In this document: positions 1-43,466 of the stretch, piece after piece | Numbering within the stretch: the stretch's first letter is position 1 | How the letters are laid out: each line of letters opens with the position of its first letter | DNA from: Escherichia phage fBC-Eco01 | Sequence record: OM272052.1 | Length of the DNA: 43,466 nt | Strand: one strand, 5' to 3' | The notes under the pieces: generated by a model | What the model was told of the DNA's origin: nothing | Databases searched by the model: none | What the model saw: the letters and a program-made list of their open reading frames with translations, nothing else | Position numbers and translations under genes: made by a program

Positions 1-65
1 CCCTTTAGACGCGTAGGGCGCGTCTGGTGCGCTCTGATGGTCAGACGCATATGCAAGGGGATTCT

Positions 66-611
66 ATGAAGCTGAAACTCAAGCAGCCATCACCAGAGGT
101 GGTGCAAGCTGCACATGAAGAAGCTGTTAGCGCAAACCGTCGCCGTAAACGACCGCGCGGTAAACAGAGCCTTTATCAATCATCCCGTAATTCCGCCGCG
201 TTGTGGGACCCGGACTATTGCGACGAATTGATTCGTTTCTTCGACCGCACGTCGTGGGAGCTTGTGCCTACCTCCAAAGGCGACGAACGCCCGCTGATTC
301 AGGACAAACCGCCGTCACTGGCCCGCTTTGCCTTACGCATCGGCGTCACTATCCCGATTATTAAGCTGTGGCTGCGCGAGATTCCCGCATTCGCAGAAGC
401 ATGGGAGACAGCGCAGGCATTGGAAGAGGCATACTTCACTGAGACAGGGGCCGCAGGTATCTCTGCTACGTTTGCCGCTGCGAAACTTGGCCTTGGCAAA
501 GAGAAACCAGTTGAATCCGCCGAAGAAACGGCACCGACTGAGATTATTTTCAGTGTTGCGGAGCCTGTAGGTAAAATTGTAACAACGAACATGGGTGAGG
601 TAGAGGAATGA
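66..611 (+). CDS. terminase small subunit (putative)
   Basis: ORF directly upstream of and ATGA-overlapping the large terminase; basic stretch RRRKRPRGK; RBS AAGGGGA about 5 nt before ATG 66 (in-frame GTG 27 is an alternative start). Confidence 0.55.
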   Translation: MKLKLKQPSPEVVQAAHEEAVSANRRRKRPRGKQSLYQSSRNSAALWDPDYCDELIRFFDRTSWELVPTSKGDERPLIQDKPPSLARFALRIGVTIPIIKLWLREIPAFAEAWETAQALEEAYFTETGAAGISATFAAAKLGLGKEKPVESAEETAPTEIIFSVAEPVGKIVTTNMGEVEE

Positions 612-1858
612 GTATTCAGCTATCCGCGCCGCAGGCACTGTTCCTGAATTGTGACAACAAATACAAGGCCTACGTAGGCGGCTTCGGTAGTGGCAAGACG
701 TTTGTCGGCTGCCTTGACCTGCTTACGTTTATGCTCAAGCACCCTGGTACGCGCCTGGGCTACTTTGGGCCGACGTACCCAGCTATACGCGACATCTTCT
801 ACCCAACATTTGAAGAAGCGGCTAACCTCCTCGGCCTCGATGTTCTGGTTAAATCTGGAGACAAAGAAGTCGTGGTTACTCGCGGTAAAACGGTGCTCGG
901 TACGGTTATCTGCCGTTCGATGGATAACCCTGGCTCGATAGTTGGCTTCAAAATCGCAGCGGCGGTCGTGGATGAACTGGACGTATTGAGCCGTGAGAAA
1001 GCTGAGCTGGCGTGGAACAAAATCGTCGCCCGTATGCGTCTGGTTATCCCTGGTGTAACCAACCACATCTCCGTCACCACGACGCCGGAAGGGTTCAAGT
1101 TCGTCTACGCCAAGTTCAAAGAGAACCCGACACCGAGTTACTCAATGGTGCAGGCTTCCACCCACGAGAACGCGCGATTTCTGCCGCCTGACTACATTAG
1201 CTCGCTGACCGAGACTTACCCAGCGCAACTGATTAACGCGTACCTGAATGGGGAGTTCGTTAACCTGACATCCGGCAGCGTCTACTACGCCTACGACCGA
1301 CGTAAGCATCGCAGCAAAGAGACAATCCAACCGGGCGACACGCTGTACATCGGGCAGGACTTCAACGTTACGAAGAACGCCAGCGCCGTGTATGTGCAGC
1401 GTAAAGACGGCTGGCACGCGGTGGCAGAACTGAAAGGCCTGTTCGATACGCCGGACACCGTGCGTGTAATTACGGAGAAGTGGAAGTCACAAGGCCACCG
1501 CATCGTCGTTTACCCCGACGCCAGCGGCAAGAACCGCAAAACCAACTCAGCGTCAATCTCTGATATTGCATTACTCCAGCAGGCCGGTTTCGATGTTCGC
1601 GCTAAATCCGCCAACCCCCCGGTTAAAGACCGCGTTTTAGCGGTGAATACCGCGCTGGAAAAAGGTAAGCTGTGGGTTAACGACCACTTATGCCCTGAGA
1701 TAGCGAAGACGCTGGAGCAGCAGGCTTACGACGATAACGGGGAGCCATCCAAAGACGGCATCATCGACCATATGGCGGATGCTCTCGGCTATCCTGTAGT
1801 TTACGAGATGCCGGTGGTTAAACCAGTAATCAACATCCCGGTGACTTTCGCACTTTAA
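608..1858 (+). CDS. terminase large subunit
   Basis: 416 aa; Walker A-like GGFGSGKT near N-terminus; acidic nuclease-type C-terminal half; sits between small terminase and portal. Confidence 0.8.
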   Translation: MSIQLSAPQALFLNCDNKYKAYVGGFGSGKTFVGCLDLLTFMLKHPGTRLGYFGPTYPAIRDIFYPTFEEAANLLGLDVLVKSGDKEVVVTRGKTVLGTVICRSMDNPGSIVGFKIAAAVVDELDVLSREKAELAWNKIVARMRLVIPGVTNHISVTTTPEGFKFVYAKFKENPTPSYSMVQASTHENARFLPPDYISSLTETYPAQLINAYLNGEFVNLTSGSVYYAYDRRKHRSKETIQPGDTLYIGQDFNVTKNASAVYVQRKDGWHAVAELKGLFDTPDTVRVITEKWKSQGHRIVVYPDASGKNRKTNSASISDIALLQQAGFDVRAKSANPPVKDRVLAVNTALEKGKLWVNDHLCPEIAKTLEQQAYDDNGEPSKDGIIDHMADALGYPVVYEMPVVKPVINIPVTFAL

Positions 1859-1870
1859 GAGGATTATTCA

Positions 1871-3340
1871 ATGTTAACTATGAACGGTCAGAATCAGGGT
1901 GTTAAGACAAAACACCGGGAATGGCTGCATCACTTCGATAAATGGCAGAAGGTACGCCACGCGCTGGAAGGCGACCTTATTCGCTATCTGCGCAACGTCG
2001 GGAAGAACGAACCTGACCCGGTCTACGCAGCCCAGCGCCAGGAAGAATACGAGAACGGCGCTATCTGCTACAACTTCACCAAACGTACCCTTGCCGGGAT
2101 GGTTGGGTCGGTGATGCGCAAGGACCCAGAGCAGATTATTCCGCCTGAACTGGAGTACCTGTTACGCAATGCCGATGGTTCTGGTGTCGGGCTGTGGCAG
2201 CACGCGCAGGATACGTTAATGGAGATTGACTCGGTGGGTCGTGGTGGGTTGCTGGTGGACGCGCCGGAGACAGCCGCGGCAACAGCAGCAGAACAGAACG
2301 CCGGATTATTAAACCCTGTCATCGCATTCTACACCGCAGAGAACATCATCAACTGGCGACTGACCCGAGTCGGTTCAGTTAACCGTGTGACAATGGTTGT
2401 ATTGCGTGAGGTATGGGAATACACAGAACCCGGTGCAGAGTTCGAAACAAAGTTCGGCGAGCAATACCGCGTTCTCGATTTGATTGACGGGCGCTACCGT
2501 CAGCGCATTTACCGCTTCGACGCCGAAGGTGGCGCACAGGATGAAGTAATCGAGATATTCCCGGAACTAGGCGAACAGTTACGCGGTAAAATCCCGTTCA
2601 CGTTCATCGGAGCGAGCAACAATGACGCTACTATCGATGATGCACCATTGCTGCCGTTGGCCGAGCTTAATATCGGGCATTTCCGCAACAGCGCAGACAA
2701 TGAAGAGTCCAGCTTCGTTGTAGGCCAGCCCACTCTGTTCATCGCCCCTGGCGGGAATATGAGCATGGAGCAATGGAAAGAAGCCAACCCTCACGGCGTG
2801 CGCATGGGGTCGCGTTCTGGCCACAACATTGGCGAAGGTGGCAATGCGTTTCTGGTTCAGGCTGGGGAGAACAACCTCGCCAAGCAGAACATGCTGGATA
2901 AAGAGAATCAGGCCATCCAGATTGGCGCACAGCTTATCACCCAGACGCAGCAAATCACCGCTGAATCGGCACGCCTGCAACGCGGTGCGGATACGTCAGT
3001 TATGGCAACAATCGCACGTAACGTAAGTATGGCGTATACCGATGCGTTGCGCTGGGTGGCGGCGATGCTAGGGCTGCGTGAAGGCACAGAGATTGAGTTC
3101 AAGCTAAACATGGAATTCTTCCTGCAACCGATGACCGCTCAGGACCGTGCACAGTGGATGGCAGACATTAACGCCGGTTTGCTGCCAGTAACTGCTTACT
3201 ACGCTGCGTTACGCAAGGCGGGTGTAACCGACTGGACTGACGAAGACATCCAGAACGCTATTGAGGATGCACCACTGCCGTTGGGCGCTGCTGCTCAGGT
3301 AACGGGGGAGATTCCTCAGTCGGCGCAGCAACAGGAGTAA
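1871..3340 (+). CDS. portal protein
   Basis: 489 aa ORF immediately after terminase with RBS AAGAGGA; size and position typical of portal; followed by hairpin terminator. Confidence 0.75.
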   Translation: MLTMNGQNQGVKTKHREWLHHFDKWQKVRHALEGDLIRYLRNVGKNEPDPVYAAQRQEEYENGAICYNFTKRTLAGMVGSVMRKDPEQIIPPELEYLLRNADGSGVGLWQHAQDTLMEIDSVGRGGLLVDAPETAAATAAEQNAGLLNPVIAFYTAENIINWRLTRVGSVNRVTMVVLREVWEYTEPGAEFETKFGEQYRVLDLIDGRYRQRIYRFDAEGGAQDEVIEIFPELGEQLRGKIPFTFIGASNNDATIDDAPLLPLAELNIGHFRNSADNEESSFVVGQPTLFIAPGGNMSMEQWKEANPHGVRMGSRSGHNIGEGGNAFLVQAGENNLAKQNMLDKENQAIQIGAQLITQTQQITAESARLQRGADTSVMATIARNVSMAYTDALRWVAAMLGLREGTEIEFKLNMEFFLQPMTAQDRAQWMADINAGLLPVTAYYAALRKAGVTDWTDEDIQNAIEDAPLPLGAAAQVTGEIPQSAQQQE

Positions 3341-3346
3341 AGAAAA

Positions 3347-3376
3347 AGGCCCCACTACGGGGCCTTAGTTTTATTT
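3347..3376. terminator. bidirectional intrinsic terminator
   Basis: GGCCCC-ACTAC-GGGGCC hairpin flanked by A-run upstream and T-run downstream; lies between convergent portal and antisense gene. Confidence 0.6.
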
Positions 3377-3892
3377 AAATCTTGCAGGCATTAACACCAT
3401 AAAGGCCGTGTTTGAAAATTGTATTTTGCATCCTCTGGTTTGGTCCTGGAAATCGAAACGAGCAATTTCATTTTTGTATGCCTTAGAAATCTTGTACGCG
3501 TCTGCCAAATAGCGCAGAGTGAACCCTATACTATCGACAACACCCGGTGTGATGTGCGCCACGCGTCTCCAGTCAGGAAAGTTTCCTTCTACAACATCTA
3601 CCGGAAGTGTACATATAAGCGCACGATTATCGTCATAGAAAGATACACTGCCGTTGTCGTGGTTTACCTCCGCGTAGTTAAATTTAGAAGGCTCTCTCCC
3701 TTTGATGTCTATGAGAGTCCCTTTCTCAACGTTGGTCTTCACATTGTCGCAGAACAATCTATGACCGTCCGTAGACACTATCAATCCTTCAGGGTCTATG
3801 TAAAAAGCGTTCAAATAGTAGCGAACATCATTTTTAGCCCTGCATATTTTCGCCCCTACATACGCAGGGAAAGTAATTACTGTAGTAACCAT
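3371..3892 (-). CDS. hypothetical protein (antisense accessory gene, moron)
   Basis: 173 aa ORF on opposite strand to flanking head genes; RBS AGGAGA 6 nt upstream of ATG; own promoter copy and terminator; no family recognised. Confidence 0.6.
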   Translation of the reverse strand: MVTTVITFPAYVGAKICRAKNDVRYYLNAFYIDPEGLIVSTDGHRLFCDNVKTNVEKGTLIDIKGREPSKFNYAEVNHDNGSVSFYDDNRALICTLPVDVVEGNFPDWRRVAHITPGVVDSIGFTLRYLADAYKISKAYKNEIARFDFQDQTRGCKIQFSNTAFMVLMPARFK

Positions 3893-3919
3893 TTTGCGTC
3901 TCCTGTTTAAGTTAACTGA

Positions 3920-3948
3920 ATAGTACCCTATTATATTGGTGTCTGCAA
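3920..3948 (-). promoter_or_regulatory. conserved promoter element copy A (TTGCAG-N17-TACTAT, minus-directed)
   Basis: minus-strand reading TTGCAGACACCAATATAATAGGGTACTATTCAG; matches copies at 6064, 15132, 37795. Confidence 0.45.
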
Positions 3949-3992
3949 ATATTATTTTTATACGTTACACTGGCGGTACTATAGGAGGGCAT

Positions 3993-5036
3993 ATGAGCTT
4001 ACTTACATCTCTAATCAGTCACCAGATATGGCTGCAACGCGCCGCATCCGGTGAAGTGAAAGACCTTACGCCGTTTCTTCAGGAGATGCGGGACGAAATC
4101 AAACGGCAGGTGCTGTTATTCGGCGATGACGGGCGAAGCACCGCGCGACTGAATAAATTGTTACGTGACCTCGAAGAAGCACTAATGGGACTTACAGGCG
4201 ACTGGCAAACAAAGCTGACAGAAGACCTTAAGGAACTGGCGGCGTATGAGGCTGAGTGGAACGTAAAAACGCTGACCACCAACGTAAACGCGGAATTTGT
4301 TACACCTACCGCTGAGCAGGTATGGGCCGCCGCCGAGTTTCAACCGCTCTCATTAAGCGACAAGCCGGTTGATTTCACTAAGCTGATGTCGGGATGGGGT
4401 GAAACCGAAGTAGCACGTCTCGTAACCGGCGTTAAGATGGGCTTTGTGCAAGGTCAGACAACACGGCAGATTGTTAAGAATGTTGTTGGCGCTGGTGGGC
4501 TGGCGGACATATCCGAGCGTAACGCAGCTACGGTAATCCGCACCGCGCTGTCTCACGTATCCAACGAAGCCCGCAACGAGACGTACCGACAGAACGACGA
4601 CATCATCGAGAAGTACGAGTGGGTGTCAACGCTAGACAGCCGTACCAGTACGATTTGTAGGGCCAGAGACGGAATGACGTGGGAAATCGGTAAGGGGCCG
4701 ATGCCCCCGGCCCATTTTGGGTGCCGAAGTACCACGGCACCTGTAATCAGTTCAGAGTTCGACTTCCTCGATAAAGGTGCAAAACGTGCGGCTAAGGGCG
4801 CGGACGGAGGTACTCAGGTAAGCGCAGACACCACTTACTACGAGTTCCTGAAACAACAACCGGCGTGGTTCGTGGACGAAGCACTCGGGCCGACCCGCGG
4901 TAAGATTTTCCGCAACAGCGGTATATCGCCGGAAGAGTTTCGCGTAATATCTGTAGATGGTTTCGGGCGTCCGCTTACTATTAAAGAGATGGCGGAACTC
5001 GATAAACGTGTTGCTGATTATCTGAAAGGGGAATAA
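3993..5036 (+). CDS. head morphogenesis protein (phage Mu F / SPP1 gp7-like minor capsid protein)
   Basis: RBS AGGAGGG before ATG 3993; C-terminal motif TICRARDG...HFGCRS typical of the Mu F family. Confidence 0.8.
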   Translation: MSLLTSLISHQIWLQRAASGEVKDLTPFLQEMRDEIKRQVLLFGDDGRSTARLNKLLRDLEEALMGLTGDWQTKLTEDLKELAAYEAEWNVKTLTTNVNAEFVTPTAEQVWAAAEFQPLSLSDKPVDFTKLMSGWGETEVARLVTGVKMGFVQGQTTRQIVKNVVGAGGLADISERNAATVIRTALSHVSNEARNETYRQNDDIIEKYEWVSTLDSRTSTICRARDGMTWEIGKGPMPPAHFGCRSTTAPVISSEFDFLDKGAKRAAKGADGGTQVSADTTYYEFLKQQPAWFVDEALGPTRGKIFRNSGISPEEFRVISVDGFGRPLTIKEMAELDKRVADYLKGE

Positions 5037-5497
5037 TGATGGGCTTTTTCAAAGTAACCGATGTACCGTCGCGTCGCGTAGTCCAGTACGCCCGCGTGTC
5101 AGGCTCCGGCGAGAACGTGACCTACGTTGAAGATGAAAGTGTACTGGGTACACCTGTAGACGAGATGCCGTATGCAGATAAAACCGGTATTGCGCTACCG
5201 GCGGCGGGGATGCTTTACGAGATTCCGTATCTGGCAGACGCTGGTGACGTGTATTTCTCTGTGCAACCGAAAGACACCGAGCTGGTCGACGGTAGCGCCA
5301 CCATCACCGTCGAAGTTAAGGCAGGTAAAGCGCCGTATGTACTGACCTGGTACAAAGACGGGAAGGAAGTGGTGAACGCCCCGGAAGAGGCTCTGTCTCT
5401 GACTGTTAATGCGGCTGGTGAATACTTCGTTAAAGTTACTGATGCTGATGGGGTAGAGGCGGTAAGCAAGGCGGCGAAGGTTACTAAGCCAGAATGA
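5036..5497 (+). CDS. hypothetical protein, possible Ig-like capsid decoration protein
   Basis: 153 aa, start overlaps upstream stop; beta-rich C-terminal segment resembling Ig-like domains; followed by terminator. Confidence 0.5.
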   Translation: MMGFFKVTDVPSRRVVQYARVSGSGENVTYVEDESVLGTPVDEMPYADKTGIALPAAGMLYEIPYLADAGDVYFSVQPKDTELVDGSATITVEVKAGKAPYVLTWYKDGKEVVNAPEEALSLTVNAAGEYFVKVTDADGVEAVSKAAKVTKPE

Positions 5498-5501
5498 TAA
5501 A

Positions 5502-5528
5502 AGGCCCCGTTAAGGGGCTTTATTTTTA
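5502..5528 (+). terminator. intrinsic terminator
   Basis: GGCCCC-GTTAA-GGGGC hairpin followed by TTTATTTTTAT. Confidence 0.5.
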
Positions 5529-5593
5529 TATGAACATCGCGGTGATAACCGCAGCCGATACCCACAAAACAACATAAAACATCACACTATTTG

Positions 5594-5938
5594 TCATTTG
5601 CATTTCTCGTCGTATGTTTGTTGTAACTGCGACAGACGATTACCGGCTGTCATCTCGTCCATAGAAGGCCCAGCGCCTGTGTCCATAAAGAACAGCGGAA
5701 CAAACAGGAATGCGCCTGTAACACCGAGTACAACGTTAGTACCTATTTGCTTATTAACACGGTGCGTAGCGTTGGCTTGAGCTTGTTTTGTCGTGGCGAT
5801 TCTCGATAGTAACTGATTACATGTTGCCGTTGTATCCCCTGCCTGATAAACCTGTAAAGCTGGGTCTGGCAACGACCTTACGCAACCACTCAAACAAACG
5901 GCTACAACACCTGCTACTGCTAATTTAATATATTTCAT
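5594..5938 (-). CDS. putative lipoprotein (accessory)
   Basis: 114 aa; N-terminal signal with lipobox LSGC (MKYIKLAVAGVVAVCLSGC); hydrophobic segment near C-terminus; antisense to head genes. Confidence 0.6.
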   Translation of the reverse strand: MKYIKLAVAGVVAVCLSGCVRSLPDPALQVYQAGDTTATCNQLLSRIATTKQAQANATHRVNKQIGTNVVLGVTGAFLFVPLFFMDTGAGPSMDEMTAGNRLSQLQQTYDEKCK

Positions 5939-6036
5939 AGTTCGCCATTACCCGTGTCAATGTCACCAATACCACTACAAGCCCAAAGAAACATCACCGC
6001 ATCAACTGCAATTACTACTGAAATAACGACTAACAT
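5935..6036 (-). CDS. small hydrophobic peptide (33 aa), translationally coupled to lipoprotein
   Basis: ATG preceded by strong RBS GAGGAGG at 5 nt; stop TGA overlaps lipoprotein ATG (ATGA); sequence MLVVISVVIAVDAVMFLWACSG... Confidence 0.4.
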   Translation of the reverse strand: MLVVISVVIAVDAVMFLWACSGIGDIDTGNGEL

Positions 6037-6063
6037 GACGGCCTCCTCGGTTCGATAGAATGA

Positions 6064-6092
6064 ATAGTACCCTATTATATTGGGGTGCGCAA
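6064..6092 (-). promoter_or_regulatory. conserved promoter element copy B (TTGCGC-N17-TACTAT, minus-directed)
   Basis: minus-strand reading TTGCGCACCCCAATATAATAGGGTACTATTCA about 27 nt upstream of the small peptide ATG. Confidence 0.5.
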
Positions 6093-6134
6093 ACTATTTG
6101 TTTATGTATTCCAGTTATTCCACTCAATTGTAAA

Positions 6135-6163
6135 TGTTGGAATAAACTATTCGAATAGTTGAC
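6135..6163 (+). repeat. TGTTGGAATAA-N-TATTC-TTGAC motif copy 1 (candidate late promoter/activator site)
   Basis: TGTTGGAATAAACTATTCGAATAGTTGAC; a second copy at 6917-6940 precedes the scaffold gene. Confidence 0.3.
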
Positions 6164-6187
6164 TTTTCACCAAAAATGTGCTAAGCT
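6159..6187 (+). promoter_or_regulatory. candidate sigma70-type promoter (TTGACT-N17-TAAGCT)
   Basis: -35 TTGACT, 17-nt spacer, weak -10 TAAGCT; upstream of terminator-bounded leader and spanin genes. Confidence 0.3.
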
Positions 6188-6193
6188 CCACCT

Positions 6194-6394
6194 GAGCTTG
6201 TGAAGTATGAACAAGCGACCGCGGCGTGGCAGGTAACGGAGCCGGACGTTAAGTCCGAGTGTAGTTACGCTGACGCGTTCGGAAGGGCCATACTCTATTG
6301 CTTGTGTAAAAAGTAACTGGTTTACTGAGATTACGCCGTTTCTATGTTTAAATGATAAGGACTAGCGCCCCGCTTTAAGGCGGGGCTTTACTTA
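6194..6394 (+). ncRNA. candidate ~200-nt non-coding leader/sRNA ending in terminator
   Basis: no ORF longer than about 10 codons between the candidate promoter and the GCCCCGC-TTTAAG-GCGGGGC hairpin; followed by spanin RBS. Confidence 0.25.
6367..6394 (+). terminator. intrinsic terminator / attenuator upstream of spanins
   Basis: 7-bp GC-rich stem GCCCCGC/GCGGGGC followed by TTTACTTA. Confidence 0.5.
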
Positions 6395-6410
6395 TCGAGA
6401 AAGGGGAAAC

Positions 6411-6797
6411 ATGAATCTTAAAGCAACTGTCGTAGCCGGAGCATGTTTCGTCGTCCTAGCCTACGCACACGGCATCTATCAATACCGCAGCGGCTGGGGT
6501 GAAGGCCGTGCTAATCTCGTTTCGCAGCAACAGCAGAAAGCACAGGCTGAGCTGACGAAGAAAACACAACGGCAGCAGCAGGATGAATCAAAGGCCGCAA
6601 CCGCCGACAACGAAGGCAAGACGAAATCAGAGGTGATTACCCGTGAAGTCGTTAAGTACATTAAAACGCCTGGCCGCAGCGTGTGCACTTTCGATGATGC
6701 TCGCGTCCTGCTCAAGTCCCGCGCCGTCGCCAATGCCAATTCCATCCCCGGATACGACGATGATGCAGCCGCCGTGCAAACTGGCGCCACCAAGTAG
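6411..6797 (+). CDS. i-spanin (Rz-like)
   Basis: 128 aa; N-terminal transmembrane segment, Q/K/E-rich coiled-coil region, C-terminal Cys; contains embedded lipoprotein ORF in another frame. Confidence 0.55.
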   Translation: MNLKATVVAGACFVVLAYAHGIYQYRSGWGEGRANLVSQQQQKAQAELTKKTQRQQQDESKAATADNEGKTKSEVITREVVKYIKTPGRSVCTFDDARVLLKSRAVANANSIPGYDDDAAAVQTGATK

Positions 6798-6906
6798 CGA
6801 CGCCGATGGGGATTTAGCTATCGACGTTCAGAACGCCGAATGTGCACGGCAACTGAGACTGAAAGTGTTCATGTTGCAGGATTACGTGAGGAATATTCTG
6901 GAATAG
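6643..6906 (+). CDS. o-spanin (Rz1-like lipoprotein, overlapped with i-spanin)
   Basis: GTG start; signal peptide with lipobox LASC followed by Pro-rich region; starts inside and runs past the i-spanin ORF. Confidence 0.55.
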   Translation: MKSLSTLKRLAAACALSMMLASCSSPAPSPMPIPSPDTTMMQPPCKLAPPSSDADGDLAIDVQNAECARQLRLKVFMLQDYVRNILE

Positions 6907-6916
6907 TTGCCTTGCA

Positions 6917-6940
6917 TGTTGGAATAATTTATTCTTGACA
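6917..6940 (+). repeat. TGTTGGAATAA-N-TATTC-TTGAC motif copy 2
   Basis: TGTTGGAATAATTTATTCTTGACA upstream of scaffold gene. Confidence 0.3.
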
Positions 6941-6988
6941 TGTAAATCCGGGTGGCCCGGGTTCCAACGTCCAGGGGACATACTGACT

Positions 6989-7690
6989 ATGAATCGTTTT
7001 TTACGTTATCCGTTCCAGGAAGAAGCTGGGGCAGAAGATAAAGCTGGCGGCGGTGACGTGCCGAAAATGTTCACCGCTGAAGAAGTTCAGGCGCTGATTG
7101 AGAAAGAAGTTGCCGGGCTTAAGGCCAATCAGGAAGCATTGCTGGCGGAGAAGAAAGAAGCCGCTCGCAAAGCAAAAGAGGCCGAAGAAGAACGGCAGCG
7201 TGCACACCAGGAGGCGTTAAAAGCCGCTGGTAAGATGGACGAGTTCGAAAAAACGATTCGTAGCCAGTATGACCCGGTGTTAGCCGAGAAAGATGGTCGC
7301 ATCTCCAGAATGGCAGAGCGCATCCTCGGCAGCGAACGTAAAGCAGTGTTAGGCTCTTTCGCAGGTGACTTCATCACCCCGGAAGCAGTAGACATCCTTG
7401 CGCCGTTCGTTAAGACTGAGTTCGAAGGCGATGACGTGGTTACTAAGTTTGTTGGTGCAGACGGCAACGTAATCACAACTGACCCGGAACAGTTCCGCAA
7501 GTACCTGCGCGAACACAAAGCGTTTTCGCATTTGATTAAAGCAAATGCAGCTTCCGGCGGCGGGGCTTCCGGTGGCAAAGGCGGCGGGGCCGCACCAGCG
7601 TTTAAAGACATGAGTGAAGCGGAGCGTTTAGCTCTGTATAAATCGAACCCTGCCGAATTTGAACGGCAACTTAAAGCCCTGAGGAAATAA
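6989..7690 (+). CDS. scaffolding protein (putative)
   Basis: ATG 6989 chosen in the 6935..7690 frame; charged, alanine- and lysine-rich coiled-coil composition; immediately upstream of major capsid gene. Confidence 0.55.
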   Translation: MNRFLRYPFQEEAGAEDKAGGGDVPKMFTAEEVQALIEKEVAGLKANQEALLAEKKEAARKAKEAEEERQRAHQEALKAAGKMDEFEKTIRSQYDPVLAEKDGRISRMAERILGSERKAVLGSFAGDFITPEAVDILAPFVKTEFEGDDVVTKFVGADGNVITTDPEQFRKYLREHKAFSHLIKANAASGGGASGGKGGGAAPAFKDMSEAERLALYKSNPAEFERQLKALRK

Positions 7691-7692
7691 TA

Positions 7693-8742
7693 ATGGCAAT
7701 TACCACTATCGGCGATATCGTAACTGGCAACATCCCGGTCCTGGCGTCTTATATGACCGAGGACCCGGTAGAGAAAACCGCGTTCTTCCAGTCCGGTATT
7801 CTGACCCCGACTCCGTACGCCGCAGAGATTGCTCGCGGCCCATCCAACGTCGCCAACATTCCTTTCTGGAAAGCGATTGATACCTCTATCGAGCCTAATT
7901 ACTCGAACGATGTGTATCAGGACATCGCTACCCCGCGTAACGTCCAAACCGGCGAAATGATGGCCCGTGTTGCCTACCTGAACGAAGGTTTTGGTCAGGC
8001 GGATTTGACTGTTGAACTGACCAGCCAGAATCCGCTGCAATCAGTGGCTTCTCGTCTTGATAACTTCTGGCAGCGTCAGGCGCAACGCCGTCTGATTGCT
8101 ACCGCTCTCGGTCTGTACAACGACAACGTAACTGCTACCGATGCTTACCATACGCAGAACGACATGGTTATCGACGTGTCTGCTACTCTAGGCTTCGACG
8201 CAGGTGCGTTCATCGACGCCACCCAGACTATGGGCGATGCTCTGATGGGCAACGGTGGTGAAGTGCTGGGCGCTATCGCGATGCACAGCTTCGTTTATGC
8301 GCAGGCGCGTAAGCAGCAGCTTATCGACTTTATCAAAGATGCTGACAACGACACCTTGTTCGCCACCTACCAGGGATACCGCGTGATTGTTGACGACAGC
8401 ATGACCGTAGTCGGTACTGGTAGTGACCGTAAGTTCATCTCTATCATCTTCGGCAACGGTGCTATCGGTTATGGTGAAGGCAACCCGTCCAACCCGCTGG
8501 AATATGAACGCGAAGCGTCTCGCGGTAACGGTGGTGGCGTTGAAACCCTGTGGTCCCGTAAGACCTGGTTGCTGCACCCGCTGGGCTACAGCTTCACCAG
8601 CGCAGTAATCACCGGTAACGGCACCGAGACTATCGCCCGCTCTGCTTCCTGGCAGGACCTGGCGAACGCCTCCAACTGGAACCGTGTTGTTGACCGTAAG
8701 CATGTACCTATTGCCTTCCTGGTAACTGGCGTCGGTGCTTAA
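7693..8742 (+). CDS. major capsid protein
   Basis: 349 aa ORF following scaffold, tight spacing (TAATAATG), followed by strong terminator; size and position typical. Confidence 0.8.
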   Translation: MAITTIGDIVTGNIPVLASYMTEDPVEKTAFFQSGILTPTPYAAEIARGPSNVANIPFWKAIDTSIEPNYSNDVYQDIATPRNVQTGEMMARVAYLNEGFGQADLTVELTSQNPLQSVASRLDNFWQRQAQRRLIATALGLYNDNVTATDAYHTQNDMVIDVSATLGFDAGAFIDATQTMGDALMGNGGEVLGAIAMHSFVYAQARKQQLIDFIKDADNDTLFATYQGYRVIVDDSMTVVGTGSDRKFISIIFGNGAIGYGEGNPSNPLEYEREASRGNGGGVETLWSRKTWLLHPLGYSFTSAVITGNGTETIARSASWQDLANASNWNRVVDRKHVPIAFLVTGVGA

Positions 8743-8759
8743 GGTTAAGATATAATCGA

Positions 8760-8786
8760 GAGGGACTTCGGTCCCTCTTTTCATTT
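8760..8786 (+). terminator. intrinsic terminator after capsid gene
   Basis: GAGGGAC-TTCG-GTCCCTC hairpin followed by TTTTCATTT. Confidence 0.6.
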
Positions 8787-8801
8787 ACTAAGAGGTAAAT
8801 T

Positions 8802-9101
8802 ATGGCCAATACCGGAAAAGGCTTGCCGCGCAGCCTTCAGAATGTCGACTTCGGCGACTTTGATATCCCAGTAACGCCGGCTACTACCAGCGTAGTTGGT
8901 GGGGTTAAAAAGTCAGCTACTGTAGCCGCGCCTGCGGCCATTACCGCTGGTGCGAGGGTGCAGTCCGCCGCGGCTCCAACTAAGCCAGAGTTCGACGCCC
9001 TTGTAGCGGAGTACAACAAACTCCGAACTGATGTTACCGCGCTGCGCACTACCGTAGCAGATCTGTTGACTGCGCTTAAAAACGCAGGGACCGTAAGCTA
9101 A
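8802..9101 (+). CDS. hypothetical structural protein
   Basis: 99 aa, RBS AAGAGG upstream; Ala/Thr-rich; located in head gene block. Confidence 0.55.
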   Translation: MANTGKGLPRSLQNVDFGDFDIPVTPATTSVVGGVKKSATVAAPAAITAGARVQSAAAPTKPEFDALVAEYNKLRTDVTALRTTVADLLTALKNAGTVS

Positions 9102-9113
9102 AGGAGCTTAAAA

Positions 9114-9341
9114 ATGGTTGATGTAATTAAACGTCGTATTACCGGTGTTTCCGCCGATACCGTAGGCGCTAAAATCGACATGGCAAATATCTCACCAGCA
9201 TCTTTTTCTACCCCACTTGCCACTACCACTACCTATGCTAAAGCATCGACCACTACCGCCGATTCTGGCACGTATAAAGTGGTTGTTGACGATGTGTATG
9301 GTAATATTATCTCCAGCAGCACCGTAGCAACTGTGTCTTAA
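9114..9341 (+). CDS. hypothetical structural protein (Thr-rich, possible Ig-like)
   Basis: 75 aa, RBS AAGGAG upstream. Confidence 0.5.
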   Translation: MVDVIKRRITGVSADTVGAKIDMANISPASFSTPLATTTTYAKASTTTADSGTYKVVVDDVYGNIISSSTVATVS

Positions 9342-9377
9342 TACAACGGCCCTTCGGGGCCGTAATAAGGAAAGGTC

Positions 9378-9557
9378 ATGGCAGATAATTACGTAATCCG
9401 CGAAAAGTACACCCACGTTGATATTGTTGACGGTCAGGTAATGCCGGTTCGCGGTGTTGTAGAAGCGGATGAACTGGTTGCGACTCAACCGGACAACGAA
9501 GAAGCGCACAACAACGGCGGTGGTACTAAGCGTCGTCGCCGTAAGTCAGAGGGATAA
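9378..9557 (+). CDS. hypothetical small protein (59 aa)
   Basis: ATG with RBS AAGGAAAGG; basic C-terminus KRRRRK; below the 60-aa ORF-track cut-off. Confidence 0.4.
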   Translation: MADNYVIREKYTHVDIVDGQVMPVRGVVEADELVATQPDNEEAHNNGGGTKRRRRKSEG

Positions 9558-9560
9558 TTT

Positions 9561-10073
9561 ATGCCGCTAATCGTGGAAACTGGGGTGATCGTCCCAAATG
9601 CCGACAGTTACATTAGTCTGGCTGACGCCCGCGCGTTAGCGGCTAATTATGGCCTTGAGCTGCCGGAAGACGATACCGCAGCAGAGGTGGCCTTACGCAA
9701 CGGTGCTACTTATGTAGGGCTTGCAGAACCGCAGATGTGCGGTCGTCGAGTATCCGCCGAACAGTCTCTTGCATACCCCCGCACCGGCGTTACGTTAAAC
9801 GGGTTCCCGGTGGCCAACAACGCCATTCCGAAACAGGTGATTCTTGCGCAGGTAATCGCTGCCGCTACATATGGCGAGGGCACCGAAGTCCGGGCTAACT
9901 CAGACGGCCGCGCCGTGCAGACTGAGCGTGTCGAGGGTGCGGTAACAGTGACCTACTTCAACAATGGCAACAGTGGCGCTACGACCGCGATTACCGCTGC
10001 TGACGACGCTTTACGCCCGTTATTGTGTGGTGGTCTTAACAATGGTTTCTCGTTTAACGTGTACCGGGGTTAA
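9561..10073 (+). CDS. head-tail connector / adaptor protein (gp6-like, putative)
   Basis: 170 aa; position after capsid genes; N-terminal segment resembling head-tail adaptor proteins. Confidence 0.5.
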   Translation: MPLIVETGVIVPNADSYISLADARALAANYGLELPEDDTAAEVALRNGATYVGLAEPQMCGRRVSAEQSLAYPRTGVTLNGFPVANNAIPKQVILAQVIAAATYGEGTEVRANSDGRAVQTERVEGAVTVTYFNNGNSGATTAITAADDALRPLLCGGLNNGFSFNVYRG

Positions 10074-10075
10074 AA

Positions 10076-10690
10076 ATGGCGAAGACTAAATCAGAGATAT
10101 TCACGCTAATCGGTTCCGAGCTACCGGACAACACGACCGGACTTATTACGCCTGCGAAGTTACGCATGGTGCTAACACAGATGGCGGACTCACCTATTTA
10201 CGCCACTCCCGGTGTTAAAGAGGTTGAAGTTCTCCGCGCTGCGTCGACAGTAGCGCAAGCGCCTACCGCAGTAGATACGGCGTTGCAGGTATCGTTCGGC
10301 TCTGCTCAGGGTAGTGCATCTGACCCGGTAATGATTAATGCTGCGGGGCTGGTTACGTTCAACACCGCGGGTAACTACGCCGTTCGCATCAAGTTACAGG
10401 CAGGCCGCACTGGTGCTAGCGGAACCTCTATCTTGCTATCGCGCATTCTGGTTAATGGCGCACAATACGGCTCGCCAGCCGCTACGAAACTGGTAAGCGC
10501 GGATACTACAATTCCTATTGAGTCTCGTGTTGCTATTAACCCGACCGCAGGCCAGACGTTTGCCGTTCAGATTATACGGGATAGCGCCGGGAGTAACTTC
10601 GGCGGCGTATACCCACAAGCCGCTACCGTAACTGCATGGGGTACAGCGCCGTCCGCGCTATTGGTTATTTCGAGACTGGAGGCCGCCTGA
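10076..10690 (+). CDS. hypothetical structural protein
   Basis: 204 aa ORF in structural block, tightly packed with neighbours. Confidence 0.55.
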   Translation: MAKTKSEIFTLIGSELPDNTTGLITPAKLRMVLTQMADSPIYATPGVKEVEVLRAASTVAQAPTAVDTALQVSFGSAQGSASDPVMINAAGLVTFNTAGNYAVRIKLQAGRTGASGTSILLSRILVNGAQYGSPAATKLVSADTTIPIESRVAINPTAGQTFAVQIIRDSAGSNFGGVYPQAATVTAWGTAPSALLVISRLEAA

Positions 10691-10784
10691 TGAATAAGTT
10701 CACATGTGGTGTAGTTTTTGGTTTTCTTACCGCGGTAGCCTTGCACAGTTACGGTGTTCTTTTGACGCTGCAAGAGGTGCTAAA

Positions 10785-11144
10785 ATGAACACCGCTTTCA
10801 GTAAACGTATGCAAGGCGTCGGTACACGCCTGCTAACCAAATTCGGTAGCACGGTATCTCTTGTTCGCGCTGGCTCGAAAGTGTGGGATGAAGTTCTCGG
10901 TGAGTATGTCCGGTCCGCGGATGAAGTGCTGCCGTTGAAAGCTGTTCCGGTTCCTGTTAACGCAGGACTGGTGAACGGTACGACGATTCAGGCGGGCGAC
11001 ATGATTGCTAAAGCGGATTGCAGTGTCGTCCCGAAAATGGAAGACAAGGTGCAATTCGGCGGCGAGCAATGGTCTGTCGTAGCTATCGAGAAGAAGATGG
11101 TTAACAATGATGTCGTGGCCTACTTTATTCAGGTGAGAAAATGA
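10785..11144 (+). CDS. head-tail joining protein (putative)
   Basis: internal ATG 10785 with RBS AAGAGGTG chosen over the track start 10704; 119 aa. Confidence 0.5.
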   Translation: MNTAFSKRMQGVGTRLLTKFGSTVSLVRAGSKVWDEVLGEYVRSADEVLPLKAVPVPVNAGLVNGTTIQAGDMIAKADCSVVPKMEDKVQFGGEQWSVVAIEKKMVNNDVVAYFIQVRK

Positions 11145-11536
11145 GTTTCGCGCTTGATGTCTCTAAGTTCGTGGAAAAGGCGAAGAAGAATCCTGAGAAG
11201 GTGATGCGTCAGGTGTCTATCAAGCTGTTTTCCGCTATCATAAAGGCTAGTCCAGTGGACACCGGCCGCTTTCGTATGAACTGGATGGCGTCTGGTGGTA
11301 CTTCTGCTTCCGGGATTACGGACGCCACCGATAAATCAGGAAACACGGCAACCGGAAACGCTACAAGTTTCGTACTGAAAGCCGCAGACTGGCACGAGTT
11401 CACGCTGACAAATAATCTGCCGTATGCACAACGGCTGGAGTATGGCTGGTCGCAGCAAGCGCCACAAGGATTTGTCCGGGTGAATGTGTCCCGCTTCCAG
11501 CAACTCATTAACGAAGAAGCCAACAAGGTGAAATGA
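11141..11536 (+). CDS. tail completion protein (HK97 gp10-like)
   Basis: 131 aa; motif PVDTGRFRMNW resembling the HK97 gp10 family DTGxLRxS signature; ATGA overlap with upstream gene. Confidence 0.55.
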   Translation: MSFALDVSKFVEKAKKNPEKVMRQVSIKLFSAIIKASPVDTGRFRMNWMASGGTSASGITDATDKSGNTATGNATSFVLKAADWHEFTLTNNLPYAQRLEYGWSQQAPQGFVRVNVSRFQQLINEEANKVK

Positions 11537-11949
11537 TGGGCTACTTTGAGGACTTAACCAAAGCATTTGATGTGCCGCTGGTAGCCTTCGGAACAACCAA
11601 CGGCATCAAGGTCTCGCTTGAAAACATCGACGCGCCGACGTCAACCGATACGCCGTATCTGGCAAGTTACATGTTACTTGCGGATACAGAACAGGCAGAT
11701 TTGTTCTTCACAGAACAACGCTCAGGTGTTTATCAGGTCGACATTAACTACGCATCGGTGAAAGGTAGCGCGCCAATCAATAAAATGGCAGACTTACTTA
11801 ACACGGCGTTTAAAGCAGGTAAGTCATTTTCGCGTAACGACATCTGCGCCGAGGTTCAATCGGTTAGCCTGGGGCCGCTGATTGTAGAAAACGGATGGGC
11901 CAAACGACCATTGTCAATTAACTTTATTGCATTCACCAAGAGGCTGTGA
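11533..11949 (+). CDS. tail terminator-like protein (putative)
   Basis: 138 aa, overlaps neighbours by 4 nt, directly precedes major tail protein. Confidence 0.45.
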   Translation: MMGYFEDLTKAFDVPLVAFGTTNGIKVSLENIDAPTSTDTPYLASYMLLADTEQADLFFTEQRSGVYQVDINYASVKGSAPINKMADLLNTAFKAGKSFSRNDICAEVQSVSLGPLIVENGWAKRPLSINFIAFTKRL

Positions 11950-11951
11950 AT

Positions 11952-13118
11952 ATGGCTACAACTCCTTTTAAGGGCGCGAATACCGCGCAATTCTATGTGG
12001 CGGAAGTGACCCCTGGCGTAACACCGACTAACCCGGTCTGGTCGCCGTTGCGTAACACTGGCGGTGTTCCCGCGGTAACCCGCGATGCGCTGACTTCCAA
12101 CGAACTCGACGGCAGCAGAGAAACCACATCCATCCGCACCGGTAACAAACAGGTTAGCGGGGAGTACGCCATCGAACTTAGCTCACGTAGCCAGGATGAT
12201 TTCCTTGCGGGTGCTATGACTTCTACGTGGCAGGACGGGGTAGAGATTACGGGTGCTGAAATTACGGTCGCTCCAGCAGGTAAAACATTCACCCGCGCTG
12301 CCGGTAGCTTCATTACTGACGGTGTAGAGGTTGGCGACCTGATTGCATTCACCGACTTAACCGGCGACAACGCAAAACCGTTTATCGTGACCGCGGTCGA
12401 GGCGCTCGTAGTAACAGGCGCAGGCATTCAGCACACGCTGACAGCAGAGACAAAAACCAGTAAGGCTAAGACCGGGGATAAACTGGAAACCGGTAACGCA
12501 TGTAAGACGTTCTCTATCCTGACATGGTTCAAAGGACAGTGCGGGAACCCTGACGCGTACATGTTGACCAAAGGCGTGGAAATCTCCGGTTTTACTATCG
12601 AGCAGGCCGTGAACGCGATGGTGACAGGCAGCTTCCCGTTCATCGGTCTGAGTCAGGAAATTCTTACCGCGCCGCCAGCAGGTTCCGACTTCTCCCAGGT
12701 TACGTTCACCGATGAGCCGTTCTCGTCTGTAGATGTGTCTGTGTTCGACGGCTCTACTCCGTTGCGTTGCGATACTCTTACCATCACCAACGACAACGGC
12801 GCATCCGCTCAGTTTGAACTAGGGAACAGTAGCGTTGCGTTCGTGGAACGTGGTCGCGCAGCTAACACCTTCTCCATCTCTGGGAAGCTGTACGACATGG
12901 CGATGATTCAGAAGTTTATCAACGAGCAGCAGGTAGAGATTAACTCTATTCTGGCGGGGGTGAACGGGGCTATGTCTTTCAGTTTGAAACGCGCAGAACT
13001 TACGGCTGTTACGCCAGAAATATCTGGCCCGGAATCAATTACGCAAAGCATAGAAGGACAGTCCACAGGCAATCAATATCAATCTTCTATTGTTATCCAG
13101 CGTATCACCTACGCATAA
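11952..13118 (+). CDS. major tail protein (putative)
   Basis: ATG 11952 with RBS AAGAGG at 8 nt; 389 aa; last gene before terminator and tail chaperone/tape measure genes. Confidence 0.55.
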   Translation: MATTPFKGANTAQFYVAEVTPGVTPTNPVWSPLRNTGGVPAVTRDALTSNELDGSRETTSIRTGNKQVSGEYAIELSSRSQDDFLAGAMTSTWQDGVEITGAEITVAPAGKTFTRAAGSFITDGVEVGDLIAFTDLTGDNAKPFIVTAVEALVVTGAGIQHTLTAETKTSKAKTGDKLETGNACKTFSILTWFKGQCGNPDAYMLTKGVEISGFTIEQAVNAMVTGSFPFIGLSQEILTAPPAGSDFSQVTFTDEPFSSVDVSVFDGSTPLRCDTLTITNDNGASAQFELGNSSVAFVERGRAANTFSISGKLYDMAMIQKFINEQQVEINSILAGVNGAMSFSLKRAELTAVTPEISGPESITQSIEGQSTGNQYQSSIVIQRITYA

Positions 13119-13122
13119 AACT

Positions 13123-13147
13123 AAGGCCCCGAAAGGGGCCTTTTTCT
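13123..13147. terminator. bidirectional intrinsic terminator
   Basis: AGGCCCC-GAAA-GGGGCCT hairpin with A-run upstream and T-run downstream; ends both the + tail transcript and the - accessory operon. Confidence 0.6.
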
Positions 13148-13320
13148 TATTCCTTCAATTGCATAGGGTAGAAGTTAACGAGTTCTCCTTTATCCCGAAG
13201 CCGTGAATATTCATCTAACGCATCTTCCCGGCTACTTACAGCATAGATATCATTCCACTCGTCCCATTCTTCGTCATATACACGGATTACGTATATTGTT
13301 TTCATTACATTCTCACTCAT
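13147..13320 (-). CDS. hypothetical protein (accessory operon gene 5)
   Basis: internal ATG 13320 or 13305 preferred over track start 13362 to avoid a 50-nt overlap; acidic, W-rich small protein. Confidence 0.4.
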   Translation of the reverse strand: MSENVMKTIYVIRVYDEEWDEWNDIYAVSSREDALDEYSRLRDKGELVNFYPMQLKE

Positions 13321-13543
13321 CAATGTTGCTTCGATACTCCCGTAACTTCTCCAGACTTTCAATTGCTTCCGCTAAGTCGGTTCCGGTGTCCTTGTGCCCG
13401 CGAAGGCCCATACACAACAGCTTCTTCAATGCGTGCTGTAGCGCCGGGTCCCGGATATCGAAGGCGCGGAGCACATCATAAACATCTACTGTCATAGTGC
13501 TGCCGTGGGTATTTGTCATTGTGCGGTTGTATTTATTTGTCAC
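13313..13543 (-). CDS. hypothetical protein (accessory operon gene 4)
   Basis: 76 aa; GTG start with weak RBS; motif VDVYDVLRAF...ALKKLL; family not identified. Confidence 0.45.
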   Translation of the reverse strand: MTNKYNRTMTNTHGSTMTVDVYDVLRAFDIRDPALQHALKKLLCMGLRGHKDTGTDLAEAIESLEKLREYRSNIDE

Positions 13544-13733
13544 TGTTAACTCTCTTAAATCGGGCTATGCCTGACTCGTTAATGCTGCCTATTTCAAAGA
13601 AGCTGCGATATTTAGGCGAATACATTCTTACGTCGCCGTTCTCTAGGGCGACCCCTTCATATACAGCGCCTACTTCGAATCCATTTTTCTCCGCGTACGG
13701 ACTCACATCGGTGCATTCATACATATCTTTCAT
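13533..13733 (-). CDS. hypothetical protein (accessory operon gene 3)
   Basis: 66 aa; ATG overlaps upstream stop (translational coupling); RBS GGAG. Confidence 0.5.
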   Translation of the reverse strand: MKDMYECTDVSPYAEKNGFEVGAVYEGVALENGDVRMYSPKYRSFFEIGSINESGIARFKRVNSDK

Positions 13734-14860
13734 CCCAGCATCTCCGGTGAAATAGTTAAACGTGCGACCTCGCCATATTCGGCACTATAGGTAATTACAT
13801 TTGCGCTACGGCCTGACATCCATCCACCGCGCGAGGCGTAGGCGTCTTTAGCCGCCAGGGTGCGGTGTTGCTCAACAATCATGTTACGGCTTTCTACAAT
13901 CTTCTGGTGGTGCAGATGGCCTACGTGGGCGTAGCTGTAAACACTCTCGCCGAACGCTTTACGGAACTTGGCAATCATTACCGGTTCGATAGCGTCGAAT
14001 CGCGCCTTATGCCCGTGGTGAAAGAACAGCGTAGTTTTGCCGTGTTGGACCATCTTGTAAACATCCGGCGACGTATCGACGAACACACGCGGCTCATTGT
14101 CGTACAGCGTACTAAACATCTCAGCTAACCAAATCATTCCGCTTTCGTCGTGGTTCCCTTGCACGATAAGCAAGCGAACAGATTTATGCTTAACCAGCGC
14201 CATGTCAACAACACGTCGTACCATACGAATCATGTAGCGCACCAGTTTCTGATAGCGAGTATCGGCGTCCAATACATGACCACTCGCTGGCGTAACCGCA
14301 TCCAGACTATCGAAGTGCGCGAAGTCACCCAGCAGGTTAATAACCCCAGTTCCTGCATCTGGTGCTTTCTGAAACGCCGCATCGAACCATCGGGAGAACA
14401 GGTCTTCCGCAATCTTCATATCCCAGTCGTCGCCGCTCTCGTCAGCCCAGGCCAGCATACCAAGATGGAAATCAGATACCGTGTACAGATTGAGTAGTTT
14501 ATCGTCGCGTTTGGCTCGAGTCGCTTTAACCGGCGCAACTGGCGTAATCTCCGACTTCATTCCTTCGATCACGGCTTTCATTAACTCGACCTGACGTTCG
14601 GCGTCGGTGTCTGTCTTAACCCATTGCAACTTAGTGTTGCCGAACTCGTCCACCAGTGACGACGTTCCTTTAATTTTGTAGCCGTCCGGGACAAGATGGC
14701 TAACGTCACGACCGTGACCTACGCCTTTCTTCGCCAGCTTCGCTTTACGGATACGAATAACTCGGTCTGAGATGCCGTATTTACGGGATATGTCGATAAT
14801 CTTTGTTCCGGCGTTCAATTCTTCCTGTAACTGTTCGTCGGTTATTTTCTTCCGGGCCAT
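13730..14860 (-). CDS. HTH domain - calcineurin-like metallophosphoesterase fusion protein
   Basis: 376 aa; N-terminal helix-turn-helix-like segment (IIDISRKYGISDRVIRIRKAK); phosphoesterase motifs in order DFH, GDFAHFD, GNHDE, GH, GHLHH; RBS GAGGAAG. Confidence 0.75.
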   Translation of the reverse strand: MARKKITDEQLQEELNAGTKIIDISRKYGISDRVIRIRKAKLAKKGVGHGRDVSHLVPDGYKIKGTSSLVDEFGNTKLQWVKTDTDAERQVELMKAVIEGMKSEITPVAPVKATRAKRDDKLLNLYTVSDFHLGMLAWADESGDDWDMKIAEDLFSRWFDAAFQKAPDAGTGVINLLGDFAHFDSLDAVTPASGHVLDADTRYQKLVRYMIRMVRRVVDMALVKHKSVRLLIVQGNHDESGMIWLAEMFSTLYDNEPRVFVDTSPDVYKMVQHGKTTLFFHHGHKARFDAIEPVMIAKFRKAFGESVYSYAHVGHLHHQKIVESRNMIVEQHRTLAAKDAYASRGGWMSGRSANVITYSAEYGEVARLTISPEMLG

Positions 14861-14898
14861 GCTTACTTCCTCGTGTTTAGGATTTGTCCTATACTAGC

Positions 14899-15090
14899 TC
14901 ACTTCTCTTTGACATTCGAGTTGCAAGCCCAGATTAAAATAAATACCCACGGCAGCAGAACCCAGCCGAGAAACAGATTAGCCATGAATATCGCCAGTTT
15001 CGCTTTATGTCCGCGCATATGGGCCACTAAAAACGGGATAAAATAAACTAAAACGATAATGATTAAGAAGAACATAGTAATACCTGTCAT
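14899..15090 (-). CDS. superinfection immunity-like small membrane protein (Imm-like)
   Basis: 63 aa from ATG 15090 with RBS AGGAG; two hydrophobic helices with RGHKAK...NLFLGW...PW motif as I recall it for the Imm-like family. Confidence 0.5.
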   Translation of the reverse strand: MTGITMFFLIIIVLVYFIPFLVAHMRGHKAKLAIFMANLFLGWVLLPWVFILIWACNSNVKEK

Positions 15091-15131
15091 GGTGTAGCTC
15101 CTGTTTGAGTTAACATTGTTGGTGTAAGTGA

Positions 15132-15160
15132 ATAGTATCCTATTATGTTGGGGTGCGCAA
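15132..15160 (-). promoter_or_regulatory. conserved promoter element copy C (TTGCGC-N17-TACTAT, minus-directed)
   Basis: minus-strand reading TTGCGCACCCCAACATAATAGGATACTATTCAC, 28 nt identical to copy D. Confidence 0.5.
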
Positions 15161-15268
15161 GTAATGTGATAGAATAATTTTGCGCCTAGTGTCGCACACG
15201 AAAAGCGGGTGGTTCCCGTCTGGCGCATTTACCATTAACCTGTAACCTCTTAACCAAAGGATTAAAGA

Positions 15269-15685
15269 ATGAAACTTTCTGATTTTTATTACGAAGCTGA
15301 GGCAGAAAAAGGCGCCCGTATGCCGATACCACTGAAAGACGGCACCGATTCAGGGGAGTGGCTGAACGTTGTTTCACCGGAGGCAGACGTTGCTGTTAAA
15401 GCTATGAGGGCGTTTACACTTGCGTACCGCGCGGCATTAGGTAAATTGAAACCGCTTCGCGATAAATGCGAGGAACTGAAAGATTTCTCGGAATACAACA
15501 TCAAGATGGAAGACGCCGCAACGGACCTTAACCGCCAGTTAGCGCTTGAACTGGTTAACGGTTGGAGTCTCGACGATGAATTTAATAAAGAGAACCTGAA
15601 TACTCTTTTCTCACAATATAAACGACTCGCTGAACACGTTGTTGTTTTCCACAATGAACAGCTTCACCAATTGCAGGAAAAGTAG
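15269..15685 (+). CDS. tail assembly chaperone (gpG-like)
   Basis: 138 aa acidic protein immediately upstream of tape measure; RBS AAAGGA; ends at slippery-like GGAAAAG. Confidence 0.6.
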   Translation: MKLSDFYYEAEAEKGARMPIPLKDGTDSGEWLNVVSPEADVAVKAMRAFTLAYRAALGKLKPLRDKCEELKDFSEYNIKMEDAATDLNRQLALELVNGWSLDDEFNKENLNTLFSQYKRLAEHVVVFHNEQLHQLQEK

Positions 15686-15690
15686 ACGCG

Positions 15691-16050
15691 TTGCTCCAGT
15701 TTGCCCGTTGGAACTTCATAACCCGCCACAAACGGCGGGAGTTTGACAGTATCGCCGACGGGCATAAAGCCGCGCTAATTGCTATGGGGGTTATGCAAGA
15801 CGCGCCGGAAGCAACGCAGGACACAGGGCCGGAATGCCCCCCTGAGCTATTAACCACCTTCGAGAAGTACAGGGAAATCAAATTCACCCGCCGAGTGGAC
15901 GATGATGGCATCAAGATGTACCCGCGCGAACAGTTAAGATGGTCGGATTTAGTGGCATACAGCACCGTTTCAGGCCAGAATATAGGCATGTTCGAATCTG
16001 ACATCATCATGAGCTTAGACGCTATTTTCGAGGGTAGAAACGATGGCTGA
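15691..16050 (+). CDS. tail assembly chaperone -1 frame extension (gpT-like, expressed as G-T fusion)
   Basis: ORF in the -1 frame relative to the chaperone, starting right after its stop and overlapping the tape measure start. Confidence 0.45.
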   Translation: MLQFARWNFITRHKRREFDSIADGHKAALIAMGVMQDAPEATQDTGPECPPELLTTFEKYREIKFTRRVDDDGIKMYPREQLRWSDLVAYSTVSGQNIGMFESDIIMSLDAIFEGRNDG

Positions 16051-18379
16051 TGTAGCTAGTTTAGTTGTAAAGGTATCAGAGCAAGGCGCGAAAGCTACAT
16101 CGGACCGTCTTGATAATCTCTCCAAGTCGGCAAAAGTAGCGGGGGCAGCCGTAGCTGGACTCGCTTCAATTGTCGCCGCGACAGCGTACAAGGCCGCACA
16201 GGAACTGGTAGACTCCCAACGGCAACTGGACAAGATGTCCGCCAGCCTGAAAACGCTAACCGGAAGCACGCAGGGGGCAAGACAGGCGTTAAGCATCCTG
16301 CAAGACTTCGCGCGCGACACTCCGTATGGCCTTGAACAGGCGGTAGAGGGATTCCGTAAACTGGTGGCTCTCGGCCTTACCCCCTCAGAAGAAGCGTTGC
16401 GCTCCTATGGCAACACTGCCGCTGCTATGGGTAAAGACCTTAATCAGATGATTGAGGCCGTTGCGGACGCTAGTACATTTGAATTTGAGCGCCTTAAAGA
16501 ATTTGGTATCAAGGCCAAGCAGAACAAAAACGATGTTGAATTTACATTCCAGGGCACCACTACGGTAGTTAAGAAGAGCGCTGCCGACATCGAGCAATAC
16601 CTGCTCAACATTGGTAACGTAAACTTCGCGGGGGCTATGGCGGACCAGGCCAACACACTTAACGGGGCCATCGCCAGTGCCAGCGACTCATGGTCGCAGT
16701 TAAAAATGACACTGGCCACCAGCCTTGATGTTGGTGCTCTTGCGGAACCTATCCGGTACATCGATGATTTAATCCAGGAACTTAACGCACAGGTAGCATC
16801 CGGCGAACTCACCGCTGAGATGCGTATGTGGGGTGACATCGCGTCAGAAGTGGGCAGCGCGATAGAGATGTCGTTCGACGCGGCATTTGGTTTCGTAGGC
16901 GACGCAATAAACGGGCTGAATGAACTTTGGGATTTTAGCAGTAAAAGTATCACCGACAGCGGCGAACAAACGGCGACAACCATCGCGGAATCAGCTGCCG
17001 ATGCGCTCGATTTCATCGCAGAAGAATTTACCGCGATGGAGCGCTTCTTTGAAGATATGGTTAAAGGGGCACAGGACGCTGGCCGGTTGGTGAAAGCTGC
17101 CTTCACACCAGGGGAATCTGTAGACGTAGCAAAAAACATTAACTTCCAGCTAGGGATGGCACTGGATACTCAGCGCGATGTTGCGGACCTGACCCGTAAA
17201 AGTTTCCGCGAACAGGTGGAGGCCCAGCAGAATATCGTCGCGCTTAAACGCGCGGCATATGACATCGACAAAGAAGCTGCTAAGGAAGAAGGGCTTAGTA
17301 AATTTAAGGTAACTGGTACTGGTGGCGGGCCTGAAGATGATAATGCTGGTGCAAAAGCCTCCAAGAAAGCGGCGGACGCGTTCGAGCGCCAGAAGAAAGC
17401 CGCTGAGGATTTCTACTACCAGTCGATTCATCTCAATGATGACGTATTCCAGAAAATAGAAGCCAACCAGGAACAGCAGCTAACCAAGCTACAGGAGTTC
17501 TATGGTAATCAGCTTCTTAGCGACCAGCAGTACGAAAACGCCAAGACGCAGATTATGCTGGAGGCTGACACCGCACGTCAGGAAGAACTTGCCAAGCGAG
17601 AGAAAGAACGACAGGAGAAGAACCAGAAAGGTGAAGACTTCATGGCTCAGATTATGGGTCAGAATGCCGCAGAGCTTGAGCTTCTGGAGATTCAGGAACA
17701 ACAAAAACTGGACGTTGCTGATAGATACCGTGAACAGAATCTGATTAACGAGGAGCAGTACCAGGCAGCGGTTAACGCGATAAACGACCAGTACGCATTG
17801 AAACGTGCCAACGCTACCGGTAACGCTTTTGGCATGATGGCGGACAACATTAAGTCATCGCTAGGCGAGGCGTCCTCCGCGTATAAAGCATTCGCTATCG
17901 CTCAGGCCACAATAGCCACATACACATCCGCCATCGAGGCTTATAAATCTGCGTCCGCGATTCCTATTGTTGGTTGGGTGCTTGGTCCTGTGGCCGCGGC
18001 AGCAGCAGTAGCAGCAGGTCTGGCTAACATCAGCAAGATTCGTTCGGCCCGTGAGCAGGGCGGTAACTTAGCTGCGGGTCAGTTATCCACCATTGCAGAA
18101 CGTAACAAGCCGGAAGTTATTATGCCTGCGGGGGCGTCACGCGTACGTACCGCGGAACAGATGCGCCAGATTATGGGCGAGAACGGCAACAAGTCAGGCG
18201 GTGACAGCGTGACAATCGTCAACAACACCACCGGACGAGTTGATTCCGCCGTTACAGAGCGTGACGACGAAGGGCGGTTACGTGTTATCATCAGTGAAAC
18301 AGTATCGGCGGCGTTACAAGACAGCAACAGTGCAATCTCCAAGTCCCGCCGGGCTACACGAAACCAGCCGGGGTATTAA
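16043..18379 (+). CDS. tape measure protein
   Basis: 778 aa, Ala/Gln/Glu-rich coiled-coil composition, hydrophobic Gly/Ala-rich segment near C-terminus; follows G/GT chaperones. Confidence 0.85.
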   Translation: MADVASLVVKVSEQGAKATSDRLDNLSKSAKVAGAAVAGLASIVAATAYKAAQELVDSQRQLDKMSASLKTLTGSTQGARQALSILQDFARDTPYGLEQAVEGFRKLVALGLTPSEEALRSYGNTAAAMGKDLNQMIEAVADASTFEFERLKEFGIKAKQNKNDVEFTFQGTTTVVKKSAADIEQYLLNIGNVNFAGAMADQANTLNGAIASASDSWSQLKMTLATSLDVGALAEPIRYIDDLIQELNAQVASGELTAEMRMWGDIASEVGSAIEMSFDAAFGFVGDAINGLNELWDFSSKSITDSGEQTATTIAESAADALDFIAEEFTAMERFFEDMVKGAQDAGRLVKAAFTPGESVDVAKNINFQLGMALDTQRDVADLTRKSFREQVEAQQNIVALKRAAYDIDKEAAKEEGLSKFKVTGTGGGPEDDNAGAKASKKAADAFERQKKAAEDFYYQSIHLNDDVFQKIEANQEQQLTKLQEFYGNQLLSDQQYENAKTQIMLEADTARQEELAKREKERQEKNQKGEDFMAQIMGQNAAELELLEIQEQQKLDVADRYREQNLINEEQYQAAVNAINDQYALKRANATGNAFGMMADNIKSSLGEASSAYKAFAIAQATIATYTSAIEAYKSASAIPIVGWVLGPVAAAAAVAAGLANISKIRSAREQGGNLAAGQLSTIAERNKPEVIMPAGASRVRTAEQMRQIMGENGNKSGGDSVTIVNNTTGRVDSAVTERDDEGRLRVIISETVSAALQDSNSAISKSRRATRNQPGY

Positions 18380-18382
18380 CCA

Positions 18383-19795
18383 ATGAGTGATTTGAGATTC
18401 CCTATGTCCCTTCGACCAATAGTGTCGAAGGGGTACTCCCAAACGCGAGGGAGTAATATCTGGCGTACAGAAGTGCAAGGTGGCGTGCCTCGACAGGGGC
18501 GTGATACATACTTCGAACCGGTACCTATTAGCGTTACCCTGGTCGTATCGTCACTAGGCCGTCAGGCTTTCTATAGCTTCCTGAATAACATAGACGGCGG
18601 GGCATCTTCGTTCATCATGCCTCATGATACCGGTTTAGGTATCGAAGACCACCAGGTTCTTATTACGTCTGATATTAGCGACAGCACAGACGACGGCAAG
18701 AACTGGGTCATTACGTTTACGGCTACAGCAGAGCGCACAGCAATTCAGGAAGACACATGTCTTACTAAGAATCTGCCAGATTTGTATGGTTGCTACGGGG
18801 ATTGTCTGGGTAGTTTCCTGAAAATATACGCGAACTATGAGACTACGTTCCCGCGCATCTGGAGCGATGAAGGGCCCGCAGGATACCCGCCGATTAACCT
18901 TCTGGCGTCCGCCCTGGATAGCCGCATTGTGTACGACGGGCCGCAGGTTTATTACATCAATCGCAACGGAAATCTTGTGCAGTCCGCCACTAATGAATGG
19001 CCTCTTACGTTTATTGATGGTGTTGCGGTTGGGCGTGTGCCGCCGGAAAATATGGCGGAAAATATTTTGCCGGATAGCCGTGATTTGAATGGCGCAAATT
19101 GGAATCTTCGCGGTAGGATTATAACGACGCCAAATACTGATATGTTGTTTAACGGTGTTGAGTCTTCTTCTCTTATACCTACCACGGCGACAGGGTCGCA
19201 CTATATAGGAGGTGCTATACCATTAGCACCTATTGGCACAAAATTAACATGCTCTGTCATCGCCAAAGCAAACACGGCATCGACTCTGCAAACTCTATAT
19301 TTTGGCGGATCAACTGGCGTCTCAGAATTGTACGCTAATTTTGACTTGGAAGCCGGGGTCGTTTCCGCAGGAAGTGCAGAGGATAAGTTAATATATCCTC
19401 TTGGTAATGGGTGGTACTACTGTGCCATGTCGGTAGTTATTACCGGCGATATGTCGGTAAATAGACAATTCATAATATCTCCCGCGGCGTCTCCTTCATC
19501 TACAAGACTCGCCTCATTTACAGGGGATGGCGTCCGCGGCATTTTAGTAGCACACTCACAAGTTGAAAAGTCAGAATTCTCCACATCCCCGATAGTAACA
19601 GAAGCATCGCCGGTGGCCAGACCTACAGCAACCGCAAAAGTAGTAATGAACGGTGCAACAAGCATTGATATTACATATTCAGACGGCTCTGTGGTAAACG
19701 TTCAAGCTGTTGATGATTACGCCGCCATCCCCCGAGCGGATTCGGCGTGGGGCAGTAAATATATTACTCGTATTGATTTTAATGTGGACGGTTAA
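18383..19795 (+). CDS. minor tail protein, gpM-like N-terminus with long C-terminal extension
   Basis: N-terminal motifs GYSQ...SVTL...SFL resembling lambda gpM; total 470 aa. Confidence 0.55.
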   Translation: MSDLRFPMSLRPIVSKGYSQTRGSNIWRTEVQGGVPRQGRDTYFEPVPISVTLVVSSLGRQAFYSFLNNIDGGASSFIMPHDTGLGIEDHQVLITSDISDSTDDGKNWVITFTATAERTAIQEDTCLTKNLPDLYGCYGDCLGSFLKIYANYETTFPRIWSDEGPAGYPPINLLASALDSRIVYDGPQVYYINRNGNLVQSATNEWPLTFIDGVAVGRVPPENMAENILPDSRDLNGANWNLRGRIITTPNTDMLFNGVESSSLIPTTATGSHYIGGAIPLAPIGTKLTCSVIAKANTASTLQTLYFGGSTGVSELYANFDLEAGVVSAGSAEDKLIYPLGNGWYYCAMSVVITGDMSVNRQFIISPAASPSSTRLASFTGDGVRGILVAHSQVEKSEFSTSPIVTEASPVARPTATAKVVMNGATSIDITYSDGSVVNVQAVDDYAAIPRADSAWGSKYITRIDFNVDG

Positions 19796-19798
19796 TTT

Positions 19799-20314
19799 AT
19801 GAGCCAGGAATCTGTAGAAGCAGCCTACCGCCGTAAGCTGGCCTCAAATCCCGACGGCGAAATTGACTACACGACGCTGGAGATAGTACACCCGCTTCTT
19901 TCAAAGCGGTATTTGCTTGTGCGCGGAACTTCCGACCTGACGGCGACGTTAGAGACCGGAGAAGTCGTAACGTTTGAGGCTACCCCTATGGAGGCTAAAG
20001 GGGCCGCCAACAATAACGACATGGACCAGCGGGCGTCGTTCGCATTACCTGATATTGGTAACCAGTTAGATGATGAGATGGACAGGATACCGCCTGATAA
20101 TACCGTGCTACCTAAATTCATATTCCGCCGTTTTGTTGGTACTGATTTGTCTTACCCGGCTGATGGGCCTGTTGTGTACGAGTTGCAGTCGATAAACCAG
20201 GAAAAGGGGCTATTTACCGCCGACGTTGGCGTTCCTATGTTGAACCAAAGGGCCACTGGTGAACTAATGACCCCTTCAGTAATCCCATTGTTACGGGGCG
20301 TTTTGTCCACATGA
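19799..20314 (+). CDS. minor tail protein (gpL-like, putative)
   Basis: 171 aa; position between gpM-like and NlpC/P60 tail genes. Confidence 0.5.
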   Translation: MSQESVEAAYRRKLASNPDGEIDYTTLEIVHPLLSKRYLLVRGTSDLTATLETGEVVTFEATPMEAKGAANNNDMDQRASFALPDIGNQLDDEMDRIPPDNTVLPKFIFRRFVGTDLSYPADGPVVYELQSINQEKGLFTADVGVPMLNQRATGELMTPSVIPLLRGVLST

Positions 20315-20676
20315 ATATTAATTCTTATACAGGGTTGCCGTACGACTTTCGCCGTCGTAATTGCTGGCACCATGTCCGTAACGTTCGTGCGGATGTAGGC
20401 CTCTTTACGCCTGAGTTTAACGTCGCTTCGCCAACACAGATTAACGACGCCTTCGAAGAAGGCCATAAAGATACTAAAGGCCTTGTACGCGTAGAAACTC
20501 CGCAAAACTTCGATGCCGTGCTGATGGCAACACGGCACAGAAACCGTGTAATCTGGCACGCCGGAGTATACTATGACGGTATGGTTAGTCATTGCGAGCT
20601 GGCGAGTCGCCAGGTACGGTTAGACCGTCTGGAAGACTTGCGCGAAACTTATGCGGAGATAGAATTTTGGCGCTGA
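20311..20676 (+). CDS. tail protein with NlpC/P60-like cysteine peptidase motifs (gpK-like)
   Basis: 121 aa; candidate catalytic Cys in RRNCWHH and His in IWHAGVYY. Confidence 0.6.
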   Translation: MNINSYTGLPYDFRRRNCWHHVRNVRADVGLFTPEFNVASPTQINDAFEEGHKDTKGLVRVETPQNFDAVLMATRHRNRVIWHAGVYYDGMVSHCELASRQVRLDRLEDLRETYAEIEFWR

Positions 20677-23222
20677 CATTACATTACACCCGTAACGAAG
20701 ACGGTACTTTCGACCGCGAACGGCACAACGTACCGCCGATGGAATACGTCGTCGCTAACATCCCCGACGGGGTGCCTGTACGTATTTACCGTGGCGAGAT
20801 CGGCGAGGACACGGAAGTAACTGAAGATTTCGAAGCGCTGAAAGAAGACGATGTTTTCCATATTATCGAAGGCGCTGGTGGCGGTGGCGGTTTTCTGGGT
20901 AAACTCCTGGACCCTTTGGGTGTGCTTAAATTTGTTACCAAGTTGATTTCTCCGTCGCAGAAAACGCCTAAAACGAGTTTAGCGAACCAGCAGGCTGAGT
21001 CCCCCAACAACAGCCTGACGGACCGAAACAATAAACCCCGTCCATATGAACGGTCGTATGATATTTGCGGCAGAGTCCAGACTATCCCTAATGACCTCAT
21101 GACTACCTATAAAATATTCGATGAATCTGGTCGCATTATTGAATACGGATACTACGATGCCGGTCGTGGGTATCTGGACATCAAGGCCGAAGATATTACC
21201 GACGGCGATACTAAGGTACAGGAGATTACGGGGACCTCTGTCGCGGTGTACGCGCCGTTTACATCCCCCAACAATACAAATACCCCGCAGCTTCTGGTGG
21301 GGGAACCTATCAATCAGAATCTTTATATAACTATCGCGTCTAATGAAGTAGATGGAGCCGTTCTTAAAGCCCAGAACGATATTCGGGTCAACCCAAGCGA
21401 CACGGGCCGCGTGAGATATGACTCTGCTACAAAAATTGGATACCTGTATGACGACACGGGGGATTCTGGCTTCGCGGAAATATTATCTGTTGGTGACACC
21501 GCGTCGTTCAATAACTTTGACGTTCCGGACGTAACAAATACCAACGGCAACTTTCGTGTTCTTTATGTCGATAACTTCGAGCTGCGGGTCGACACCGGCG
21601 GCGCGTCTAATTGGGCTGCTTTAGGCTCAACCACCTATTCACTTTCCCAGAGAAGTGACACGTGGGTAGGCCCCGTGGATACGTATGAAAGAACATTAAC
21701 CGACTGGACCACCTTAAACCGCCTGGAAGTTGAACGCGTAGTAGCCAACATCGCTGCCGCTAACGGTATGTATAAAGACAACGGCAGTAAATTGCGTACG
21801 TCGGTAACTATTGAACTCCAATACCAACTACTCGATGAAACCGGTGCCCCATACGGGAGTATCTATTCAAAACAGGCAGTTATATCTGGTCGGTCCGCCG
21901 ACTACACCGGAGTTACTATTTACGCCGACTTGCCCGTTCGGTCGAAAGTTAGGGTACGCGCCCGCCGTGTAACTAATCTGGACCTCGATTTCGAGGGTAC
22001 CGTGGTAGATGAGGTTTCCTACATCAACCTTTACGGGCAGGTCCGCGACACTACGCCGCATTACGGCAATCGTACTACCGTACACTCTGCACGTAAGCAG
22101 ACGCCGCGGGCCGCAGAGATTAAGCAACCGCAACTACGTATGGTCGCGACGGAGATGGTGTACAAATACCTCGGCAACGGCGTATTTGACGCGGTTATGA
22201 CACCTAATACCCAAGCCGTTCAGTCATTAATACGCCTGGCGCGGGACCCGGTAGTAGGAAACCTCAATCTCACCAAGGCTAACATGGATAAATTGCTAGC
22301 GACTCAGACCGAGATTGAGAATTATTTCGGTAACGTGGAGGCGGGTCAATTCTGCTACACTTTTGACGACTATAAAATGACCATGCAGGATATCATCAGC
22401 ACAATAGCCGATGCTATTTTCTGCACTCCATATCGTAAAGGGCAAGACATATTACTGGATTTCGAGCGCCCGCGTATGGGGCCGGAAATGGTATTCACAC
22501 ATCGAAGTAAGACAACAGCTTCGGAAAAGTGGACGCGCACATTCAACGACGCTCAGGTATACGATAGTCTTAAGTTCTCCTACATCGACCCAGATACTAA
22601 CGTAAAAGAGACCATCAGCATTCCCGCCGAGGGCGGTGTTAACACAGAAACGTATGACTCTAAAGGTATACGTAATTATCGTCAGGCGTACTGGGCGGCG
22701 TACCGTCGGTACCAGAAGAACCTGTTGAAGAAGGTGACGGTATCATTCACGGCGACAGAAGAAGGGGTTTTTGTGCTTCCAGGACGGGCAATAAGCGTAG
22801 TTAAAGGCTCGCGAGTAGCACCTCAAGATGGTTATGTCGTTGCCGTTAATGGGCTTACCCTTACTCTTTCTCAGCCGGTTACGTTTACTCCGGGGGATGA
22901 CCACTCACTGATTCTTAAGAAGAGAGACGGCGGAGTTCAAAGTGTTGCTGTTGTGCCTGGAAGCCACGACCGTGAAGTGGTTATGCTCTCTGCGCCTCAA
23001 GAGGCGATATACACAGGGAATAGCGCACTAAAAACTGAGTTTTCATTCGGTAACGAAGCAAGGCATAATGCTCAGATGATTCTTGTTTCTACAGTTGACC
23101 CCGGAGACGACAGAACGGTTAAGATTACCGGGATTAACTATGAAGCAGATTTCTATAAATACGACGGCGTCGCGCCATACGGCAGCGGTTTCTCCGACGG
23201 ATTCAGCGATGGTTTTAATTAA
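20667..23222 (+). CDS. tail tip / host specificity protein (gpI-like N-terminal domain fused to gpJ-like body)
   Basis: TTG 20667 with RBS GGAGA at 7 nt; Gly-run GAGGGGGFLGK as in gpI-type tail assembly proteins; 851 aa. Confidence 0.6.
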   Translation: MALTLHYTRNEDGTFDRERHNVPPMEYVVANIPDGVPVRIYRGEIGEDTEVTEDFEALKEDDVFHIIEGAGGGGGFLGKLLDPLGVLKFVTKLISPSQKTPKTSLANQQAESPNNSLTDRNNKPRPYERSYDICGRVQTIPNDLMTTYKIFDESGRIIEYGYYDAGRGYLDIKAEDITDGDTKVQEITGTSVAVYAPFTSPNNTNTPQLLVGEPINQNLYITIASNEVDGAVLKAQNDIRVNPSDTGRVRYDSATKIGYLYDDTGDSGFAEILSVGDTASFNNFDVPDVTNTNGNFRVLYVDNFELRVDTGGASNWAALGSTTYSLSQRSDTWVGPVDTYERTLTDWTTLNRLEVERVVANIAAANGMYKDNGSKLRTSVTIELQYQLLDETGAPYGSIYSKQAVISGRSADYTGVTIYADLPVRSKVRVRARRVTNLDLDFEGTVVDEVSYINLYGQVRDTTPHYGNRTTVHSARKQTPRAAEIKQPQLRMVATEMVYKYLGNGVFDAVMTPNTQAVQSLIRLARDPVVGNLNLTKANMDKLLATQTEIENYFGNVEAGQFCYTFDDYKMTMQDIISTIADAIFCTPYRKGQDILLDFERPRMGPEMVFTHRSKTTASEKWTRTFNDAQVYDSLKFSYIDPDTNVKETISIPAEGGVNTETYDSKGIRNYRQAYWAAYRRYQKNLLKKVTVSFTATEEGVFVLPGRAISVVKGSRVAPQDGYVVAVNGLTLTLSQPVTFTPGDDHSLILKKRDGGVQSVAVVPGSHDREVVMLSAPQEAIYTGNSALKTEFSFGNEARHNAQMILVSTVDPGDDRTVKITGINYEADFYKYDGVAPYGSGFSDGFSDGFN

Positions 23223-23234
23223 AGAGGACTCTAT

Positions 23235-25259
23235 ATGTCAAGCGGATGCGGTGACGTTTTAAGCCTGGCGGATTTACAAACCGCCAAAAAACACCAGATT
23301 TTCGAGGCTGAGGTTATCACCGGTAAATCTGGTGGCGTTGCAGGTGGTGCAGATATCGACTATGCCACTAACCCGAACACCGGCCAAGTTCAAAAAACTA
23401 TGCCAGCCATTCTGCGCGATATTGGGTTCGAACCAGCGTCTTTTGATTTTACATCTGGCGGTACTCTTACCCCGAACGACCGTAACAAGGCGGTTTTATG
23501 GCCTATGGCGGATGGTGGTGATGGCGACTGGTATTACTGGGAGGGCACGCTGCCGAAGGTCATACCAGCCGCGTCTTCACCGTTAACGGCTGGAGGTATT
23601 GCCGAGGGGGCATGGCGGCCTGTGGGGGATATCACGCTGCGCGAAGAGCTTCTTGAGTCTGTTTTGGTTATGAATGGTGCTCGATTTGCCCTTCGAGACA
23701 TTCATTCTGCGCTTGATTTTGCGGGTGTAGTTGCTGATGGCGTGACTGATGTGACTACCGCACTGCAAGCGGGCATCGATTCCCTGCCCGCCGGTAGCGC
23801 TCTGCTGTTTACAGGCGGGACATTCCTGTTCGATAAGGTCACGATTAGCAAGCCACTCACTGTAACCGGCGACGCAGAGATGGTTCACAATGGGTTTCGA
23901 ATTAAAACCAGTAACTTCACATCCACCCTGCTTGGCAAGCAGCAAAGTCGAACCTACGGCAGCCAATCACGTTGTTTTGAAATACGTGCGTATGAAGATG
24001 CTGCTGATTACGAAAACATCAAGATCCTGTTCAACGACATGGCGGGGTTCTTCTATTCGACTGATTTTCGCGGTCGTGAATATTCAGCCGCACCAAACGA
24101 CCCCGCCAACAGAGTGGTAAAAAATACGCTGATTATGGGTTGCACCTCAACGGCCCCCGCCGGTCAGGCTGCTGGTAACTACCAGCACATAGGCATAACT
24201 AACGCCAAGTGCATAGGTAACTCAGCCTATAACGGAGTAAACGCCTCAAGCTACAACTTTATAAACGGCAACGGGTATCTGATAGTTACCGGGAATTATG
24301 ACGACAACAACACCTACGGTTCGCTTGAGATAGAAAACAACCTAGTTTCTCATGCGACGATCTCAGGCAACACATTCAAAAAGCAGTTGTGGGTAGACGA
24401 TACAAGCAACGTCTCCATCGTCGGAAATACCGTGTCAGACAGGATTTTCCTTACTGCGCAGAGTAATGATACCGATAACATTACTGTGTCGGGGAATACC
24501 TGCACGAGGCTGTCAGCCACCACATTTGGACCGATTGAGGAGCAAATAGGGAGGCATAAAGGGATTCATGTCATTGGTAATACGTTCTATGGTGAGGCGG
24601 GGGTTAATGATATCTTTGCCGATGGTCACGTTGATTGCATCACTATTGAATCCAATGCATTGAATGGGGTCGATAGTAACGCCATCGCATTGGTGCGCAG
24701 CCCAACATGTAACCACATGGTGCGTAATAACCGCAGTAAAGTGACTCGCGCCTTGGCAATCTCCGGGTCTGGTGGCCGGGTTGTTGAGTATGGCAACGAC
24801 AATATAACCCTTTCTGGTACGTCCGAAAGTCATCACATCTCAAACCTCATGCAGCCAAGTTTAGATTTTCTTGACCTGCCTGGGCGTTACCTGCACAGCA
24901 CTAAGTACACGGGGTCTATCGCGCCGCTCGGCTCTGCCTCCCTATCCCTGCCAATCCCAGATAGTGCTGGGCTGGCATTCAGGGGGGTGTCACTGTGGGT
25001 GATGATAAGGGATGCCGTGACCAATAATATATCTATCTACAGAATTGATGGTGTATACAAAGCCGTTGGGGCTTCGATACAGCTGTCTTTTAGTACGCCC
25101 TATTCGGCATTTGGTGTCGACACTGCATCGATTAATGTTGCTAATAACGCTAGCACATCGAATAGCATCAATATCCTTGTGTCTAACACTCATGTGACGA
25201 AAATATTACAGGTTACTGTTATGCCTGAAGTGACAAGCAAACTTGGGACTGAGGAGTAA
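23235..25259 (+). CDS. tail fibre / tailspike protein with parallel beta-helix-like repeats
   Basis: 674 aa, RBS AAAGAGGA; recurring xGNT/xGNx repeats (ISGNTFKK, VGNTVSD, VSGNTCTRL, VIGNTFYGE) typical of pectin-lyase-fold tailspikes. Confidence 0.6.
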   Translation: MSSGCGDVLSLADLQTAKKHQIFEAEVITGKSGGVAGGADIDYATNPNTGQVQKTMPAILRDIGFEPASFDFTSGGTLTPNDRNKAVLWPMADGGDGDWYYWEGTLPKVIPAASSPLTAGGIAEGAWRPVGDITLREELLESVLVMNGARFALRDIHSALDFAGVVADGVTDVTTALQAGIDSLPAGSALLFTGGTFLFDKVTISKPLTVTGDAEMVHNGFRIKTSNFTSTLLGKQQSRTYGSQSRCFEIRAYEDAADYENIKILFNDMAGFFYSTDFRGREYSAAPNDPANRVVKNTLIMGCTSTAPAGQAAGNYQHIGITNAKCIGNSAYNGVNASSYNFINGNGYLIVTGNYDDNNTYGSLEIENNLVSHATISGNTFKKQLWVDDTSNVSIVGNTVSDRIFLTAQSNDTDNITVSGNTCTRLSATTFGPIEEQIGRHKGIHVIGNTFYGEAGVNDIFADGHVDCITIESNALNGVDSNAIALVRSPTCNHMVRNNRSKVTRALAISGSGGRVVEYGNDNITLSGTSESHHISNLMQPSLDFLDLPGRYLHSTKYTGSIAPLGSASLSLPIPDSAGLAFRGVSLWVMIRDAVTNNISIYRIDGVYKAVGASIQLSFSTPYSAFGVDTASINVANNASTSNSINILVSNTHVTKILQVTVMPEVTSKLGTEE

Positions 25260-25320
25260 ATCAAATTGCATTTAAAACCATCCACATCCTAGGCCGTGGC
25301 GACTGGCGCACAAATAACTA

Positions 25321-25345
25321 AGCCCTCATAAGAGGGCTTTACTTT
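25321..25345. terminator. intrinsic terminator between convergent tail fibre and replication genes
   Basis: AGCCCTC-ATAA-GAGGGCT hairpin with T-rich flanks. Confidence 0.5.
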
Positions 25346-25469
25346 ACCTTAGACACCTATCAAGCCGTAGCGCGCCAAGCACCCCGCCAACGCGCACGAT
25401 AAAACCCCTACGTTTTGTTTCAGCCCATGTGAAAATACCGGTTTCAGGGCCGTATGATACCTTGCTCAT
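25344..25469 (-). pseudogene. HNH homing endonuclease N-terminal remnant (41 codons)
   Basis: ORF MSKVSYGPETGIFTW... overlapping helicase stop (ATGA); N-terminal motif matches the two intact HNH genes but the HNH core is absent. Confidence 0.4.
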
Positions 25470-26896
25470 TTCTTACTCCTACGTTTCATATACTCAAGGA
25501 GGATATCCTGCACCTGTTTTTTCTCGTCTGTGCGTGAAGTGACAACAGAATCCAACGTATCTTTAGCAATAATCTTGTAGATAAAAACAGGCCGATTATA
25601 CCCCGATTGCTTTTGCCGTACTGGCCCTATGCGCTCTACCACCTGTAAATAGTGTTCGAGGTTCCACCCCTGACTGAAAAACGCCATATGATGGCCGCCG
25701 TCTTGTAGCGATATGCCGTGGCCGGCTGACGCGGGGTGGACGCATAAGATTTCAATTTCACCACGGTTCCACGCTTCCATCTGCTTATTACCCTTCGCAC
25801 CTTTGGCAAACGCCTGTGCTTGTGGGAATCGCTTAAGGATACGCTCCAGTTCGTGCTTAAACTGATAGGCCACCAGTAACGGCGCGCCCTGTAGCTCCTC
25901 AACAATGGACTCAAGCGCATCAAGTTTCGTGTCGTGCACTTTCTCCCAGTCTTTCGATGCCTCGCCGTCCGGCCCGGACACATACACGGCACCGGATGCA
26001 ATCTGCAAACACTTCGACGTCTTCGCTGCGGCGTTAGCGGCTTCAACTTCTCCGCTCTCCAGTTCTGCGAATAGCTTCTCCTCCATATCTATGTACGCCT
26101 GACGCGCTTTCTTCGGCAGGTCGATTTCGACCGGTACAATAATCGGCGCTTCGCAACCGAACCACTCGGCGGCGTCAATCGTGAGACTAATGTCCTTCAT
26201 CTTCTGATGAATTTCATTATCCGCACCCGGGCGGGCGTGGTACTCGCGCGCCATAGCCGATTTGCCTTTCTGTACCGAGTTAAACCAGCGGTCGGTGAAT
26301 GCTGTGTACGAAGAACCGAGGCGCTCACCCGCGTCGATAAACCAGTTCTGGCCCCACAAGTCCTTGAGGCCGTTTGGTGATGGTGTACCTGTCAGGTTGA
26401 TGAAACGCTTAACCTTACCGAACGCCACTTTACTAAGTGCCTTTGCCCTCTTGCTACCACCTGAACGGCTGCGGAACGATTTCAGCTTCGTGCTCTCATC
26501 AGCAACGATAACCGTAAAAGGCCAGTCGTCTTTGCCGTAGTAGTCAATAAGCCACTCGATAACTTCGTAGTTCGCGCACACCACGTTAGCGTCCGACTCC
26601 AGCGCCGCGATGCGGCGCTTCTCTGAACCGGTCGCATCTACGACGCGCAGACACGGGAAACCCCACTTAGTTTGTTCTGCGGGCCACGTACCGGAGGCAA
26701 CGCGCAACGGGGCGAGTATCAGCACTCGGTCGTCGTCCGTAAGTTGACCGTTGCGGAACAGGCGGTTAAGAACCCACATTGTCGACGAGGTCTTGCCGCC
26801 GCCCATACCGCACCAGATATTGCAACGTGGGTGCTGTAGCATGAACGAAGTCATGAGCTTCTGGTACTCTCGACGGATAAATTTAGACATGTTCAA
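25466..26896 (-). CDS. superfamily II DNA helicase (SNF2/DEAD-like)
   Basis: 476 aa; Walker A GMGGGKT, DExx-like VADEST motif. Confidence 0.8.
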   Translation of the reverse strand: MNMSKFIRREYQKLMTSFMLQHPRCNIWCGMGGGKTSSTMWVLNRLFRNGQLTDDDRVLILAPLRVASGTWPAEQTKWGFPCLRVVDATGSEKRRIAALESDANVVCANYEVIEWLIDYYGKDDWPFTVIVADESTKLKSFRSRSGGSKRAKALSKVAFGKVKRFINLTGTPSPNGLKDLWGQNWFIDAGERLGSSYTAFTDRWFNSVQKGKSAMAREYHARPGADNEIHQKMKDISLTIDAAEWFGCEAPIIVPVEIDLPKKARQAYIDMEEKLFAELESGEVEAANAAAKTSKCLQIASGAVYVSGPDGEASKDWEKVHDTKLDALESIVEELQGAPLLVAYQFKHELERILKRFPQAQAFAKGAKGNKQMEAWNRGEIEILCVHPASAGHGISLQDGGHHMAFFSQGWNLEHYLQVVERIGPVRQKQSGYNRPVFIYKIIAKDTLDSVVTSRTDEKKQVQDILLEYMKRRSKK

Positions 26897-27087
26897 TCCT
26901 TAACGTAGAGTACCAGCTCTTTACGCCCGAACGCGGTAACGTTGCCTGTTACATCTTCGATAACCAGTTTACCGTTTGACTCGACGAACACAGTATCAAC
27001 GGCAACAGGCTGGCGGGTCTTAACGTTGAAAATCATGTCGCCAGGTACGATGTCACGCGCGGGTTTGCGGTCATATTCGTGTTTCAT
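26893..27087 (-). CDS. hypothetical protein
   Basis: 64 aa; ATGA overlap with helicase; RBS AAGGA. Confidence 0.5.
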   Translation of the reverse strand: MKHEYDRKPARDIVPGDMIFNVKTRQPVAVDTVFVESNGKLVIEDVTGNVTAFGRKELVLYVKD

Positions 27088-27117
27088 TTCTCAATTCCTT
27101 ATATTGTTGGTGTAGGA

Positions 27118-27402
27118 CTAACTATAATAGTTTGCTATTATGTCGTCAACCTGTTTGAACGAGCCGACGACAAAAACATTTGCACCACGTTTACGCATCC
27201 GTTCGTGTTCGCGTAACTGGTGTGGGTCTGGCTTCGTGTTTTCGTCTTTCTTGACCTCAACGAACCAGATGATGCCGCCGGGTAGAAGCACTAAGAGGTC
27301 GGGAGCGCCCACTCTATTTTCGTACGACAATTTGCGTACGAGGCCCCCCAGGGCCTCGAATCGCTCTTTTGCGTATTTCTGAATCTTGCCCTCCGGGGTC
27401 AT
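27118..27402 (-). CDS. VRR-NUC domain nuclease
   Basis: 94 aa; motif PDLLVLLPGGIIWFVEVKK characteristic of VRR-NUC (PD-(D/E)XK-type) proteins. Confidence 0.65.
   Translation of the reverse strand: MTPEGKIQKYAKERFEALGGLVRKLSYENRVGAPDLLVLLPGGIIWFVEVKKDENTKPDPHQLREHERMRKRGANVFVVGSFKQVDDIIANYYS
27121..27149 (-). promoter_or_regulatory. sigma70 consensus-like promoter (TTGACG-N17-TATAGT, minus-directed)
   Basis: minus-strand reading TTGACGACATAATAGCAAACTATTATAGT; overlaps the 3' end of the VRR-NUC gene. Confidence 0.5.
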
Positions 27403-27551
27403 GAGCGCAGAATCCAGGTGATGAAAGCCCCGCCGAGAACGGCAACACCAACAAACTTAAAGAACAGGCCATAATAGAACATCGCAGCTATTCCCGCACT
27501 GAGTAACAGTGCGAGCATGGTTACTATCGTCCAAAATACAAACATTGTCAT
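27399..27551 (-). CDS. small membrane protein (about 50 aa, two predicted TM helices)
   Basis: internal ATG 27551 chosen (ATGA overlap with upstream ORF); strongly hydrophobic. Confidence 0.4.
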   Translation of the reverse strand: MTMFVFWTIVTMLALLLSAGIAAMFYYGLFFKFVGVAVLGGAFITWILRS

Positions 27552-27739
27552 AACAACGGCTCCGCATCTGGGTTTCGCAGGAAGTACGCTTGATAGATGT
27601 CGTGTTCTGAATAGTAAACACCTTTGTGCGTACACCCGGTGCAAGCATCGCTAAAGAACCCATCGCCCATTACCATGATAAATTCCCACTCCGGCATATC
27701 TACTAACGCTTTGGTGTTGCTAAAACATTCTTCTTTCAT
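27548..27739 (-). CDS. hypothetical protein
   Basis: ATG 27739 with RBS AGAGGGG at 8 nt; 63 aa. Confidence 0.4.
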   Translation of the reverse strand: MKEECFSNTKALVDMPEWEFIMVMGDGFFSDACTGCTHKGVYYSEHDIYQAYFLRNPDAEPLL

Positions 27740-27825
27740 AATATGCACCCCTCTCGTTTTGTATGCTCAATCCCGCAGCGCGGACAGATTCGGCAGTCTT
27801 CTTCGTATAACCAGTAAATTTTCAT
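27736..27825 (-). CDS. small Cys-rich peptide (29 aa, CxxC...C zinc-ribbon-like)
   Basis: MKIYWLYEEDCRICPRCG...; stop overlaps next ATG. Confidence 0.3.
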   Translation of the reverse strand: MKIYWLYEEDCRICPRCGIEHTKREGCIL

Positions 27826-27953
27826 TCCAGCACCCACAGATAAATTGCGATGAACATACCTAATACGGCTACCATCATGCCGTATTGGCCCTCGTGACAA
27901 TAGACACCGGCGGCGAATCCCGCCAGTACCGCGATAATCAGTTTACTTAGCAT
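27822..27953 (-). CDS. small hydrophobic peptide (43 aa)
   Basis: ATG 27953 overlapping the DNA polymerase 3' end; two hydrophobic stretches. Confidence 0.3.
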   Translation of the reverse strand: MLSKLIIAVLAGFAAGVYCHEGQYGMMVAVLGMFIAIYLWVLE

Positions 27954-30141
27954 AACGCTTCATCTCCGCGCCTTCCGCTACAAGAGGGAACCCCTCCGCC
28001 CACTCTGGCAACGCACACATTAATTTTTCCAGTTCAGGCACCGTGTAATCCGGCGTATCTGGAGTTTCACATACCAGTTCATCGTGTACCGAAAGCACGA
28101 TGGGATACCCGCCACCCTCAACATTAATCATCGCATACGCAAGTAAATCACGGCACAGCGCCTGAACAATGTTTTCGCAGGCCTTGCCGCCGTGTGTGTA
28201 CAGGGTAGTCCATTGACGGGTTAACTGGTTTTCGCCCTGATACTTGATTCGCACATTCGTATTTACCCGCCCGTCTTCGTCTGTTTCCTTTGTCACACTA
28301 ACGCCGATTCCCGGATACGAGAGGATGCGACCCGACGGCAACTCCATACACAACCACCAGCCAGGAACCTTCCTGCCCGACGAATCAAATTCTACGGTAC
28401 GCCATATGCGGATAGCCCTTTCACCATTCCGGCGCAAGTGTGCTCCCGCCCAAAATTCACGACCAGGATTTCTTACCGCGGCTAAAATACCGTCTTTGAG
28501 GTCGCGCCAGAACGCTACTGTTTCCGGGTGTGACTCGCGCCACATACGCTTGATTGCATCGCAGGTGCGCCACACTTTCTTGTCCAGAATATACGACGGT
28601 CGGTCGTCCTTTTCACCTGGATGCGGGGGGCGCTTGGCTTCCTGGATGCGCGCCCACTCGTACCCGCGTGCAGTGGCCGACCAGATATGGTCCGGGAATG
28701 TACCGTCCATTGTTTTAGCCATCTCAATAAGGTCGAGGCCTAAGTTTTTGGCGAACGTAACGAATGCTCCGACGCCCCCCTCGTAGCCGAGGCCCAGTTC
28801 GCATGCTTTGCCTATCTGTCTGATTTCCTTAAAGTTTTTCTTAATATCGTCAGGGTCCATGCCAAACATCTTACCTGCGGTTACGCAATAAATATCCAGT
28901 CCGGCACGGAACGTATCGAGCGCGGTTTCTTCTCCTGCTAACCACGCTAACCCACGACCTTCGACGTTAGAGTAATCAGCTACGACAAACTTGTGCCCGG
29001 CTTCCGGTATGATGCAGCTACGGACCGTCGATGCCGTCAGCTTGGCTACGTCAAATCGGCGGTGAGCACGACCCTTAAGTAACGCTGAAATGCCTTTATC
29101 CAGTTCATCATCGTGATAGTAACCGCGCGCCAGGTTCTGCGGCTGAAAGCCTTTACCCGCCCATCGCAGAGTGCGTTTTGCCCCGCCGTACTGCAAGCAA
29201 CCACGACGGCGGTCGTCCGACGAGCGACCCAGCAGCAGCGGGTTATATTTCGTCGATGCTGTAGACGCGGCCCCGAGGCGCATTTCGATAATTGTGCGCG
29301 CGTCGTCAGGTAAATCATCGTCCGCCAACAAGTCATTCAGCGTTGACTTCTGCGCGTTGTGGATGCGGTGCGCAGGGGCGAGTTCACGCAAAATAGGCAG
29401 AAAGTCCTTACCGGTAAGTGAACCGCCGTATTTGCGTTGGGCTTCTTCCTGTAACTGTGCTTTGTGTTTCTCCACGGCTTCAATCGCGGCTTCCGCCAGT
29501 GCGACGTCAACCTTAAACCCGCGGTCGTTGATTAACTGGTCCAGTTCCAGTACACGGTCCTCAAACTCGGAGTTACCCCAACGCGGCAGCTTATGGAAGA
29601 CTTCACGCATTGCGGTGATGTCGCTCACGGCGTACTTGATGAACAGCGCCCACTCGTCAGGGTGTGTTTCTGCGGTGTAGCGGCGGATTTTGTAGTTCTT
29701 CGGTGTAGGTTTAGAGAAACGCTGAATCAGCGCCTTGCCGCGTTTATCTTTCGCATTGTCAGCGGACACGCCCAGCACTTCGCACAACGCATCAAGTGAC
29801 CCCGGCAGCGCGTGACGAAACGCCCAAATCATTGTATCAATGGTGTTGCTTACCGGAATATCAAAGTCCCAACAGTGCTTCATGATGAGCCTGTCGAACA
29901 TTAAAAAGTTATGGCCTACGATTTTCATACGTCCGCGCATAACATTACGGAGTGCAACGCGGAGGCTTATCGGCATTACTGGTTCGGAAGTGCAATCCCA
30001 TACTTCTACAGGACCGTCATCAACGGCATATGTACAAATTATAACCTCGGTCGTTGGATGCTCCGCGTACGCGTACGACCCGACTTTCTTTAAGTCTGCT
30101 TCGGAGAATGTCTCAGTATCCAGGTACAATAAACTAGTCAT
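27943..30141 (-). CDS. DNA polymerase, family A (Pol I-like) with 3'-5' exonuclease domain
   Basis: 732 aa; exonuclease motif LYLDTETFS; polymerase motifs DYSNVEGR, RQIGKACELGLGYEGG and VHDELV. Confidence 0.9.
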   Translation of the reverse strand: MTSLLYLDTETFSEADLKKVGSYAYAEHPTTEVIICTYAVDDGPVEVWDCTSEPVMPISLRVALRNVMRGRMKIVGHNFLMFDRLIMKHCWDFDIPVSNTIDTMIWAFRHALPGSLDALCEVLGVSADNAKDKRGKALIQRFSKPTPKNYKIRRYTAETHPDEWALFIKYAVSDITAMREVFHKLPRWGNSEFEDRVLELDQLINDRGFKVDVALAEAAIEAVEKHKAQLQEEAQRKYGGSLTGKDFLPILRELAPAHRIHNAQKSTLNDLLADDDLPDDARTIIEMRLGAASTASTKYNPLLLGRSSDDRRRGCLQYGGAKRTLRWAGKGFQPQNLARGYYHDDELDKGISALLKGRAHRRFDVAKLTASTVRSCIIPEAGHKFVVADYSNVEGRGLAWLAGEETALDTFRAGLDIYCVTAGKMFGMDPDDIKKNFKEIRQIGKACELGLGYEGGVGAFVTFAKNLGLDLIEMAKTMDGTFPDHIWSATARGYEWARIQEAKRPPHPGEKDDRPSYILDKKVWRTCDAIKRMWRESHPETVAFWRDLKDGILAAVRNPGREFWAGAHLRRNGERAIRIWRTVEFDSSGRKVPGWWLCMELPSGRILSYPGIGVSVTKETDEDGRVNTNVRIKYQGENQLTRQWTTLYTHGGKACENIVQALCRDLLAYAMINVEGGGYPIVLSVHDELVCETPDTPDYTVPELEKLMCALPEWAEGFPLVAEGAEMKRYAK

Positions 30142-30607
30142 GGCAATAAAATTCCTTGTGCAGTTTTTCTCTTAATTTCTTTACGGCGCTTTCTGCTTCT
30201 TCAAGAGTTCCGTAGCTACCAGCGTTATAGCTTTTGTAGTTAAAATGCACACGCCCGTAAAATCGGTTGCCGTTTTTAACCACTCCCTTAACTCCGGTTC
30301 TAGCTCCCTTATTTTTAGCGTTTCGCACATTATCAGCGGTTGTTGCTTTCCTTAGGTTAGAAATCCTATTGTCTAACCTGTCACGGTTTATATGGTCAAG
30401 AGGCCCATCGGGCCATTCACCGTACTCGAAAAACCAAGCAAGCCTGTGGGCCATGTAATATCTACCCATATAAGGTATGCGCCAGTATCCACTACTATTG
30501 ATGCATCCAGCGATGTCTCCGGGTTTTCCTCGTCTGTACGTAGGTTGTATCCATGTGAATACCCCTGTCTCTCGGTCGTAGCTTAGAAAATCTTTTATAT
30601 GTTCCAT
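30134..30607 (-). CDS. HNH homing endonuclease with AP2-like DNA-binding domain
   Basis: ATG 30607 with RBS GGAG; motifs AHRLAW, HINRDRLDNRISNLR; C-terminal GVKGV...NRFYGRV AP2-like segment. Confidence 0.7.
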   Translation of the reverse strand: MEHIKDFLSYDRETGVFTWIQPTYRRGKPGDIAGCINSSGYWRIPYMGRYYMAHRLAWFFEYGEWPDGPLDHINRDRLDNRISNLRKATTADNVRNAKNKGARTGVKGVVKNGNRFYGRVHFNYKSYNAGSYGTLEEAESAVKKLREKLHKEFYCHD

Positions 30608-30623
30608 TCTGACTCCGGTAAAA

Positions 30624-30641
30624 AGGCCCAATGATGGGCCT
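30624..30641 (-). terminator. intrinsic terminator (minus-directed) between SSB-like gene and HNH gene
   Basis: AGGCCCA-ATGA-TGGGCCT hairpin followed on the minus strand by TTTTACC. Confidence 0.5.
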
Positions 30642-30661
30642 TAGTTAAATTGATTCAGATA

Positions 30662-31288
30662 TTAGCGGCGGCGACGTTCGCGGCGCGGAGCTTCATCTTC
30701 TTCGTCATCTTCCAGGTCGTCGACGCTTGCCGCGACTTTAGAACCGCCAAACGCTTTACCTTCGCCGACGTATTTAATCGCCAGCAGATTAACACCGAGA
30801 ACTTTGTATTTCTGGCTGAACCAGATTTCAATGCTTACGTTAGCGACGCAGCCGCTGTAAACCTGTTCACCTTCAATCTGCTCGCCGTCTACATTGAAGT
30901 CCTGCTCTACCTGAGTCTCGCCTTTTTTAGAGGTTACAATCAGTGGCTGTTTCTGAGCTTTCGCTTTGAAGTAGAAGCCTTCCGGGAAGTCTTCAAACGG
31001 ATTGTCGCGCTCGGCAATGTCCTTAATCGCGCATTTATCCATGTGCTTACCTTCGCCGTAGTTGGACTTCATCCATTTCTCGGCGGCGGCTGCACCTAAC
31101 GCTTCTTCAACTACAGCGTAAACAGTGTCGTAGAGCGCATCGATTTGAGCATGGTCAGACGGCAGGATGATAGTCGCGCTGTACTGGCCTTTAGTGATTG
31201 AGCCATCATCGTTTTCACGGTCTTTTTCACGTTCGAATACGTTAACCCAAGCAGTGTTTACTTTACGCAGATTTAATTTCAGTCCCAT
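30662..31288 (-). CDS. DUF2815-like putative ssDNA-binding protein
   Basis: 208 aa; strongly acidic C-terminal tail DDLEDDEEDE as in SSBs; genomic context next to DNA polymerase and DUF2800 nuclease. Confidence 0.55.
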   Translation of the reverse strand: MGLKLNLRKVNTAWVNVFEREKDRENDDGSITKGQYSATIILPSDHAQIDALYDTVYAVVEEALGAAAAEKWMKSNYGEGKHMDKCAIKDIAERDNPFEDFPEGFYFKAKAQKQPLIVTSKKGETQVEQDFNVDGEQIEGEQVYSGCVANVSIEIWFSQKYKVLGVNLLAIKYVGEGKAFGGSKVAASVDDLEDDEEDEAPRRERRRR

Positions 31289-31341
31289 TTGATTTCTCGC
31301 TTTTCAGTTTACTCCGGGGAGCTGCCCGGCCAGTGATTAGA

Positions 31342-31370
31342 ACTATAATAGCTAACTATTCAGGTGTCAA
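31342..31370 (-). promoter_or_regulatory. sigma70 consensus promoter (TTGACA-N17-TATAGT, minus-directed)
   Basis: minus-strand reading TTGACACCTGAATAGTTAGCTATTATAGT upstream of the SSB-like gene. Confidence 0.5.
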
Positions 31371-31603
31371 CCCTTCCAGCCAGTTATTTTCTCAACTATG
31401 GTTATGTATACGTCAGGCCACTTCAAATTACGCACCCACTCAACTTCTTTGGCATACACCAACTCCTCTAGTTCTATTTTCCTGCACTTAAATGCGGTAT
31501 ACACGAAAAACGGAAGAAGCATTATGGCCAGCGGCAGTATTAGCGCGTGATAAGTTAAAAACGCCACAAAACCACCAATTACTCTGAACATTTTACGAAT
31601 CAT
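31367..31603 (-). CDS. small membrane protein
   Basis: ATG 31603 with RBS GAGGAGG at 7 nt and ATGA overlap; hydrophobic N-terminal half. Confidence 0.4.
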   Translation of the reverse strand: MIRKMFRVIGGFVAFLTYHALILPLAIMLLPFFVYTAFKCRKIELEELVYAKEVEWVRNLKWPDVYITIVEKITGWKG

Positions 31604-32841
31604 TCTAAATCCTCCTCTGTTGCCTGATTCCACTCAGGACGTTTGTCGTCTGCCGTTGCGACACATGGTGCGCCCGGCTTACGGGTAATGAAGTCTTTCA
31701 GTTCTTCTTCCGGTATAATTTTAACCGCTTCGGTAGGCGTCATGATAACTTCTTTAGTCAGCTTGTCGCCGTAGAGTTCTGCCACTTTCTCCGCGTCTTT
31801 CCACGCACGATTACCCGGCCTACCTTCAACCAGCTTGTACCCCGGAACTTTCTTACCGGAATGCAGCGAGGCAGCCATAGCTTTTTCAACCTTTTCGATG
31901 TGCTGGCGCAACAACGGCAACTTCTCATACTCAGCTACGAGTTGCTCCGGCGTCAGTTCCAGCGCAAAGTCGTCCTCCAGTTCTTCCGCCAGCACCGCGT
32001 TAACGGTTTTTGTACGCGCTGCGCACTGTTCAGAGAACCGGCACCACTGACAACCATCGACCGACGGCTTAAAGTCCGACGCTTTCAGGTTCTTCTTGCC
32101 GCGGGAATACGCATCTAACGCTAACAGTGCCCGTTTCCGCGCAAACTTAGCGAACAGTTCCAGACCTTCAACCGAGATGTCCCACTCCGACGCACCACCA
32201 GCGTACGGCTGGAAGATGACCAGACGAACCGTTGTTACGTTATAGCGTCGCTTGAGTCTGCGATAAACACCGAGAGCATAGAGCATAAGCTGCTTGTTCT
32301 CTTTCGCTTCGACACGATGTCGTCCTGTTTTCAGGTCGCCGATAATTAGCATGTGCTCTTCGGTGTTCGCCAGTTCCTGGACGGCAACAAGGTCAGCGGT
32401 TCCGAACGTCTCGACACCTTCGTAACCAGGATGCAACACCTCAGTAAGATTGACACGCATTTCCAGCTTAGCGTAAGTCGCTACATCGATAATCGCTTTG
32501 CAGTAGTCTGTGTACTTGCGAACCTGCTCAATCATATCCGCCGTAATCAGTACTGCGCCTTTCATCGGACTGATTAGCGCCTTAATCTGGCCTTTACCCT
32601 CATCCAGCACGTAGGCACCGACTTCACGTTCTAACGGCAACGCAGTGCCTTTGATGTACTGGTTTAAGTGCATCTCAGCTATGGTGTGCATGGCTGTTCC
32701 TAATACCGCGGCTTTACCTGACGTGTTAGGAATATCTTTTTCACAGGCCAGTGATGCCGCGCAACTTAGCCAACGTTTACTACTGGAAGGTGATAACAAT
32801 GAATGTTCGTCGTTACTCCCGCTTCTGCCCTTAATTTTCAT
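31600..32841 (-). CDS. DUF2800-like PD-(D/E)XK nuclease with Cas4-like Cys cluster
   Basis: 413 aa; N-terminal Cys (RWLSCAASLACEK) plus C-terminal CQWCRFSEQC arrangement typical of Cas4/RecB-type Fe-S nucleases. Confidence 0.65.
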   Translation of the reverse strand: MKIKGRSGSNDEHSLLSPSSSKRWLSCAASLACEKDIPNTSGKAAVLGTAMHTIAEMHLNQYIKGTALPLEREVGAYVLDEGKGQIKALISPMKGAVLITADMIEQVRKYTDYCKAIIDVATYAKLEMRVNLTEVLHPGYEGVETFGTADLVAVQELANTEEHMLIIGDLKTGRHRVEAKENKQLMLYALGVYRRLKRRYNVTTVRLVIFQPYAGGASEWDISVEGLELFAKFARKRALLALDAYSRGKKNLKASDFKPSVDGCQWCRFSEQCAARTKTVNAVLAEELEDDFALELTPEQLVAEYEKLPLLRQHIEKVEKAMAASLHSGKKVPGYKLVEGRPGNRAWKDAEKVAELYGDKLTKEVIMTPTEAVKIIPEEELKDFITRKPGAPCVATADDKRPEWNQATEEDLE

Positions 32842-32913
32842 TTAATAGCCCCGTGATTTTTATGGAATCCTAACTCTTTTTCTGCATTTTTACGCGCCAC
32901 AACGGCGTCGTCT

Positions 32914-33351
32914 TTATTCTCGAAATATCCAAGACCTATGAACGAGCTTTCTACTCTTATATATATATGCCCGCCACAACTTACGAGTTTTGCACCAGCT
33001 TACACCAGTAACGCCGCTGGTGTTGTTAGATGCTAAAGACATATTCTTGTGATTTCCGGCGCTACTCACCTTCCGCAGATTGGTAATTCGATTGTTTCTC
33101 CTGTCGTGGTCAATATGGTCTATTTGCTCTCCGGGCTTTAGTAAATCATCTGGGTTACAAAGGTCCCATATAACACGATGCGCTTTACGCACAACGCCGA
33201 GCACCTTAACTTGAGTGTAGCCATGAACGTCGTTGGACCCCGCCTCCTGTCCAGCCTTAACTTTGTCGGAAGGTGATATCTTCCAATACAATTTCCCGGT
33301 ATCAGGGTCGTAGTCAAAAACTTCATGCCAATTCATACCCTGTTCTCCCAC
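32914..33351 (-). CDS. HNH homing endonuclease
   Basis: 145 aa; motifs YDPDTGKLYW, AHRVIW, IDHIDHDRRNNRITNLR. Confidence 0.7.
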   Translation of the reverse strand: MGEQGMNWHEVFDYDPDTGKLYWKISPSDKVKAGQEAGSNDVHGYTQVKVLGVVRKAHRVIWDLCNPDDLLKPGEQIDHIDHDRRNNRITNLRKVSSAGNHKNMSLASNNTSGVTGVSWCKTRKLWRAYIYKSRKLVHRSWIFRE

Positions 33352-33605
33352 TGATCAATTAAATGTCGTGTCTGGTGATGACAGTGCATAGCCCACCCAT
33401 ACATCGACTCGAAGACATAAAAGTCAGGCTTGGCAAAAGTCGTGCGCTTAATCTGCGACACATGACGGCCTATATCTTTAGGCCGTGGTACTTTACCTAA
33501 GTACGCCATCTCTTCCATCTGGCGCGCACCGGATGGTGCACGCAATAGCCATAGCGCCTCTGTGTCATCCCGCCTGTCTACGGCGCGGTAGAGTTGGTAA
33601 ATCAT
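33333..33605 (-). CDS. hypothetical protein
   Basis: 90 aa; His/Cys cluster HCHHQTRH. Confidence 0.45.
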   Translation of the reverse strand: MIYQLYRAVDRRDDTEALWLLRAPSGARQMEEMAYLGKVPRPKDIGRHVSQIKRTTFAKPDFYVFESMYGWAMHCHHQTRHLIDQWENRV

Positions 33606-33648
33606 AAATCCGACCCTCAGTTAAAGCGGCCCGAAGGCCGCGAGATAG

Positions 33649-34146
33649 TTATTCTTCTTCGAAATACTTGTTCTTGATTGCCGTCAGGCGTTCCAGGTAC
33701 TCGGCCAGGTCTTCGTCCTTAATCGCGGCAATCTTCATCTTCTTACCGGTGAACTCTTCCAGCAGTTCATCAGACTCGTCACACGCGGCATCGCTCGGGC
33801 CTTCGTTAATTGCATCGTCGATAGCCTGAATCTGGTCACGCAGAGATTGGTAATCTACTTCTTTTTTCTCTTCTTCCGGCTCTGGCGTCGGTTCCTCTGC
33901 TTTAGCTTTACGCGTCTTGCGTTTCGGCTTCTCTTCCTCCGCAGGTTTAGTGTCAACGACGTCTTCACCTTCAACCGTGATTTCTTTTGCTTCTTCGGCG
34001 CACTCGCCCGCCGCTTTTTTGGTATACACTACTGTCTCTACTTCCAGCGGCGCATCGGCATGAACAACTTGTTTTGCACTGTTCGCAGCAATCAGTTCAT
34101 GCGCAACTACGAAACGTTCCAGTAATTTTAAGAATTGGTCTAACAT
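33649..34146 (-). CDS. hypothetical acidic protein with central KR-rich patch
   Basis: 165 aa; RBS GAGGAGA at 7 nt; first gene behind strong promoter. Confidence 0.5.
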   Translation of the reverse strand: MLDQFLKLLERFVVAHELIAANSAKQVVHADAPLEVETVVYTKKAAGECAEEAKEITVEGEDVVDTKPAEEEKPKRKTRKAKAEEPTPEPEEEKKEVDYQSLRDQIQAIDDAINEGPSDAACDESDELLEEFTGKKMKIAAIKDEDLAEYLERLTAIKNKYFEEE

Positions 34147-34177
34147 TTGTTTCTCTCCTCTCGTTTTGTATGGACTA

Positions 34178-34206
34178 ACTATAATAGCGAACTACTCACA
34201 TGTCAA
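34178..34206 (-). promoter_or_regulatory. sigma70 consensus promoter (TTGACA-N17-TATAGT, minus-directed)
   Basis: minus-strand reading TTGACATGTGAGTAGTTCGCTATTATAGT in the divergent region next to the HTH gene. Confidence 0.5.
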
Positions 34207-34270
34207 TGGGCTTTTCTAAAATAATTAATATGGTACTATTCACATATCAACTGACTAAGGAGTAATTGAC

Positions 34271-34486
34271 ATGCAACCATCTGAACTAGGCATCCGTGTA
34301 GAACAACGCCGCAAAGAACTCGGCATCTCCCAGCGCCGTCTGGCTGTCCTGACTGGCGTTTCCCAGGGCGCGATTAACCAACTGGCACTTGGGGTAACTC
34401 AGGACGTCCGCCCGGTGACGCTGTTTAAACTGGCGGAAGTGCTGGAAGTAGACGCCAAATGGCTGGCGTTTGGTGAAGGGGCTTAA
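34271..34486 (+). CDS. XRE-family helix-turn-helix transcriptional regulator (Cro/CI-like)
   Basis: 71 aa; HTH signature ISQRRLAVLTGVSQGAINQLA; RBS AAGGAG; own terminator. Confidence 0.7.
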   Translation: MQPSELGIRVEQRRKELGISQRRLAVLTGVSQGAINQLALGVTQDVRPVTLFKLAEVLEVDAKWLAFGEGA

Positions 34487-34502
34487 CGCCCCTTTCTTTT
34501 TA
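34477..34502 (+). terminator. intrinsic terminator after HTH gene
   Basis: AGGGGC-TTAAC-GCCCCT hairpin followed by TTCTTTTT. Confidence 0.55.
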
Positions 34503-34503
34503 C

Positions 34504-36711
34504 CTATTCCAAATCCTCTTCTGTCACTATCAGCATCTCATTCGGTTCGTATATTGTCTTCGGCCTTAACCTATCTCCTATTCTTTCGGGTATACGATAT
34601 GTTCTCGGTACTACTTCGCCGTTAGCATCGCAGCCGAGCATTAGTTCACCATCTTTCAGCATTTTATCAAGATGGGTGTTAGTCACAGAAAAGTCACCGG
34701 AACGGGCCACTATCTGCTGCTGAGTAAAACCGCGACCTGTGTCATCTGACTGTTGCAGGTCTTCCAGTGCTGAAAGTATTGACTCCTTCCTTACTTCATC
34801 CCTGCCGCGTTTAACCTCTTCCTTTACTTTTTGTTTACCTTCGTTATTCAGCCCTTCTTCCCGCTCTTTCTCCTCGTCAGTTTTGAACGGCTCGAAGCCC
34901 CACGGCATCAGCACAAGCGCCTTGTGCGGCTCCGGCAGGTCGAGGTTTACTATTGTGCCGTATTCCTCTGTGCCGCCCAGGAACTCAGCCGCACGGTACT
35001 CTTTCGGCGGTGGTGCTTCACGGAACTGTACAGACTCAAGTACCATGCCAACCGTTTTCTGTTGAGGCCCGTGCTTAAATTTCGAGTGGTATACGTTTAT
35101 CTGACGGTCGGTTGCACGTTCTATTGTCAGTTCCACATCGACACCCGCATACAGCGCCCCGCTGCCACGGGCTTTCTTTCCGCCCTTCGGTGTATGGTGG
35201 ACGACGCCCACCGCGGCTTTAGTTGCGTCACGTACTTCTTTCAGGATGGCGATAACTTTACCCATGCCGATTGCCGTTGATGAACTGTTCTCGTCGAACT
35301 TATCAATCGTCAGGGCCAGTGTCTGGTTAAGGGTGTCGAACGCAACCATCCCAATTGGCTCGTCACCCGCAGTTTCTCGCATTAGCTTAATCAGGCTTTT
35401 CAGTTTGCCAACTTCGCCCATATCGATGACATGTACATAATCTTTACCTTCCTCGCCGTATTTAGCCGCGAGTGCATCAATACGGGTGCGTGTGGCAGCA
35501 CCGCCCTCACCGTCAATATAGAAATGGTGGCAACGCTGTGTATCAGCGCCTGCAAACCGGTACCCTGCGGCGCTCAGGTACATCATACCCAGCGTATAGA
35601 ATGATTTATATGTGCCGGATTCCCCGACGATGTCCCAGATGCAATCCGACGGCATGTACCCTTCAACGACGAAATCAGCCTTTACCGGTTCAGGTAACTC
35701 GTCATCGTCTTCAAGGTCTTCCAGTGTACAAGTTACAGGCTCCTCGTTCTCTGTGCGGTGCAGTTCTTCAATCTCTTCATCCGGTAAATCAGGCAGAGCC
35801 GCACGAATGCTGTTAATACTGATAGGTTGCTTGTCTACGTTAAGCTCGTCTGGGAGGCCACACATGCGCAGGGCCAAATGTTGCCGGCGGTTAAGCTCGG
35901 TGCAAGCGCCGTTGTTTGTGTGCTGACACACGAAGCGCACTTCTTTACCGTCAAGCATGATGCTGGTGGAGCCTTTTCCGGTGTGCAGGTGCTCGTTAGG
36001 GCAAGGCACTTCGTACCCACGCCCGGAAGATAAAGCGTCAAGACCAAGCTCGGCTTCGCAGAAATGCGCTATATCAGCGTTAAGCCCATGCTCATCGGCG
36101 ACAAGGGTCTTAGCTTCACGTTTACGCAGCCCCATTTCTTCGGCTTTCTTGATGTACCGCTCGGCACGGATAACACGCCCTTCTGTAACCGTTATCTTCG
36201 ACTCTTTATGCGGCAGGTAGATAAGGCGGTTGCCATCTTCTGTGCAGTGGTCGCGCAATGCTTCGTCTATTCCTAACTCTGCACAAATAGCACGTTGCAC
36301 CATCCACGCATCGTTAGAGTTAAACGGAGTACGAGCCGGAACCAGAACGCGGAATGCGTAATCACCGTTTTTACACGCGTGCTGATGCGATGCCGTTGTG
36401 TGCAGAATATTGAAGAACGGCGCGTTCTTGAATTTGCGGGTAAGGTCGCGGTACTGAGTACGGTTGAGATGGTCGAAGTCGAACTTAACCACACTGTCTT
36501 CCAGGATAGCGTTTTTACGGCGACCACCAACGGGGGCAATAGCTTTCTGCTTAATCTTGGCGGCGTCGTACTCTTCCTTAGTCCATGACGGGTCCACGGA
36601 TAAACGCTTCGATGTATCGCAGACATACTCTACGAACTGCTCCAGCGGCATTTCACGTGCTACAGGGTTTTTATCGAATGTGTTACGCAGCGTTGCAAAA
36701 ACAATATTCAT
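34504..36711 (-). CDS. DNA primase-helicase (phage-type primase plus P-loop NTPase)
   Basis: 735 aa; Zn-binding Cys/His cluster CPNEHLHTGKG...FVCQHTNNGAC; Walker A VGESGTYKS. Confidence 0.75.
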   Translation of the reverse strand: MNIVFATLRNTFDKNPVAREMPLEQFVEYVCDTSKRLSVDPSWTKEEYDAAKIKQKAIAPVGGRRKNAILEDSVVKFDFDHLNRTQYRDLTRKFKNAPFFNILHTTASHQHACKNGDYAFRVLVPARTPFNSNDAWMVQRAICAELGIDEALRDHCTEDGNRLIYLPHKESKITVTEGRVIRAERYIKKAEEMGLRKREAKTLVADEHGLNADIAHFCEAELGLDALSSGRGYEVPCPNEHLHTGKGSTSIMLDGKEVRFVCQHTNNGACTELNRRQHLALRMCGLPDELNVDKQPISINSIRAALPDLPDEEIEELHRTENEEPVTCTLEDLEDDDELPEPVKADFVVEGYMPSDCIWDIVGESGTYKSFYTLGMMYLSAAGYRFAGADTQRCHHFYIDGEGGAATRTRIDALAAKYGEEGKDYVHVIDMGEVGKLKSLIKLMRETAGDEPIGMVAFDTLNQTLALTIDKFDENSSSTAIGMGKVIAILKEVRDATKAAVGVVHHTPKGGKKARGSGALYAGVDVELTIERATDRQINVYHSKFKHGPQQKTVGMVLESVQFREAPPPKEYRAAEFLGGTEEYGTIVNLDLPEPHKALVLMPWGFEPFKTDEEKEREEGLNNEGKQKVKEEVKRGRDEVRKESILSALEDLQQSDDTGRGFTQQQIVARSGDFSVTNTHLDKMLKDGELMLGCDANGEVVPRTYRIPERIGDRLRPKTIYEPNEMLIVTEEDLE

Positions 36712-36836
36712 TTCTTTTTCTCCGCACGTTCTAAGGCTTCCTGCATACGGCGCATTGCGCGGTTCATCTTTACCGGTGCGAAGAAATCAGCGCCGTGTTT
36801 CTGGCGGCGTAGCTGTGGAACTATTAACTTTGTCAT
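36708..36836 (-). CDS. small basic protein (42 aa)
   Basis: ATG with RBS AAGGA at 7 nt; stop overlaps primase ATG. Confidence 0.3.
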   Translation of the reverse strand: MTKLIVPQLRRQKHGADFFAPVKMNRAMRRMQEALERAEKKK

Positions 36837-36876
36837 TGTATAATCCTTATGCTTACTTTGATGATTTGTACTTTAA

Positions 36877-36908
36877 CCCCAACGTTCTGGCGTTGGGGTT
36901 TCTTTTTA
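36877..36908 (+). terminator. plus-oriented intrinsic terminator-like hairpin
   Basis: CCCCAACG-TTCTGG-CGTTGGGG followed by TTTCTTTTT on the + strand, inside a - strand operon. Confidence 0.4.
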
Positions 36909-37196
36909 CCGGTTTGCTAACTCACCCAGCAAATTTTTATACTCTTCAAAATAATCCGCAACCAAATCATCGCCGAAATAGAAGTCGATATACTCGAGAT
37001 TATCTCTTACGTTAAGCGACGCCGACATGGTGCTTAGCTGGCGTAAGCTAATTAGCTTCATTTCTGTTTCTACGCAGAAAGGCCGGTAGGTATCAAGGTG
37101 GCAAGAGATGTTGAAGCATAGGGCGAACTCTCCAACCACGGAGTGAACCATATACACTTCGTTTTCTGCTTTATTGTGGAAAATTACACCTTTCAT
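36906..37196 (-). CDS. hypothetical protein
   Basis: 96 aa; ATGA overlap with upstream HTH gene. Confidence 0.5.
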   Translation of the reverse strand: MKGVIFHNKAENEVYMVHSVVGEFALCFNISCHLDTYRPFCVETEMKLISLRQLSTMSASLNVRDNLEYIDFYFGDDLVADYFEEYKNLLGELANR

Positions 37197-37375
37197 TTCA
37201 CATTCTCCTTAATCCACGCTTCAACTTTATTACGGTCAAATGTTCCTGGTAAACGGCGACCCATAACTTTAATACAGCAGTCAGGGAATTTACCACTGCG
37301 CAACCAGTTATTAATTGTCTGGCGTGTCACCCCAATACGCTCAGCTACTTCATTCTGTGTCATGTAATGTTGCAT
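37193..37375 (-). CDS. helix-turn-helix DNA-binding protein (AlpA/Xis-like)
   Basis: ATG 37375 with RBS AGGAGA at 8 nt; HTH segment TQNEVAERIGVTRQTINNWLRSGKFP. Confidence 0.55.
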   Translation of the reverse strand: MQHYMTQNEVAERIGVTRQTINNWLRSGKFPDCCIKVMGRRLPGTFDRNKVEAWIKENVK

Positions 37376-37396
37376 TTCTATATCTCCTGTTTGTTT

Positions 37397-37425
37397 GGTG
37401 GAGCTGAGTATAGGATAGCGGGGAT
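37397..37425 (-). promoter_or_regulatory. candidate promoter for leftward replication operon (TTGCTT-N17-TATACT)
   Basis: minus-strand reading TTGCTTTTACATCCCCGCTATCCTATACT, about 20 nt upstream of the HTH gene. Confidence 0.45.
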
Positions 37426-37472
37426 GTAAAAGCAACCAATCCCTGCTATATTTAATCTTTACAAAAAAGTTA

Positions 37473-37502
37473 TTGAAAGTTCTTGACACATGTTTGTATA
37501 AT
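37473..37502 (+). promoter_or_regulatory. strong sigma70-like promoter (TTGAAA-N18-TATAAT)
   Basis: perfect -10 TATAAT, good -35; no ORF downstream before terminator at 37702. Confidence 0.5.
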
Positions 37503-37508
37503 GGTTTT

Positions 37509-37729
37509 GGGACTTGTATATATTACGGAGTTGACGAACCCTCCCCGAGGGATTCGTCAACCCCTCCCAGACAACTGAGATGCTTGCCTTGGGGTTTAAG
37601 GATAAGTGTATCTAAATCTCATTTAAAGAAGTAACCCGCTGAAATATCTACTGTTTCTTAATGTGCCGTAGATTCGCAACCGTAAAAATGTAACGATTAT
37701 TGGGCAGGCTTAAGGCCTGCCCTTTAGTT
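37509..37729 (+). ncRNA. candidate ~220-nt non-coding RNA
   Basis: bounded by TTGAAA-N18-TATAAT promoter and GGGCAGGC-TTAAG-GCCTGCCC terminator; 5' region holds a 14/15-bp hairpin; no RBS-led ORF. Confidence 0.3.
37702..37729 (+). terminator. intrinsic terminator
   Basis: 8-bp GC-rich stem GGGCAGGC/GCCTGCCC followed by TTTAGTT. Confidence 0.55.
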
Positions 37730-37794
37730 ACCAAGTAATAAGAATAAAGGCACAACCTTCCCTAAAGAATCACAACGGCAACGTAACTAATCTC

Positions 37795-37823
37795 TTGCAC
37801 ACCCCAACATAATAGGATACTAT
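37795..37823 (+). promoter_or_regulatory. conserved promoter element copy D (TTGCAC-N17-TACTAT, plus-directed)
   Basis: TTGCACACCCCAACATAATAGGATACTATTCAC upstream of the rightward small-gene cluster. Confidence 0.5.
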
Positions 37824-37857
37824 TCACGTATCGGGACGAGACAGAGGAGTGAGGGTT

Positions 37858-38043
37858 GTGTTTAAGAAGGGTCAGTTGGCGAAAACTAAACGCGGCGGAC
37901 AGTACGTAATAGTTACCCAGGACGAGGATGAATTTAGTATCGCTGTAGACGTATGGGGGCTTGTACGAAAGAAACATGGTTACGCTTTCCGCGATAATTT
38001 AAAACTCATCGGCAACAATTTTAAATTCAAAGGGGCGAAGTGA
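37858..38043 (+). CDS. hypothetical protein
   Basis: GTG 37858 with RBS GAGGAG at 8 nt; 61 aa. Confidence 0.5.
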   Translation: MFKKGQLAKTKRGGQYVIVTQDEDEFSIAVDVWGLVRKKHGYAFRDNLKLIGNNFKFKGAK

Positions 38044-38282
38044 TGCAAATCATAATTACGGATAACACAGTTGCCTACGAAAAAGGTGGCGACAATACTC
38101 TGGAAAGAATAGGCGTAAATATAGGTGACGTTTTTGATGTGCTTGGTACTGTATCGGGCGGCTGGTGGATTAAGGTTGGATGCAACAAAGTGCCAGTAAC
38201 TAAGGCCGAAGCGGAAATATACACAACGGCATCGAATCATGATGCTCGTGTCGACGACTCTGAGGGAGGTTGCCGTGAATAA
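38043..38282 (+). CDS. hypothetical protein
   Basis: ATG overlapping upstream stop; 79 aa. Confidence 0.5.
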   Translation: MQIIITDNTVAYEKGGDNTLERIGVNIGDVFDVLGTVSGGWWIKVGCNKVPVTKAEAEIYTTASNHDARVDDSEGGCRE

Positions 38283-38315
38283 TATTTTAACCGTTTATGT
38301 GGTACGGGGGTTGGT

Positions 38316-38459
38316 ATGAGAGAAGCATTTGAACGGTGGGCTGTCGTCGAGGGTCTGCCGGTTAACAAAGGTTCGAAGAAAGAGTACCTGAACGTTAAGA
38401 CGCGTCTCGCGTGGCGGGCGTGGAAAGCCGGTGTGCAATATGCGATGAATACGAGGTGA
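38316..38459 (+). CDS. hypothetical small protein (47 aa)
   Basis: ATG with RBS GGGGG at 5 nt; Trp- and Lys-rich. Confidence 0.35.
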   Translation: MREAFERWAVVEGLPVNKGSKKEYLNVKTRLAWRAWKAGVQYAMNTR

Positions 38460-38462
38460 TTT

Positions 38463-38648
38463 ATGGGTGAGTGGATTAAGTGTAGTGAGCGGATGCCGGA
38501 GCCTTATGAATACGTTCTTGTAACTGATTGTTTTGTTGGCTGTGAGGTTATGCGTGTTAATTCAGATGGCTACTGGGGGCCCGCAAAGAGTTTATATCAC
38601 GGTGATATAACGCACTGGATGCCGTTACCTGAGCCGCCGGAGGTGTGA
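38463..38648 (+). CDS. DUF551-like protein
   Basis: 61 aa ending ...GDITHWMPLPEPPEV, the C-terminal signature I associate with phage DUF551 proteins. Confidence 0.5.
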   Translation: MGEWIKCSERMPEPYEYVLVTDCFVGCEVMRVNSDGYWGPAKSLYHGDITHWMPLPEPPEV

Positions 38649-38782
38649 TGTTCAATAGTTTGGGATTTTACTGAGTGACTTACGCTGCTACACAGCAGCG
38701 TACAACTTTAGATTAGTGTCGTCAAAAAGCGACACTTTCACCAAACGCAACAATCGAAGCGACTATTGCAGGAGATGCAACA

Positions 38783-38953
38783 ATGAAACTGAATGACATC
38801 GTAACCTGGACCGGTAGAAACGGAGAAAAGCGATTCGGGCTTATTGTTGCGTCAGACGGCAGCAAGTACTGCGTTATGCGATGGCGTCAGTGGGCACGAC
38901 GCCCGAGGTACTACTGGATTCGTGGCGAACGATTATCTTTAAAACACCAATAA
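38783..38953 (+). CDS. hypothetical small protein (56 aa)
   Basis: ATG with RBS AGGAGA at 8 nt; preceded by two short hairpins. Confidence 0.4.
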   Translation: MKLNDIVTWTGRNGEKRFGLIVASDGSKYCVMRWRQWARRPRYYWIRGERLSLKHQ

Positions 38954-38960
38954 AATTTAC

Positions 38961-38989
38961 TTGCACGCTGGGATAGAATAGACTACTAT
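38961..38989 (+). promoter_or_regulatory. promoter element variant (TTGCAC-N17-TACTAT, plus-directed)
   Basis: TTGCACGCTGGGATAGAATAGACTACTATTCATC; same -35/-10 and downstream TTCA as copies A-D, divergent spacer. Confidence 0.5.
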
Positions 38990-39020
38990 TCATCTACACA
39001 AACGAGAGGAGAGACAGAAG

Positions 39021-39161
39021 ATGGGTTGGTACAGTAGCTGGACATTAGGCGAGCTGGTTGATGCTTACGAAATAATGGGTAGCACTTCGGTGTGCGACGG
39101 CGACACTAAATCGCTGCTAGTCGGGGTGGGTGAGAAAAGGGGTGAAGCTGATGAGTAACAA
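39021..39161 (+). CDS. hypothetical small protein (46 aa)
   Basis: ATG with RBS GAGGAGA at 8 nt, directly downstream of promoter element. Confidence 0.3.
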
Positions 39162-39630
39162 AAACGAAGTATTCGAGTACCTGATTGACCAGTTACGGCA
39201 GCAGGTAAATAACAACCAGTGCGAAGACCTGGCGCATAAGGTGCGGTCACTTAAGAACCAGTTACATGATGCGTCGGCGCGGATTAAGGAGTTGCATAAG
39301 GCGTTGGCTATAGCTACAGGTGACGTAGGCGCTTATATAGCAGCAGAGCAATCTGGTTGCCGTAAGGAAGATACTCAGTACAACGCCTGGAGGCCGCATT
39401 ATGGCGCACGACAACCTGTGCCGGATGGGACTATGGTATTTATCCGGTATCGCAACGGGGAGGAGCCGAAACACAGTGTAGCAGCAGAAAAGCGGTCGTG
39501 GATTTGGGATGGAACATACGCAGACATAGTGGAATACAAGATTGACACACAGGAATGTGAACATGACTATCGTTTGGTTCTGTGGTGTAGCGACTTACAG
39601 CAGTGCTCTAAATGCGGGGTGATCAAATGA
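39151..39630 (+). CDS. hypothetical protein with C-terminal CEHDY...CxKCG motif
   Basis: ATG 39151 with RBS AAGGGG; 159 aa; C-terminal Cys/His cluster shared with ORF 42353..42592. Confidence 0.5.
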   Translation: MSNKNEVFEYLIDQLRQQVNNNQCEDLAHKVRSLKNQLHDASARIKELHKALAIATGDVGAYIAAEQSGCRKEDTQYNAWRPHYGARQPVPDGTMVFIRYRNGEEPKHSVAAEKRSWIWDGTYADIVEYKIDTQECEHDYRLVLWCSDLQQCSKCGVIK

Positions 39631-39830
39631 CCAGCATATTATTTATCTGGGTATTGTCCGCAGGCCAGATGCAACTAGCGGCATCAGAAACGTTTTATTC
39701 GATGGAGGCGTGCCAGTCAGCGGCACGCGCCGCAGAGAACGCGCACTTCCTGTTTCAGGGTGACAAGCCCAACGATTCAGAGGTACGCGCTATCTGCTCA
39801 CCTAAGCGACTTGGTAAACAGGAGAAGTGA
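39627..39830 (+). CDS. hypothetical protein with N-terminal signal-peptide-like segment
   Basis: ATGA overlap with upstream stop; MTSILFIWVLSAGQMQLAAS hydrophobic leader. Confidence 0.45.
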   Translation: MTSILFIWVLSAGQMQLAASETFYSMEACQSAARAAENAHFLFQGDKPNDSEVRAICSPKRLGKQEK

Positions 39831-39832
39831 TT

Positions 39833-40036
39833 ATGGTACAGAGATACTCTAAGTATGGGTCTGACAACCATTTCGGGGACCGTCACGGGGCGTGGGTTAA
39901 GTTTGAGGACTACCAGAATCTTGACCACAAGCTGTTGGAAGTTGAAGCCGAGTTGCAGAAATACAAAGACCAGTTCCCGGATTACGTCGAATGCGCGAAC
40001 TGCGGGTCAGTTACACGTGTGGAAGGGGTGGATTGA
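39833..40036 (+). CDS. hypothetical protein (paralog 1 of tandem pair)
   Basis: ATG 39833 with RBS AGGAGAAG; starts MVQRYSKYG. Confidence 0.45.
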   Translation: MVQRYSKYGSDNHFGDRHGAWVKFEDYQNLDHKLLEVEAELQKYKDQFPDYVECANCGSVTRVEGVD

Positions 40037-40230
40037 TGGTGCAGAGATATGAGGTAAAAGCGTGGGGTCTGCCAGAGCCCGAGATGGCTGAGTATGCATA
40101 CGGCGATTATGTAGAGTATGATGCTTATCTGAAACTTGAAGCAAAGTTACGTGAATTCGCTGAACAGGTAATGTACGAACCTTGTTCGAAAGTTACAGAA
40201 GAAATGGCCCGCGAGATTCTCAGAATATGA
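40036..40230 (+). CDS. hypothetical protein (paralog 2 of tandem pair)
   Basis: ATG 40036 overlapping upstream stop; starts MVQRYEVKAWG. Confidence 0.45.
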   Translation: MVQRYEVKAWGLPEPEMAEYAYGDYVEYDAYLKLEAKLREFAEQVMYEPCSKVTEEMAREILRI

Positions 40231-40520
40231 GCCTTGCAACTGACATCCTGAAACGCAGCGGCCTTGCGCCGCTGTCGCCGAGAGCAAACACTCAGATATA
40301 CAAGCGCCGCCGTAACGTGCCGTACCCAGAGATTCAGGCCAGACGTAAAGCTATCCGAGCCTGTGGATTCCAGAACGGGAAGGCCGTGAATCTCGGTGAG
40401 TTTAAAACAAAGGAACACGCGGCTATCGCTAATCGGTTATTTAATTACTGGAAATCGCTGGGATATGATGATATTCCGACGAAACCGCAGAAACGGCAAT
40501 ACATCTGGAGACATAAATAA
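40227..40520 (+). CDS. hypothetical basic protein
   Basis: ATGA overlap; 97 aa, Lys/Arg-rich. Confidence 0.45.
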   Translation: MSLATDILKRSGLAPLSPRANTQIYKRRRNVPYPEIQARRKAIRACGFQNGKAVNLGEFKTKEHAAIANRLFNYWKSLGYDDIPTKPQKRQYIWRHK

Positions 40521-40551
40521 ACCGTTATTAAGATAATTCCTAACCGTGCTA

Positions 40552-40589
40552 TCCTCCAGTTACTGCATACTTAATACGCACCTGGAGGA
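40552..40589 (+). promoter_or_regulatory. RBS-sequestering hairpin upstream of holin start
   Basis: TCCTCCAG (40552-40559) is the reverse complement of CTGGAGGA (40582-40589), which contains the holin RBS GGAGGA. Confidence 0.3.
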
Positions 40590-40595
40590 TTCATC

Positions 40596-40904
40596 TTGGA
40601 TAAATTTACTGAAACAGTGACGGGGTGGCTTCTCGCCGCCGCACTGGTCGGTGGATTGGTCGGACTAAGACAACATAAAAAGTCTATATCCGGTCCGGTC
40701 GACGGACTGGTATTTCTTCTCACCGGCTTCGCGTGTGCCATTTTCGGTGCACCTCTTGCCGCTCAATGGTTCGGTATTACCGGTGAGCGCGAGATAGCTG
40801 GCCTCGGATTCATCATTGCCATTCTCTGGATGCCTATCTATTCCCGCCTTTCTGGCATCGTATCGGGTGGCGATATTTCCCGCCCGGGAGGACCTCATGA
40901 ATGA
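40596..40904 (+). CDS. holin (putative, three predicted TM segments)
   Basis: TTG start with RBS GGAGGA at 6 nt; hydrophobic segments; directly upstream of endolysin. Confidence 0.55.
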   Translation: MDKFTETVTGWLLAAALVGGLVGLRQHKKSISGPVDGLVFLLTGFACAIFGAPLAAQWFGITGEREIAGLGFIIAILWMPIYSRLSGIVSGGDISRPGGPHE

Positions 40905-41169
40905 GTTATTCTGGTTCGGCGGTATGCTGGCAATCGGAGGCACATCGCTGTTTAATGTATATCATCCTAGCGTTGACGACGGGTTATTTGGCCGGGTGCT
41001 CTATATTCTGACCGCTATTGTCTGCGCCGCCGGGTGTATCCACCTGTTACAGGGCAGCATGTCACCGACGCTGCCTGAGACATTAATCACATTAGTTGTG
41101 CTGCGTCAGATTCGCCAGGCGTGGCTGTCGTACGGAGGATATAAGCGTGTCTCGAAATATTTCAGATAA
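40897..41169 (+). CDS. lysis-associated membrane protein (second holin/antiholin-like)
   Basis: ATG 40897 with RBS GGGAGGA; 90 aa with two hydrophobic helices; overlaps holin stop and endolysin start. Confidence 0.45.
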   Translation: MNELFWFGGMLAIGGTSLFNVYHPSVDDGLFGRVLYILTAIVCAAGCIHLLQGSMSPTLPETLITLVVLRQIRQAWLSYGGYKRVSKYFR

Positions 41170-41635
41170 TGGACTGCATTTCACCGCCGCATTTGAGGGA
41201 TTCCGCGGAACCGCGTATCGTGCTACACCAAACGAGAAGCACCTGACTATTGGGTACGGTCACTATGGGCCTGACGTAACACCAGGTAAGACCATCACCC
41301 CAGGCCAGGGCCTCCTGTTACTGAATCGTGATATGGCTAAGGCCGTAGCTGCGGTTGATGCGGCGGCACACCATTCGCTGACACAGGCCCAGTTCGACGC
41401 GGTGTGTGACCTGGTGTATAACGCAGGTGCTGGCGTTATTGCGGCTACCACCGGCACGGGTAAGGCGCTGCGCTCCGGAGATATTGCGACTCTGCGGTCT
41501 AAGTTGGCGCTGTTCATCAACCAGAACGGCAAACCGTTACTTGGCCTGCGTCGCCGTACTGCTGGTCGTCTTGCACTGTTCGACGGTAAACCGTGGCAGG
41601 AGGCGGAGGAAATCGGGCGTGCGGTGAAAGGTTGA
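41147..41635 (+). CDS. endolysin, phage lysozyme (GH24-like)
   Basis: GTG 41147 with RBS GGAGGA at 7 nt; motifs FEGFRGTAY and TIGYGH typical of T4/lambda-type lysozymes. Confidence 0.75.
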   Translation: MSRNISDNGLHFTAAFEGFRGTAYRATPNEKHLTIGYGHYGPDVTPGKTITPGQGLLLLNRDMAKAVAAVDAAAHHSLTQAQFDAVCDLVYNAGAGVIAATTGTGKALRSGDIATLRSKLALFINQNGKPLLGLRRRTAGRLALFDGKPWQEAEEIGRAVKG

Positions 41636-41701
41636 CACCTAAGATTAATCCGACGATACTTAAATCACCTCCTGTTCCATCCCTCTGCTCTCCAGTTTTA
41701 T

Positions 41702-41732
41702 CCCGGCCCTGACCCAGCCGGGATTTTTTTTA
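41702..41732 (+). terminator. intrinsic terminator after lysis genes
   Basis: CCCGGC...GCCGGG hairpin followed by an 8-T run. Confidence 0.6.
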
Positions 41733-41753
41733 TCTATTTTCTGTAATGACTAG

Positions 41754-41782
41754 TTGACTATTATCTATGACACTATTATATT
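41754..41782 (+). promoter_or_regulatory. sigma70-like promoter (TTGACT-N17-TATATT)
   Basis: good -35 and -10 at canonical spacing just downstream of the terminator. Confidence 0.5.
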
Positions 41783-41815
41783 TACTCCATCGACAACGAG
41801 AACGGAGTAGAGAAG

Positions 41816-41965
41816 ATGAAAATCACAGATATCGAAGCATTCAAAGACGCACAACTGATGGCACGTATCGCTGTTAGTAACCTGAGCGGCAATATCCCGG
41901 CGGATGCGTTCTGGTCCGCCGCGATGCAGGCACTGAAAGCAGCTTATGCAGGAGAGAAGAAATGA
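41816..41965 (+). CDS. hypothetical small protein (49 aa)
   Basis: ATG with RBS GGAG; first ORF behind promoter. Confidence 0.35.
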   Translation: MKITDIEAFKDAQLMARIAVSNLSGNIPADAFWSAAMQALKAAYAGEKK

Positions 41966-42120
41966 GCGAACAAGGTCCAGTAAGCCAACCATTACGAGTA
42001 GGCCGTAAAGTCAGTCACACACCGTTCCCGACACGCGAGGAGCTGATGAAACGTAACAGTTTCCCGGGGCCGGACAAGAACAAGTATCTCAATCGCATGT
42101 GGGGAGAGCGTAAAGAATGA
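41962..42120 (+). CDS. hypothetical small protein (52 aa)
   Basis: ATG overlapping upstream stop; basic. Confidence 0.35.
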   Translation: MSEQGPVSQPLRVGRKVSHTPFPTREELMKRNSFPGPDKNKYLNRMWGERKE

Positions 42121-42353
42121 CTGACCGTGAATACGAAAAGATGATGGTAGAGGCCGTTAACGGCGGCGTAGACGTAAGCCACGTGATGCACGTCCTGAAT
42201 ACTAAAATCGCAGTAGCGGAGCAAACGGTAAAGTCGCTTTACGAGACTCGCCGTGAACTGATTAACCGCTTCAACCTGAACAAGGGGTGCGCTATTTCTG
42301 ACGATTTCGATGGGGATTACCGAAATGGAGATTTTTATGAGGGGGCCGAATAA
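42117..42353 (+). CDS. hypothetical protein
   Basis: 78 aa; ATGA overlap with upstream ORF. Confidence 0.5.
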   Translation: MTDREYEKMMVEAVNGGVDVSHVMHVLNTKIAVAEQTVKSLYETRRELINRFNLNKGCAISDDFDGDYRNGDFYEGAE

Positions 42354-42592
42354 TGCCTAAAATCACAATCGCGTCACTCGAGCGCCGTATTCTGGTGCTT
42401 GAGTCGGAGAAACAGACGTTAAGCGGGCAACTGTCGATTAACGGTGAGTTTCAACTGGAGGCATTTAAGTTGTTGCTTGATAAGTTGAAAGAGGGTGAAA
42501 AGCCTTGCGAGCACGATTACTATCTACATGTGGTAGGTGGATTACATCGAGCAACGTGCATTAAATGTGGCGAAGCGTATGGGGTCGCCTAA
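42353..42592 (+). CDS. hypothetical protein with C-terminal CEHDY...CxKCG motif
   Basis: 79 aa; C-terminal Cys/His cluster shared with ORF 39151..39630. Confidence 0.5.
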   Translation: MPKITIASLERRILVLESEKQTLSGQLSINGEFQLEAFKLLLDKLKEGEKPCEHDYYLHVVGGLHRATCIKCGEAYGVA

Positions 42593-42761
42593 ACCAGTAG
42601 TAATTGATGGCGTCCTGTGGAAACCTTACTCAGTTAACCACATCGACGCCGACGGGAAGAAGTTTAGCTTCTACATTTTTGCAATTAGCCGTGAGCACGC
42701 CGCTTGTGTGGTCGATGATATACGAGAAACGGCGTGGTTAGGCGATGAGATAGTGGGGTGA
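42579..42761 (+). CDS. hypothetical protein
   Basis: internal ATG 42579 chosen over track start 42537 to limit overlap; start uncertain. Confidence 0.35.
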   Translation: MGSPKPVVIDGVLWKPYSVNHIDADGKKFSFYIFAISREHAACVVDDIRETAWLGDEIVG

Positions 42762-42765
42762 GAGT

Positions 42766-42849
42766 ATGAGTCTTGAGGTGGTTATGGGTCTGGTCGGTCT
42801 TAGTTACTTCATTGGGGTATTGGTTGGATTTCTGTGGGGTAGATATTAA
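42766..42849 (+). CDS. small hydrophobic peptide (27 aa)
   Basis: ATG with RBS GGGGTGAGAG; single predicted TM helix. Confidence 0.3.
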   Translation: MSLEVVMGLVGLSYFIGVLVGFLWGRY

Positions 42850-43019
42850 TGTTCAGTGACATCAACGCCGCAATAGAAGAAGCAATCTGGCGTCGATACA
42901 ACGGCGAGCAACAACGGCATTTCTGCCTGGTGCAACGAGGAAACATGATTGCCGTAGTGCAGGACCGTGATAACAAATATCCGAATGCGATGTGGACAAC
43001 GAGGAATTTCTTAGGATGA
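42849..43019 (+). CDS. hypothetical small protein (56 aa)
   Basis: ATG overlapping upstream stop. Confidence 0.35.
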   Translation: MFSDINAAIEEAIWRRYNGEQQRHFCLVQRGNMIAVVQDRDNKYPNAMWTTRNFLG

Positions 43020-43252
43020 TTACCAGCATTCCGAACCTGATTAAAGAATACGGCACGATGGCTGAGACATGCCGACAAACCGGCATCAACGAAATGACGA
43101 TTGCCAAGTACAGCAAAGACGTTAACTGCGAGCGCCACGTAATTTATAACAATCGTCTAATGACGCACGTTAAGACAAGCCCGGTATTATTCACGCGCCG
43201 CGGTATCACTAAAACCGAGCAACGTATTGCTAAAGAGGAGAGTGAGGAGTGA
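43016..43252 (+). CDS. hypothetical protein with HTH-like segment
   Basis: ATG 43016 within track ORF 42992..43252; segment AETCRQTGINEMTIAKYSKD resembles a helix-turn-helix. Confidence 0.45.
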   Translation: MITSIPNLIKEYGTMAETCRQTGINEMTIAKYSKDVNCERHVIYNNRLMTHVKTSPVLFTRRGITKTEQRIAKEESEE

Positions 43253-43404
43253 AAAAGTTAACTGTCTACTGGAAAACAGGCGCTACGTCAGAACTCGATG
43301 TTTTCAGTGTAACGCAGTGTGAGAAGTTCTGGTGCGCAGAAACATTCAACGGAGAAGTGAGAATACCAATCGCACTGGTAGACGGCGGAGATATAACCGA
43401 ATAG
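43249..43404 (+). CDS. hypothetical small protein (51 aa)
   Basis: GTG start overlapping upstream stop; followed by AGCCCTC-TACG-GAGGGCT hairpin terminator near 43410-43440. Confidence 0.3.
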   Translation: MKKLTVYWKTGATSELDVFSVTQCEKFWCAETFNGEVRIPIALVDGGDITE

Positions 43405-43466
43405 TCACACCACAAGCCCTCTACGGAGGGCTTTTCTGTACATCCTGCCTAATCCCCTTATATAAT

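Follow-up and report, generated by a model that had tools for sequence, protein, structure and literature searches.

The gene that lies antisense between the portal and head-morphogenesis genes of Escherichia phage fBC-Eco01 (sequence record OM272052.1; its whole stretch of 43,466 nucleotides is called the window here) encodes a 173-aa mini beta-clamp, that is, a fragment of the bacterial sliding clamp DnaN. This mini-clamp corresponds to domain II and the C-terminal half of domain III, retains the pocket for clamp-binding motifs (CBMs, which are QL[SD]LF-like) and lacks the parts with which DnaN forms its ring. We propose that the free, off-DNA pocket captures CBM proteins in competition with the host beta-clamps loaded on DNA, a reading to which we assign a probability of about 45%.

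The gene and its cassette

The coding sequence occupies 3371..3892 on the minus strand, starts with ATG and has a Shine-Dalgarno (SD) sequence, AGGAG, read from the sequence 7 nt 5' of the start codon (3900..3904, minus strand); a previous sequence-only reading had described a single antisense gene for 173 aa, inserted between the genes for portal and head morphogenesis, and this gene is thus present. Because the product matches PHROG 3007 over residues 13–172 (profile search, E=3.6e-36), has 72 homologues in the databases, and shows dN/dS values of 0.14–0.18 among divergent orthologues, indicative of purifying selection, the open reading frame is considered to be a real gene. A plus-strand shadow ORF at 3419–3910 (163 aa, TTG start) was discarded, since it lies wholly opposite this selected minus-strand CDS with strong homology.

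The gene is part of a 622-bp mobile cassette (3344..3965), recognized by its identity to phage Ivi and its G+C content and composed of a terminator, the mini-clamp gene and a promoter element. The terminator-like structure is a hairpin at 3346..3366 within repeat family D1 (3344–3375; further copies at 5499–5530, 13120–13151 and 30620–30651). With 8–9 stem pairs, six GC and a T-run on each side, it scores as an intrinsic terminator on either strand; it starts 5 nt past the stop codon of the portal gene (plus strand) and 4 nt past that of the mini-clamp gene (minus strand), and would be common to both.

Upstream of the gene, on the minus strand, lies a promoter-like element, TTGCAG-N17-TACTAT (copy A, 3920..3948), inside repeat family D2 (3917–3961). 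Its −35-like hexamer is 3948..3943 and its −10-like hexamer 3925..3920, and the boundary at 3948 is exactly the end coordinate given in the sequence-only reading. The 29-nt pattern TTGCRS-N17-TACTAT recurs at 6064–6092(−), 15132–15160(−), 37795–37823(+) and 38961–38989(+), so that the window contains five matches against 0.02 expected, for a pattern that was derived post hoc. Every copy has an SD site and a start codon on the same strand 25–45 nt downstream, and the other copies run into lysis genes. The element was detected by repeat and k-mer analysis only; a generic scan for sigma-70 promoters detected none ahead of the mini-clamp gene, copy A being below its threshold. We infer that copy A probably serves as the promoter of the mini-clamp gene.

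The G+C content is 0.41–0.46 over positions 3300–4050, compared with 0.52–0.57 in the flanks, and that of the cassette is 0.418, compared with 0.504 for the whole window. At the level of the sequence, therefore, a promoter-like element and a terminator belonging to the antisense gene, the bidirectional sharing of the latter with the portal gene, and a region richer in A+T than its neighbours are all recognized, as had been proposed.

Homology and fold

The same reading had assigned the product to an unknown family with no recognisable domain, and this has to be revised. In addition to the PHROG 3007 match, a phmmer search of the PDB aligned residues 16–116 with DnaN residues 144–252 and residues 117–171 with DnaN residues 312–366, and the family HMM recovered the same two pieces from E. 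coli DnaN with 104.9 bits. The AF2 model (pLDDT 95.5, pTM 0.91) has the fold of a beta-clamp fragment; in a Foldseek search of the PDB with it, the top matches were all beta clamps, ranks 1–23 being DnaN of E. coli or Klebsiella. Structural neighbours in BFVD are proteins of 163–250 aa with TM scores of 0.75–0.88.

The mini-clamp therefore has the DNA clamp fold, in which beta-alpha-beta-beta-beta units are repeated along an arc, without being a full-length DnaN of three domains and about 366 aa (PF00712, PF02767 and PF02768). Only PF02767 matches it among Pfam models, with 17.2 bits against a cut-off of 27, and TIGR00663 gives 20.3 bits against a cut-off of 137.65. It has instead the features of stand-alone phage mini beta-clamps, namely a length of about 140–250 aa, an end-to-end profile match, and the DVRYYLN, TDGHR, FPDWRRV and MPxR motifs. 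These proteins constitute PHROG 3007, and neither Pfam nor NCBIfam has a curated model specific to them. A profile search, in which the mini-clamp of this phage ranked first, found at least 201 clusters (50% identity) with E<=1e-30, the best 150 of which are all 141–246 aa long, and the architecture is present at conserved length in 233 of 237 phage records.

In hundreds of phage records these proteins are presented as a working "DNA polymerase III sliding clamp" or, mistakenly, as a "RusA-like resolvase". Relatives in GenBank carry the former label or that of "beta clamp domain-containing protein", and one genome paper repeats the "sliding clamp" annotation and no more (PMC9825357). The second name, RusA-like Holliday junction resolvase, is the label of PHROG 3007 and of many GenBank records; there is no match to PF05866 or to NCBIfam resolvase models, and the predicted fold is that of a DNA clamp, so that on sequence and model alike this label is a misannotation. 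The architecture indicates that neither label describes what the mini-clamp can do. Searches of full-text literature yielded no work on phage beta-clamps that are truncated or of the mini type. Kinship with a plasmid-establishment protein was also considered and rejected: mini-clamps are absent from the plasmid collection searched and none of its entries lies in a leading-region context, the only related ones being longer DnaN paralogues, one of 425 aa adjoining DinG, Dam and RdgC and one of 267 aa in Burkholderia.

Retained pocket and lost ring-forming parts

The CBM-binding pocket of DnaN lies between domains II and III and comprises subsites I and II. Using the lists of pocket and dimer-interface residues in a published review (PMC11139829), we found that 15 of the 18 pocket residues are identical to those of E. 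coli DnaN, including all 12 of subsite I, compared with 39 of 134 residues outside the pocket (Fisher p=1.4e-5). Equivalent residues in DnaN and the mini-clamp are L177 and L46, P242 and P106, V247 and V111, M362 and M168, and P363 and P169, respectively, while Y244 of DnaN is invariably replaced by W in mini-clamps. Among 59 homologues the invariant or near-invariant columns are R24, Y26, T41, D42, G43, H44, R45, P106, D107, W108, R109, R110, Y128, M168, P169 and R171, and all of them map to the pocket or to directly adjoining residues. Mean conservation in the pocket comparison is 0.87 against 0.44 (p=8e-6), although part of this enrichment is expected, because the homologues were gathered by sequence similarity and DnaN proteins in general are most conserved in the pocket. 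The pocket is intact in every genomic context examined.

What remains of the ring is a contiguous arc of three subdomains, made up of both halves of domain II and the C-terminal half of domain III. Domain I and DnaN residues ~253–311, the first half of domain III, are absent, and therefore both dimer-interface faces are absent as well: none of the seven interface residues (I78, R103, F106, I272, L273, E298 and E304) has an aligned counterpart. In addition, the mini-clamp subfamily to which the protein belongs has lost the inner helix of subdomain II-b. Judged from the alignment, the protein cannot close a DnaN-type ring or encircle DNA.

A true clamp might still be built through a new kind of oligomer: DNA would then be surrounded by a ring or a C-shaped arc of four 1.5-domain protomers, with 12 beta-alpha-beta-beta-beta units in total, or by some other homo-oligomer. 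The geometry would allow this, as four protomers of three units each give the 12 units that every known clamp has, and pairing of the two free sheet edges is conceivable; the beta-arc fold and its curvature are also preserved in the model. However, the exposed edges differ, one being intradomain and the other interdomain if DnaN topology is followed, so that head-to-tail closure would require a non-native interface, and where the third unit should begin with a strand, the prediction gives coil rather than an edge ready for pairing. Since, in addition, the deleted inner helix is the one facing DNA and this phage encodes no recognisable clamp loader, we consider such an assembly improbable.

Site occupancy and mobility among relatives

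In Raoultella phage RP180 and phage Ivi the portal and head-morphogenesis genes are adjacent and the site is empty, in agreement with the earlier statement that these two genes normally adjoin each other. In K-02 and EcoPhCCP1 the same site has alternative cargo, a 94-aa ORF or an "amidase". The mini-clamp gene itself is carried by a minority of close relatives and occurs at three different sites in all, since Ivi, XY2 and SE1 have it at two other head-module sites; it is not a gene common to all relatives with a role in head assembly. The cassette is 97.1% identical to the copy in Ivi, which lies there between a Hoc-like gene and the spanins, whereas the portal and head genes on either side reach only 90.1–90.3% identity between the two phages.

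Because of this insertion between otherwise adjacent genes, the alternative cargo and the presence of the gene elsewhere, its previous designation as a probable moron is well supported. We conclude that the mini-clamp gene is a self-contained moron cassette that moves between head-module sites of Guernseyvirinae phages. Movement may occur by recombination at the shared promoter and terminator repeats. Several cargo sites are bracketed by these same repeats, and the anatomy of the cassette illustrates how, in a lineage of virulent phages, accessory genes are shuffled among fixed positions. A recent origin by capture from the host or a prophage was rejected, as the cassette DNA matched none of 5,426 complete E. 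coli genomes.

These data also bear on whether the gene is a decaying, functionless fragment of a former full-length phage dnaN. That would account for a truncated homologue that falls below both the Pfam and the TIGRFAM thresholds. However, it disagrees with the low dN/dS, with the retention of architecture and length across the clusters and phage records counted above, with a gene that has its own SD site, promoter element and terminator, and with a cassette conserved at 97% in a backbone of about 90%. On account of the selection and distribution data, we regard decay as effectively refuted.

Genomic contexts and proposed function

In other phages the mini-clamp gene is found in antisense accessory cassettes that adjoin anti-restriction, ParB-like and C5-methylase genes, or among the small genes that open a presumed early operon and adjoin DUF932. 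A Serratia fonticola prophage has it at the head of an operon with a DUF2800/PDDEXK exonuclease, an Enc34-type SSB, PolA and SNF2, and the exonuclease-SSB-PolA module of that prophage is present in this window too, with PolA at 27946–30141. Several further carriers encode PolA and a DUF5906 helicase-primase. The T1-like carriers Bas77 and Klebsiella 6991, in which the pocket is equally intact, have no DNA polymerase that is annotated or detectable by Pfam; one 526-aa protein gave no Pfam match.

In bacteria, the beta-clamp pocket serves replication and repair as their central docking hub, and it is a target for antibiotics. In the mechanism that we favour, the free mini-clamp pocket would bind CBM-bearing proteins off DNA and so compete for these partners with host clamps loaded on DNA. 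Candidate targets are the clamp-loader delta subunit, the alpha or epsilon subunit of Pol III, Hda, MutS/MutL and translesion polymerases; a defence system or a rival element might also supply the target, in the form of a protein with a CBM. The protein might thus be a mimic of the hub pocket, a "CBM sponge" for host takeover or counter-defence. A beta variant that stays monomeric is unable to sustain processive synthesis by Pol III, yet its affinity for delta exceeds that of the ring about 50-fold (PMC11139829). Disturbed stoichiometry between the clamp and its partners is lethal, and overexpression of the Mu protein MuC, which has two CBMs, leads to over-initiation (PMC12867686). With somewhat more reserve, we suggest that phages have repeatedly deployed a ring-incompetent copy of the pocket as a soluble hub-pocket mimic that soaks up or redirects CBM proteins, and that it has spread on cassettes among head-module sites.

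The T1-like phages presumably need the Pol III and clamp loader of the host, and the intact pocket in these phages therefore argues against a simple Pol III poison; general poisoning of replication cannot be the role of the whole family. Either the target is selective or limited by dosage, or the mini-clamp recruits its partners instead of sequestering them. The same objection applies to a poison subunit whose non-pocket surfaces bind host beta monomers, or the intermediate of loader and open clamp, and block ring closure. As all residues stabilising the dimer interface of beta are absent and the strongest selection is on the pocket and not on the edges, this is slightly less probable still than the oligomeric clamp.

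What speaks for a counter-defence role is the association by neighbourhood described above. PADLOC gave no match for the mini-clamp, which also matched no described anti-defence family, and full-text searches of the literature found neither a paper tying clamp mimics to defence nor a defence system working through the clamp.

The Serratia prophage context counts against the sponge and fits a replication accessory or adaptor, in which a polymerase or a repair enzyme is held at the replisome of the phage through the pocket. Possible partners are the phage PolA and the Pol III, Pol I or ligase of the host, and the protein could act as a non-ring, UL42-like cofactor or as a bridge to the phage helicase, primase or SSB. 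This would agree with the "sliding clamp" label of the GenBank annotators, with the position of the gene at the head of the Serratia operon and the presence of the same module in this window, and with the several other carriers that have PolA and the DUF5906 helicase-primase. The mini-clamp has a pI of 8.3, compared with 5.25 for DnaN, and would be repelled less by DNA; the T1-like phages without a recognisable polymerase would also be accommodated if the partner were host Pol III. A regular-expression scan of the proteome of the window for CBM-like motifs gave three pentamer and three hexamer matches, none of them terminal and none in PolA, and this number is at or below chance, because about 6–7 chance matches are roughly estimated for the pentamer pattern alone. 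We regard the adaptor as rather unlikely, though a serious candidate.

If pocket capture off DNA is the true function, a natural pocket-only protein of about 20 kDa would represent a new viral way to interfere with this hub, and a class of effectors for host takeover or counter-defence that imitate the docking site of a hub and not its ligands. In that case the mini-clamp could also be put to use directly for titrating the partners of the clamp in vivo.

Comparison with known systems

The DnaN of E. coli (PDB 1MMI, 7AZK) has 366 aa, compared with 173 aa in the mini-clamp, which differs from it also in pI, as given above, and in being phage-borne, optional and mobile. Closer in character are the monomeric beta variant I272A/L273A and beta*, which, like the mini-clamp, are derived from the clamp and have kept the pocket and lost the normal dimeric ring. 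The latter was reportedly described by Skaliter et al. in 1996 as an internally initiated, UV-induced form consisting of the C-terminal two-thirds of DnaN. However, these are laboratory or host-derived forms, and beta* keeps all of domains II and III and the monomeric variant all three domains, whereas the mini-clamp is natural, smaller and without the first half of domain III.

The herpesvirus proteins UL42, UL44, PF-8 and BMRF1 have the clamp fold and function although they close no homotrimeric or dimeric ring; a peptide of their polymerase is bound in the equivalent groove, and they would be a functional analogy for the adaptor. [quoted passage not shown] Twort Gp168 manipulates the clamp system of its host (PMC8565349), and MuC disturbs the occupancy of the clamp by its partners, with lethal effect through interference with RIDA (PMC12867686). 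These three proteins bind the clamp or its loader or carry CBMs, whereas the mini-clamp, to which they have no homology, is their mirror image and copies the pocket.

Classical morons, following the concept of Hendrix, are those of the lambda and HK97 type. Like them, the mini-clamp cassette has its own promoter-like element and terminator, lies between genes that are adjacent in relatives, deviates in G+C content and is antisense to the late operon. In contrast to them, it belongs to a virulent phage group in which cargo is swapped among sites with common promoter and terminator repeats, and it is thus part of a modular cassette system.

The antisense gene and its surroundings

The window genome is that of a Kagunavirus-like (Guernseyvirinae) coliphage, and its region 3000-4400 is matched by 167 phage records, with 95% identity to Escherichia phage vB_EcoM_SHAK7693. 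This closest relative (OR594180.1) is filed as Autographiviridae; Studiervirinae; Kayfunavirus, and the 'EcoM' of its name denotes a myovirus; the taxonomy line looks wrong, because the genome is collinear with Kagunavirus siphophages. A 173-aa ORF (3371-3892, minus strand), the product of which we call the mini-clamp, is flanked by genes for the portal protein (1871-3340; DUF4055, PHROG 145) and for a Mu F-like head-morphogenesis protein (3993-5036; PHROG 241). Its ATG lies 7 nt downstream of a Shine-Dalgarno sequence, AGGAG (3900-3904), and a GC-rich hairpin (3346-3366), 5 nt past the portal stop codon and 4 nt past that of the antisense gene, is predicted as an intrinsic terminator on either strand. 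The G+C content across the gene is 0.41-0.46, compared with 0.52-0.57 in the flanks. Thus, the antisense ORF, shared hairpin and AT-richness described in the sequence-only reading were all found where that reading had placed them.

Identity and fold of the product

The same reading saw in this product an unknown family without a recognisable domain, a view that must be abandoned. Residues 13-172 match PHROG 3007 (E=3.6e-36), a 'processivity factor' PHROG is matched at 3.7e-9, and below-threshold matches were obtained to PF02767 (DnaN central domain; 17.2 bits) and TIGR00663 (dnaN; 20.3 bits). The best matches among PDB sequences are E. coli DnaN entries, aligned in two pieces: residues 16-116 correspond to DnaN 144-252 (domain II), and residues 117-171 to DnaN 312-366 (second half of domain III). 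With an HMM of 59 homologues (family alignment A1), E. coli DnaN scores 104.9 bits, split alike. The DnaN reference sequence used agrees with the PDB alignments and, at 20 numbered positions, with the expected residues.

The AF2 model is very confident (pLDDT 95.5, pTM 0.91) and contains three beta-alpha-beta-beta-beta-type units, the second without its helix. When this model was searched against the PDB with Foldseek, a check that had been proposed earlier, the best 50 matches were beta clamps throughout, ranks 1-23 being E. coli or Klebsiella DnaN (E about 4e-8, TMq 0.62-0.69), in alignments of about 255 columns that fit about 60-80 skipped target residues. Since nearly the whole chain superposes rigidly on one beta protomer, domain II and what is left of domain III are predicted to keep their native juxtaposition; the partner-binding pocket sits at their interface.

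PHROG 3007 is labelled 'RusA-like Holliday junction resolvase', and the label has been propagated into many GenBank records (e.g. SHAK7693, Bas77, SO-1, Skate and Akira). Because Pfam, NCBIfam and fold searches gave no RusA signal, we regard this label as a misannotation; by sequence and fold, the members are beta-clamp fragments.

Retention of the pocket and loss of the ring interface

The clamp-binding motif (CBM) of partner proteins docks in a DnaN pocket made up of subsite I (R152, L155, T172, G174, H175, R176, L177, P242, R246, V247, V360 and M362) and subsite II (H175, N320, Y323, V344, M362, P363, M364 and R365) (PMC11139829). The mini-clamp shares 15 of these 18 pocket residues with E. 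coli DnaN, including all 12 of subsite I; identity is lower elsewhere, at 39 of 134 aligned residues outside the pocket (Fisher p=1.4e-5). Counterparts of the seven dimer-interface residues (I78, R103, F106, I272, L273, E298 and E304; 2024 beta-clamp review, PMC11139829) were also sought in this protein, and none was found (0/7). Across A1, T41, D42, G43, R45, P106 and W108 are invariant, and R24, Y26, H44, D107, R109, R110, Y128, M168, P169 and R171 are conserved at >=90%. Ten pocket residues named by a crystallographic paper independent of the review (PMC3716654) have a mean conservation of 0.87, compared with 0.44 for the rest (p=8e-6), an enrichment that is partly expected, as pocket residues are also the most conserved in DnaN and the homologues were gathered by similarity. 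What is informative is that the pocket has been held at such conservation though the protein has shed 55% of its parent.

The topology of DnaN is head-to-tail: at the dimer interface, domain I contacts domain III in the first half of the latter. Given this topology, segments II-a, II-b and III-b would lie next to one another in space, as a quarter-arc with the pocket at its centre. The mini-clamp is a ring-incompetent beta-clamp fragment, with the CBM pocket as its sole strongly selected surface, and that it forms a novel oligomeric ring of its own is improbable.

Several family members (P0044, P0046, P0056, P0058, P0063 and P0068) are longer (about 200-225 aa), and carry, right after the pocket-lining MPxR end, a 10-30-residue tail that is absent from the window protein. 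A motif, [LVR]-P-x-[WF]-hydrophobic, recurs in these tails (LPTWAF, LPSWI, VPAFM, RPGWL); the tail may serve as an inbuilt pseudo-ligand of the pocket or to bind a partner.

An essentially phage-specific family

By tblastn, the mini-clamp was found in 237 of 50,697 phage records, with at least 80% of its length covered in 233; the hosts of the carriers include Salmonella, Escherichia, Klebsiella, Vibrio, Proteus, Acinetobacter and Burkholderia. An exhaustive profile search of 1.84 billion cluster representatives gave 201 at E<=1e-30, of which the best 150 are all 141-246 aa long with a single near end-to-end match, save a few fragments (P0039, P0015, P0029). Among the predicted viral structures in BFVD, many of 163-250 aa resemble our model with TM scores of 0.75-0.88, and dN/dS is 0.14-0.18 among Kagunavirus orthologues. 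The mini-clamps are therefore a large, selected and essentially phage-specific family; this distribution, the conserved length and the low dN/dS argue against a one-off truncation or pseudogene, and a dead fragment is a most improbable reading.

Plasmid relatives are longer paralogues only. Two large conjugative MOBH plasmids have DnaN paralogues of their own, distinct from the phage mini-clamps: a 425-aa protein adjoining DinG, Dam and RdgC in Klebsiella p33Kpn22-2 (37625-38902), and a 267-aa protein, probably two-domain, adjoining an ATPase in Burkholderia gladioli pls1.

A mobile cassette

Synteny among relatives bears out the earlier suggestion of a moron. The portal gene directly abuts the head-morphogenesis gene in Raoultella phage RP180 and phage Ivi; at this junction K-02 has an antisense 94-aa ORF, EcoPhCCP1 an antisense 217-aa 'amidase', and SHAK7693 and Sciku the mini-clamp gene, which is thus optional among close relatives. 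At a second site, in Ivi and XY2, it lies between a Hoc-like gene and the spanins, the Ivi protein being 100% identical to that of the window, and at a third, in Salmonella phage SE1, a 67%-identical copy lies between the spanins and the scaffold gene. A blastn alignment of the window to the Ivi genome delimits a mobile unit of 622 bp (3344-3965) that is 97.1% identical, compared with 90.1-90.3% for the flanking portal and head genes. The G+C content of this cassette is 0.418 (0.504 in the window), and its DNA had no match among 5,426 complete E. coli genomes. One end lies in the terminator repeat D1 (3344-3375, repeated at 5499-5530), the other in the promoter-like repeat D2 (3917-3961, repeated at 6061-6105), and the same pair thus brackets both cargo sites in the window, an obvious route to cargo exchange by homologous recombination.

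The second antisense cassette (5499-6105, minus strand) occupies the site at which Ivi and XY2 have the mini-clamp. Its cargo (5531-6060) encodes a 33-aa hydrophobic peptide (start near 6036) and then a predicted 114-aa lipoprotein (5594-5938; PHROG 13472) with a signal peptide and a ...LSGC lipobox, which may be a superinfection-exclusion protein. A third antisense unit lies in the tail-gene region (13120-15178, minus strand; genes 13733-14860 and 14902-15081), with the same promoter-like element (15132-15160) in front and a D1-type hairpin (13120-13151) near its end. It encodes a superinfection immunity protein of the Imm type (60 aa; PF14373, E=8e-14) as well as a protein of 376 aa that weakly resembles calcineurin-like phosphoesterases.

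The promoter-like element

A generic sigma-70 scan upstream of the mini-clamp gene gave no match. Repeat analysis showed a 45-nt element (3917-3961) repeated at 6061-6105 and 15129-15173 and, reversed, near 37.8 kb. In gene orientation it reads TTGCRS-N17-TACTAT, with five exact matches in the window (3920-3948, 6064-6092 and 15132-15160, minus strand; 37795-37823 and 38961-38989, plus strand) where shuffles lead one to expect 0.02; as the pattern was built from its own copies, this count speaks for non-randomness rather than promoter function. All five copies have a Shine-Dalgarno sequence and start codon 25-45 nt downstream on the same strand, and those at 37.8 and 39.0 kb head runs of small uncharacterised ORFs reaching into the holin and endolysin genes. 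The promoter that the sequence-only reading assigned to the mini-clamp gene is a putative one, represented by this conserved motif, and 3948, the end coordinate given there, coincides exactly with the outer edge of the -35-like hexamer. As only 7-8 of the 12 positions agree with the sigma-70 consensus and the element contains a small palindrome, AATAG-N4-CTATT, a phage factor may be needed or bound.

A related repeat occurs at 31341-31370 and 34177-34206, with the common core CTATTATAG. Read on the minus strand it is a near-consensus sigma-70 promoter, TTGACA-17-TATAGT, and precedes the SSB gene (30665-31288) and the gene at 33652-34146. Two promoter classes thus seem to share one palindromic core in this phage, which suggests a common regulator site.

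Carriers and possible function

In podovirus contigs (P22-type portal, Prim-Pol, DUF5906, PolA), the mini-clamp is among small genes adjoining DUF932, presumably at the start of an early operon because these are transcribed divergently from the structural genes. In another contig it is first in an operon with a DnaA-C-like gene, and in a Serratia fonticola prophage it follows a CI-like repressor, as the first gene of an operon of DUF2800/PDDEXK exonuclease, Enc34-type SSB, PolA, methylase and SNF2 genes. The window has the same replication module, in which two HNH_3 homing-type endonuclease genes (30137-30631 and 32917-33351, minus strand) are interspersed among PolA, SSB and the DUF2800 exonuclease. 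This prophage context and the co-occurrence with PolA favour the main rival reading, in which the mini-clamp is a replication accessory or adaptor. Against it speak the optional presence of the gene among close relatives, its placement and movement as a cassette, the lack of a CBM in the phage PolA and the weak resemblance of herpesvirus-type factors to the protein; on balance we find this reading rather unlikely.

In two unrelated phage types, the gene is again antisense in the head module, in one case with portal and Mu-F genes on either side of it, and in Dhillonvirus EP23 it is antisense amid head genes. The phage with the portal/Mu-F arrangement, unrelated to that of the window, also has a Tad2-like gene (PF11195; 9932-10177 of locus L012) between its terminase and portal genes. 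Tad2 is an anti-Thoeris protein, and this is another counter-defence-type gene inside a structural module.

The simplest reading, to which we give a probability of roughly 45%, is that of a competitor or sponge: the mini-clamp would bind CBM-type peptides off DNA and so compete for, or soak up, clamp partners, serving host takeover or counter-defence. This reading draws on reports that monomeric beta, incapable of processive synthesis, has an about 50-fold higher affinity than the ring for the clamp-loader delta subunit (PMC11139829), and that clamp-partner occupancy disturbed by overexpressed MuC is lethal in E. coli (PMC12867686). In the T1-like phages Bas77 and Klebsiella 6991, the gene is the last of an antisense cassette with anti-restriction, ParB-HTH and C5-methylase genes. 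Bas77, whose mini-clamp keeps 16 of the 18 pocket residues, encodes a primase, helicase, AAA_24 protein, SSB and exonuclease VIII, and no DNA polymerase was found in it by annotation or Pfam, one 526-aa protein being without a Pfam match. Such carriers presumably rely on host Pol III, so that the target of a sponge would not simply be the replicase; Hda, MutS/MutL, translesion polymerases or a CBM-bearing defence or mobile-element protein may be candidates, and the role may be one of recruiting instead of sequestering. Action as a poison subunit is quite improbable and, like the oligomeric ring and the dead fragment, less likely than a sponge or an adaptor.

Comparison with known systems

Homology to DnaN is already present in annotations: the Sciku record cites HHpred, the Ivi record has 'beta clamp domain-containing protein', and a genome paper restates the textbook clamp function for this protein (PMC9825357). 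In full-text literature, of which coverage is incomplete, we found no description of the 1.5-domain pocket-only architecture, of the loss of every ring-forming element or of the cassette behaviour, and these three may be new. Compared with a functional sliding clamp, the mini-clamp shares the clamp fold and the pocket, but differs in its domain complement and dimer interface. As for morons, the sequence-level features of the cassette are those of this class, to which it would accordingly be assigned.

Follow-up and report, generated by a model that had tools for sequence, protein, structure and literature searches.

A palindromic element in the promoters of Escherichia phage fBC-Eco01 and its predicted Cro-like repressor

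Why does a virulent phage keep nearly the same promoter sequence at several separate places on its genome? The stretch of DNA considered here (the window; 43,466 nucleotides, OM272052.1) comprises the entire genome of the virulent Kagunavirus fBC-Eco01, a phage of Escherichia, and a preliminary description of it had noticed a promoter-like element of about 33 bp recurring at five loci. The repeated element is real, yet it had already been published for this genome: seven of the sites treated below stand with identical coordinates in Supplementary Table S2 of the 2023 genome paper, where they are labelled PHIRE "phage RNAP promoters" and attributed to a phage-encoded RNA polymerase (PMC9825357), and the orthologous seven sites are tabulated as PHIRE phage-specific promoters in the genome paper of VB_EcoS-Golestan (PMC7203180). 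The published consensus is tgAATAGTa-ccTATTat-T, and neither publication mentions its dyad symmetry or a link to a Cro-like gene (PMC9825357, PMC7203180). What, then, would read these sites?

Five similar promoters and a wider palindromic core

All five copies are there, on the strands on which they had been placed, and a search with TTGCRC-N17-TACTATTCA allowing up to two mismatches returns exactly these five sites against 0.09 expected by chance. Each lies in an intergenic gap, carries -35-like and -10-like hexamers 17 bp apart and is oriented toward a ribosome-binding site and an ORF on the same strand, which fits their description as promoters. Three are on the minus strand. The copy at 3917-3948 (TTGCAG-N17-TACTAT, one mismatch; palindrome AATAGGGTACTATT at 3919-3932, centred at about -12.5; PP1 in PMC9825357) faces a cassette gene at 3371-3892 of the PHROG 'RusA-like resolvase' family, followed by a bidirectional terminator at 3346-3366. 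That at 6061-6092 (TTGCGC-N17-TACTAT; palindrome 6063-6076; PP2 in PMC9825357) faces a short ORF from 6036 and a gene at 5594-5938 with a terminator at 5501-5521, and that at 15129-15160 (palindrome 15131-15144; PP3 in PMC9825357) faces a minus-strand cassette running from 15090 to 13147, which includes a metallophosphoesterase gene (13730-14860) and ends at a terminator (13123-13142). On the plus strand, the copy at 37795-37826 (TTGCAC-N17-TACTAT; palindrome 37811-37824; PP6 in PMC9825357) precedes rightward small genes at 37849-38953, and the copy at 38961-38992 (palindrome 38977-38990; PP7 in PMC9825357) precedes the genes from 39021 on. The copies at 15129-15160 and 37795-37826 are, as had been noticed, nearly the same: 28 nt are identical, and identity is 95% over 37 nt.

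The inverted repeat AATAG-N4-CTATT is present in all five copies, and it is this 14-bp palindrome, often longer as ATAATAG-N4-CTATTAT, that is the conserved core rather than the whole 33-mer. With at most one mismatch it occurs 11 times where 1.12 are expected, 10 of the 11 being intergenic, and it ranks top in an unbiased enumeration of palindromes in fBC-Eco01, Bas72, K1G and Jersey. Thus, the five-locus set was right in each member and incomplete as a set, since the core stands at six further places: 27126-27139, 31347-31360, 34183-34196, 34227-34240, 41749-41762 and, more weakly, 6154-6167. Those at 31347, 34183 and 41749 are absent from both published PHIRE lists (PMC9825357, PMC7203180).

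These sites fall into promoters of differing architecture. In class A, to which the five copies belong, the arrangement is TTGCRC-N17-TACTAT with the palindrome centred at -12.5, and the hexamers are weak (7-8 of 12 consensus positions) and are missed by a standard consensus scan. In class B, it is TTGACA-N17-TATAGT on the minus strand before replication operons, the palindrome being centred at -18.5; when sites in the right half of the genome are ranked by their match to the sigma-70 consensus, all three members fall within the top four. The first (27121-27149; TTGACG-N17-TATAGT; PP4 in PMC9825357) lies within the final codons of the ORF 27118-27402, has a perfect palindrome ATAATAGTTTGCTATTAT (core 27126-27139) within its spacer, and faces 26893-27087 and an SNF2 helicase gene (25466-26896). 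The second (31342-31370; TTGACA-N17-TATAGT, 11/12; palindrome 31347-31360) is unlisted in PMC9825357 and faces a ssDNA-binding protein gene (30662-31288); the gene for DNA polymerase is probably served as well. The third (34178-34206; the same hexamers, 11/12), likewise unlisted in PMC9825357, has its palindrome at 34183-34196 with the arm AGTAG in fBC-Eco01 and AATAG in most relatives; it serves the leftward operon from 33649-34146 onward and diverges from the cro-like gene discussed below. In class C, the palindrome covers the -35 hexamer of two rightward promoters (centre about -33.5). At 41749-41782 (+), ACTAGTTGACTATT with one mismatch is centred on the -35 TTGACT of a promoter TTGACT-N17-TATATT (41754-41782) for the genes 41816-43404. 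At 6154-6187 (+), AATAGTTGACTTTT, also with one mismatch, lies over the -35 TTGACT of a rightward promoter at 6159-6187 (HP1 in PMC9825357) and forms part of a tight palindrome, AACTATTCGAATAGTT (6146-6161); whether the site belongs to the family is uncertain. To say that the element always stands before accessory or early gene sets is therefore too narrow, as consensus promoters of DNA-replication operons carry the palindrome as well and it overlaps the -35 of two rightward promoters.

The differing architectures and registers indicate that the palindrome is a unit apart from the hexamers, and so does phage Jersey, in which it has moved by 3 bp in one orthologous promoter while the 17-bp hexamer spacing is unchanged.

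Operator or accident of promoter sequence?

Could the similarity be produced with no regulator at all, if a good promoter cassette had recently been duplicated or gene-converted and the inverted repeat were incidental to AT-rich, -10-like sequence? Four class A copies do have 30-45 nt in common, including the non-palindromic ACCCCAA, and the arms overlap the -10-like hexamers TATAAT, TATTAT and TACTAT. The 'almost invariant spacer' of the preliminary description is thus better seen as two layers. ACCCCAA is confined to four paralogous copies and is replaced in the copy at 38961-38992, which has only hexamers and palindrome in common with the others, and it therefore seems to stem from common descent or from gene conversion; the extra identity among the four (TTGCRCACCCCAAYAT) would be explained by a copied promoter-plus-5'UTR cassette and not by function. 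The ATAATAG..CTATT layer appears functional. Classes B and C share nothing but the palindrome with class A, the G5 and C10 of the arms are invariant though no -10 consensus demands them, and the left arm in class B lies at -25 to -21, where sigma-70 does not read. In comparisons of 30-40 related genomes for each site, the arms are changed in 0-1% of sequences, while the flanks are changed in 7-15% and the central N4 in 5-19% at five of seven sites, N4 varying wherever it is outside a promoter hexamer; the linker between -35 and palindrome even differs in length among relatives. With the arms kept across genera while N4 and linkers drift, we consider an origin by duplication alone quite unlikely.

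It might also be imagined that the arms are back-to-back -10 elements on opposite strands (ATAATA / TATTAT), giving divergent or antisense transcription. Each arm is indeed a -10-like hexamer on its own strand, and class B sites contain a perfect plus-strand TATAAT. Most copies, however, have no -35 at 16-18 bp for the second hexamer, several second hexamers face no gene that they could serve (one, for instance, would be read antisense into 31367-31633), and the hexamers that truly lie 17 bp from a -35 (TACTAT, TATAGT) sit 2-3 bp off the arms, so that bidirectional promoters are highly improbable.

How about the published attribution to a phage-encoded RNA polymerase, or to a phage sigma factor? 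The PHIRE promoters of fBC-Eco01 and Golestan, called phage-specific (PMC9825357, PMC7203180), are the same sites as those described here, and gene content already contradicts this attribution, the genome of fBC-Eco01 being without the RNA polymerase invoked. In a scan of ten large ORFs (366-876 aa), every ORF either is otherwise explained or lacks a match to an RNA polymerase or sigma factor, and the large ORF outside that scan (608-1858, 416 aa) aligns to annotated large terminases of close relatives. The curated annotation of Bas72 contains no RNA polymerase, and ten unannotated early or cassette proteins yield no sigma- or RNAP-related PHROG. In addition, the motif is palindromic and stands in three registers alongside sigma-70 hexamers at 17-bp spacing. 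A polymerase or sigma factor of the phage is accordingly an extremely improbable reader.

A candidate repressor beside two of the sites

The idea that the element may also be an operator, which the preliminary description had put forward, is the best-supported explanation: the palindrome is common to differing promoters, its arms are kept, and a homologue of 434 Cro is encoded beside two sites. The two HTH proteins to which that description pointed are both there: a 71-aa HTH_3 protein at 34271-34486 (+), the cro-like gene being followed by a terminator at 34475-34495, and a 60-aa HTH_17 protein at 37193-37375 (-), inside a longer ORF at 37193-37489. The 124-bp divergent region beside the cro-like gene holds, besides the class B site at 34183, an imperfect palindrome AATATGGTACTATT at 34227-34240 (+; PP5 in PMC9825357), about 30 nt upstream of the gene, which overlaps the gene's own extended -10 TGgTACTAT (hexamer 34234-39) and may be an autoregulatory operator.

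The 71-aa protein has 434 Cro as its best PDB sequence match (E 4e-6, nearly full length, equal size), and the best fold match of its model is 2cro (TM 0.73-0.79). In the temperate phages GZ7 and CobraSix, a Cro-like homologue occupies the cro position between cI and cII and adjoins 14-bp operators, ACAA-N6-TTGT and ACAG-N6-CTGT, that share with AATAG-N4-CTATT both the geometry and an A at position 1; this A would stand opposite the glutamine at the first position of helix 3, which is invariant throughout the Cro-like family, as in 434. Also as in 434, the outer bases of the 14-bp dyad are conserved while its centre, predicted to be uncontacted, varies, and the site overlaps core promoters. 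Unlike 434, fBC-Eco01 has no CI partner, integrase or tripartite OR/OL arrays; it has single operators over about ten promoters of a virulent genome, its half-site is AATAG, and the binding is a prediction.

Are the sites instead operators of another protein, HTH_17 or a host factor? Between Kagunavirus and Jerseyvirus, which have the palindrome in common, identity is 70-80% for HTH_17, whereas it is 49-51% for the Cro-like protein, whose helix 3 is changed (SQGAINQ vs SQSLITH) over an identical operator; by this criterion HTH_17 fits at least as well, and the rightward class A promoters adjoin its gene. Against it, HTH_17 is conserved in Jerseyvirus and undetected in Cornellvirus genomes, whose promoters still bear palindromes and in which the Cro-like protein (41-43% identity) is the only common HTH protein. 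The palindrome there is symmetrically altered to ATATTA-N6-TAATAT, top-ranking in SP-031 and TS6; because these AT-rich sites show more degeneracy and in part coincide with the -10 hexamer TAATAT, such covariation is only suggestive. Proteins of the HTH_17/Xis type usually recognize direct repeats as monomers, rather than 14-bp dyads such as those here, and the 5-4-5 geometry agrees with the operators of Cro homologues. Furthermore, HTH_17 is the first gene of a leftward operon whose own promoter is not flanked by the palindrome. Taken together, a different binder seems unlikely, and the Cro-like protein is our preferred candidate.

Accessory cassettes and the predicted circuit

The minus-strand cassettes (3337-3991, 5528-6106 and 13115-15160), each with its own promoter and terminator, are flanked by conserved structural genes; relatives may carry them, lack them or have other cassettes in their place. 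Is the element, then, primarily a homology patch which, together with terminators, lets phages exchange cassettes? In Bas72, other sequence takes the place of 5528-6060, and homology returns precisely where the motif has its downstream edge, at 6061; the Bas72 cassette combines the promoter and 5'UTR of the 3917 copy with another ORF, and it is wholly absent from K1G. Homology stops at the upstream edge of the -35 hexamer at 31370 in 29 of about 37 loci, and a repeated family of bidirectional terminators bounds the cassettes. Breakpoints near the sites, however, are only mildly enriched (5.0% vs 2.9% expected, a figure due to a single site), and breakpoints are absent or nearly so within 40 bp of six of the ten sites. 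Thus, what stands of the hotspot once suggested is one swap whose end coincides with the motif edge and a single variable gene abutting a -35, without general concentration of breakpoints, and the idea is weakly supported. As a primary role, recombination is very unlikely: it accounts neither for the dyad symmetry nor for the sites of classes B and C or those beside the cro-like gene, and it could be a by-product of conserved sequence. PeSL (promoter-early stem-loop) cassettes, mobile regulatory cassettes of T4-type phages, are similar in that a repeated conserved promoter sequence flanks variable accessory ORFs and may offer homology for modular shuffling; here the evidence for shuffling is confined to one or two junctions, and the element is dyad-symmetric, with a protein that may be its cognate repressor.

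With somewhat better than even confidence, we consider that these are sigma-70 promoters repressed by the phage's own Cro-like protein in a phage without CI. The promoters would be read by host sigma-70 RNA polymerase, and each would have one 14-bp dyad operator for a predicted dimer of the 434-Cro-like protein, overlapping the -10 (centre -12.5), the spacer and upstream -10 edge (-18.5) or the -35 (about -33.5). As the operator lies over core promoter elements, the bound protein would exclude RNA polymerase. The Cro-like protein may be produced early, its own promoter being weakly operated, and may then damp about ten early or middle transcription units, namely the operons for replication (three) and for the rightward small genes, together with the accessory cassettes that lie on the minus strand within the structural module. 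The regulon is not complete, because the promoter of the leftward primase-helicase operon appears to be without the palindrome. Binding, repression and timing are what we infer here from the anatomy and conservation of the sites and from the homology and fold of the protein.

Since neither a CI repressor nor an integrase is found in the fBC-Eco01 genome, such a circuit would serve as a 'turn-off' in the lytic cycle, comparable to that by lambda or 434 Cro at PL and PR. The C1 repressor of phage P1 and gp71 of mycobacteriophage L5 each act at many dispersed operator or 'stoperator' sites, which are asymmetric, and these systems maintain lysogeny. One regulator, here a candidate, with many short sites before separate transcription units is the common feature, while the proteins are unrelated, fBC-Eco01 is virulent, and its dyad is inside the core promoter. 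Morons, the promoter-gene-terminator cassettes of lambdoid phages, are classically defined by expression from a repressed prophage; the minus-strand cassettes resemble them in having their own promoter and terminator and in varying among relatives, but there is no lysogeny in fBC-Eco01. Without lysogeny, and with the same putative operator as the replication promoters, the cassettes appear to be wired into the lytic programme. The repeated element is most likely an ordinary kind of gene switch, a set of host-type promoters each with a predicted site for a Cro-like repressor.

A palindrome at the core of the repeated element

The window, which is the complete fBC-Eco01 genome of 43,466 bp, is about 90% identical to Kagunavirus phages (subfamily Guernseyvirinae), virulent siphoviruses of E. 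coli. The preliminary description placed a promoter element of ~33 bp at five loci, and five copies are indeed found there, at 3920-3948, 6064-6092 and 15132-15160 on the minus strand and at 37795-37823 and 38961-38989 on the plus strand; a search with TTGCRC-N17-TACTATTCA allowing up to 2 mismatches returned exactly these five, against 0.09 expected. The 28-nt identity between the third and the fourth of them (15129 and 37795) was confirmed, as was the inverted repeat AATAG-N4-CTATT inside the element. If the 3′ half of the element or the inverted repeat alone is used as a query, extra sites emerge at 27126, 31347, 34183, 34227 and 41749, together with a weak one at 6154. With up to one mismatch, AATAG-N4-CTATT is matched 11 times in the window where 1.12 matches are expected, and shuffled sequence never gave more than 3 matches in 100 shuffles. 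The same palindrome took the first rank when all short palindromes were enumerated without bias in the window, in the relatives Bas72 and K1G, and in phage Jersey. Ten of the 11 sites are intergenic, the exception being 27126, which lies within the last codons of the upstream ORF. Judged from the sequence, it is this 14-bp palindrome that is the real unit of the element, and quite probably it is an operator, still putative, for some phage-encoded regulator.

Conservation was followed at seven sites, with 30-40 orthologous copies per site taken from loci retrieved via the HTH protein and from whole genomes; the figures are descriptive because the compared sequences are related. In the arms of the palindrome, 0-1.3% of cells are off consensus, and in its flanks 7-15%. 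The central N4 is off consensus in 5-19% of cells at five of the seven sites, and is almost invariant at 34227, where the entire region is conserved, and at 41749, where N4 falls within the -35 hexamer. The linker between the -35 and the palindrome varies among orthologues both in sequence and in length. Conserved outer bases around a free centre form the pattern that a dimer-bound dyad would leave.

An RNA-level role of the inverted repeat is rejected, since transcription is predicted to start downstream of it in every promoter class; Rfam gave no match in the window. As a separate observation, perfect copies of AATAG-N4-CTATT in the context ggtgtaacaggtc...ttt occur in several relatives ~4.6 kb to the right of the cro-like gene (14750 in locus L005, 14567 in L006, 13351 in L015, and others); the window has none, and they may be intracoding.

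Promoter architectures and the published label

With the palindrome as the anchor of the alignment and each site read toward the gene that follows it, the sites fall into three architectures. In class A, which consists of the five copies of TTGCRC-N17-TACTAT, the palindrome extends from -19 to -6 (centre -12.5). In class B, confined to the minus strand (27121-27149, 31342-31370 and 34178-34206), it lies in the spacer of TTGAC(A/G)-N17-TATAGT, from -25 to -12 (centre -18.5). In class C, represented by 41749 and possibly by 6154, it is centred on a TTGACT -35 hexamer (centre -33.5). Class B promoters match the sigma-70 hexamers at 10-11 of 12 positions with a spacer of 17 bp; in the right half of the genome, all three rank among the top four matches to the sigma-70 consensus, and they head the helicase operon, an operon beginning with the ssDNA-binding protein gene, of which the DNA polymerase gene is probably a part, and the exonuclease operon. 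Class A hexamers match at 7-8 of 12 positions, which is under the threshold of the consensus scan, and their spacer is invariably 17 bp. Every site is oriented to an RBS and an ORF 25-45 nt downstream. By hexamers, spacing and placement, the sites are thus predicted sigma-70 promoters. Sigma-32 and sigma-S promoters, whose consensus sequences were compared by eye, do not fit in spacing and key bases, and a TATAAT within the class A spacer is rejected as an alternative -10 because there is no -35 at 16-18 bp from it. In all cases the palindrome overlaps the core promoter, a position expected of a repressor site. In the Jersey orthologue of the 15131 promoter, TTGCAT-N17-TATTAT, the palindrome is displaced by 3 bp relative to both hexamers, and it is therefore an element apart from the hexamers recognized by RNA polymerase.

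It is to be noted that the motif is already published for this genome. Supplementary Table S2 of the fBC-Eco01 genome paper (PMC9825357, Arch Virol 2023; OM272052.1) gives seven 'Phage RNAP promoters' detected by PHIRE, at 3917, 6061, 15129, 27124, 34223, 37807 and 38973, with the consensus tgAATAGTa-ccTATTat-T, and seven orthologous sites are in the list of the Golestan genome paper. In the GenBank record of Jersey, several orthologous sites are annotated as sigma-70-like promoters. Can a phage RNA polymerase be the reader of these sites? A promoter of a single-subunit RNA polymerase is asymmetric and in fixed register, whereas the motif is a dyad that stands in three registers with respect to the sigma-70 hexamers. 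The ten large ORFs scanned (366-876 aa) are structural, belong to replication or gave no match to RNA polymerase or sigma factors, and the large ORF outside that scan (608-1858, 416 aa) is, from its homology with annotated relatives, the large terminase. Among ten unannotated early or cassette proteins scanned, none hit a sigma- or RNAP-related PHROG, and RNA polymerase is absent from the annotation of Bas72. This gene content leads us to reject a phage-encoded polymerase or sigma factor as the reader of these sites, and the published attribution is unsupported because no such gene exists among the ORFs and annotations examined. As for timing, no 5′-end data were found; the one Kagunavirus RNA-seq study found (PMC12645636) describes timing at the gene level only and mentions four early genes, one of them an HTH gene, which need not be the gene at 34271.

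Other features accompany these promoters. The leader AACGAGA(G/C)(A/G)GAGGAG is conserved in the 5′UTRs after 34178, 37826, 38992 and 41782, and a related leader is present in Cornellvirus genomes. The leftward HTH_17/primase-helicase operon has an apparent weaker promoter, TTGCTT-N17-TATACT at 37400-37445(-), which is without the palindrome, and this operon may escape the proposed regulation. At 6146-6187, a tight palindrome, AACTATTCGAATAGTT, with half-sites inside-out, shares bases with the -35 of a rightward promoter (6159-6187) at the head of the spanin, scaffold and capsid genes; Bas72 and K1G have kept this palindrome, which may reflect a second regulator-binding mode at a late promoter. 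From 43437-43466 into 1-27, a promoter-like TGTACA-N18-TATAAT stands directly 3′ of the terminator 43405-43443 and shortly before the small terminase gene, and could serve as a late promoter were the genome circular or concatemeric. Within a 420-bp non-coding gap (37376-37795), a near-consensus sigma-70 promoter without the Cro-type palindrome, TTGAAA-N18-TATAAT at 37473-37502(+), and a strong terminator further on (37702-37722) would delimit an RNA of ~220 nt. This RNA, for which Rfam gave no match and whose predicted fold reaches -72 kcal/mol (z = -4.6), is a candidate for a phage small RNA or a regulatory leader.

The Cro-like protein as candidate regulator

Which protein would bind such an operator? 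The 71-aa product of the gene at 34271-34486(+) is an HTH_3 protein (Pfam, E 1e-11), whose best PDB sequence match is phage 434 Cro, likewise of 71 aa (E 4e-6, residues 6-68), and its single-sequence AlphaFold model (pLDDT 81) has 2cro as the top fold match (TM 0.73/0.79). By tblastn, this Cro-like family is found in Kagunavirus (94-100% identity), Jerseyvirus (~50%) and Cornellvirus-like phages (~41%), and also in temperate phages. Klebsiella phage GZ7 and Enterobacter phage CobraSix carry the homologue between cI and cII, which is the position of cro, and 14-bp dyads lie beside it: ACAAACAAGTTTGT, of the 434 type, in GZ7, and three ACAG-N6-CTGT in CobraSix. These dyads have the geometry of AATAG-N4-CTATT (14 bp, of which the outer 4-5 bp are specific) and, like it, begin with A. 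Throughout the family, helix 3 starts with a glutamine, a residue that contacts A1 in 434 complexes. Two sites are in the 124-bp divergent region adjoining the cro-like gene, one within a strong leftward promoter and the other, an imperfect one, overlapping the extended -10 (TGgTACTAT) before the cro-like gene itself, a layout that would be the usual autoregulatory arrangement; the divergent gene belongs to phrog_3127, a family of unknown function. An HTH_3 protein with the 434 Cro fold, a 14-bp dyad, and overlap of the dyad with promoters including that of the regulator are thus all found, as in a 434-type pair, and on these sequence features the element would work like a 434-type Cro operator inside sigma-70 promoters.

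No description of an operator or of Cro function in Guernseyvirinae was found in the literature searched. The 71-aa gene of these virulent phages has been published as 'transcriptional repressor', 'DicA' or 'repressor', and the HTH_17 gene (37193-37375(-), 60 aa) as 'excisionase', labels that can wrongly hint at a temperate lifestyle. Neither a CI-like gene nor an integrase is found in the window or in annotated relatives. Unlike the lambdoid immunity region with its CI-Cro switch, the system has no CI, no integrase and no tripartite OR/OL, but one operator per promoter; because CI and tripartite operators are missing, it is not a lambdoid immunity region. Its dispersed putative operators resemble in layout those of P1 C1 and L5 gp71.

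The assignment to the Cro-like protein has weak points, at which the HTH_17 protein comes into consideration. The operator is common to Kagunavirus and Jerseyvirus despite different helix 3 sequences of their Cro-like proteins (SQGAINQ vs SQSLITH), and the HTH_17 protein is 80% conserved between the two. HTH_17 is undetectable in Cornellvirus genomes, where the Cro-like protein is retained. At the orthologous promoters, Cornellvirus genomes have a symmetrically altered 18-mer, ATATTA-N6-TAATAT, which ranks first among the palindromes of SP-031 and TS6. This apparent covariation of the palindrome with the Cro-like protein is suggestive only, because the Cornellvirus sites, which are AT-rich, are degenerate in their inner bases and their right arm often coincides with the -10 hexamer.

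Exchangeable cassettes and the proposed circuit

The almost invariant spacer of the preliminary description holds for four class A copies, which have TTGCRCACCCCAAYAT in common and share up to 45 nt in total, but the segment is missing in copy 38961 and in all class B and C sites, and is therefore best explained by copying of promoter cassettes. Minus-strand promoter-gene-terminator inserts occupy 3337-3991, 5528-6106 and 13115-15160, bounded by a repeated bidirectional terminator. Near-identical terminators of this kind, AAAAGGCCCC-loop-GGGGCCTT, are at 3344-3379, 5499-5534, 13115-13145 and 30620-30655, closing minus-strand cassettes and separating convergent transcription units. The cassettes 3337-3991 and 5528-6106, whose far ends are formed by bidirectional terminators, are missing from Bas72 and K1G or exchanged for other sequence there, as expected of morons; the cassette aspect resembles T4 PeSLs as well. 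In Bas72, the segment 5528-6060 is replaced, with homology restarting exactly at 6061, the edge of the motif, and the Bas72 cassette has the promoter and 5′UTR of the window's 3917 copy before a different ORF; K1G is without that cassette altogether. Bas72 (3333-3350) and also Golestan (2775-2794) have a near-palindrome, TATAGTATGCTATT, directly 3′ of the terminator of the portal gene, where the 3337-3991 cassette stands in the window; it may be the scar of a lost cassette promoter.

Are the elements recombination hotspots, as had been suggested? The exact junction at 6061 speaks for this, but clustering of breakpoints is weak: 5.0% of 932 HSP ends (internal ends, 40 loci, events not phylogenetically independent) are within 40 bp of a site where 2.9% are expected, and a single junction, at the -35 edge of 31370 (site 31347), accounts for nearly all of the excess. 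The elements delimit exchangeable modules, while the case for preferred crossover points is thin.

From anatomy, conservation and homology we infer a circuit, including its binding, sign and timing, to which we give somewhat better than even credence: host sigma-70 promoters would be turned down by the Cro-like protein at single operators, without a CI partner. Early in infection, host sigma-70 polymerase would initiate at all palindrome-bearing promoters. As the Cro-like protein builds up, its dimer would bind the single operator in each promoter and so lower expression of the replication operons, of the rightward small-gene operons and, within the structural module, of the accessory cassettes on the minus strand. 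The overall role would be a Cro-type 'turn-off'. A wider idea is rather doubtful and is offered tentatively, namely that a strictly virulent family retained Cro alone from a 434-type switch and spread its operator to essentially every early or middle promoter as a one-protein timer. The promoter-operator-5′UTR unit with the standard bidirectional terminator might then be a portable 'expression socket', by which acquired accessory genes join the temporal programme, and recombination at the socket might shuffle genes between phages.

The conceptual gain is modest, because promoters repressed through a dyad operator are textbook systems. Still, phages of Kagunavirus and Jerseyvirus are often isolated with therapy or biocontrol in view, and they serve as small engineering chassis. 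Reading the sites as sigma-70 promoters under a Cro-like protein corrects the record, since the ORFs and annotations examined hold no gene for the published phage RNA polymerase, and gives a testable map of ~10 transcription units; the small putative regulator-operator pair would be usable to control inserted genes. For these virulent phages, an annotation as 'repressor' need not mean lysogeny.

Follow-up and report, generated by a model that had tools for sequence, protein, structure and literature searches.

A three-gene lipoprotein cassette in an exchangeable slot of the Kagunavirus phage fBC-Eco01: anatomy, distribution and possible roles in the cell envelope

What might a kagunavirus gain from a short minus-strand unit, placed between its head and spanin genes, which encodes a lipoprotein and two very small hydrophobic peptides? 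The window, i.e., the whole stretch of 43,466 nucleotides of Escherichia phage fBC-Eco01 that was analysed (OM272052.1), is a Kagunavirus genome with about 97% identity to phages SZH-1, BUCT823 and phiSD1. In its head module, a slot between a Hoc-like head gene and the spanins carries, along the minus strand, a promoter-like element of 32 nt, a strong Shine-Dalgarno sequence, three ORFs coupled by ATGA overlaps and a bidirectional terminator; the ORFs encode, in this order, a 33-aa membrane peptide, a 114-aa lipoprotein precursor and a 23-aa hydrophobic peptide. A sequence-only reading had described the locus as an antisense two-gene cassette, and as a candidate module for receptor masking or superinfection exclusion. 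The antisense orientation and the promoter-like element of its own were confirmed, but the number of genes had to be raised to three, the 23-aa ORF (5526..5597) having been overlooked.

Anatomy and control signals of the cassette

The first ORF (5935..6036, minus strand; MLVVISVVIAVDAVMFLWACSGIGDIDTGNGEL) encodes a 33-aa micro-protein, conserved in 8 phages, with a hydrophobic helix at the N-terminus and an acidic C-terminal tail in which no basic residue occurs. Five nucleotides before its ATG lies GAGGAGG (6042..6048, minus strand, read 6048-6042), a strong ribosome-binding site as had been claimed for this peptide; the cassette has no second one of such strength. The TGA of the 33-aa ORF overlaps the ATG of the 114-aa ORF (5594..5938, minus strand) in the tetranucleotide ATGA (5938-5935), and in the same manner the lipoprotein stop overlaps the ATG (ATGA, 5597-5594) of the 23-aa ORF (5526..5597, minus strand; MTNSVMFYVVLWVSAAVITAMFI), whose product would be 25 aa long if translation began at another in-frame ATG, at 5603. 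When the sequence was read, the positions and anatomy given previously for the first two ORFs proved exact, and the stop-start overlap upheld the translational coupling of a small membrane peptide to a lipoprotein precursor.

All three ORFs are under purifying selection. For the 33-aa ORF, comparison with its homologue in phage K1H yielded pN/pS values of 0.28/0.77 (Fisher p 5e-5); for the lipoprotein, comparison with a divergent copy gave 0.128/0.625; and for the 23-aa ORF the values against L016, a divergent metagenomic relative, were 0.117/0.911 (Fisher p 3e-9), with about 13.7 synonymous and 6.3 non-synonymous changes. No Rfam match was obtained in the region 5400-7000.

The promoter-like element (TTGCGCACCCCAATATAATAGGGTACTATTCA; 6061..6092, minus strand) is located 24 nt before the 33-aa ATG and is one of four copies of the 32-mer TTGCNCACNCCAAYATAATAGGRTACTATTCA in the window, where 0 would be expected by chance; every copy is situated directly upstream of a transcription unit. 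The sister copies precede a 173-aa clamp-like gene (copy at 3917..3948, minus strand; gene 3371-3892, minus strand), a gene for a 63-aa membrane protein with a downstream exonuclease gene (copy at 15129..15160, minus strand; gene 14899-15090, minus strand), and the start of a rightward small-gene block (copy at 37795..37826, plus strand). The 63-aa protein belongs to the Imm_superinfect family (Pfam PF14373, E 8.7e-14, 51.6 bits at a cut-off of 27.9). Golestan phage has 3 copies of the 32-nt element, including the counterpart of the one at 37795..37826. Within the cassette copy, 6061-6092(-) can be read as TTGCGC-17 nt-TACTAT, or with a perfect TATAAT at 6079-6074. A generic sigma-70 scan called no minus-strand promoter for the cassette, because the -35 hexamer of the element matches at only 3 of 6 positions. 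Across four variants of the slot with different cargo the element does not vary, and conservation stops exactly at its 3' edge. The promoter element postulated earlier is thus supported by the four copies and their positions, and the 32-nt sequence is predicted to be active as a host-type promoter of the cassette. An 18-mer at 6135 and 6917 was also considered as cassette promoter and was rejected, since both copies are on the plus strand and are part of rightward promoters.

At the other end, a bidirectional intrinsic terminator (5501..5521), a stem-loop with a T-run on each strand, is common to the cassette and the convergent Hoc-like head decoration gene; it is kept in relatives, where loop changes are compensated. 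Expression would start by leftward firing from the 32-nt element, with ribosomes loading at the single strong Shine-Dalgarno sequence; they would produce the 33-aa micro-protein, presumably single-pass, continue through the first ATGA into the lipoprotein and through the second into the 23-aa peptide, before the terminator is reached.

A slot with exchangeable cargo

A coverage of at least 80% of the query region was found in only 10 of the 180 matching records. In partially covered records among those listed, e.g., phage Snoke, a clamp-like gene fills the slot instead, and most kagunaviruses likewise possess the clamp-like gene in this position without the cassette. Two relatives separate the parts of the cassette from each other: in phage K1H the 33-aa homologue, identical at 17 of 33 residues, is alone in the slot, and L016 contains the lipoprotein and the 23-aa gene but not the 33-aa gene. 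Co-occurrence of the 33-aa peptide and the lipoprotein, which the earlier description had suggested as a check, is therefore not obligatory. In L016 a purine-rich leader (GGGAGAGAGAGAGGAA) belongs to the lipoprotein gene itself and is followed by a GTG start. The 33-aa peptide may be an independent and older resident of the slot, which now would serve also as the translational entry point. The 23-aa ORF was present in 10 of 10 GenBank records carrying the lipoprotein, and no flanking hydrophobic micro-ORFs were found beside 79 other members of the lipoprotein family; the 23-aa peptide would appear to be a Kagunavirus-specific partner of the lipoprotein.

The GC content of the cassette is 44.2%, compared to 53.7% and 53.8% in the flanking genes, which places it in the lowest 6% of windows. 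A promoter-like element and a terminator of its own, patchy presence among close relatives and deviant composition are the properties by which morons are recognized, and all of them were found here. The best explanation of the locus is a horizontally acquired accessory (moron-type) unit in a Kagunavirus cargo slot.

The lipoprotein and its family

The N-terminus of the 114-aa protein, MKYIK-LAVAGVVAVC-LSG-C19, consists of a basic n-region, a hydrophobic h-region and a lipobox, and has the properties of a lipoprotein precursor; the lipobox LSGC named in the sequence-only reading, with the hydrophobic core and Cys19, is present in full. The lipobox cysteine was invariant in alignments of 52, 64 and 117 sequences. 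Position +2 is occupied by valine, and Asp at +2 occurred in 0 of 79 loci of the family; since Asp is absent from this position, sorting to the outer membrane is predicted. After export, the protein would receive its lipid at Cys19 and be placed in the inner leaflet of the outer membrane.

Other family-invariant residues are C40, C113, D35, N68, G75, R101 and L105, and residues 68-86 form a hydrophobic motif, N-x-x-LGVxGxFLxVP[LW]FFMD. A membrane-spanning helix at 69-85 was considered and appeared unlikely, since basic residues flank the segment on its N side and acidic ones on its C side, and since C40 and C113 would face opposite sides of the membrane. The charges of the flanks oppose a stop-transfer topology and, together with the invariant C40 and C113, favour a mature protein that is wholly periplasmic. 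AlphaFold models (pLDDT 64-66) contained two helices, 40-75 and 93-113, joined by a hydrophobic connector of low confidence, and their fold matches were generic helical hairpins. The mature lipoprotein may be a periplasmic alpha-helical hairpin, its open end probably clamped by a C40-C113 disulfide and its tip formed by the invariant hydrophobic loop, which might insert into one leaflet of a membrane or bind a partner.

The only library family containing the lipoprotein was phrog_13472, a PHROG without annotation, which was matched over its full length (E 5.7e-44, residues 3-114 to profile positions 1-113 of 113). Scans of the lipoprotein against Pfam, NCBIfam and PADLOC returned nothing relevant, a profile search of the PDB gave no match, and when 52-64 homologues were scanned against Pfam and NCBIfam, the few matches were SHOCT tails, present on some members, and chance matches to signal peptides. 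The family comprises 942 homologous, uncharacterised clusters at 50% identity, and most of its members are located on the chromosomes of various diderms, among them Rickettsiella, Legionellales and Wolbachia. Clustering of the neighbourhoods of 80 bacterial loci revealed no conserved partner gene; the neighbours in common were restricted to synteny at the level of a clade, among a few related loci beginning with Rickettsiella. One bacterial homologue was located in an integrase-bearing island with NERD/UvrD-type genes.

Homologues occur also in viral contigs. In four P22-like contigs (L003, L005, L006, L008), which are probably prophages, the homologue directly follows a gene-16-like ejection gene; in L003, mnt/arc/ant and a tailspike gene come after it, and L003 is the only one of the four for which the downstream tailspike was confirmed. 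In two further contigs (L007, L009) its position is between the genes for a virion structural protein and a tailspike. The P22-like contigs had no near match in E. coli genomes or phages, with protein identities to known phages of at most about 29%, and promoter scans of two viral-contig loci with homologues were uninformative. P22 SieA, a protein of the inner membrane, blocks the gp16/gp20 DNA-delivery conduit. In P22-like prophages, sieA occupies the interval between genes 16 and 9, and the SieA protein possesses a cytoplasmic FxRYPxEAxxFNK motif (PMC10883804).

Possible roles and known systems

The cassette may be an envelope-acting exclusion or protection add-on, a role which we propose tentatively. 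The lipoprotein would remodel the envelope of the infected cell, and later phages would be hindered at or after penetration of the outer membrane; this would be exclusion in a broad sense, not by way of masking this phage's own tailspike receptor. Of the superinfection-exclusion module proposed earlier, the Llp/Cor-type version was not supported; broader exclusion is plausible because homologues in four P22-like contigs follow a gene-16-like ejection gene, in the sieA interval, and because the same promoter type serves the Imm_superinfect gene in this phage. Several points speak against exclusion. Searches of Pfam, NCBIfam, PADLOC and PDB sequences suggest a family without homology to anything of assigned function; the structural models are of low confidence with generic fold matches; this phage already carries an Imm-like gene; sharing the interval of sieA would be guilt by association; and the generic promoter scan calls no good -35. 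Also, the mostly chromosomal location in diverse diderms, with no conserved neighbour, suggests a general envelope role for the lipoprotein family rather than an anti-phage one.

Masking of the Llp/Cor type would mean that an outer-membrane lipoprotein binds and inactivates the phage's protein receptor from the periplasm, so that there is no superinfection and no progeny are lost on debris. T5 Llp and the Cor proteins of phi80, N15 and HK022 are phage outer-membrane lipoproteins of this kind, which inactivate FhuA; both Llp and Cor are small and fast-evolving, and missing homology is thus weak evidence against an analogous function. The protein described here is likewise phage-encoded, has the outer membrane as its predicted destination and is the product of a patchily distributed accessory gene. 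It was, however, a homologue of neither: the Cor family phrog_1119 was reached with E 0.3 and 12.5 bits over residues 1-37 only, i.e., signal peptide and first mature residues; no Llp-type family was among the matches to PHROG, Pfam and NCBIfam up to E 1, which is a family-level comparison only; and other lipoprotein or exclusion families gave no match to the 114-aa protein at E up to 1. Nor is there linkage to the tailspike: the cassette (5.5-6.1 kb) lies apart from the genes for tail tip and tailspike (20.6-25.3 kb), and cassettes about 97% identical in DNA occur beside tailspikes which share only the N-terminal 7-20% with that of the window. For kagunaviruses, a dependence on glycans of the O-antigen or capsule, by way of tailspikes, has been reported, and no protein receptor is known (PMC11990801). 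The same cassette with different tailspikes, in combination with glycan receptors, argues against masking of the phage's own receptor, as does the occurrence of homologues in bacteria and in podovirus-type viral contigs whose receptor-binding genes are unrelated, and masking of this type appears very unlikely. Scarcely more probable is an accessory function in lysis, by which the lipoprotein and the micro-peptides would tune holin, spanin or outer-membrane disruption, and hence the timing of lysis or a block of premature lysis. Such a role would account for the position beside the spanin genes, the cassette being only 375 nt from the i-spanin start and having a divergent control region in common with it; lysis systems typically include lipoproteins and very small hydrophobic peptides, and the predicted hairpin with its hydrophobic tip vaguely recalls membrane-active proteins. 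Yet the Rz/Rz1 pair is separate (6411-6797(+) and 6643-6906(+); phrog_2536, E 1.2e-54, and phrog_5672, E 8.6e-29), and the 114-aa protein had no spanin match in PHROG or Pfam. The pair had previously been regarded as distinct and 400 nt downstream; the distinction stands, but the genes are divergently transcribed and not downstream. Complete sets of holin, endolysin and Rz/Rz1 occur without the cassette, which most kagunaviruses lack, having an unrelated clamp-like gene in the slot; transcription is opposite, from a promoter of its own whose type is common to non-lysis genes; and homologues in bacteria and viral contigs are not beside lysis genes.

Another explanation, which we consider unlikely, is a lipoprotein of envelope homeostasis, captured from bacteria, which alters the outer membrane or periplasm to the benefit of the infection or of a lysogen without direct anti-phage activity, e.g., by stabilising membranes, by raising tolerance of stress, or by conferring resistance to serum or antimicrobials as in the case of lambda Bor. 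The great majority of the family are chromosomal genes of bacteria, spread over many phyla and extending to the reduced genomes of intracellular species; the lack of a conserved operon partner and the SHOCT tails of some members are in agreement, and the low GC content of the cassette suggests recent capture. Long-term host fitness factors would, however, be of little use to a strictly lytic phage, the recurrent location by ejection-protein and tailspike genes in podovirus-type contigs points to a phage-related role, and a phage-specific 23-aa partner gene under purifying selection has been added. A more specific form of exclusion appears similarly improbable: a large, unnamed family of periplasmic hairpins, tethered to the outer membrane and with an invariant hydrophobic tip, recruited by phages of two unrelated morphotypes (Kagunavirus siphoviruses and P22-like podoviruses) as a functional replacement of SieA that blocks trans-envelope DNA delivery of incoming phages, with the 23-aa peptide as partner in kagunaviruses. 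Least probable of all would be counter-defence, i.e., neutralisation by envelope-located products of a membrane-associated defence of the host or a prophage, for example one that acts by abortive infection or exclusion. Anti-defence genes are often found in the accessory slots of lytic phages, and a bacterial homologue occurs in the integrase-bearing island mentioned above. Some kagunaviruses of the BASEL collection plate only on K-12 without cryptic prophages (PMC11990801). Against this, no PADLOC or anti-defence family was matched, a periplasmic lipoprotein would be an unusual anti-defence effector, and the bacterial chromosomal members are generally unlinked to defence genes.

Should the proposed exclusion be correct, a new family, absent from Pfam, NCBIfam and PADLOC, would be added to the few exclusion systems that act at the envelope, a first clue to function would be available for conserved bacterial lipoproteins in more than 900 clusters, and micro-proteins of 23-33 residues, usually ignored by annotation, would be recognized as selected parts of phage accessory modules. 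The present work extends phrog_13472 to 942 clusters, mainly bacterial, with defined conserved features. Whatever the function, a conserved 32-nt promoter with exchangeable cargo and a terminator could serve engineering; the use of kagunaviruses as small chassis in synthetic phage work is already under discussion (PMC11990801).

Comparison with known systems yields both resemblances and differences. With the Rz1 o-spanins the 114-aa protein shares the character of a small phage lipoprotein with periplasmic cysteines, encoded near an i-spanin gene, although its own gene is on the opposite strand and neither embedded in nor adjoining the i-spanin frame. The likeness to SieA is one of genomic position only, the interval between genes 16 and 9, and is true of the lipoprotein homologues, not of the gene in the window; SieA is a multi-pass inner-membrane protein, and the lipoprotein has one hydrophobic stretch past the signal peptide and no FxRYPxEAxxFNK motif. 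Llp and Cor, too, are small accessory lipoproteins of phages with a lipobox signal peptide, a predicted action from the periplasmic face of the outer membrane and a conserved pair of cysteines, suggesting a disulfide. In contrast to them, this phage uses glycan receptors (PMC11990801). Further differences are the lack of detectable homology, a location not beside a receptor-binding gene, no co-variation with the receptor-binding protein, an invariant hydrophobic loop, a huge bacterial family and two flanking micro-protein genes.

Lambdoid morons are promoter-gene-terminator units, e.g., lambda bor/lom and HK97 gp15. The cassette resembles them in its own promoter-like element and terminator, the orientation opposite to the surrounding late genes, the lower GC content, the patchy occurrence in close relatives and the envelope-targeted product. 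It differs from them in that it resides in a virulent siphovirus, that its promoter is a phage-wide repeat which serves also core genes, and that the slot swaps whole cargos, namely the peptide only, the lipoprotein module or the clamp-like gene.

Genes of the antisense cassette

The cassette is real, consists of three genes, not two, and is a swappable accessory unit. It is flanked by the Hoc-like head decoration gene (5036-5497, + strand) and by the Rz and Rz1 spanin genes (6411-6797 and 6643-6906, + strand), which were assigned via phrog_2536 (E 1.2e-54) and phrog_5672 (E 8.6e-29). Holins and endolysin are, in the Golestan annotation, about 35 kb away. The 33-aa ORF (5935..6036, - strand) has GAGGAGG 5 nt before its ATG, and its TGA overlaps the ATG of the 114-aa lipoprotein ORF (5594..5938, - strand), whose product starts with a standard lipoprotein signal (MKYIKLAVAGVVAVCLSGC, Cys19). 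Both ORFs, their overlap and the lipobox signal are exactly as described in the sequence-only reading, which missed a third coupled ORF: 23 aa, wholly hydrophobic (MTNSVMFYVVLWVSAAVITAMFI), with its ATG at the ATGA of 5597-5594 (- strand), overlapping the lipoprotein TGA. A bidirectional terminator (5501-5521) lies just past its end.

Substitutions were counted in a cassette alignment of six GenBank relatives and two metagenomic contigs. Against L016, a divergent metagenomic relative, pN and pS were 0.128 and 0.625 for the lipoprotein (protein identity 81%) and 0.117 and 0.911 for the 23-aa ORF (Fisher p 3e-9), frame and stop of which are both kept; the 33-aa ORF compared with phage K1H gave 0.28 and 0.77 (Fisher p 5e-5). 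All three ORFs are probably genes.

The peptide and the lipoprotein had been regarded as a pair, which is not obligate. The sole gene of K1H at this place is a 33-aa homologue (MMVAISFVLLVNLGLFVWAVSGVEDADSGNGEL; 17/33 residues identical) with a strong ribosome-binding site of its own and a terminator directly 3'. L016 is devoid of the 33-aa ORF; there the lipoprotein starts with GTG, behind a short leader that supplies a purine-rich ribosome-binding site. Since such a site is missing from the window lipoprotein and present in L016, where the 33-aa ORF is gone, translation in the window by coupling through the 33-aa ORF would fit. The cassette forms two modules, because the 33-aa gene is able to stand alone and the lipoprotein is, in kagunaviruses, invariably accompanied by the 23-aa gene. 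In the 33-aa peptide, an acidic tail motif, D-x-D-[TS]-G-N-G-E-L (5960-5941, - strand), is kept between the window and K1H, whereas the hydrophobic part is strongly diverged; the tail loosely resembles DxDxDG-type cation-binding loops.

A repeated promoter-like element and exchangeable cargo

Positions 5400-6500 are 93-97% identical to eight Escherichia/Shigella phages (SZH-1, BUCT823, phiSD1, HSE2, Golestan, SCS44, phiEc4 and K-02; genus Kagunavirus, Guernseyvirinae); coverage of the query stretch reaches 80% or more in only 10 of the 180 matching records. The GC content of the cassette is 44.2%, within the lowest 6% of windows, versus 53.7% and 53.8% for the flanks.

A 32-mer, TTGCNCACNCCAAYATAATAGGRTACTATTCA, is present in four copies in the window, versus 0 expected by chance. 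They are located at 6061-6092 (-), 24 nt ahead of the 33-aa ATG; at 3917-3948 (-), ahead of a 173-aa clamp-like gene; at 15129-15160 (-), ahead of a 63-aa Imm_superinfect gene and a downstream exonuclease gene; and at 37795-37826 (+), at the head of a rightward small-gene block. Golestan has three copies and lacks the clamp-like gene. In the window, K1H, L016 and phage Snoke, which represent four cargo variants, the sequence is invariant to the 3' edge of the 32-mer and unrelated immediately beyond. A generic sigma-70 scan called no promoter on the minus strand at the cassette; the 32-mer can be parsed either as TTGCGC-17 nt-TACTAT or, with a poor -35, as a perfect TATAAT. The repeats and the sharp conservation edge support the promoter element, copy B, proposed earlier; we infer from sequence that it would be an active promoter, and likewise its timing.

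The slot between the Hoc-like and spanin genes holds the 33-aa gene alone (K1H), all three genes (the window and the eight phages), the lipoprotein and 23-aa genes (L016), or the clamp-like gene (Snoke, with the same annotation in other partial-coverage records). The clamp-like gene of the window (3371-3892, - strand; related to the DNA polymerase III beta-clamp and phrog_3007) occupies a second slot, the portal/head-morphogenesis interval, with its own promoter-element copy and a bidirectional terminator (3346-3366). Since this gene is found in differing slots and is absent from Golestan, the promoter-plus-cargo unit has moved between them. With its promoter, cargo and terminator, its patchy distribution and its deviant composition, the cassette is built like a moron.

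The 63-aa product (14899-15090, - strand) is a two-helix membrane protein of the T4 Imm family (PF14373, E 8.7e-14), encoded antisense within the tail module, between the 32-mer copy and the exonuclease gene.

Between cassette and spanins, a unit of about 190 nt (within 6161-6390, + strand) extends from a promoter-like site (TTGACT, 17 nt, TAAGCT; 6161-6189) to an intrinsic terminator (6367-6386), and is kept in 9 kagunavirus sequences with all four cargo variants. An ORF of 36-38 aa is annotated here in Snoke and K1H, but 1-2-nt indels among relatives break it, which favours a small non-coding RNA over a protein; Rfam yielded no match for the unit, and variation is too low for covariation. 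An 18-mer, TGTTGGAATAAWYTATTC, occurs twice on the + strand (6135-6152 and 6917-6934; 0.13 expected by chance), each time immediately upstream of a TTGAC(T/A) -35-like hexamer, preceding the RNA-like unit and spanins, and the scaffold and capsid genes, respectively. With it an inverted repeat is formed at 6115-6145 (TTATTCCA...TGGAATAA). The 18-mer may be bound by a regulator or act like an UP element at rightward promoters.

The lipoprotein family

The sole library match of the lipoprotein was phrog_13472 (function not annotated; E 5.7e-44). An exhaustive profile search yielded 942 clusters at 50% identity (E <=1e-3), 426 of which reach 1e-10; all source names seen were "hypothetical" or "uncharacterized", except for one DksA label. 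No Pfam or NCBIfam model covering the family and no match in a PDB sequence search were found. Members occur across many diderm lineages, including Gammaproteobacteria, Rickettsiella, Legionellales, Wolbachia, Francisellaceae, Omnitrophota, Phycisphaerae and Deferribacterales, and no neighbour gene is conserved across 80 loci. In a Gammaproteobacteria MAG (JAXHLS010000002.1, 600-9000), the homologue adjoins a tyrosine integrase, a Gp49/HTH toxin-antitoxin-like pair and NERD/UvrD-helicase genes; this locus is a mobile island of defence-like gene content.

Invariant residues are the lipobox Cys19, D35, C40, N68, G75, R101, L105 and C113, and the family motif is N-x-x-LGVxGxFLxVP[LW]FFMD. The residue at +2 is Asp in 0 of 79 loci, which by the E. 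coli rule implies predicted sorting to the outer membrane. The AlphaFold model is a helical hairpin (helices 40-75 and 93-113, pLDDT 64-66) with the hydrophobic motif as a poorly defined connector at its tip; fold searches returned generic hairpins alone. Judging by the basic residues on the N side and the acidic ones on the C side of the hydrophobic stretch, and by the flanking C40 and C113, the mature protein would lie entirely in the periplasm, with its hairpin held closed by a disulfide and its hydrophobic tip inserted peripherally into a membrane or a partner. A C-terminal SHOCT domain (PF09851) is present in 6 of 52 aligned members (P0015, P0017, P0024 and P0028 among the homologues concerned), and others carry long low-complexity Pro/Ala/Thr-rich tails beyond the conserved C-terminal Cys.

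Possible roles of the cassette

Receptor masking of the Llp/Cor type, as originally proposed, is very unlikely: PHROG, Pfam and NCBIfam scans showed no homology of the lipoprotein to Llp or Cor, the cassette does not adjoin tail-tip genes, and only the N-terminal 7-20% of the window tailspike recurs in tailspikes of phages whose cassettes are about 97% identical in DNA. Furthermore, kagunaviruses reportedly rely on glycan receptors via tailspikes (PMC11990801). The receptor-binding part of the window tailspike gene (23235-25259, + strand) was unmatched at the nucleotide level in a collection of 50,697 phage records, the N-terminal anchor (<=20% of the gene) alone being common to other phages; the glycan specificity is probably not yet represented there.

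Modulation of lysis is improbable, since the cassette is not needed for a full set of lysis genes and is missing from most relatives, and since homologues elsewhere do not adjoin lysis genes. The wide spread of the family, whose members are mostly chromosomal and occur in intracellular bacteria too, counts against any phage-specific role, and would suit a captured general envelope lipoprotein, which we consider unlikely; a counter-defence factor would be highly improbable.

Tentatively, and as the preferred reading, the cassette could serve envelope-level exclusion or protection, not masking of the phage's own tailspike receptor. In favour of an exclusion-type role, the Imm_superinfect gene of the window stands under the same type of promoter element. 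GenBank already lists the cassette products as hypothetical proteins; new are the third ORF, the modular slot, the promoter common to several units, how large the lipoprotein family is and which features it conserves, and the presence of family members in the sieA interval. Gene order in 11 viral contigs from outside Kagunavirus likewise speaks for exclusion. Four of these contigs are P22-like and probably prophages; in them the homologue comes immediately after a gene-16-like ejection protein gene, in one case (L003) ahead of mnt/arc/ant and tailspike. In two further contigs its neighbours are a large virion structural protein on one side and the tailspike on the other. In P22-like prophages, sieA occupies the interval between genes 16 and 9 (PMC10883804).

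Follow-up and report, generated by a model that had tools for sequence, protein, structure and literature searches.

A conserved, structured leader RNA between a promoter-like element and the spanin genes of Kagunavirus-type phages

The window analysed here is the whole 43,466-bp stretch of DNA; it is the complete genome, in circularly permuted form, of a Kagunavirus-type siphophage of the subfamily Guernseyvirinae. Its ends are spanned by an alignment to one related IMG/VR contig, and its positions 5900-7000 share 96% identity with Escherichia phage SZH-1. In this report, we consider the leader that precedes the spanin genes. The features that surround it are given below, with gene identities drawn from PHROGs scans:

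5036-5497: Hoc-like head decoration gene
5594-6036, minus strand: two small genes
6400-6413, plus strand: Shine-Dalgarno sequence AAAGGGG and the i-spanin ATG (6411)
6411-6797, plus strand: i-spanin gene (Rz-like spanin), starting at the ATG at 6411
6643-6906: o-spanin gene (Rz-like spanin), overlapping the i-spanin gene
6989-7690: scaffold gene
7693-8742: major capsid gene

The two spanin genes match phrog_2536 (E 1.2e-54) and phrog_5672 (E 8.6e-29), both of which are Rz-like spanins. A strong terminator (8758-8779) lies directly 3' of the capsid gene and leaves no space in which a further promoter could precede the next gene; the spanin-capsid operon is about 7 kb long. The lysis genes are split in the window, such that only the spanins sit behind the leader that is predicted to begin near 6194. 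The replication module is T7-like, comprising a DNA polymerase, a helicase-primase and a gp2.5-like single-strand-binding protein, all recognised by PHROGs. The scaffold gene, too, has a conserved hairpin in its 5'-UTR.

An earlier note on this DNA had proposed a promoter at 6159-6187, and a promoter-like element is indeed present there:

6159-6187, plus strand: promoter-like element, in full
6159-6164: -35 hexamer TTGACT, followed by a 17-nt spacer
6179-6180: extended -10 dinucleotide TG
6182-6187: -10 hexamer TAAGCT

The element occurs once in the window. Its -35 hexamer agrees with the consensus at five of six positions. The -10 hexamer fits TATAAT at three of six only, and for this reason the element fell below the threshold of a generic sigma-70 scan and is missing from the list that the scan produced. 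The candidate is conserved nonetheless: the unit composed of the -35 hexamer, 17 nt and TGnTA[A/C]GCT is kept in all sequence classes that we recovered, and the same unit recurs at a second, unlinked locus of other Kagunaviruses. Transcription is predicted to start near G6194. In every class, the structured RNA described below begins only a few nucleotides from the predicted start; thus, promoter and RNA move as a single unit.

The leader had previously been regarded as a segment of about 200 untranslated nucleotides with a terminator. That description overlooked its 5' 115 nt, which constitute a covarying structured RNA (hereafter, the core). Its parts, all on the plus strand, are as follows:

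6194-6309: structured RNA core, about 115 nt in four parts, defined with a covariance model
6196-6201 with 6211-6216: P0, the 5' hairpin
6219-6221 and 6223-6228 with 6274-6282: P1
6230-6237 with 6264-6272: P2
6243-6247 with 6253-6257: P3
6238-6242 and 6258-6263: the two strands of the internal loop between P2 and P3
6283-6300: conserved 3' tail, AAGGGCCAUACUCUAUUG

P1, P2 and P3 together make up one long irregular hairpin, and P0 stands separately at the 5' end, its extreme 5' position being common to all classes. When single sequences from each class are folded, P0 is followed by one or two unpaired bases and then by the long hairpin, in which P1 takes the form CCG-c-GGNGCG paired with CGCN'UUCGG. 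The minimum-energy fold of the core has a free energy of -39.9 kcal/mol and accounts for 34% of the ensemble on the plus strand, versus -29.7 on the other strand. Further, two P1 pairs are invariably G-U, which ties the fold to the plus-strand RNA. The loop of P3 varies among sequences (GUAA, GUUAA, UUUA, AUUA, CUCG and UCACAA). Among 39 unique leaders from close relatives, the strands of the internal loop are invariant; variation is seen in the helices and in the 3' spacer. Such a combination of varying helices and invariant internal loops commonly marks a specific binding surface, and it may do so here.

The initial covariance model was built from six near-identical sequences and a given structure, and it found all of the classes, with 63 matches in total. 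The window scores 126.5 bits with model R1 and 120.2 bits with model R2; in pattern searches and covariance-model searches run with filters off, the window held no copy of the core other than that at 6194-6309. Standard pairs occupy 97.7% of the pair cells, as opposed to 31-39% in a control in which the 3' partners were slid by 1-3 columns; 16 of 29 pairs have changed on both sides (mean in shuffles, 10.3), and none of 500 shuffles reached the observed score. The alignment behind these counts was fitted to the model, and the counts therefore lean towards the structure. Three other results are independent of that alignment or of the structure supplied to the model. RNAalifold, applied to the model alignment, recovered the same four helices, with compensatory changes at 13 of 25 pairs. 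A plain MAFFT alignment exhibits three pair types (U-A, C-G and A-U) at one P1 pair, and the single-sequence fold of each class gives the same architecture. Substitutions in the core track base pairing, not codon positions. This pattern of change indicates that the structure of the core is under selection.

Searches for known families and for copies outside these phages returned little. At gathering thresholds, Rfam 15 had no match anywhere in the window, and a search of 5900-7100 that admitted E-values up to 10 yielded best scores of 11-18 bits against thresholds of 35-100, which is noise. A tRNA/tmRNA search found nothing. By inspection, neither the K-turn consensus for the internal loop nor that of the RfaH ops site for the sequence could be fitted. 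The core was not found in 5,426 complete E. coli genomes, and only two short, contaminant-like contigs among 185,579 species-representative genomes pass the model. In metagenomes, 39 matches in 38 loci pass; most are on contigs of about 44 kb, which is the size of these phages, and the rest are on shorter fragments. We found no published description of the element in the literature, and a temporal transcriptome of a Kagunavirus, being resolved only to the gene level, is silent on intergenic RNAs (PMC12645636).

Within the two genera, the core is widespread: about 450 sequenced Kagunavirus and Jerseyvirus records carry it, in leaders of two sequence types. A 296-nt query (6120-6415) matched 180 phage records, most of them at 95-99% identity and many from Salmonella Jerseyviruses. 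A second, divergent version of the leader (the S type) occupies the same place in SETP3-like Jerseyviruses (269 records). When the two types are aligned, the promoter is conserved and the segments ACCGCGG and TTCGGAAGGG are unchanging; the sequence between them differs, yet it pairs alike. A scan of IMG/VR for ACCGCGGNG...CNTTCGGAAGGG produced 58 loci, which comprise five core classes and four chance matches in high-GC contigs; a looser pattern based on the tail alone revealed no further class. A comparison with Salmonella phage LSPA1 brings out a feature that the earlier note missed, namely that the noncoding block (94-98%) outdoes the neighbouring genes (72-84%) in identity. The individual values are 91.5% for the promoter region, 94% for the RNA core, 98% for the 3' leader, 72-82% for the spanin genes, 84% for the scaffold gene and 83% for the capsid gene. 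The very high conservation of the leader could stem partly from recent exchange of this cassette between the genera, and not from selection alone. Models R1 and R2 detected nothing in the leaders of Serratia phage Otaku, Klebsiella phage VLCpiS11a and Cornellvirus SP-031. By eye, the spanin leaders of these three phages share fragments such as ACCGC...CAUUCGGAAAG; homology is not established.

Between the core and the spanin genes lie a spacer and a hairpin (plus strand):

6310-6353: variable 3' spacer; weak hairpin AGUAA/UUACU and AGAUUNCGCCGU, common to both leader types
6354-6396: two-tier hairpin
6354-6359 with 6391-6396: its lower stem, GAUAAG with CUUAUC
6367-6373 with 6380-6386: its upper GC stem, with the loop UUUAAG
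6387-6390: UUUA, in its internal loop

No part of the leader varies more than the spacer (13 of its 44 columns differ among close relatives). The hairpin at 6367-6386, with eight pairs of which seven are G-C, is followed by TTTACTTATC and is the top-ranked terminator-like site in 4000-9000. A GC-rich terminator had been placed at 6367-6394, just before the spanin ribosome-binding site. The hairpin is there, and the location is as described: the ribosome-binding site, which has no promoter of its own, starts 4 nt 3' of it. The stem is also conserved in relatives, with 99.2% of the cells of the upper stem paired and two of its seven pairs changed on both sides (C-G to G-C or U-A; G-C to A-U). 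Judged by these compensatory changes, the downstream hairpin is certainly under selection. The terminator assignment fares less well in that the U-rich tract is confined to the Kagunavirus-type leader; the Jerseyvirus (S) type has CUUAGCGUAU instead. In both types the tract (UUUA or UUAG) falls within the internal loop of the longer, two-tier hairpin, whose lower stem in the S type, as read by eye, is AUACG/CGUAU in place of GAUAAG/CUUAUC. The Kagunavirus version, a stem followed by UUUACUUAUC, plausibly reads as an intrinsic terminator, and the window's leader type is the sole one for which efficient termination seems plausible.

Many Kagunaviruses have two copies of the core in the same orientation, separated by about 11.6 kb, of which the second is upstream of the spanin copy. 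This second copy is located behind a near-identical promoter, TTGACTTTTACTTAAAAATATGCTAAGCT, divergent from a gene for an AlpA-like HTH protein, and it opens a leader of about 330 nt without a canonical terminator. By synteny with the window, the second leader heads the other long rightward unit, which contains small ORFs, two holins, the endolysin, the terminase and the portal. One of the core classes, type E, occupies the spanin locus of one genome and the second locus of several others. The core thus appears to be interchangeable and to work independently of its context. A GC-rich hairpin is found 3' of the core at both loci, that of the second locus having no U tract. In the window, the corresponding locus (37509-37735) has a different, highly structured leader with a similar hairpin followed by UUUAGUUACC, and the core would therefore seem dispensable there.

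Repeated half-sites flank the promoter on its 5' side and recur in front of the scaffold gene:

6107-6158, no strand assigned: GGAATA/TATTCC half-site array of direct and inverted repeats, 5' of the promoter
6108-6123: TATTCCAGTTATTCCA, within this array
6138-6145: TGGAATAA, within this array
6147-6158: palindrome CTATTCGAATAG, within this array and abutting the -35 hexamer
6890-6935, plus strand: second GGAATA half-site cluster, before the scaffold gene, with GGAATATTCTGGAATAG, TTGCCT (6907-6912), 17 nt that include TGGAATAATT, and TATTCT (6930-6935)

The motif TGTTGGAATAANNTATTC has exactly two sites in 43 kb, at 6135 and 6917 (a third listed match is the reverse strand of the first), where 0.37 would be expected by chance with up to three mismatches. 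The octamer TGGAATAA occurs three times in the window, in each case inside the intergenic stretches around 6135 and 6917. A motif ending in TATTC and TTGAC had been reported to recur before the scaffold gene and had been taken to suggest a shared late-regulatory site. The GGAATA/TATTC half-sites do recur, and in relatives the arrays are conserved at both places in Kagunavirus, Jerseyvirus and Cornellvirus leaders. The TTGAC portion is not conserved at the scaffold site, where Jerseyviruses have TTGTTA at the position of the window's TTGAC. A shared site is thus a reasonable proposal, with the half-sites, not TTGAC, as its conserved part. The upstream array presumably binds a regulator. The cluster at 6890-6935 may be a separate weak promoter, TTGCCT-17-TATTCT, which agrees with the consensus at 8 of 12 positions and falls under the threshold of the sigma-70 scan.

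How might these elements work together? The core most probably has its effect on the polymerase that transcribes it or on the transcript that contains it. We tentatively propose, with a probability of about 0.4, that the product of this interval is a leader RNA that acts in cis, close to its promoter, and changes elongation or termination. The host sigma-70 polymerase would probably initiate near 6194 and would first transcribe the two-hairpin RNA (P0 and P1-P2-P3) with its invariant internal loops and its conserved single-stranded tail. Either unaided or together with a factor from the host or the phage, this RNA would then act on the very elongation complex that had produced it. Thus modified, the polymerase would read through the hairpin/terminator at 6354-6396 and would also pass later terminators of the 7-kb operon, such as that at 8758-8779 after the capsid gene. 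The logic would be that of HK022 put or lambda nut. We infer the initiation of transcription, termination at the hairpin and the effect of the RNA on read-through.

Four features make a cis-acting leader RNA the best fit: the conserved structure, its tie to the promoter, its position at the heads of the two long rightward operons, and the conserved hairpin downstream. Because a GC hairpin follows the core at both loci and a strong terminator follows the capsid gene, there would be downstream elements that need to be read through. The proteins of the phage are also pertinent. PHROGs scans of 40 ORFs recognised a helicase, a polymerase, nucleases, holins, an endolysin and one HTH protein, but no Q-like or other antiterminator family, and many small ORFs are without known function. 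A search of the window's ORFs for N-like, arginine-rich proteins returned the small terminase subunit and otherwise only ORFs that were out of frame. The lack of a leader ORF and of a recognised N-like or Q-like protein fits an RNA that acts by itself or through host factors. With no N-like or Q-like gene recognised, the lambda PR'/Q arrangement is no more than an analogy. Hence, of the late-gene antitermination layout suggested in the earlier note, the order of promoter, leader, hairpin and spanin genes is conserved and a read-through leader is the best-supported reading, while a Q-like or N-like gene to complete the parallel was not recognised. Some findings weigh against a leader of this kind. 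The -10 hexamer is weak (three of six positions), models R1 and R2 show no similarity to the put region of HK022, the leaders of Otaku, VLCpiS11a and SP-031 differ in sequence and escape the models, and the window itself does without the core at its second locus. Further, since the U tract is absent from the Jerseyvirus type and from the second locus, an immediate need for antitermination is not demonstrated.

An unlikely, though credible, alternative is that the product is a terminated, trans-acting sRNA of about 200 nt (6194 to about 6392), made from a strong promoter, stabilised by its 5' and 3' hairpins and serving elsewhere as a regulator, a decoy or an anti-defence molecule; read-through into the spanins would then be a leak. 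The gene layout is classic for an sRNA: a promoter, a structured RNA and a GC hairpin with UUUACUUAU. A conserved structure with invariant loops would suit a protein-binding decoy, and a second copy under the same promoter, as found in some genomes, would raise the dose. StxS, a small RNA from the terminated leader of a late promoter, is a precedent (PMC7547250). However, the spanin ribosome-binding site, 4 nt past the hairpin and lacking its own promoter, requires read-through, and the U tract is missing from Jerseyvirus-type leaders. The spacer between the core and the hairpin is the least constrained part of the leader, and an extended single-stranded seed region is not evident. The earlier note had offered an independent sRNA as its other option; this option is weakened by the second locus, where the core is the 5' end of the leader of about 330 nt without a canonical terminator.

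Another possibility, which we consider quite improbable, is that the leader governs the stability, processing or translation of the mRNA, with the 5' hairpins blocking 5'-end-dependent decay and the two-tier hairpin serving as an RNase III-type site or a stabiliser. The placement of P0 at the extreme 5' end in all classes accords with this idea. So does the build of the downstream hairpin (lower stem, internal loop, upper stem), the lower stem being swapped for another pairing sequence in the S type, and so does the conserved 5'-UTR hairpin of the nearby scaffold gene. Yet a simple stabiliser would need neither invariant internal loops nor a conserved tail of about 20 nt, and generic 5' hairpins do not normally constitute one family at two loci and across genera.

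More doubtful still is a riboswitch or protein-dependent attenuator, in which the core would sense a metabolite, an ion, a signal or a protein and its bound state would decide termination at the hairpin, thereby gating the spanin and late genes. The order of elements is canonical for such a device (promoter, aptamer-like RNA, terminator-like hairpin, ribosome-binding site), the internal loops, being invariant, might make up a binding pocket for a ligand, and both loci are upstream of lysis genes (the spanins at one, the holin and endolysin operon at the other). Nevertheless, the core is a self-contained, closed hairpin separated from the terminator by about 70 variable nucleotides, the terminator tract is not conserved across the types, and there is no match to a riboswitch in Rfam. 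Nor is there a mutually exclusive pairing between core and terminator that is conserved between leader types or loci. One candidate, the anti-P1 pairing CGGCGU/ACGCCG seen in the minimum-energy fold, was rejected; it is lost at the second locus, the pairing there being between UUGCCGU and an ACGGCAA downstream.

Two bolder conjectures are, taken together, a long shot: that the core is a sensor, either of a ligand or of a signal of host or defence origin, and gates lysis and the late genes, or that it belongs beside put as an unrelated second family of RNAs that modify the polymerase without a protein. Very improbable is a function at the level of DNA or priming, namely an origin with iteron-like GGAATA repeats and a priming transcript, in the manner of ColE1 RNA II or the T7 origin promoters. 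The direct and inverted repeats 5' of the promoter, the T7-like replication module and the G-rich tail of the RNA would be in keeping with an origin. However, GC skew shows no signal at 6 kb; its switches are at about 37 kb and about 25 kb, both of them points at which transcription changes direction; the second RNA locus is devoid of GGAATA repeats and the second GGAATA cluster (6890-6935) of an RNA core; and the G-U pairs argue for a function in the RNA of one strand.

A small protein gene, finally, is effectively refuted: the window does hold a 38-aa ORF with a GTG start (6200-6316), but of 38 unique close relatives only 3 keep it whole, its frame being broken by 1-nt indels in the other 35 (in 32 of the 38 they shorten it to 19 aa), no Shine-Dalgarno sequence precedes it, and substitutions follow the pairing. 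The statement that these 200 nt or so lack a credible ORF was thus accurate. Some GenBank records annotate a hypothetical protein here, as with the 36-aa CDS of phage Snoke, which is dismissed on the same grounds. Such annotations inside the core are probably wrong, and the present finding corrects the records that contain them.

Among candidates for phage therapy directed at E. coli and Salmonella, Kagunavirus and Jerseyvirus phages are some of the most often isolated. To our knowledge, no mode of control of their late or lysis genes has been described. Were the core to modify the polymerase, just one phage RNA family known to do so, HK022 put, would precede it, and none from virulent phages. 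Should it instead be an sRNA or a sensor, it would represent a new phage-host regulator; if the sensor reading is true, a virulent phage would possess an RNA-based switch for the timing of lysis and late expression.

Several known systems resemble this leader in part. Like terminating riboswitches and the EAR element of Bacillus eps operons, it combines a structured 5' leader and a terminator hairpin with the first gene of a long operon. Unlike them, it matches nothing in Rfam, has a gap of about 70 poorly conserved nucleotides between core and terminator, and shows no conserved exclusive pairing. The lambda PR'-6S-tR' region and StxS offer a second parallel: a constitutive-looking promoter, a leader of about 200 nt and a terminator upstream of lysis and late structural genes. 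The differences are that no Q gene is recognised here, that Q is loaded by way of a DNA site and a pause that depends on sigma rather than by RNA structure, and that the lysis genes of our phage are split, with the spanins alone behind the leader. For the lambda 6S leader, no covarying structured family is known. StxS itself is a small RNA derived from the equivalent leader of Stx phages (PMC7547250).

The nut sites of lambda and P22 are likewise RNA elements in two operon leaders of one phage, upstream of terminators. The two positions of the core, each heading an operon, parallel those of putL and putR or of nutL and nutR (PMC9378689). A nut site consists of a 15-nt boxB hairpin and boxA, whereas the core has several helices in about 90 nt, the loop of its P3 is not conserved, and no in-frame arginine-rich ORF was found. 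Its tail, CUCUAUUG, resembles boxA (GCUCUUUA) only loosely.

The put RNAs of HK022, putL and putR, act in cis; they bind the zinc-binding domain of the RNA polymerase beta' subunit and suppress pausing and termination without any protein (PMC9378689). The core shares with them a promoter-proximal location and, as in putL, a 5' end that coincides with the predicted start of transcription or falls a few nucleotides from it. Both consist of two irregular stem-loops with bulges and non-canonical regions (about 73 nt in put, about 90-100 nt in the core), both are encountered by an enterobacterial sigma-70 host polymerase with terminator-like hairpins downstream, and in both cases related copies head two operons of one genome, which for the core holds in other Kagunaviruses. 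The likeness is one of architecture, not of homology. Over the PL-nun-cI-PR region of HK022, models R1 and R2 returned only noise (E at least 2.4) and nothing at putL, in which there is no alignable motif. The put phages are lambdoid and temperate, whereas those that carry the core are virulent Guernseyvirinae; further, the first stem of the core is a short, simple hairpin, and a triple helix is not evident. Given the lack of similarity to the models and of a recognised N-like or Q-like gene, the core is not a member of the put or nut family. It represents a new RNA family whose general kind, the promoter-proximal regulatory leader of a phage, is already known.

At 37473-37760, the window carries a different cassette where other Kagunaviruses hold the second copy of the RNA core. 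This cassette has its own promoter (TTGAAA-18-TATAAT) and a leader with a very good predicted fold (z = -4.2), including a long 5' hairpin (GUUGACGAACCCUC...GAGGGAUUCGUCAAC). The leader ends in a terminator-like hairpin (37702-37722) followed by TTTAGTTACC, and these elements give way to the 3' leader that is common to the other Kagunaviruses. Leader cassettes thus appear to be exchanged as modules. Further, an E-type core, in which GGUGC-GUYA-GCACU forms P3 and P2 contains GUGUC, occupies the spanin locus of one genome and, in other genomes, the second locus (record L026 versus records L060 and L067; IMG/VR contigs). The occurrence of the same variant at either locus in different genomes implies that cores are also exchanged between the two sites. 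We also note that the second-locus leaders of records L028 and L012 contain a long-range complement, UUGCCGU...ACGGCAA, with its halves about 100 nt apart.

The minus-strand insert that separates the leader from the Hoc-like gene (window 5594-6036, compared with L001 2455-2976 of phage Snoke and with L003 939-1478) differs among close relatives. At this position, a sliding clamp is annotated in Snoke, and LSPA1 encodes an endonuclease VII; in SETP3 and Jersey the position is empty. The products of the insert in the window (together 5594-6036, minus strand) are:
114-aa lipoprotein-like protein (phrog_13472)
33-aa hydrophobic peptide

A 17-nt near-palindrome, GAATAGTAnCCTATTAT, has 11 matches in the window against 0.3 expected, with site 27124 counted twice, once per strand:
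3918-3934, plus strand, exact copy
6062-6078, plus strand, exact copy
15130-15146, plus strand, exact copy
37809-37825, minus strand, copy
27124, 31345, 34181, 34225, 38975 and 41748, weaker copies

All three exact plus-strand copies directly follow an insertion of minus-strand genes that breaks up the rightward structural genes. The one at 6062 is 80 nt upstream of the promoter of the spanin leader, and relatives that lack the minus-strand genes also lack this copy. Several of the weaker copies overlap predicted TTGACA-17-TATAGT promoters. The consensus of the near-palindrome is also given, for PHIRE “phage promoters”, in a paper on Kagunavirus fBC-Eco01 (PMC9825357).

The rightward units are bounded by bidirectional terminators, and a further terminator, after the major capsid gene, lies only about 20 nt upstream of the gene that comes next:
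5501-5521, bidirectional terminator, about 5.5 kb
13123-13142, bidirectional terminator, about 13.1 kb
8758-8779, strong intrinsic terminator directly 3' of the major capsid gene

The 5' UTR of the scaffold gene (6942-6991) contains a hairpin, CCGGGUGGCCCGG (6948-6960), followed by GUCCAGGGGACAUAYUGACUAUG. This hairpin, a candidate stabiliser or translational operator, is kept throughout the subfamily, even in two phages that lack the GGAATA motifs, Serratia phage Otaku and Klebsiella phage VLCpiS11a.

At no more than 366 aa, the homologue of the Snoke head-morphogenesis gene in the window (3936-5036) is short; it lacks an insertion like the annotated 273-residue intein of the Snoke gene (L001 106-1965).

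Only two matches in the bacterial genome collection pass the RNA model, both short contigs with Guernseyvirinae leader sequence. They probably represent phage contamination or mis-binning in their assemblies:
L080, 6.2-kb contig, Bacillota MAG
L092, 738-bp scaffold, Taishania pollutisoli assembly

The spanin leaders of distant Guernseyvirinae have CAACGGCAGCAAU in common, just before the ribosome-binding site (L007 1895-1915; L009 1580-1600; L008 1688-1725). GAACGGCAAUG is present in putL of HK022 (L165, about 4255, minus strand).

Follow-up and report, generated by a model that had tools for sequence, protein, structure and literature searches.

Organization of the Locus

The DNA analyzed here is a 43,466-nt stretch of Escherichia phage fBC-Eco01 (sequence record OM272052.1; "the window" below), a Kagunavirus of the K1G-like E. 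coli siphophages (Guernseyvirinae). Its region 9500-12000 is matched by 393 phage records, the best of which are E. coli Kagunavirus genomes with 88-98% identity; phage TPH05A is 98% identical to the window over this region. An ORF of 32 sense codons (ATG at 10690-10692, TGA at 10786-10788; product MNKFTCGVVFGFLTAVALHSYGVLLTLQEVLK) is found in the head-neck module between the gene for phrog_3614 and the gene for the head-closure protein Hc1 (Table 1). The original prediction, made from the sequence without database searches, had pointed to a hydrophobic 32-codon ORF at this position, and the sequence, the ORF list and hydropathy bear it out. It had also described an ATGA overlap at both ends of the frame, which holds for the 3' end only: the ATG of Hc1 at 10785 overlaps the TGA of the peptide gene by 4 nt (ATGA), whereas the TGA of phrog_3614 (10688-10690) and the peptide ATG form TGATG with a single base (A) in common, and the ATGA string at 10690-10693 is not a stop/start overlap.

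The ORF was further said to lie between two structural genes. This is correct for Hc1 on the downstream side, but the upstream phrog_3614 has no assigned structural role and tolerates a large deletion in a relative; a PDB sequence relative of its protein was not found. In the isolated phage K1H the phrog_3614 protein is 75 aa instead of 204 aa owing to an in-frame internal deletion of 129 aa (L018 1179-1406), and most of this "structural-module" protein seems dispensable, judging from the K1H deletion. The peptide ORF is labeled "hypothetical protein" in many records and was left unannotated in the original K1G record; the GenBank record of fBC-Eco01, the single source for the name, calls the product DUF3042.

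Table 1. Coordinates of the peptide gene, its translation signals and the neighboring head-neck genes in the window.
Feature	Coordinates	Strand	Basis
Accessory mini-gene, predicted single-pass membrane peptide, 32 aa	10690..10788 (stop included)	+	sequence, homologues, selection, helix prediction, hydropathy
Presence/absence segment, 95 nt	10694..10788	+	alignment and junction survey
Shine-Dalgarno GGAGG, 7 nt before peptide ATG	10678..10682	+	sequence
Shine-Dalgarno GAGGTG for Hc1, 5 nt before ATG 10785	10774..10779	+	sequence
Upstream gene phrog_3614, 204 aa, head-neck module	10076..10690	+	PHROG/Pfam scans
Downstream gene, head-closure protein Hc1, 119 aa, phrog_161 / phrog_17193	10785..11144	+	PHROG/Pfam scans
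Major head protein	7693-8742		PHROG/Pfam scans and TPH05A annotation
Head-tail adaptor Ad1	9561-10073		PHROG/Pfam scans and TPH05A annotation
Tail-completion/Neck1	11141-11536		PHROG/Pfam scans and TPH05A annotation
Tail terminator	11533-11949		PHROG/Pfam scans and TPH05A annotation
Tail tube	11946-13118		PHROG/Pfam scans and TPH05A annotation

A Variable Slot Between phrog_3614 and Hc1

About three quarters of Kagunaviruses lack exactly the 95-nt segment listed in Table 1, and their flanking genes overlap directly as CTGATGAGCACC; SHAK7858 and Schulenburg are examples of such an empty slot. When region 9500-12000 was compared with phage records, many of the matches fell into two segments between which about 95 nt were absent. 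The segment is bounded by a 4-nt direct repeat, ATGA (10690-10693 and 10785-10788), and owing to this repeat its boundaries are ambiguous, 10690-10784 being equally possible. Removal of the segment from the window gives the empty-slot junction CTGATGA(G/A)CACC found in most Kagunaviruses, and the N-terminus of Hc1 in the window (MNTAFSKR...) is the same as in relatives without the insert.

The content of the slot was surveyed in 42 IMG/VR loci anchored on Hc1. The 32-aa ORF occupies nine of them, with one fused variant in addition; a 37-aa basic ORF and a 113-aa Cys-rich ORF (phrog_11861) were each found at two loci, one of the latter in a distant relative, and most of the remaining loci are empty. 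In GenBank, the 99-nt ORF is present in 28 records, or about a quarter of the Kagunavirus records; TPH05A has the same 32-aa ORF in its slot. An unrelated 43-aa hydrophobic ORF fills the slot of UTEC10, and this cassette occurs in eight GenBank records with positions and annotations that match the neck region, the junction itself having been inspected only in UTEC10. The 113-aa cassette phrog_11861 is present in 38 records of very different phages, among them Klebsiella, Salmonella Sashavirus, and Pseudomonas and Erwinia jumbo phages, and Raoultella phage RP180 carries it in this same slot. We concluded that the phrog_3614/Hc1 junction is, on the evidence of these loci, a hot spot at which different accessory mini-genes alternate, and that the 32-codon ORF is very probably a dispensable gene, one of four or more unrelated cassettes found there.

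The frame had been called conserved-looking, a description that is apt insofar as the frame is intact wherever the ORF is present but that overlooks the absence of the whole ORF from most close relatives. Its optional nature (absence from about three quarters of close relatives, others of which hold unrelated cassettes) was not foreseen. The suggested comparison of the frame among relatives revealed no disruption, with the exception of one metagenomic contig of 5.6 kb (IMG/VR 3300007747_000049, L025 842-1504) in which phrog_3614 is fused in frame to the 32-aa peptide. This fusion arises by a 50-nt deletion that takes the last 17 codons of phrog_3614, and it may represent either natural variation or a misassembly.

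A second junction of the same late operon, between a 58-aa phrog_4451-like gene and the adaptor gene Ad1, also differs among relatives. Two loci (L186 and L188, 1606-1872) have an 88-aa gene with a Pfam Tad2-like match (PF11195, anti-Thoeris family) at this junction, and the related locus L187 has an unrelated 50-aa gene. The window has no insert there; positions 9557 and 9561 abut.

Translational Coupling and Expression Signals

No sigma-70-like promoter was detected within or beside the ORF, and matches to promoters and terminators beside it were not above chance frequency; the sole terminator-like match nearby (10645-10659), likewise of chance-level frequency, falls inside the upstream gene. 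Lacking transcription signals of its own, the cassette would be transcribed as part of the late head-neck mRNA, and we infer late expression of the peptide gene from this operon position.

Two Shine-Dalgarno (SD) sequences bracket the ORF. In relatives without the cassette the equivalent of the GGAGG serves the head-closure gene, and the GAGGTG that precedes Hc1 in the window lies within the last five codons of the peptide (Q-E-V-L-K). The same 3' module, CAAGAGGTnnTAAAATGA, is also present in two contigs related to Enterobacter phage EC151 (L050 and L189). This combination of SD and ATGA is found where a gene follows and is missing where none follows (Salmonella phage L005), and each slot cassette opens at the resident ATG and closes with SD-spacer-ATGA. 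Taken together, these signals suggest that the mini-gene is translationally coupled at both ends: it would appropriate the GGAGG and the start position that the head-closure gene uses in empty-slot phages, its final five codons would supply the replacement SD for Hc1, and its stop codon would be coupled to the Hc1 start through the ATGA. Because of this SD hand-over and the ATGA overlap, the insertion should leave expression of the essential downstream gene undisturbed. The locus also illustrates how an insertion can fit inside an essential late operon, by taking the resident ribosome-binding site and carrying a replacement in its own last codons.

Homologues of the Peptide

Homologues of 32 codons with the same 1-nt and 4-nt overlaps occupy the same slot in L049, L186-L188 and L069, so that the peptide is found in this slot in three deep lineages: that of the window, the P0001/P0024 lineage (L186), and L069, which came from a metagenome scan. 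Two relatives came from an exhaustive HMMER search against 1.84 billion representatives. One, of the P0001/P0024 lineage, occupies this slot in a diverged phage; the other, of 35 aa, is on a contig related to phage EC151, where it comes after a phrog_323-like gene. In the EC151-like contigs (L050 3489-3575, L189 7105-7191) a second, unrelated hydrophobic ORF of 28 aa (MKDFNFGHVVIILMGLFVLFLVSIGAMK) directly follows the homologue with an ATGA overlap and is itself ATGA-coupled to the next gene.

By tblastn, 32-aa homologues with 52-58% identity were identified in the Salmonella Guernseyvirinae vB_SenTO17 and VSiA, placed between a phrog_268 NinH-like gene and the small terminase gene. On the 3' side of the Salmonella homologue there is no coupled gene but a GC-rich hairpin followed by a T-run, which we read as a putative terminator. 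At the position where the Salmonella relatives hold the 32-aa peptide (L005 3001-3099), TPH05A has an unrelated 33-aa ORF, phrog_32259 (L070 668-769, minus strand); this position, too, may be a variable slot.

Purifying Selection on the Reading Frame

The peptide shows 66% amino acid identity across the window, L186 and L069, versus 68-80% for the flanking proteins, and dS among the three is saturated in the peptide gene and in both flanks. The peptide appears to have diverged about in step with its flanks, which fits a long residence in the slot. In divergent pairs dN is 0.28-0.43 and dS at least 1.6, giving a dN/dS of about 0.1-0.2, and third codon positions change most (e.g., 9, 5 and 19 changes by codon position). 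Internally, the P0024 lineage has four synonymous changes and no non-synonymous one. Within Kagunavirus there are few substitutions, mostly non-synonymous, and selection is not demonstrable at this depth because dN is about equal to dS on four changes.

Frame +1 is the only frame open in all seven sequences compared. Six divergent members share ten invariant residues (N2, F4, G7, G11, F12, A15, V16, H19, S20, and L24), which are nearly unchanged among about 40 natural variants; the two commonest variants were seen on 380 and 74 contigs. We define the family here as MN[KR]FxxGxxxGFxxAVxxHSxxxL, 32-35 aa; the window peptide has all ten invariant residues.

An open frame of this length is common: when the 93 nt are shuffled the frame remains open in 15% of cases, and among the window's 93-nt frames 35% are open. 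By itself the open 32-codon frame is therefore unremarkable, and it is the comparative data that make it significant. Phage genes as small as this are often overlooked or discounted; in this case comparative data alone suffice to distinguish a genuine 32-codon gene from a frame open by chance.

The original prediction had left the choice between a genuine small membrane peptide and a coupling spacer, a non-functional frame that is open merely to bring ribosomes to the next start. The frequency of open frames by chance, the coupling signals at both ends, and the few, mostly non-synonymous changes within Kagunavirus are all compatible with a spacer. However, the slot is empty in most relatives, where the flanking genes are coupled directly with the same SD, and the flanking genes therefore need no spacer. 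Furthermore, the amino acid sequence with its ten invariant residues is kept though third positions are saturated, and the peptide is retained in the Salmonella phages in which a hairpin and T-run come next instead of a gene. We reject the spacer and regard a non-functional frame as very improbable.

Translation from the in-frame ATG at 10704 would give a 146-aa Hc1 with an N-terminal extension and make the 32-codon frame incidental. That longer ORF is open in the window and also in L018 and L025. Its ATG is not preceded by an SD, though, frame +3 of the insert has one to three stops in every family member (L049 and L069 included), all empty-slot phages start Hc1 at M(S/N)TAFSKR, and the pattern of divergence matches frame +1; an extended Hc1 is hardly credible.

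Instead of coding for a protein, the insert could function as an RNA or DNA element, for example a regulatory hairpin or a small RNA. Within lineages the 99 nt are indeed better conserved than the flanks, synonymous sites included. Between lineages, however, the peptide persists at its usual length although only 55-66% of the nucleotides are identical; the predicted fold is no better than that of shuffles (z = -1.0), and no Rfam match was obtained at E up to 1. We consider such an element extremely unlikely.

It is highly probable, in our judgment, that the ORF is a real accessory gene for a membrane peptide in a variable slot. The first option of the original prediction is supported by the three deep lineages, the two further genomic positions, the low dN/dS, and the single frame that is open throughout, as read from sequence comparison.

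Apparent Spread of the Cassette Between Phages

In neighbor-joining trees of both flanks, the phages with the 32-aa ORF form a polyphyletic set. The ORF keeps 96-100% identity between carriers that differ by 7-13% in their flanks, and in three contrasts of ORF with flank divergence the binomial P values were 4e-4, 4e-4 and 1e-5. Synonymous divergence of the ORF is lower than that of the flanks also within the P0024 lineage. Either recombination in the conserved flanks during co-infection or constraint on synonymous sites, partly from the coupling signals at the ends, may account for this pattern. The peptide gene may pass between phages by recombination. Its DNA had no blastn match in 5,426 complete E. 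coli genomes, and we therefore concluded that the ORF does not come from the host or a resident prophage.

Polyphyletic carriers, an ORF that stays nearly identical despite differing flanks, and a family that is present at three unrelated genomic positions could likewise be expected of a selfish or neutral mini-cassette that persists by costless recombinational spread between co-infecting phages and brings the phage no benefit. Such a cassette would not explain why the protein has stayed under purifying selection among deeply diverged phages that carry it in this slot. In addition, there is no mobility gene and no terminal repeat besides the 4-nt ATGA, and a beneficial accessory gene would spread equally well by recombination. 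We regard a purely selfish cassette as improbable.

With regard to known systems, the extra genes that Hendrix and colleagues reportedly found in lambdoid and HK97-like phages between genes adjacent in relatives, and named morons, are a close parallel. Classical morons come with a promoter and a terminator of their own, and expression from the prophage is frequent. The 32-aa gene resembles them in its location exactly between genes that abut in most relatives, and in being dispensable, patchy in distribution, and alternating with unrelated cassettes in the slot. It differs from them in having no promoter or terminator and in relying on translational coupling in a late operon. The phage group of the window is described as lytic.

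Predicted Membrane Helix and Family Searches

The peptide is hydrophobic, with a GRAVY of 1.04 and a best 19-residue Kyte-Doolittle mean of 1.79, and its hydropathy is in the top 2.5% among open 32-codon frames. AlphaFold2 predicted one helix over residues 3-31 (pLDDT 91). At the level of sequence, hydropathy and predicted helix agree with a putative bitopic peptide, for which a hydrophobic helix of about 20 residues would be expected. The peptide is most likely a single hydrophobic helix that would insert in the host inner membrane. Along this helix the invariant residues form two period-four stripes, G7-G11-A15-H19 and F12-V16-S20-L24, a pattern that was spotted post hoc; the helical moment at 100 degrees gave no significant sign of a conserved face (p = 0.25).

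Profile searches against Pfam, PHROGs, NCBIfam, PADLOC and the PDB gave nothing above threshold for the peptide. No PHROG or NCBIfam family reached significance, and no PADLOC match was obtained at E up to 1, PADLOC being a collection of defense systems and not of anti-defense proteins. In the literature on membrane or transmembrane proteins of Kagunavirus and Guernseyvirinae, no mention of the ORF was found. The N-terminus has a weak match to model positions 1-20 of 54 in Pfam DUF3042 (PF11240), and three of five peptide family members matched this model with E values of 0.02-0.17. We rejected membership, as the best score was 15.2 bits (E = 0.019) against a gathering cut-off of 25 and less than half of the model is covered. 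A lipobox protein (a spanin such as Rz1, or an exclusion factor of the Cor or Llp type) was rejected as well: its single Cys, residue 6, precedes the hydrophobic core, and this alignment column is not conserved (C/A/W/L/W/Y).

The glycophorin-A transmembrane packing motif of the GxxxG type is LIxxGVxxGVxxT. The peptide pattern G7xxxG11-F12xxA15-V16xxH19-S20 is similar to it in its pairs of small and bulky residues four apart and its polar end, a resemblance of pattern only. Small inner-membrane proteins of bacteria that bind larger ones include KdpF (29 aa), MgtS (31 aa), AcrZ (49 aa), MgrB (47 aa) and PmrR (29 aa). Like these, the peptide is of similar size, consists of a single hydrophobic helix, and has termini too short for an enzymatic domain; unlike these, it is phage-encoded, and it has no sequence relationship to them. 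Its conserved pattern of small residues along the helix suggests helix-helix binding, as in the bacterial proteins.

Proposed Function

We propose that the 32-residue peptide would be made but be non-essential, with its one helix set into the host inner membrane and G7xxxG11-F12xxA15-V16xxH19-S20xxxL24 forming its helix-helix packing face. Via this face it may bind itself or a larger membrane protein, in the manner of the small bacterial membrane proteins, and thereby modulate a host or phage membrane process that is relevant only in some hosts; counter-defense, exclusion of other phages, and lysis timing are candidate processes. The likely interpretation of the sequence data is that the peptide is accessory, spans the membrane once and would act through a helix face of the GxxxG kind, but for any particular target or role of the peptide our confidence is much lower than for the existence of the gene.

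As for partner genes, no segment strictly co-occurs with the ORF among IMG/VR genomes (9 carriers versus 23 non-carriers). A partial association (6 of 9 carriers versus 3 of 23 non-carriers) was noted for a tape-measure/chaperone allele at 15.5-17.5 kb and also for the ORF at 3371-3892, and is best explained by relatedness to the window. A link to K1-capsule hosts, suggested by the presence of the gene in phages K1G and K1H and in UTI89 phages, was dropped when K1 phage JSSK01 was found to align with a gap of about 95 nt typical of the empty slot.

A role in lysis deserves separate consideration, in which the helix would bind the phage holin or tune the timing of permeabilization, as an antiholin-like peptide or holin modulator. 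The peptide resembles type I toxins, holins and antiholins in being short, helical and hydrophobic, with a charged N-terminus and potential membrane activity, and GxxxG-like motifs serve in holin oligomerization. The position in the late head-neck operon would imply late expression; the copy in the Salmonella relatives belongs to a gene string that starts with two holins and a lysin, and in the EC151-like contig an HslV-like gene and an Rz-like spanin are found about 1.1-1.5 kb downstream of the copy. On the other hand, the peptide gene never adjoins a holin or endolysin gene, both of which are at the opposite genome end in the window and its close relative TPH05A, with the spanins 4 kb away, and no lysis-gene allele strictly co-occurs with it. 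The peptide is only half the size of the smallest holin, has no lipobox, and has its Cys6 too near the N-terminus for a signal peptide. Holins and antiholins are typically encoded beside the endolysin and have at least one transmembrane domain and a charged C-terminal tail. We rejected the holin/antiholin class on the basis of size (32 aa against the typical 60-150), the distant map position of the holins and endolysin in TPH05A, and the lack of any PHROG or Pfam holin match. Type I toxins differ in turn, as the peptide gene has no promoter of its own and shows no sign of an antisense RNA locus. Lysis modulation is the weaker alternative, ranking below an accessory peptide that binds by helix-helix contact, and we judge it unlikely.

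The accessory, helix-binding peptide can be placed in a more speculative setting. The head-neck junctions of Guernseyvirinae might be landing pads for host-interaction cassettes, a notion that derives from the four or more unrelated cassettes in the slot, the roaming of phrog_11861 among phage groups, the Tad2-like gene at the neighboring junction in some relatives, and the apparent recombinational spread. The peptide would then be a minimal counter-defense or superinfection-exclusion factor that disables an inner-membrane protein via its GxxxG-His/Ser face. We offer this reading tentatively and think it doubtful as a whole. Kagunaviruses are used in phage therapy collections. For them, a peptide that did target a host membrane protein would be a very compact tool, and it might also mark host-range or defense interactions. 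As matters stand, it is an ordinary accessory gene, and the most useful general points are the multi-cassette slot and the hand-over of the ribosome-binding site.

Other Small or Variable ORFs

Three further ORFs were noted in the course of the comparison. In TPH05A (L070 2563-2655, minus strand), a hydrophobic ORF of 30 aa, MTEIDFILLAIGAGAVVGAFWGCFDGLKGR, that overlaps the stop codon of the endolysin gene encodes a putative further tiny membrane peptide, in this case within the lysis cassette. A lipoprotein-type signal, MKYIKLAVAGVVAVCLSGC, is present in a 114-aa ORF on the opposite strand (5594-5938, minus strand) in the head module of the window. Nearly all of the 32 related IMG/VR genomes lack a match to this segment, which is therefore another variable accessory gene. 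Finally, region 23751-25250 (plus strand), the C-terminal part of a 674-aa ORF (23235-25259), had no blastn match in the 32 related IMG/VR Kagunavirus genomes. It corresponds to the position of the tailspike in TPH05A, and the difference is therefore probably due to a swap of the receptor-binding domain.
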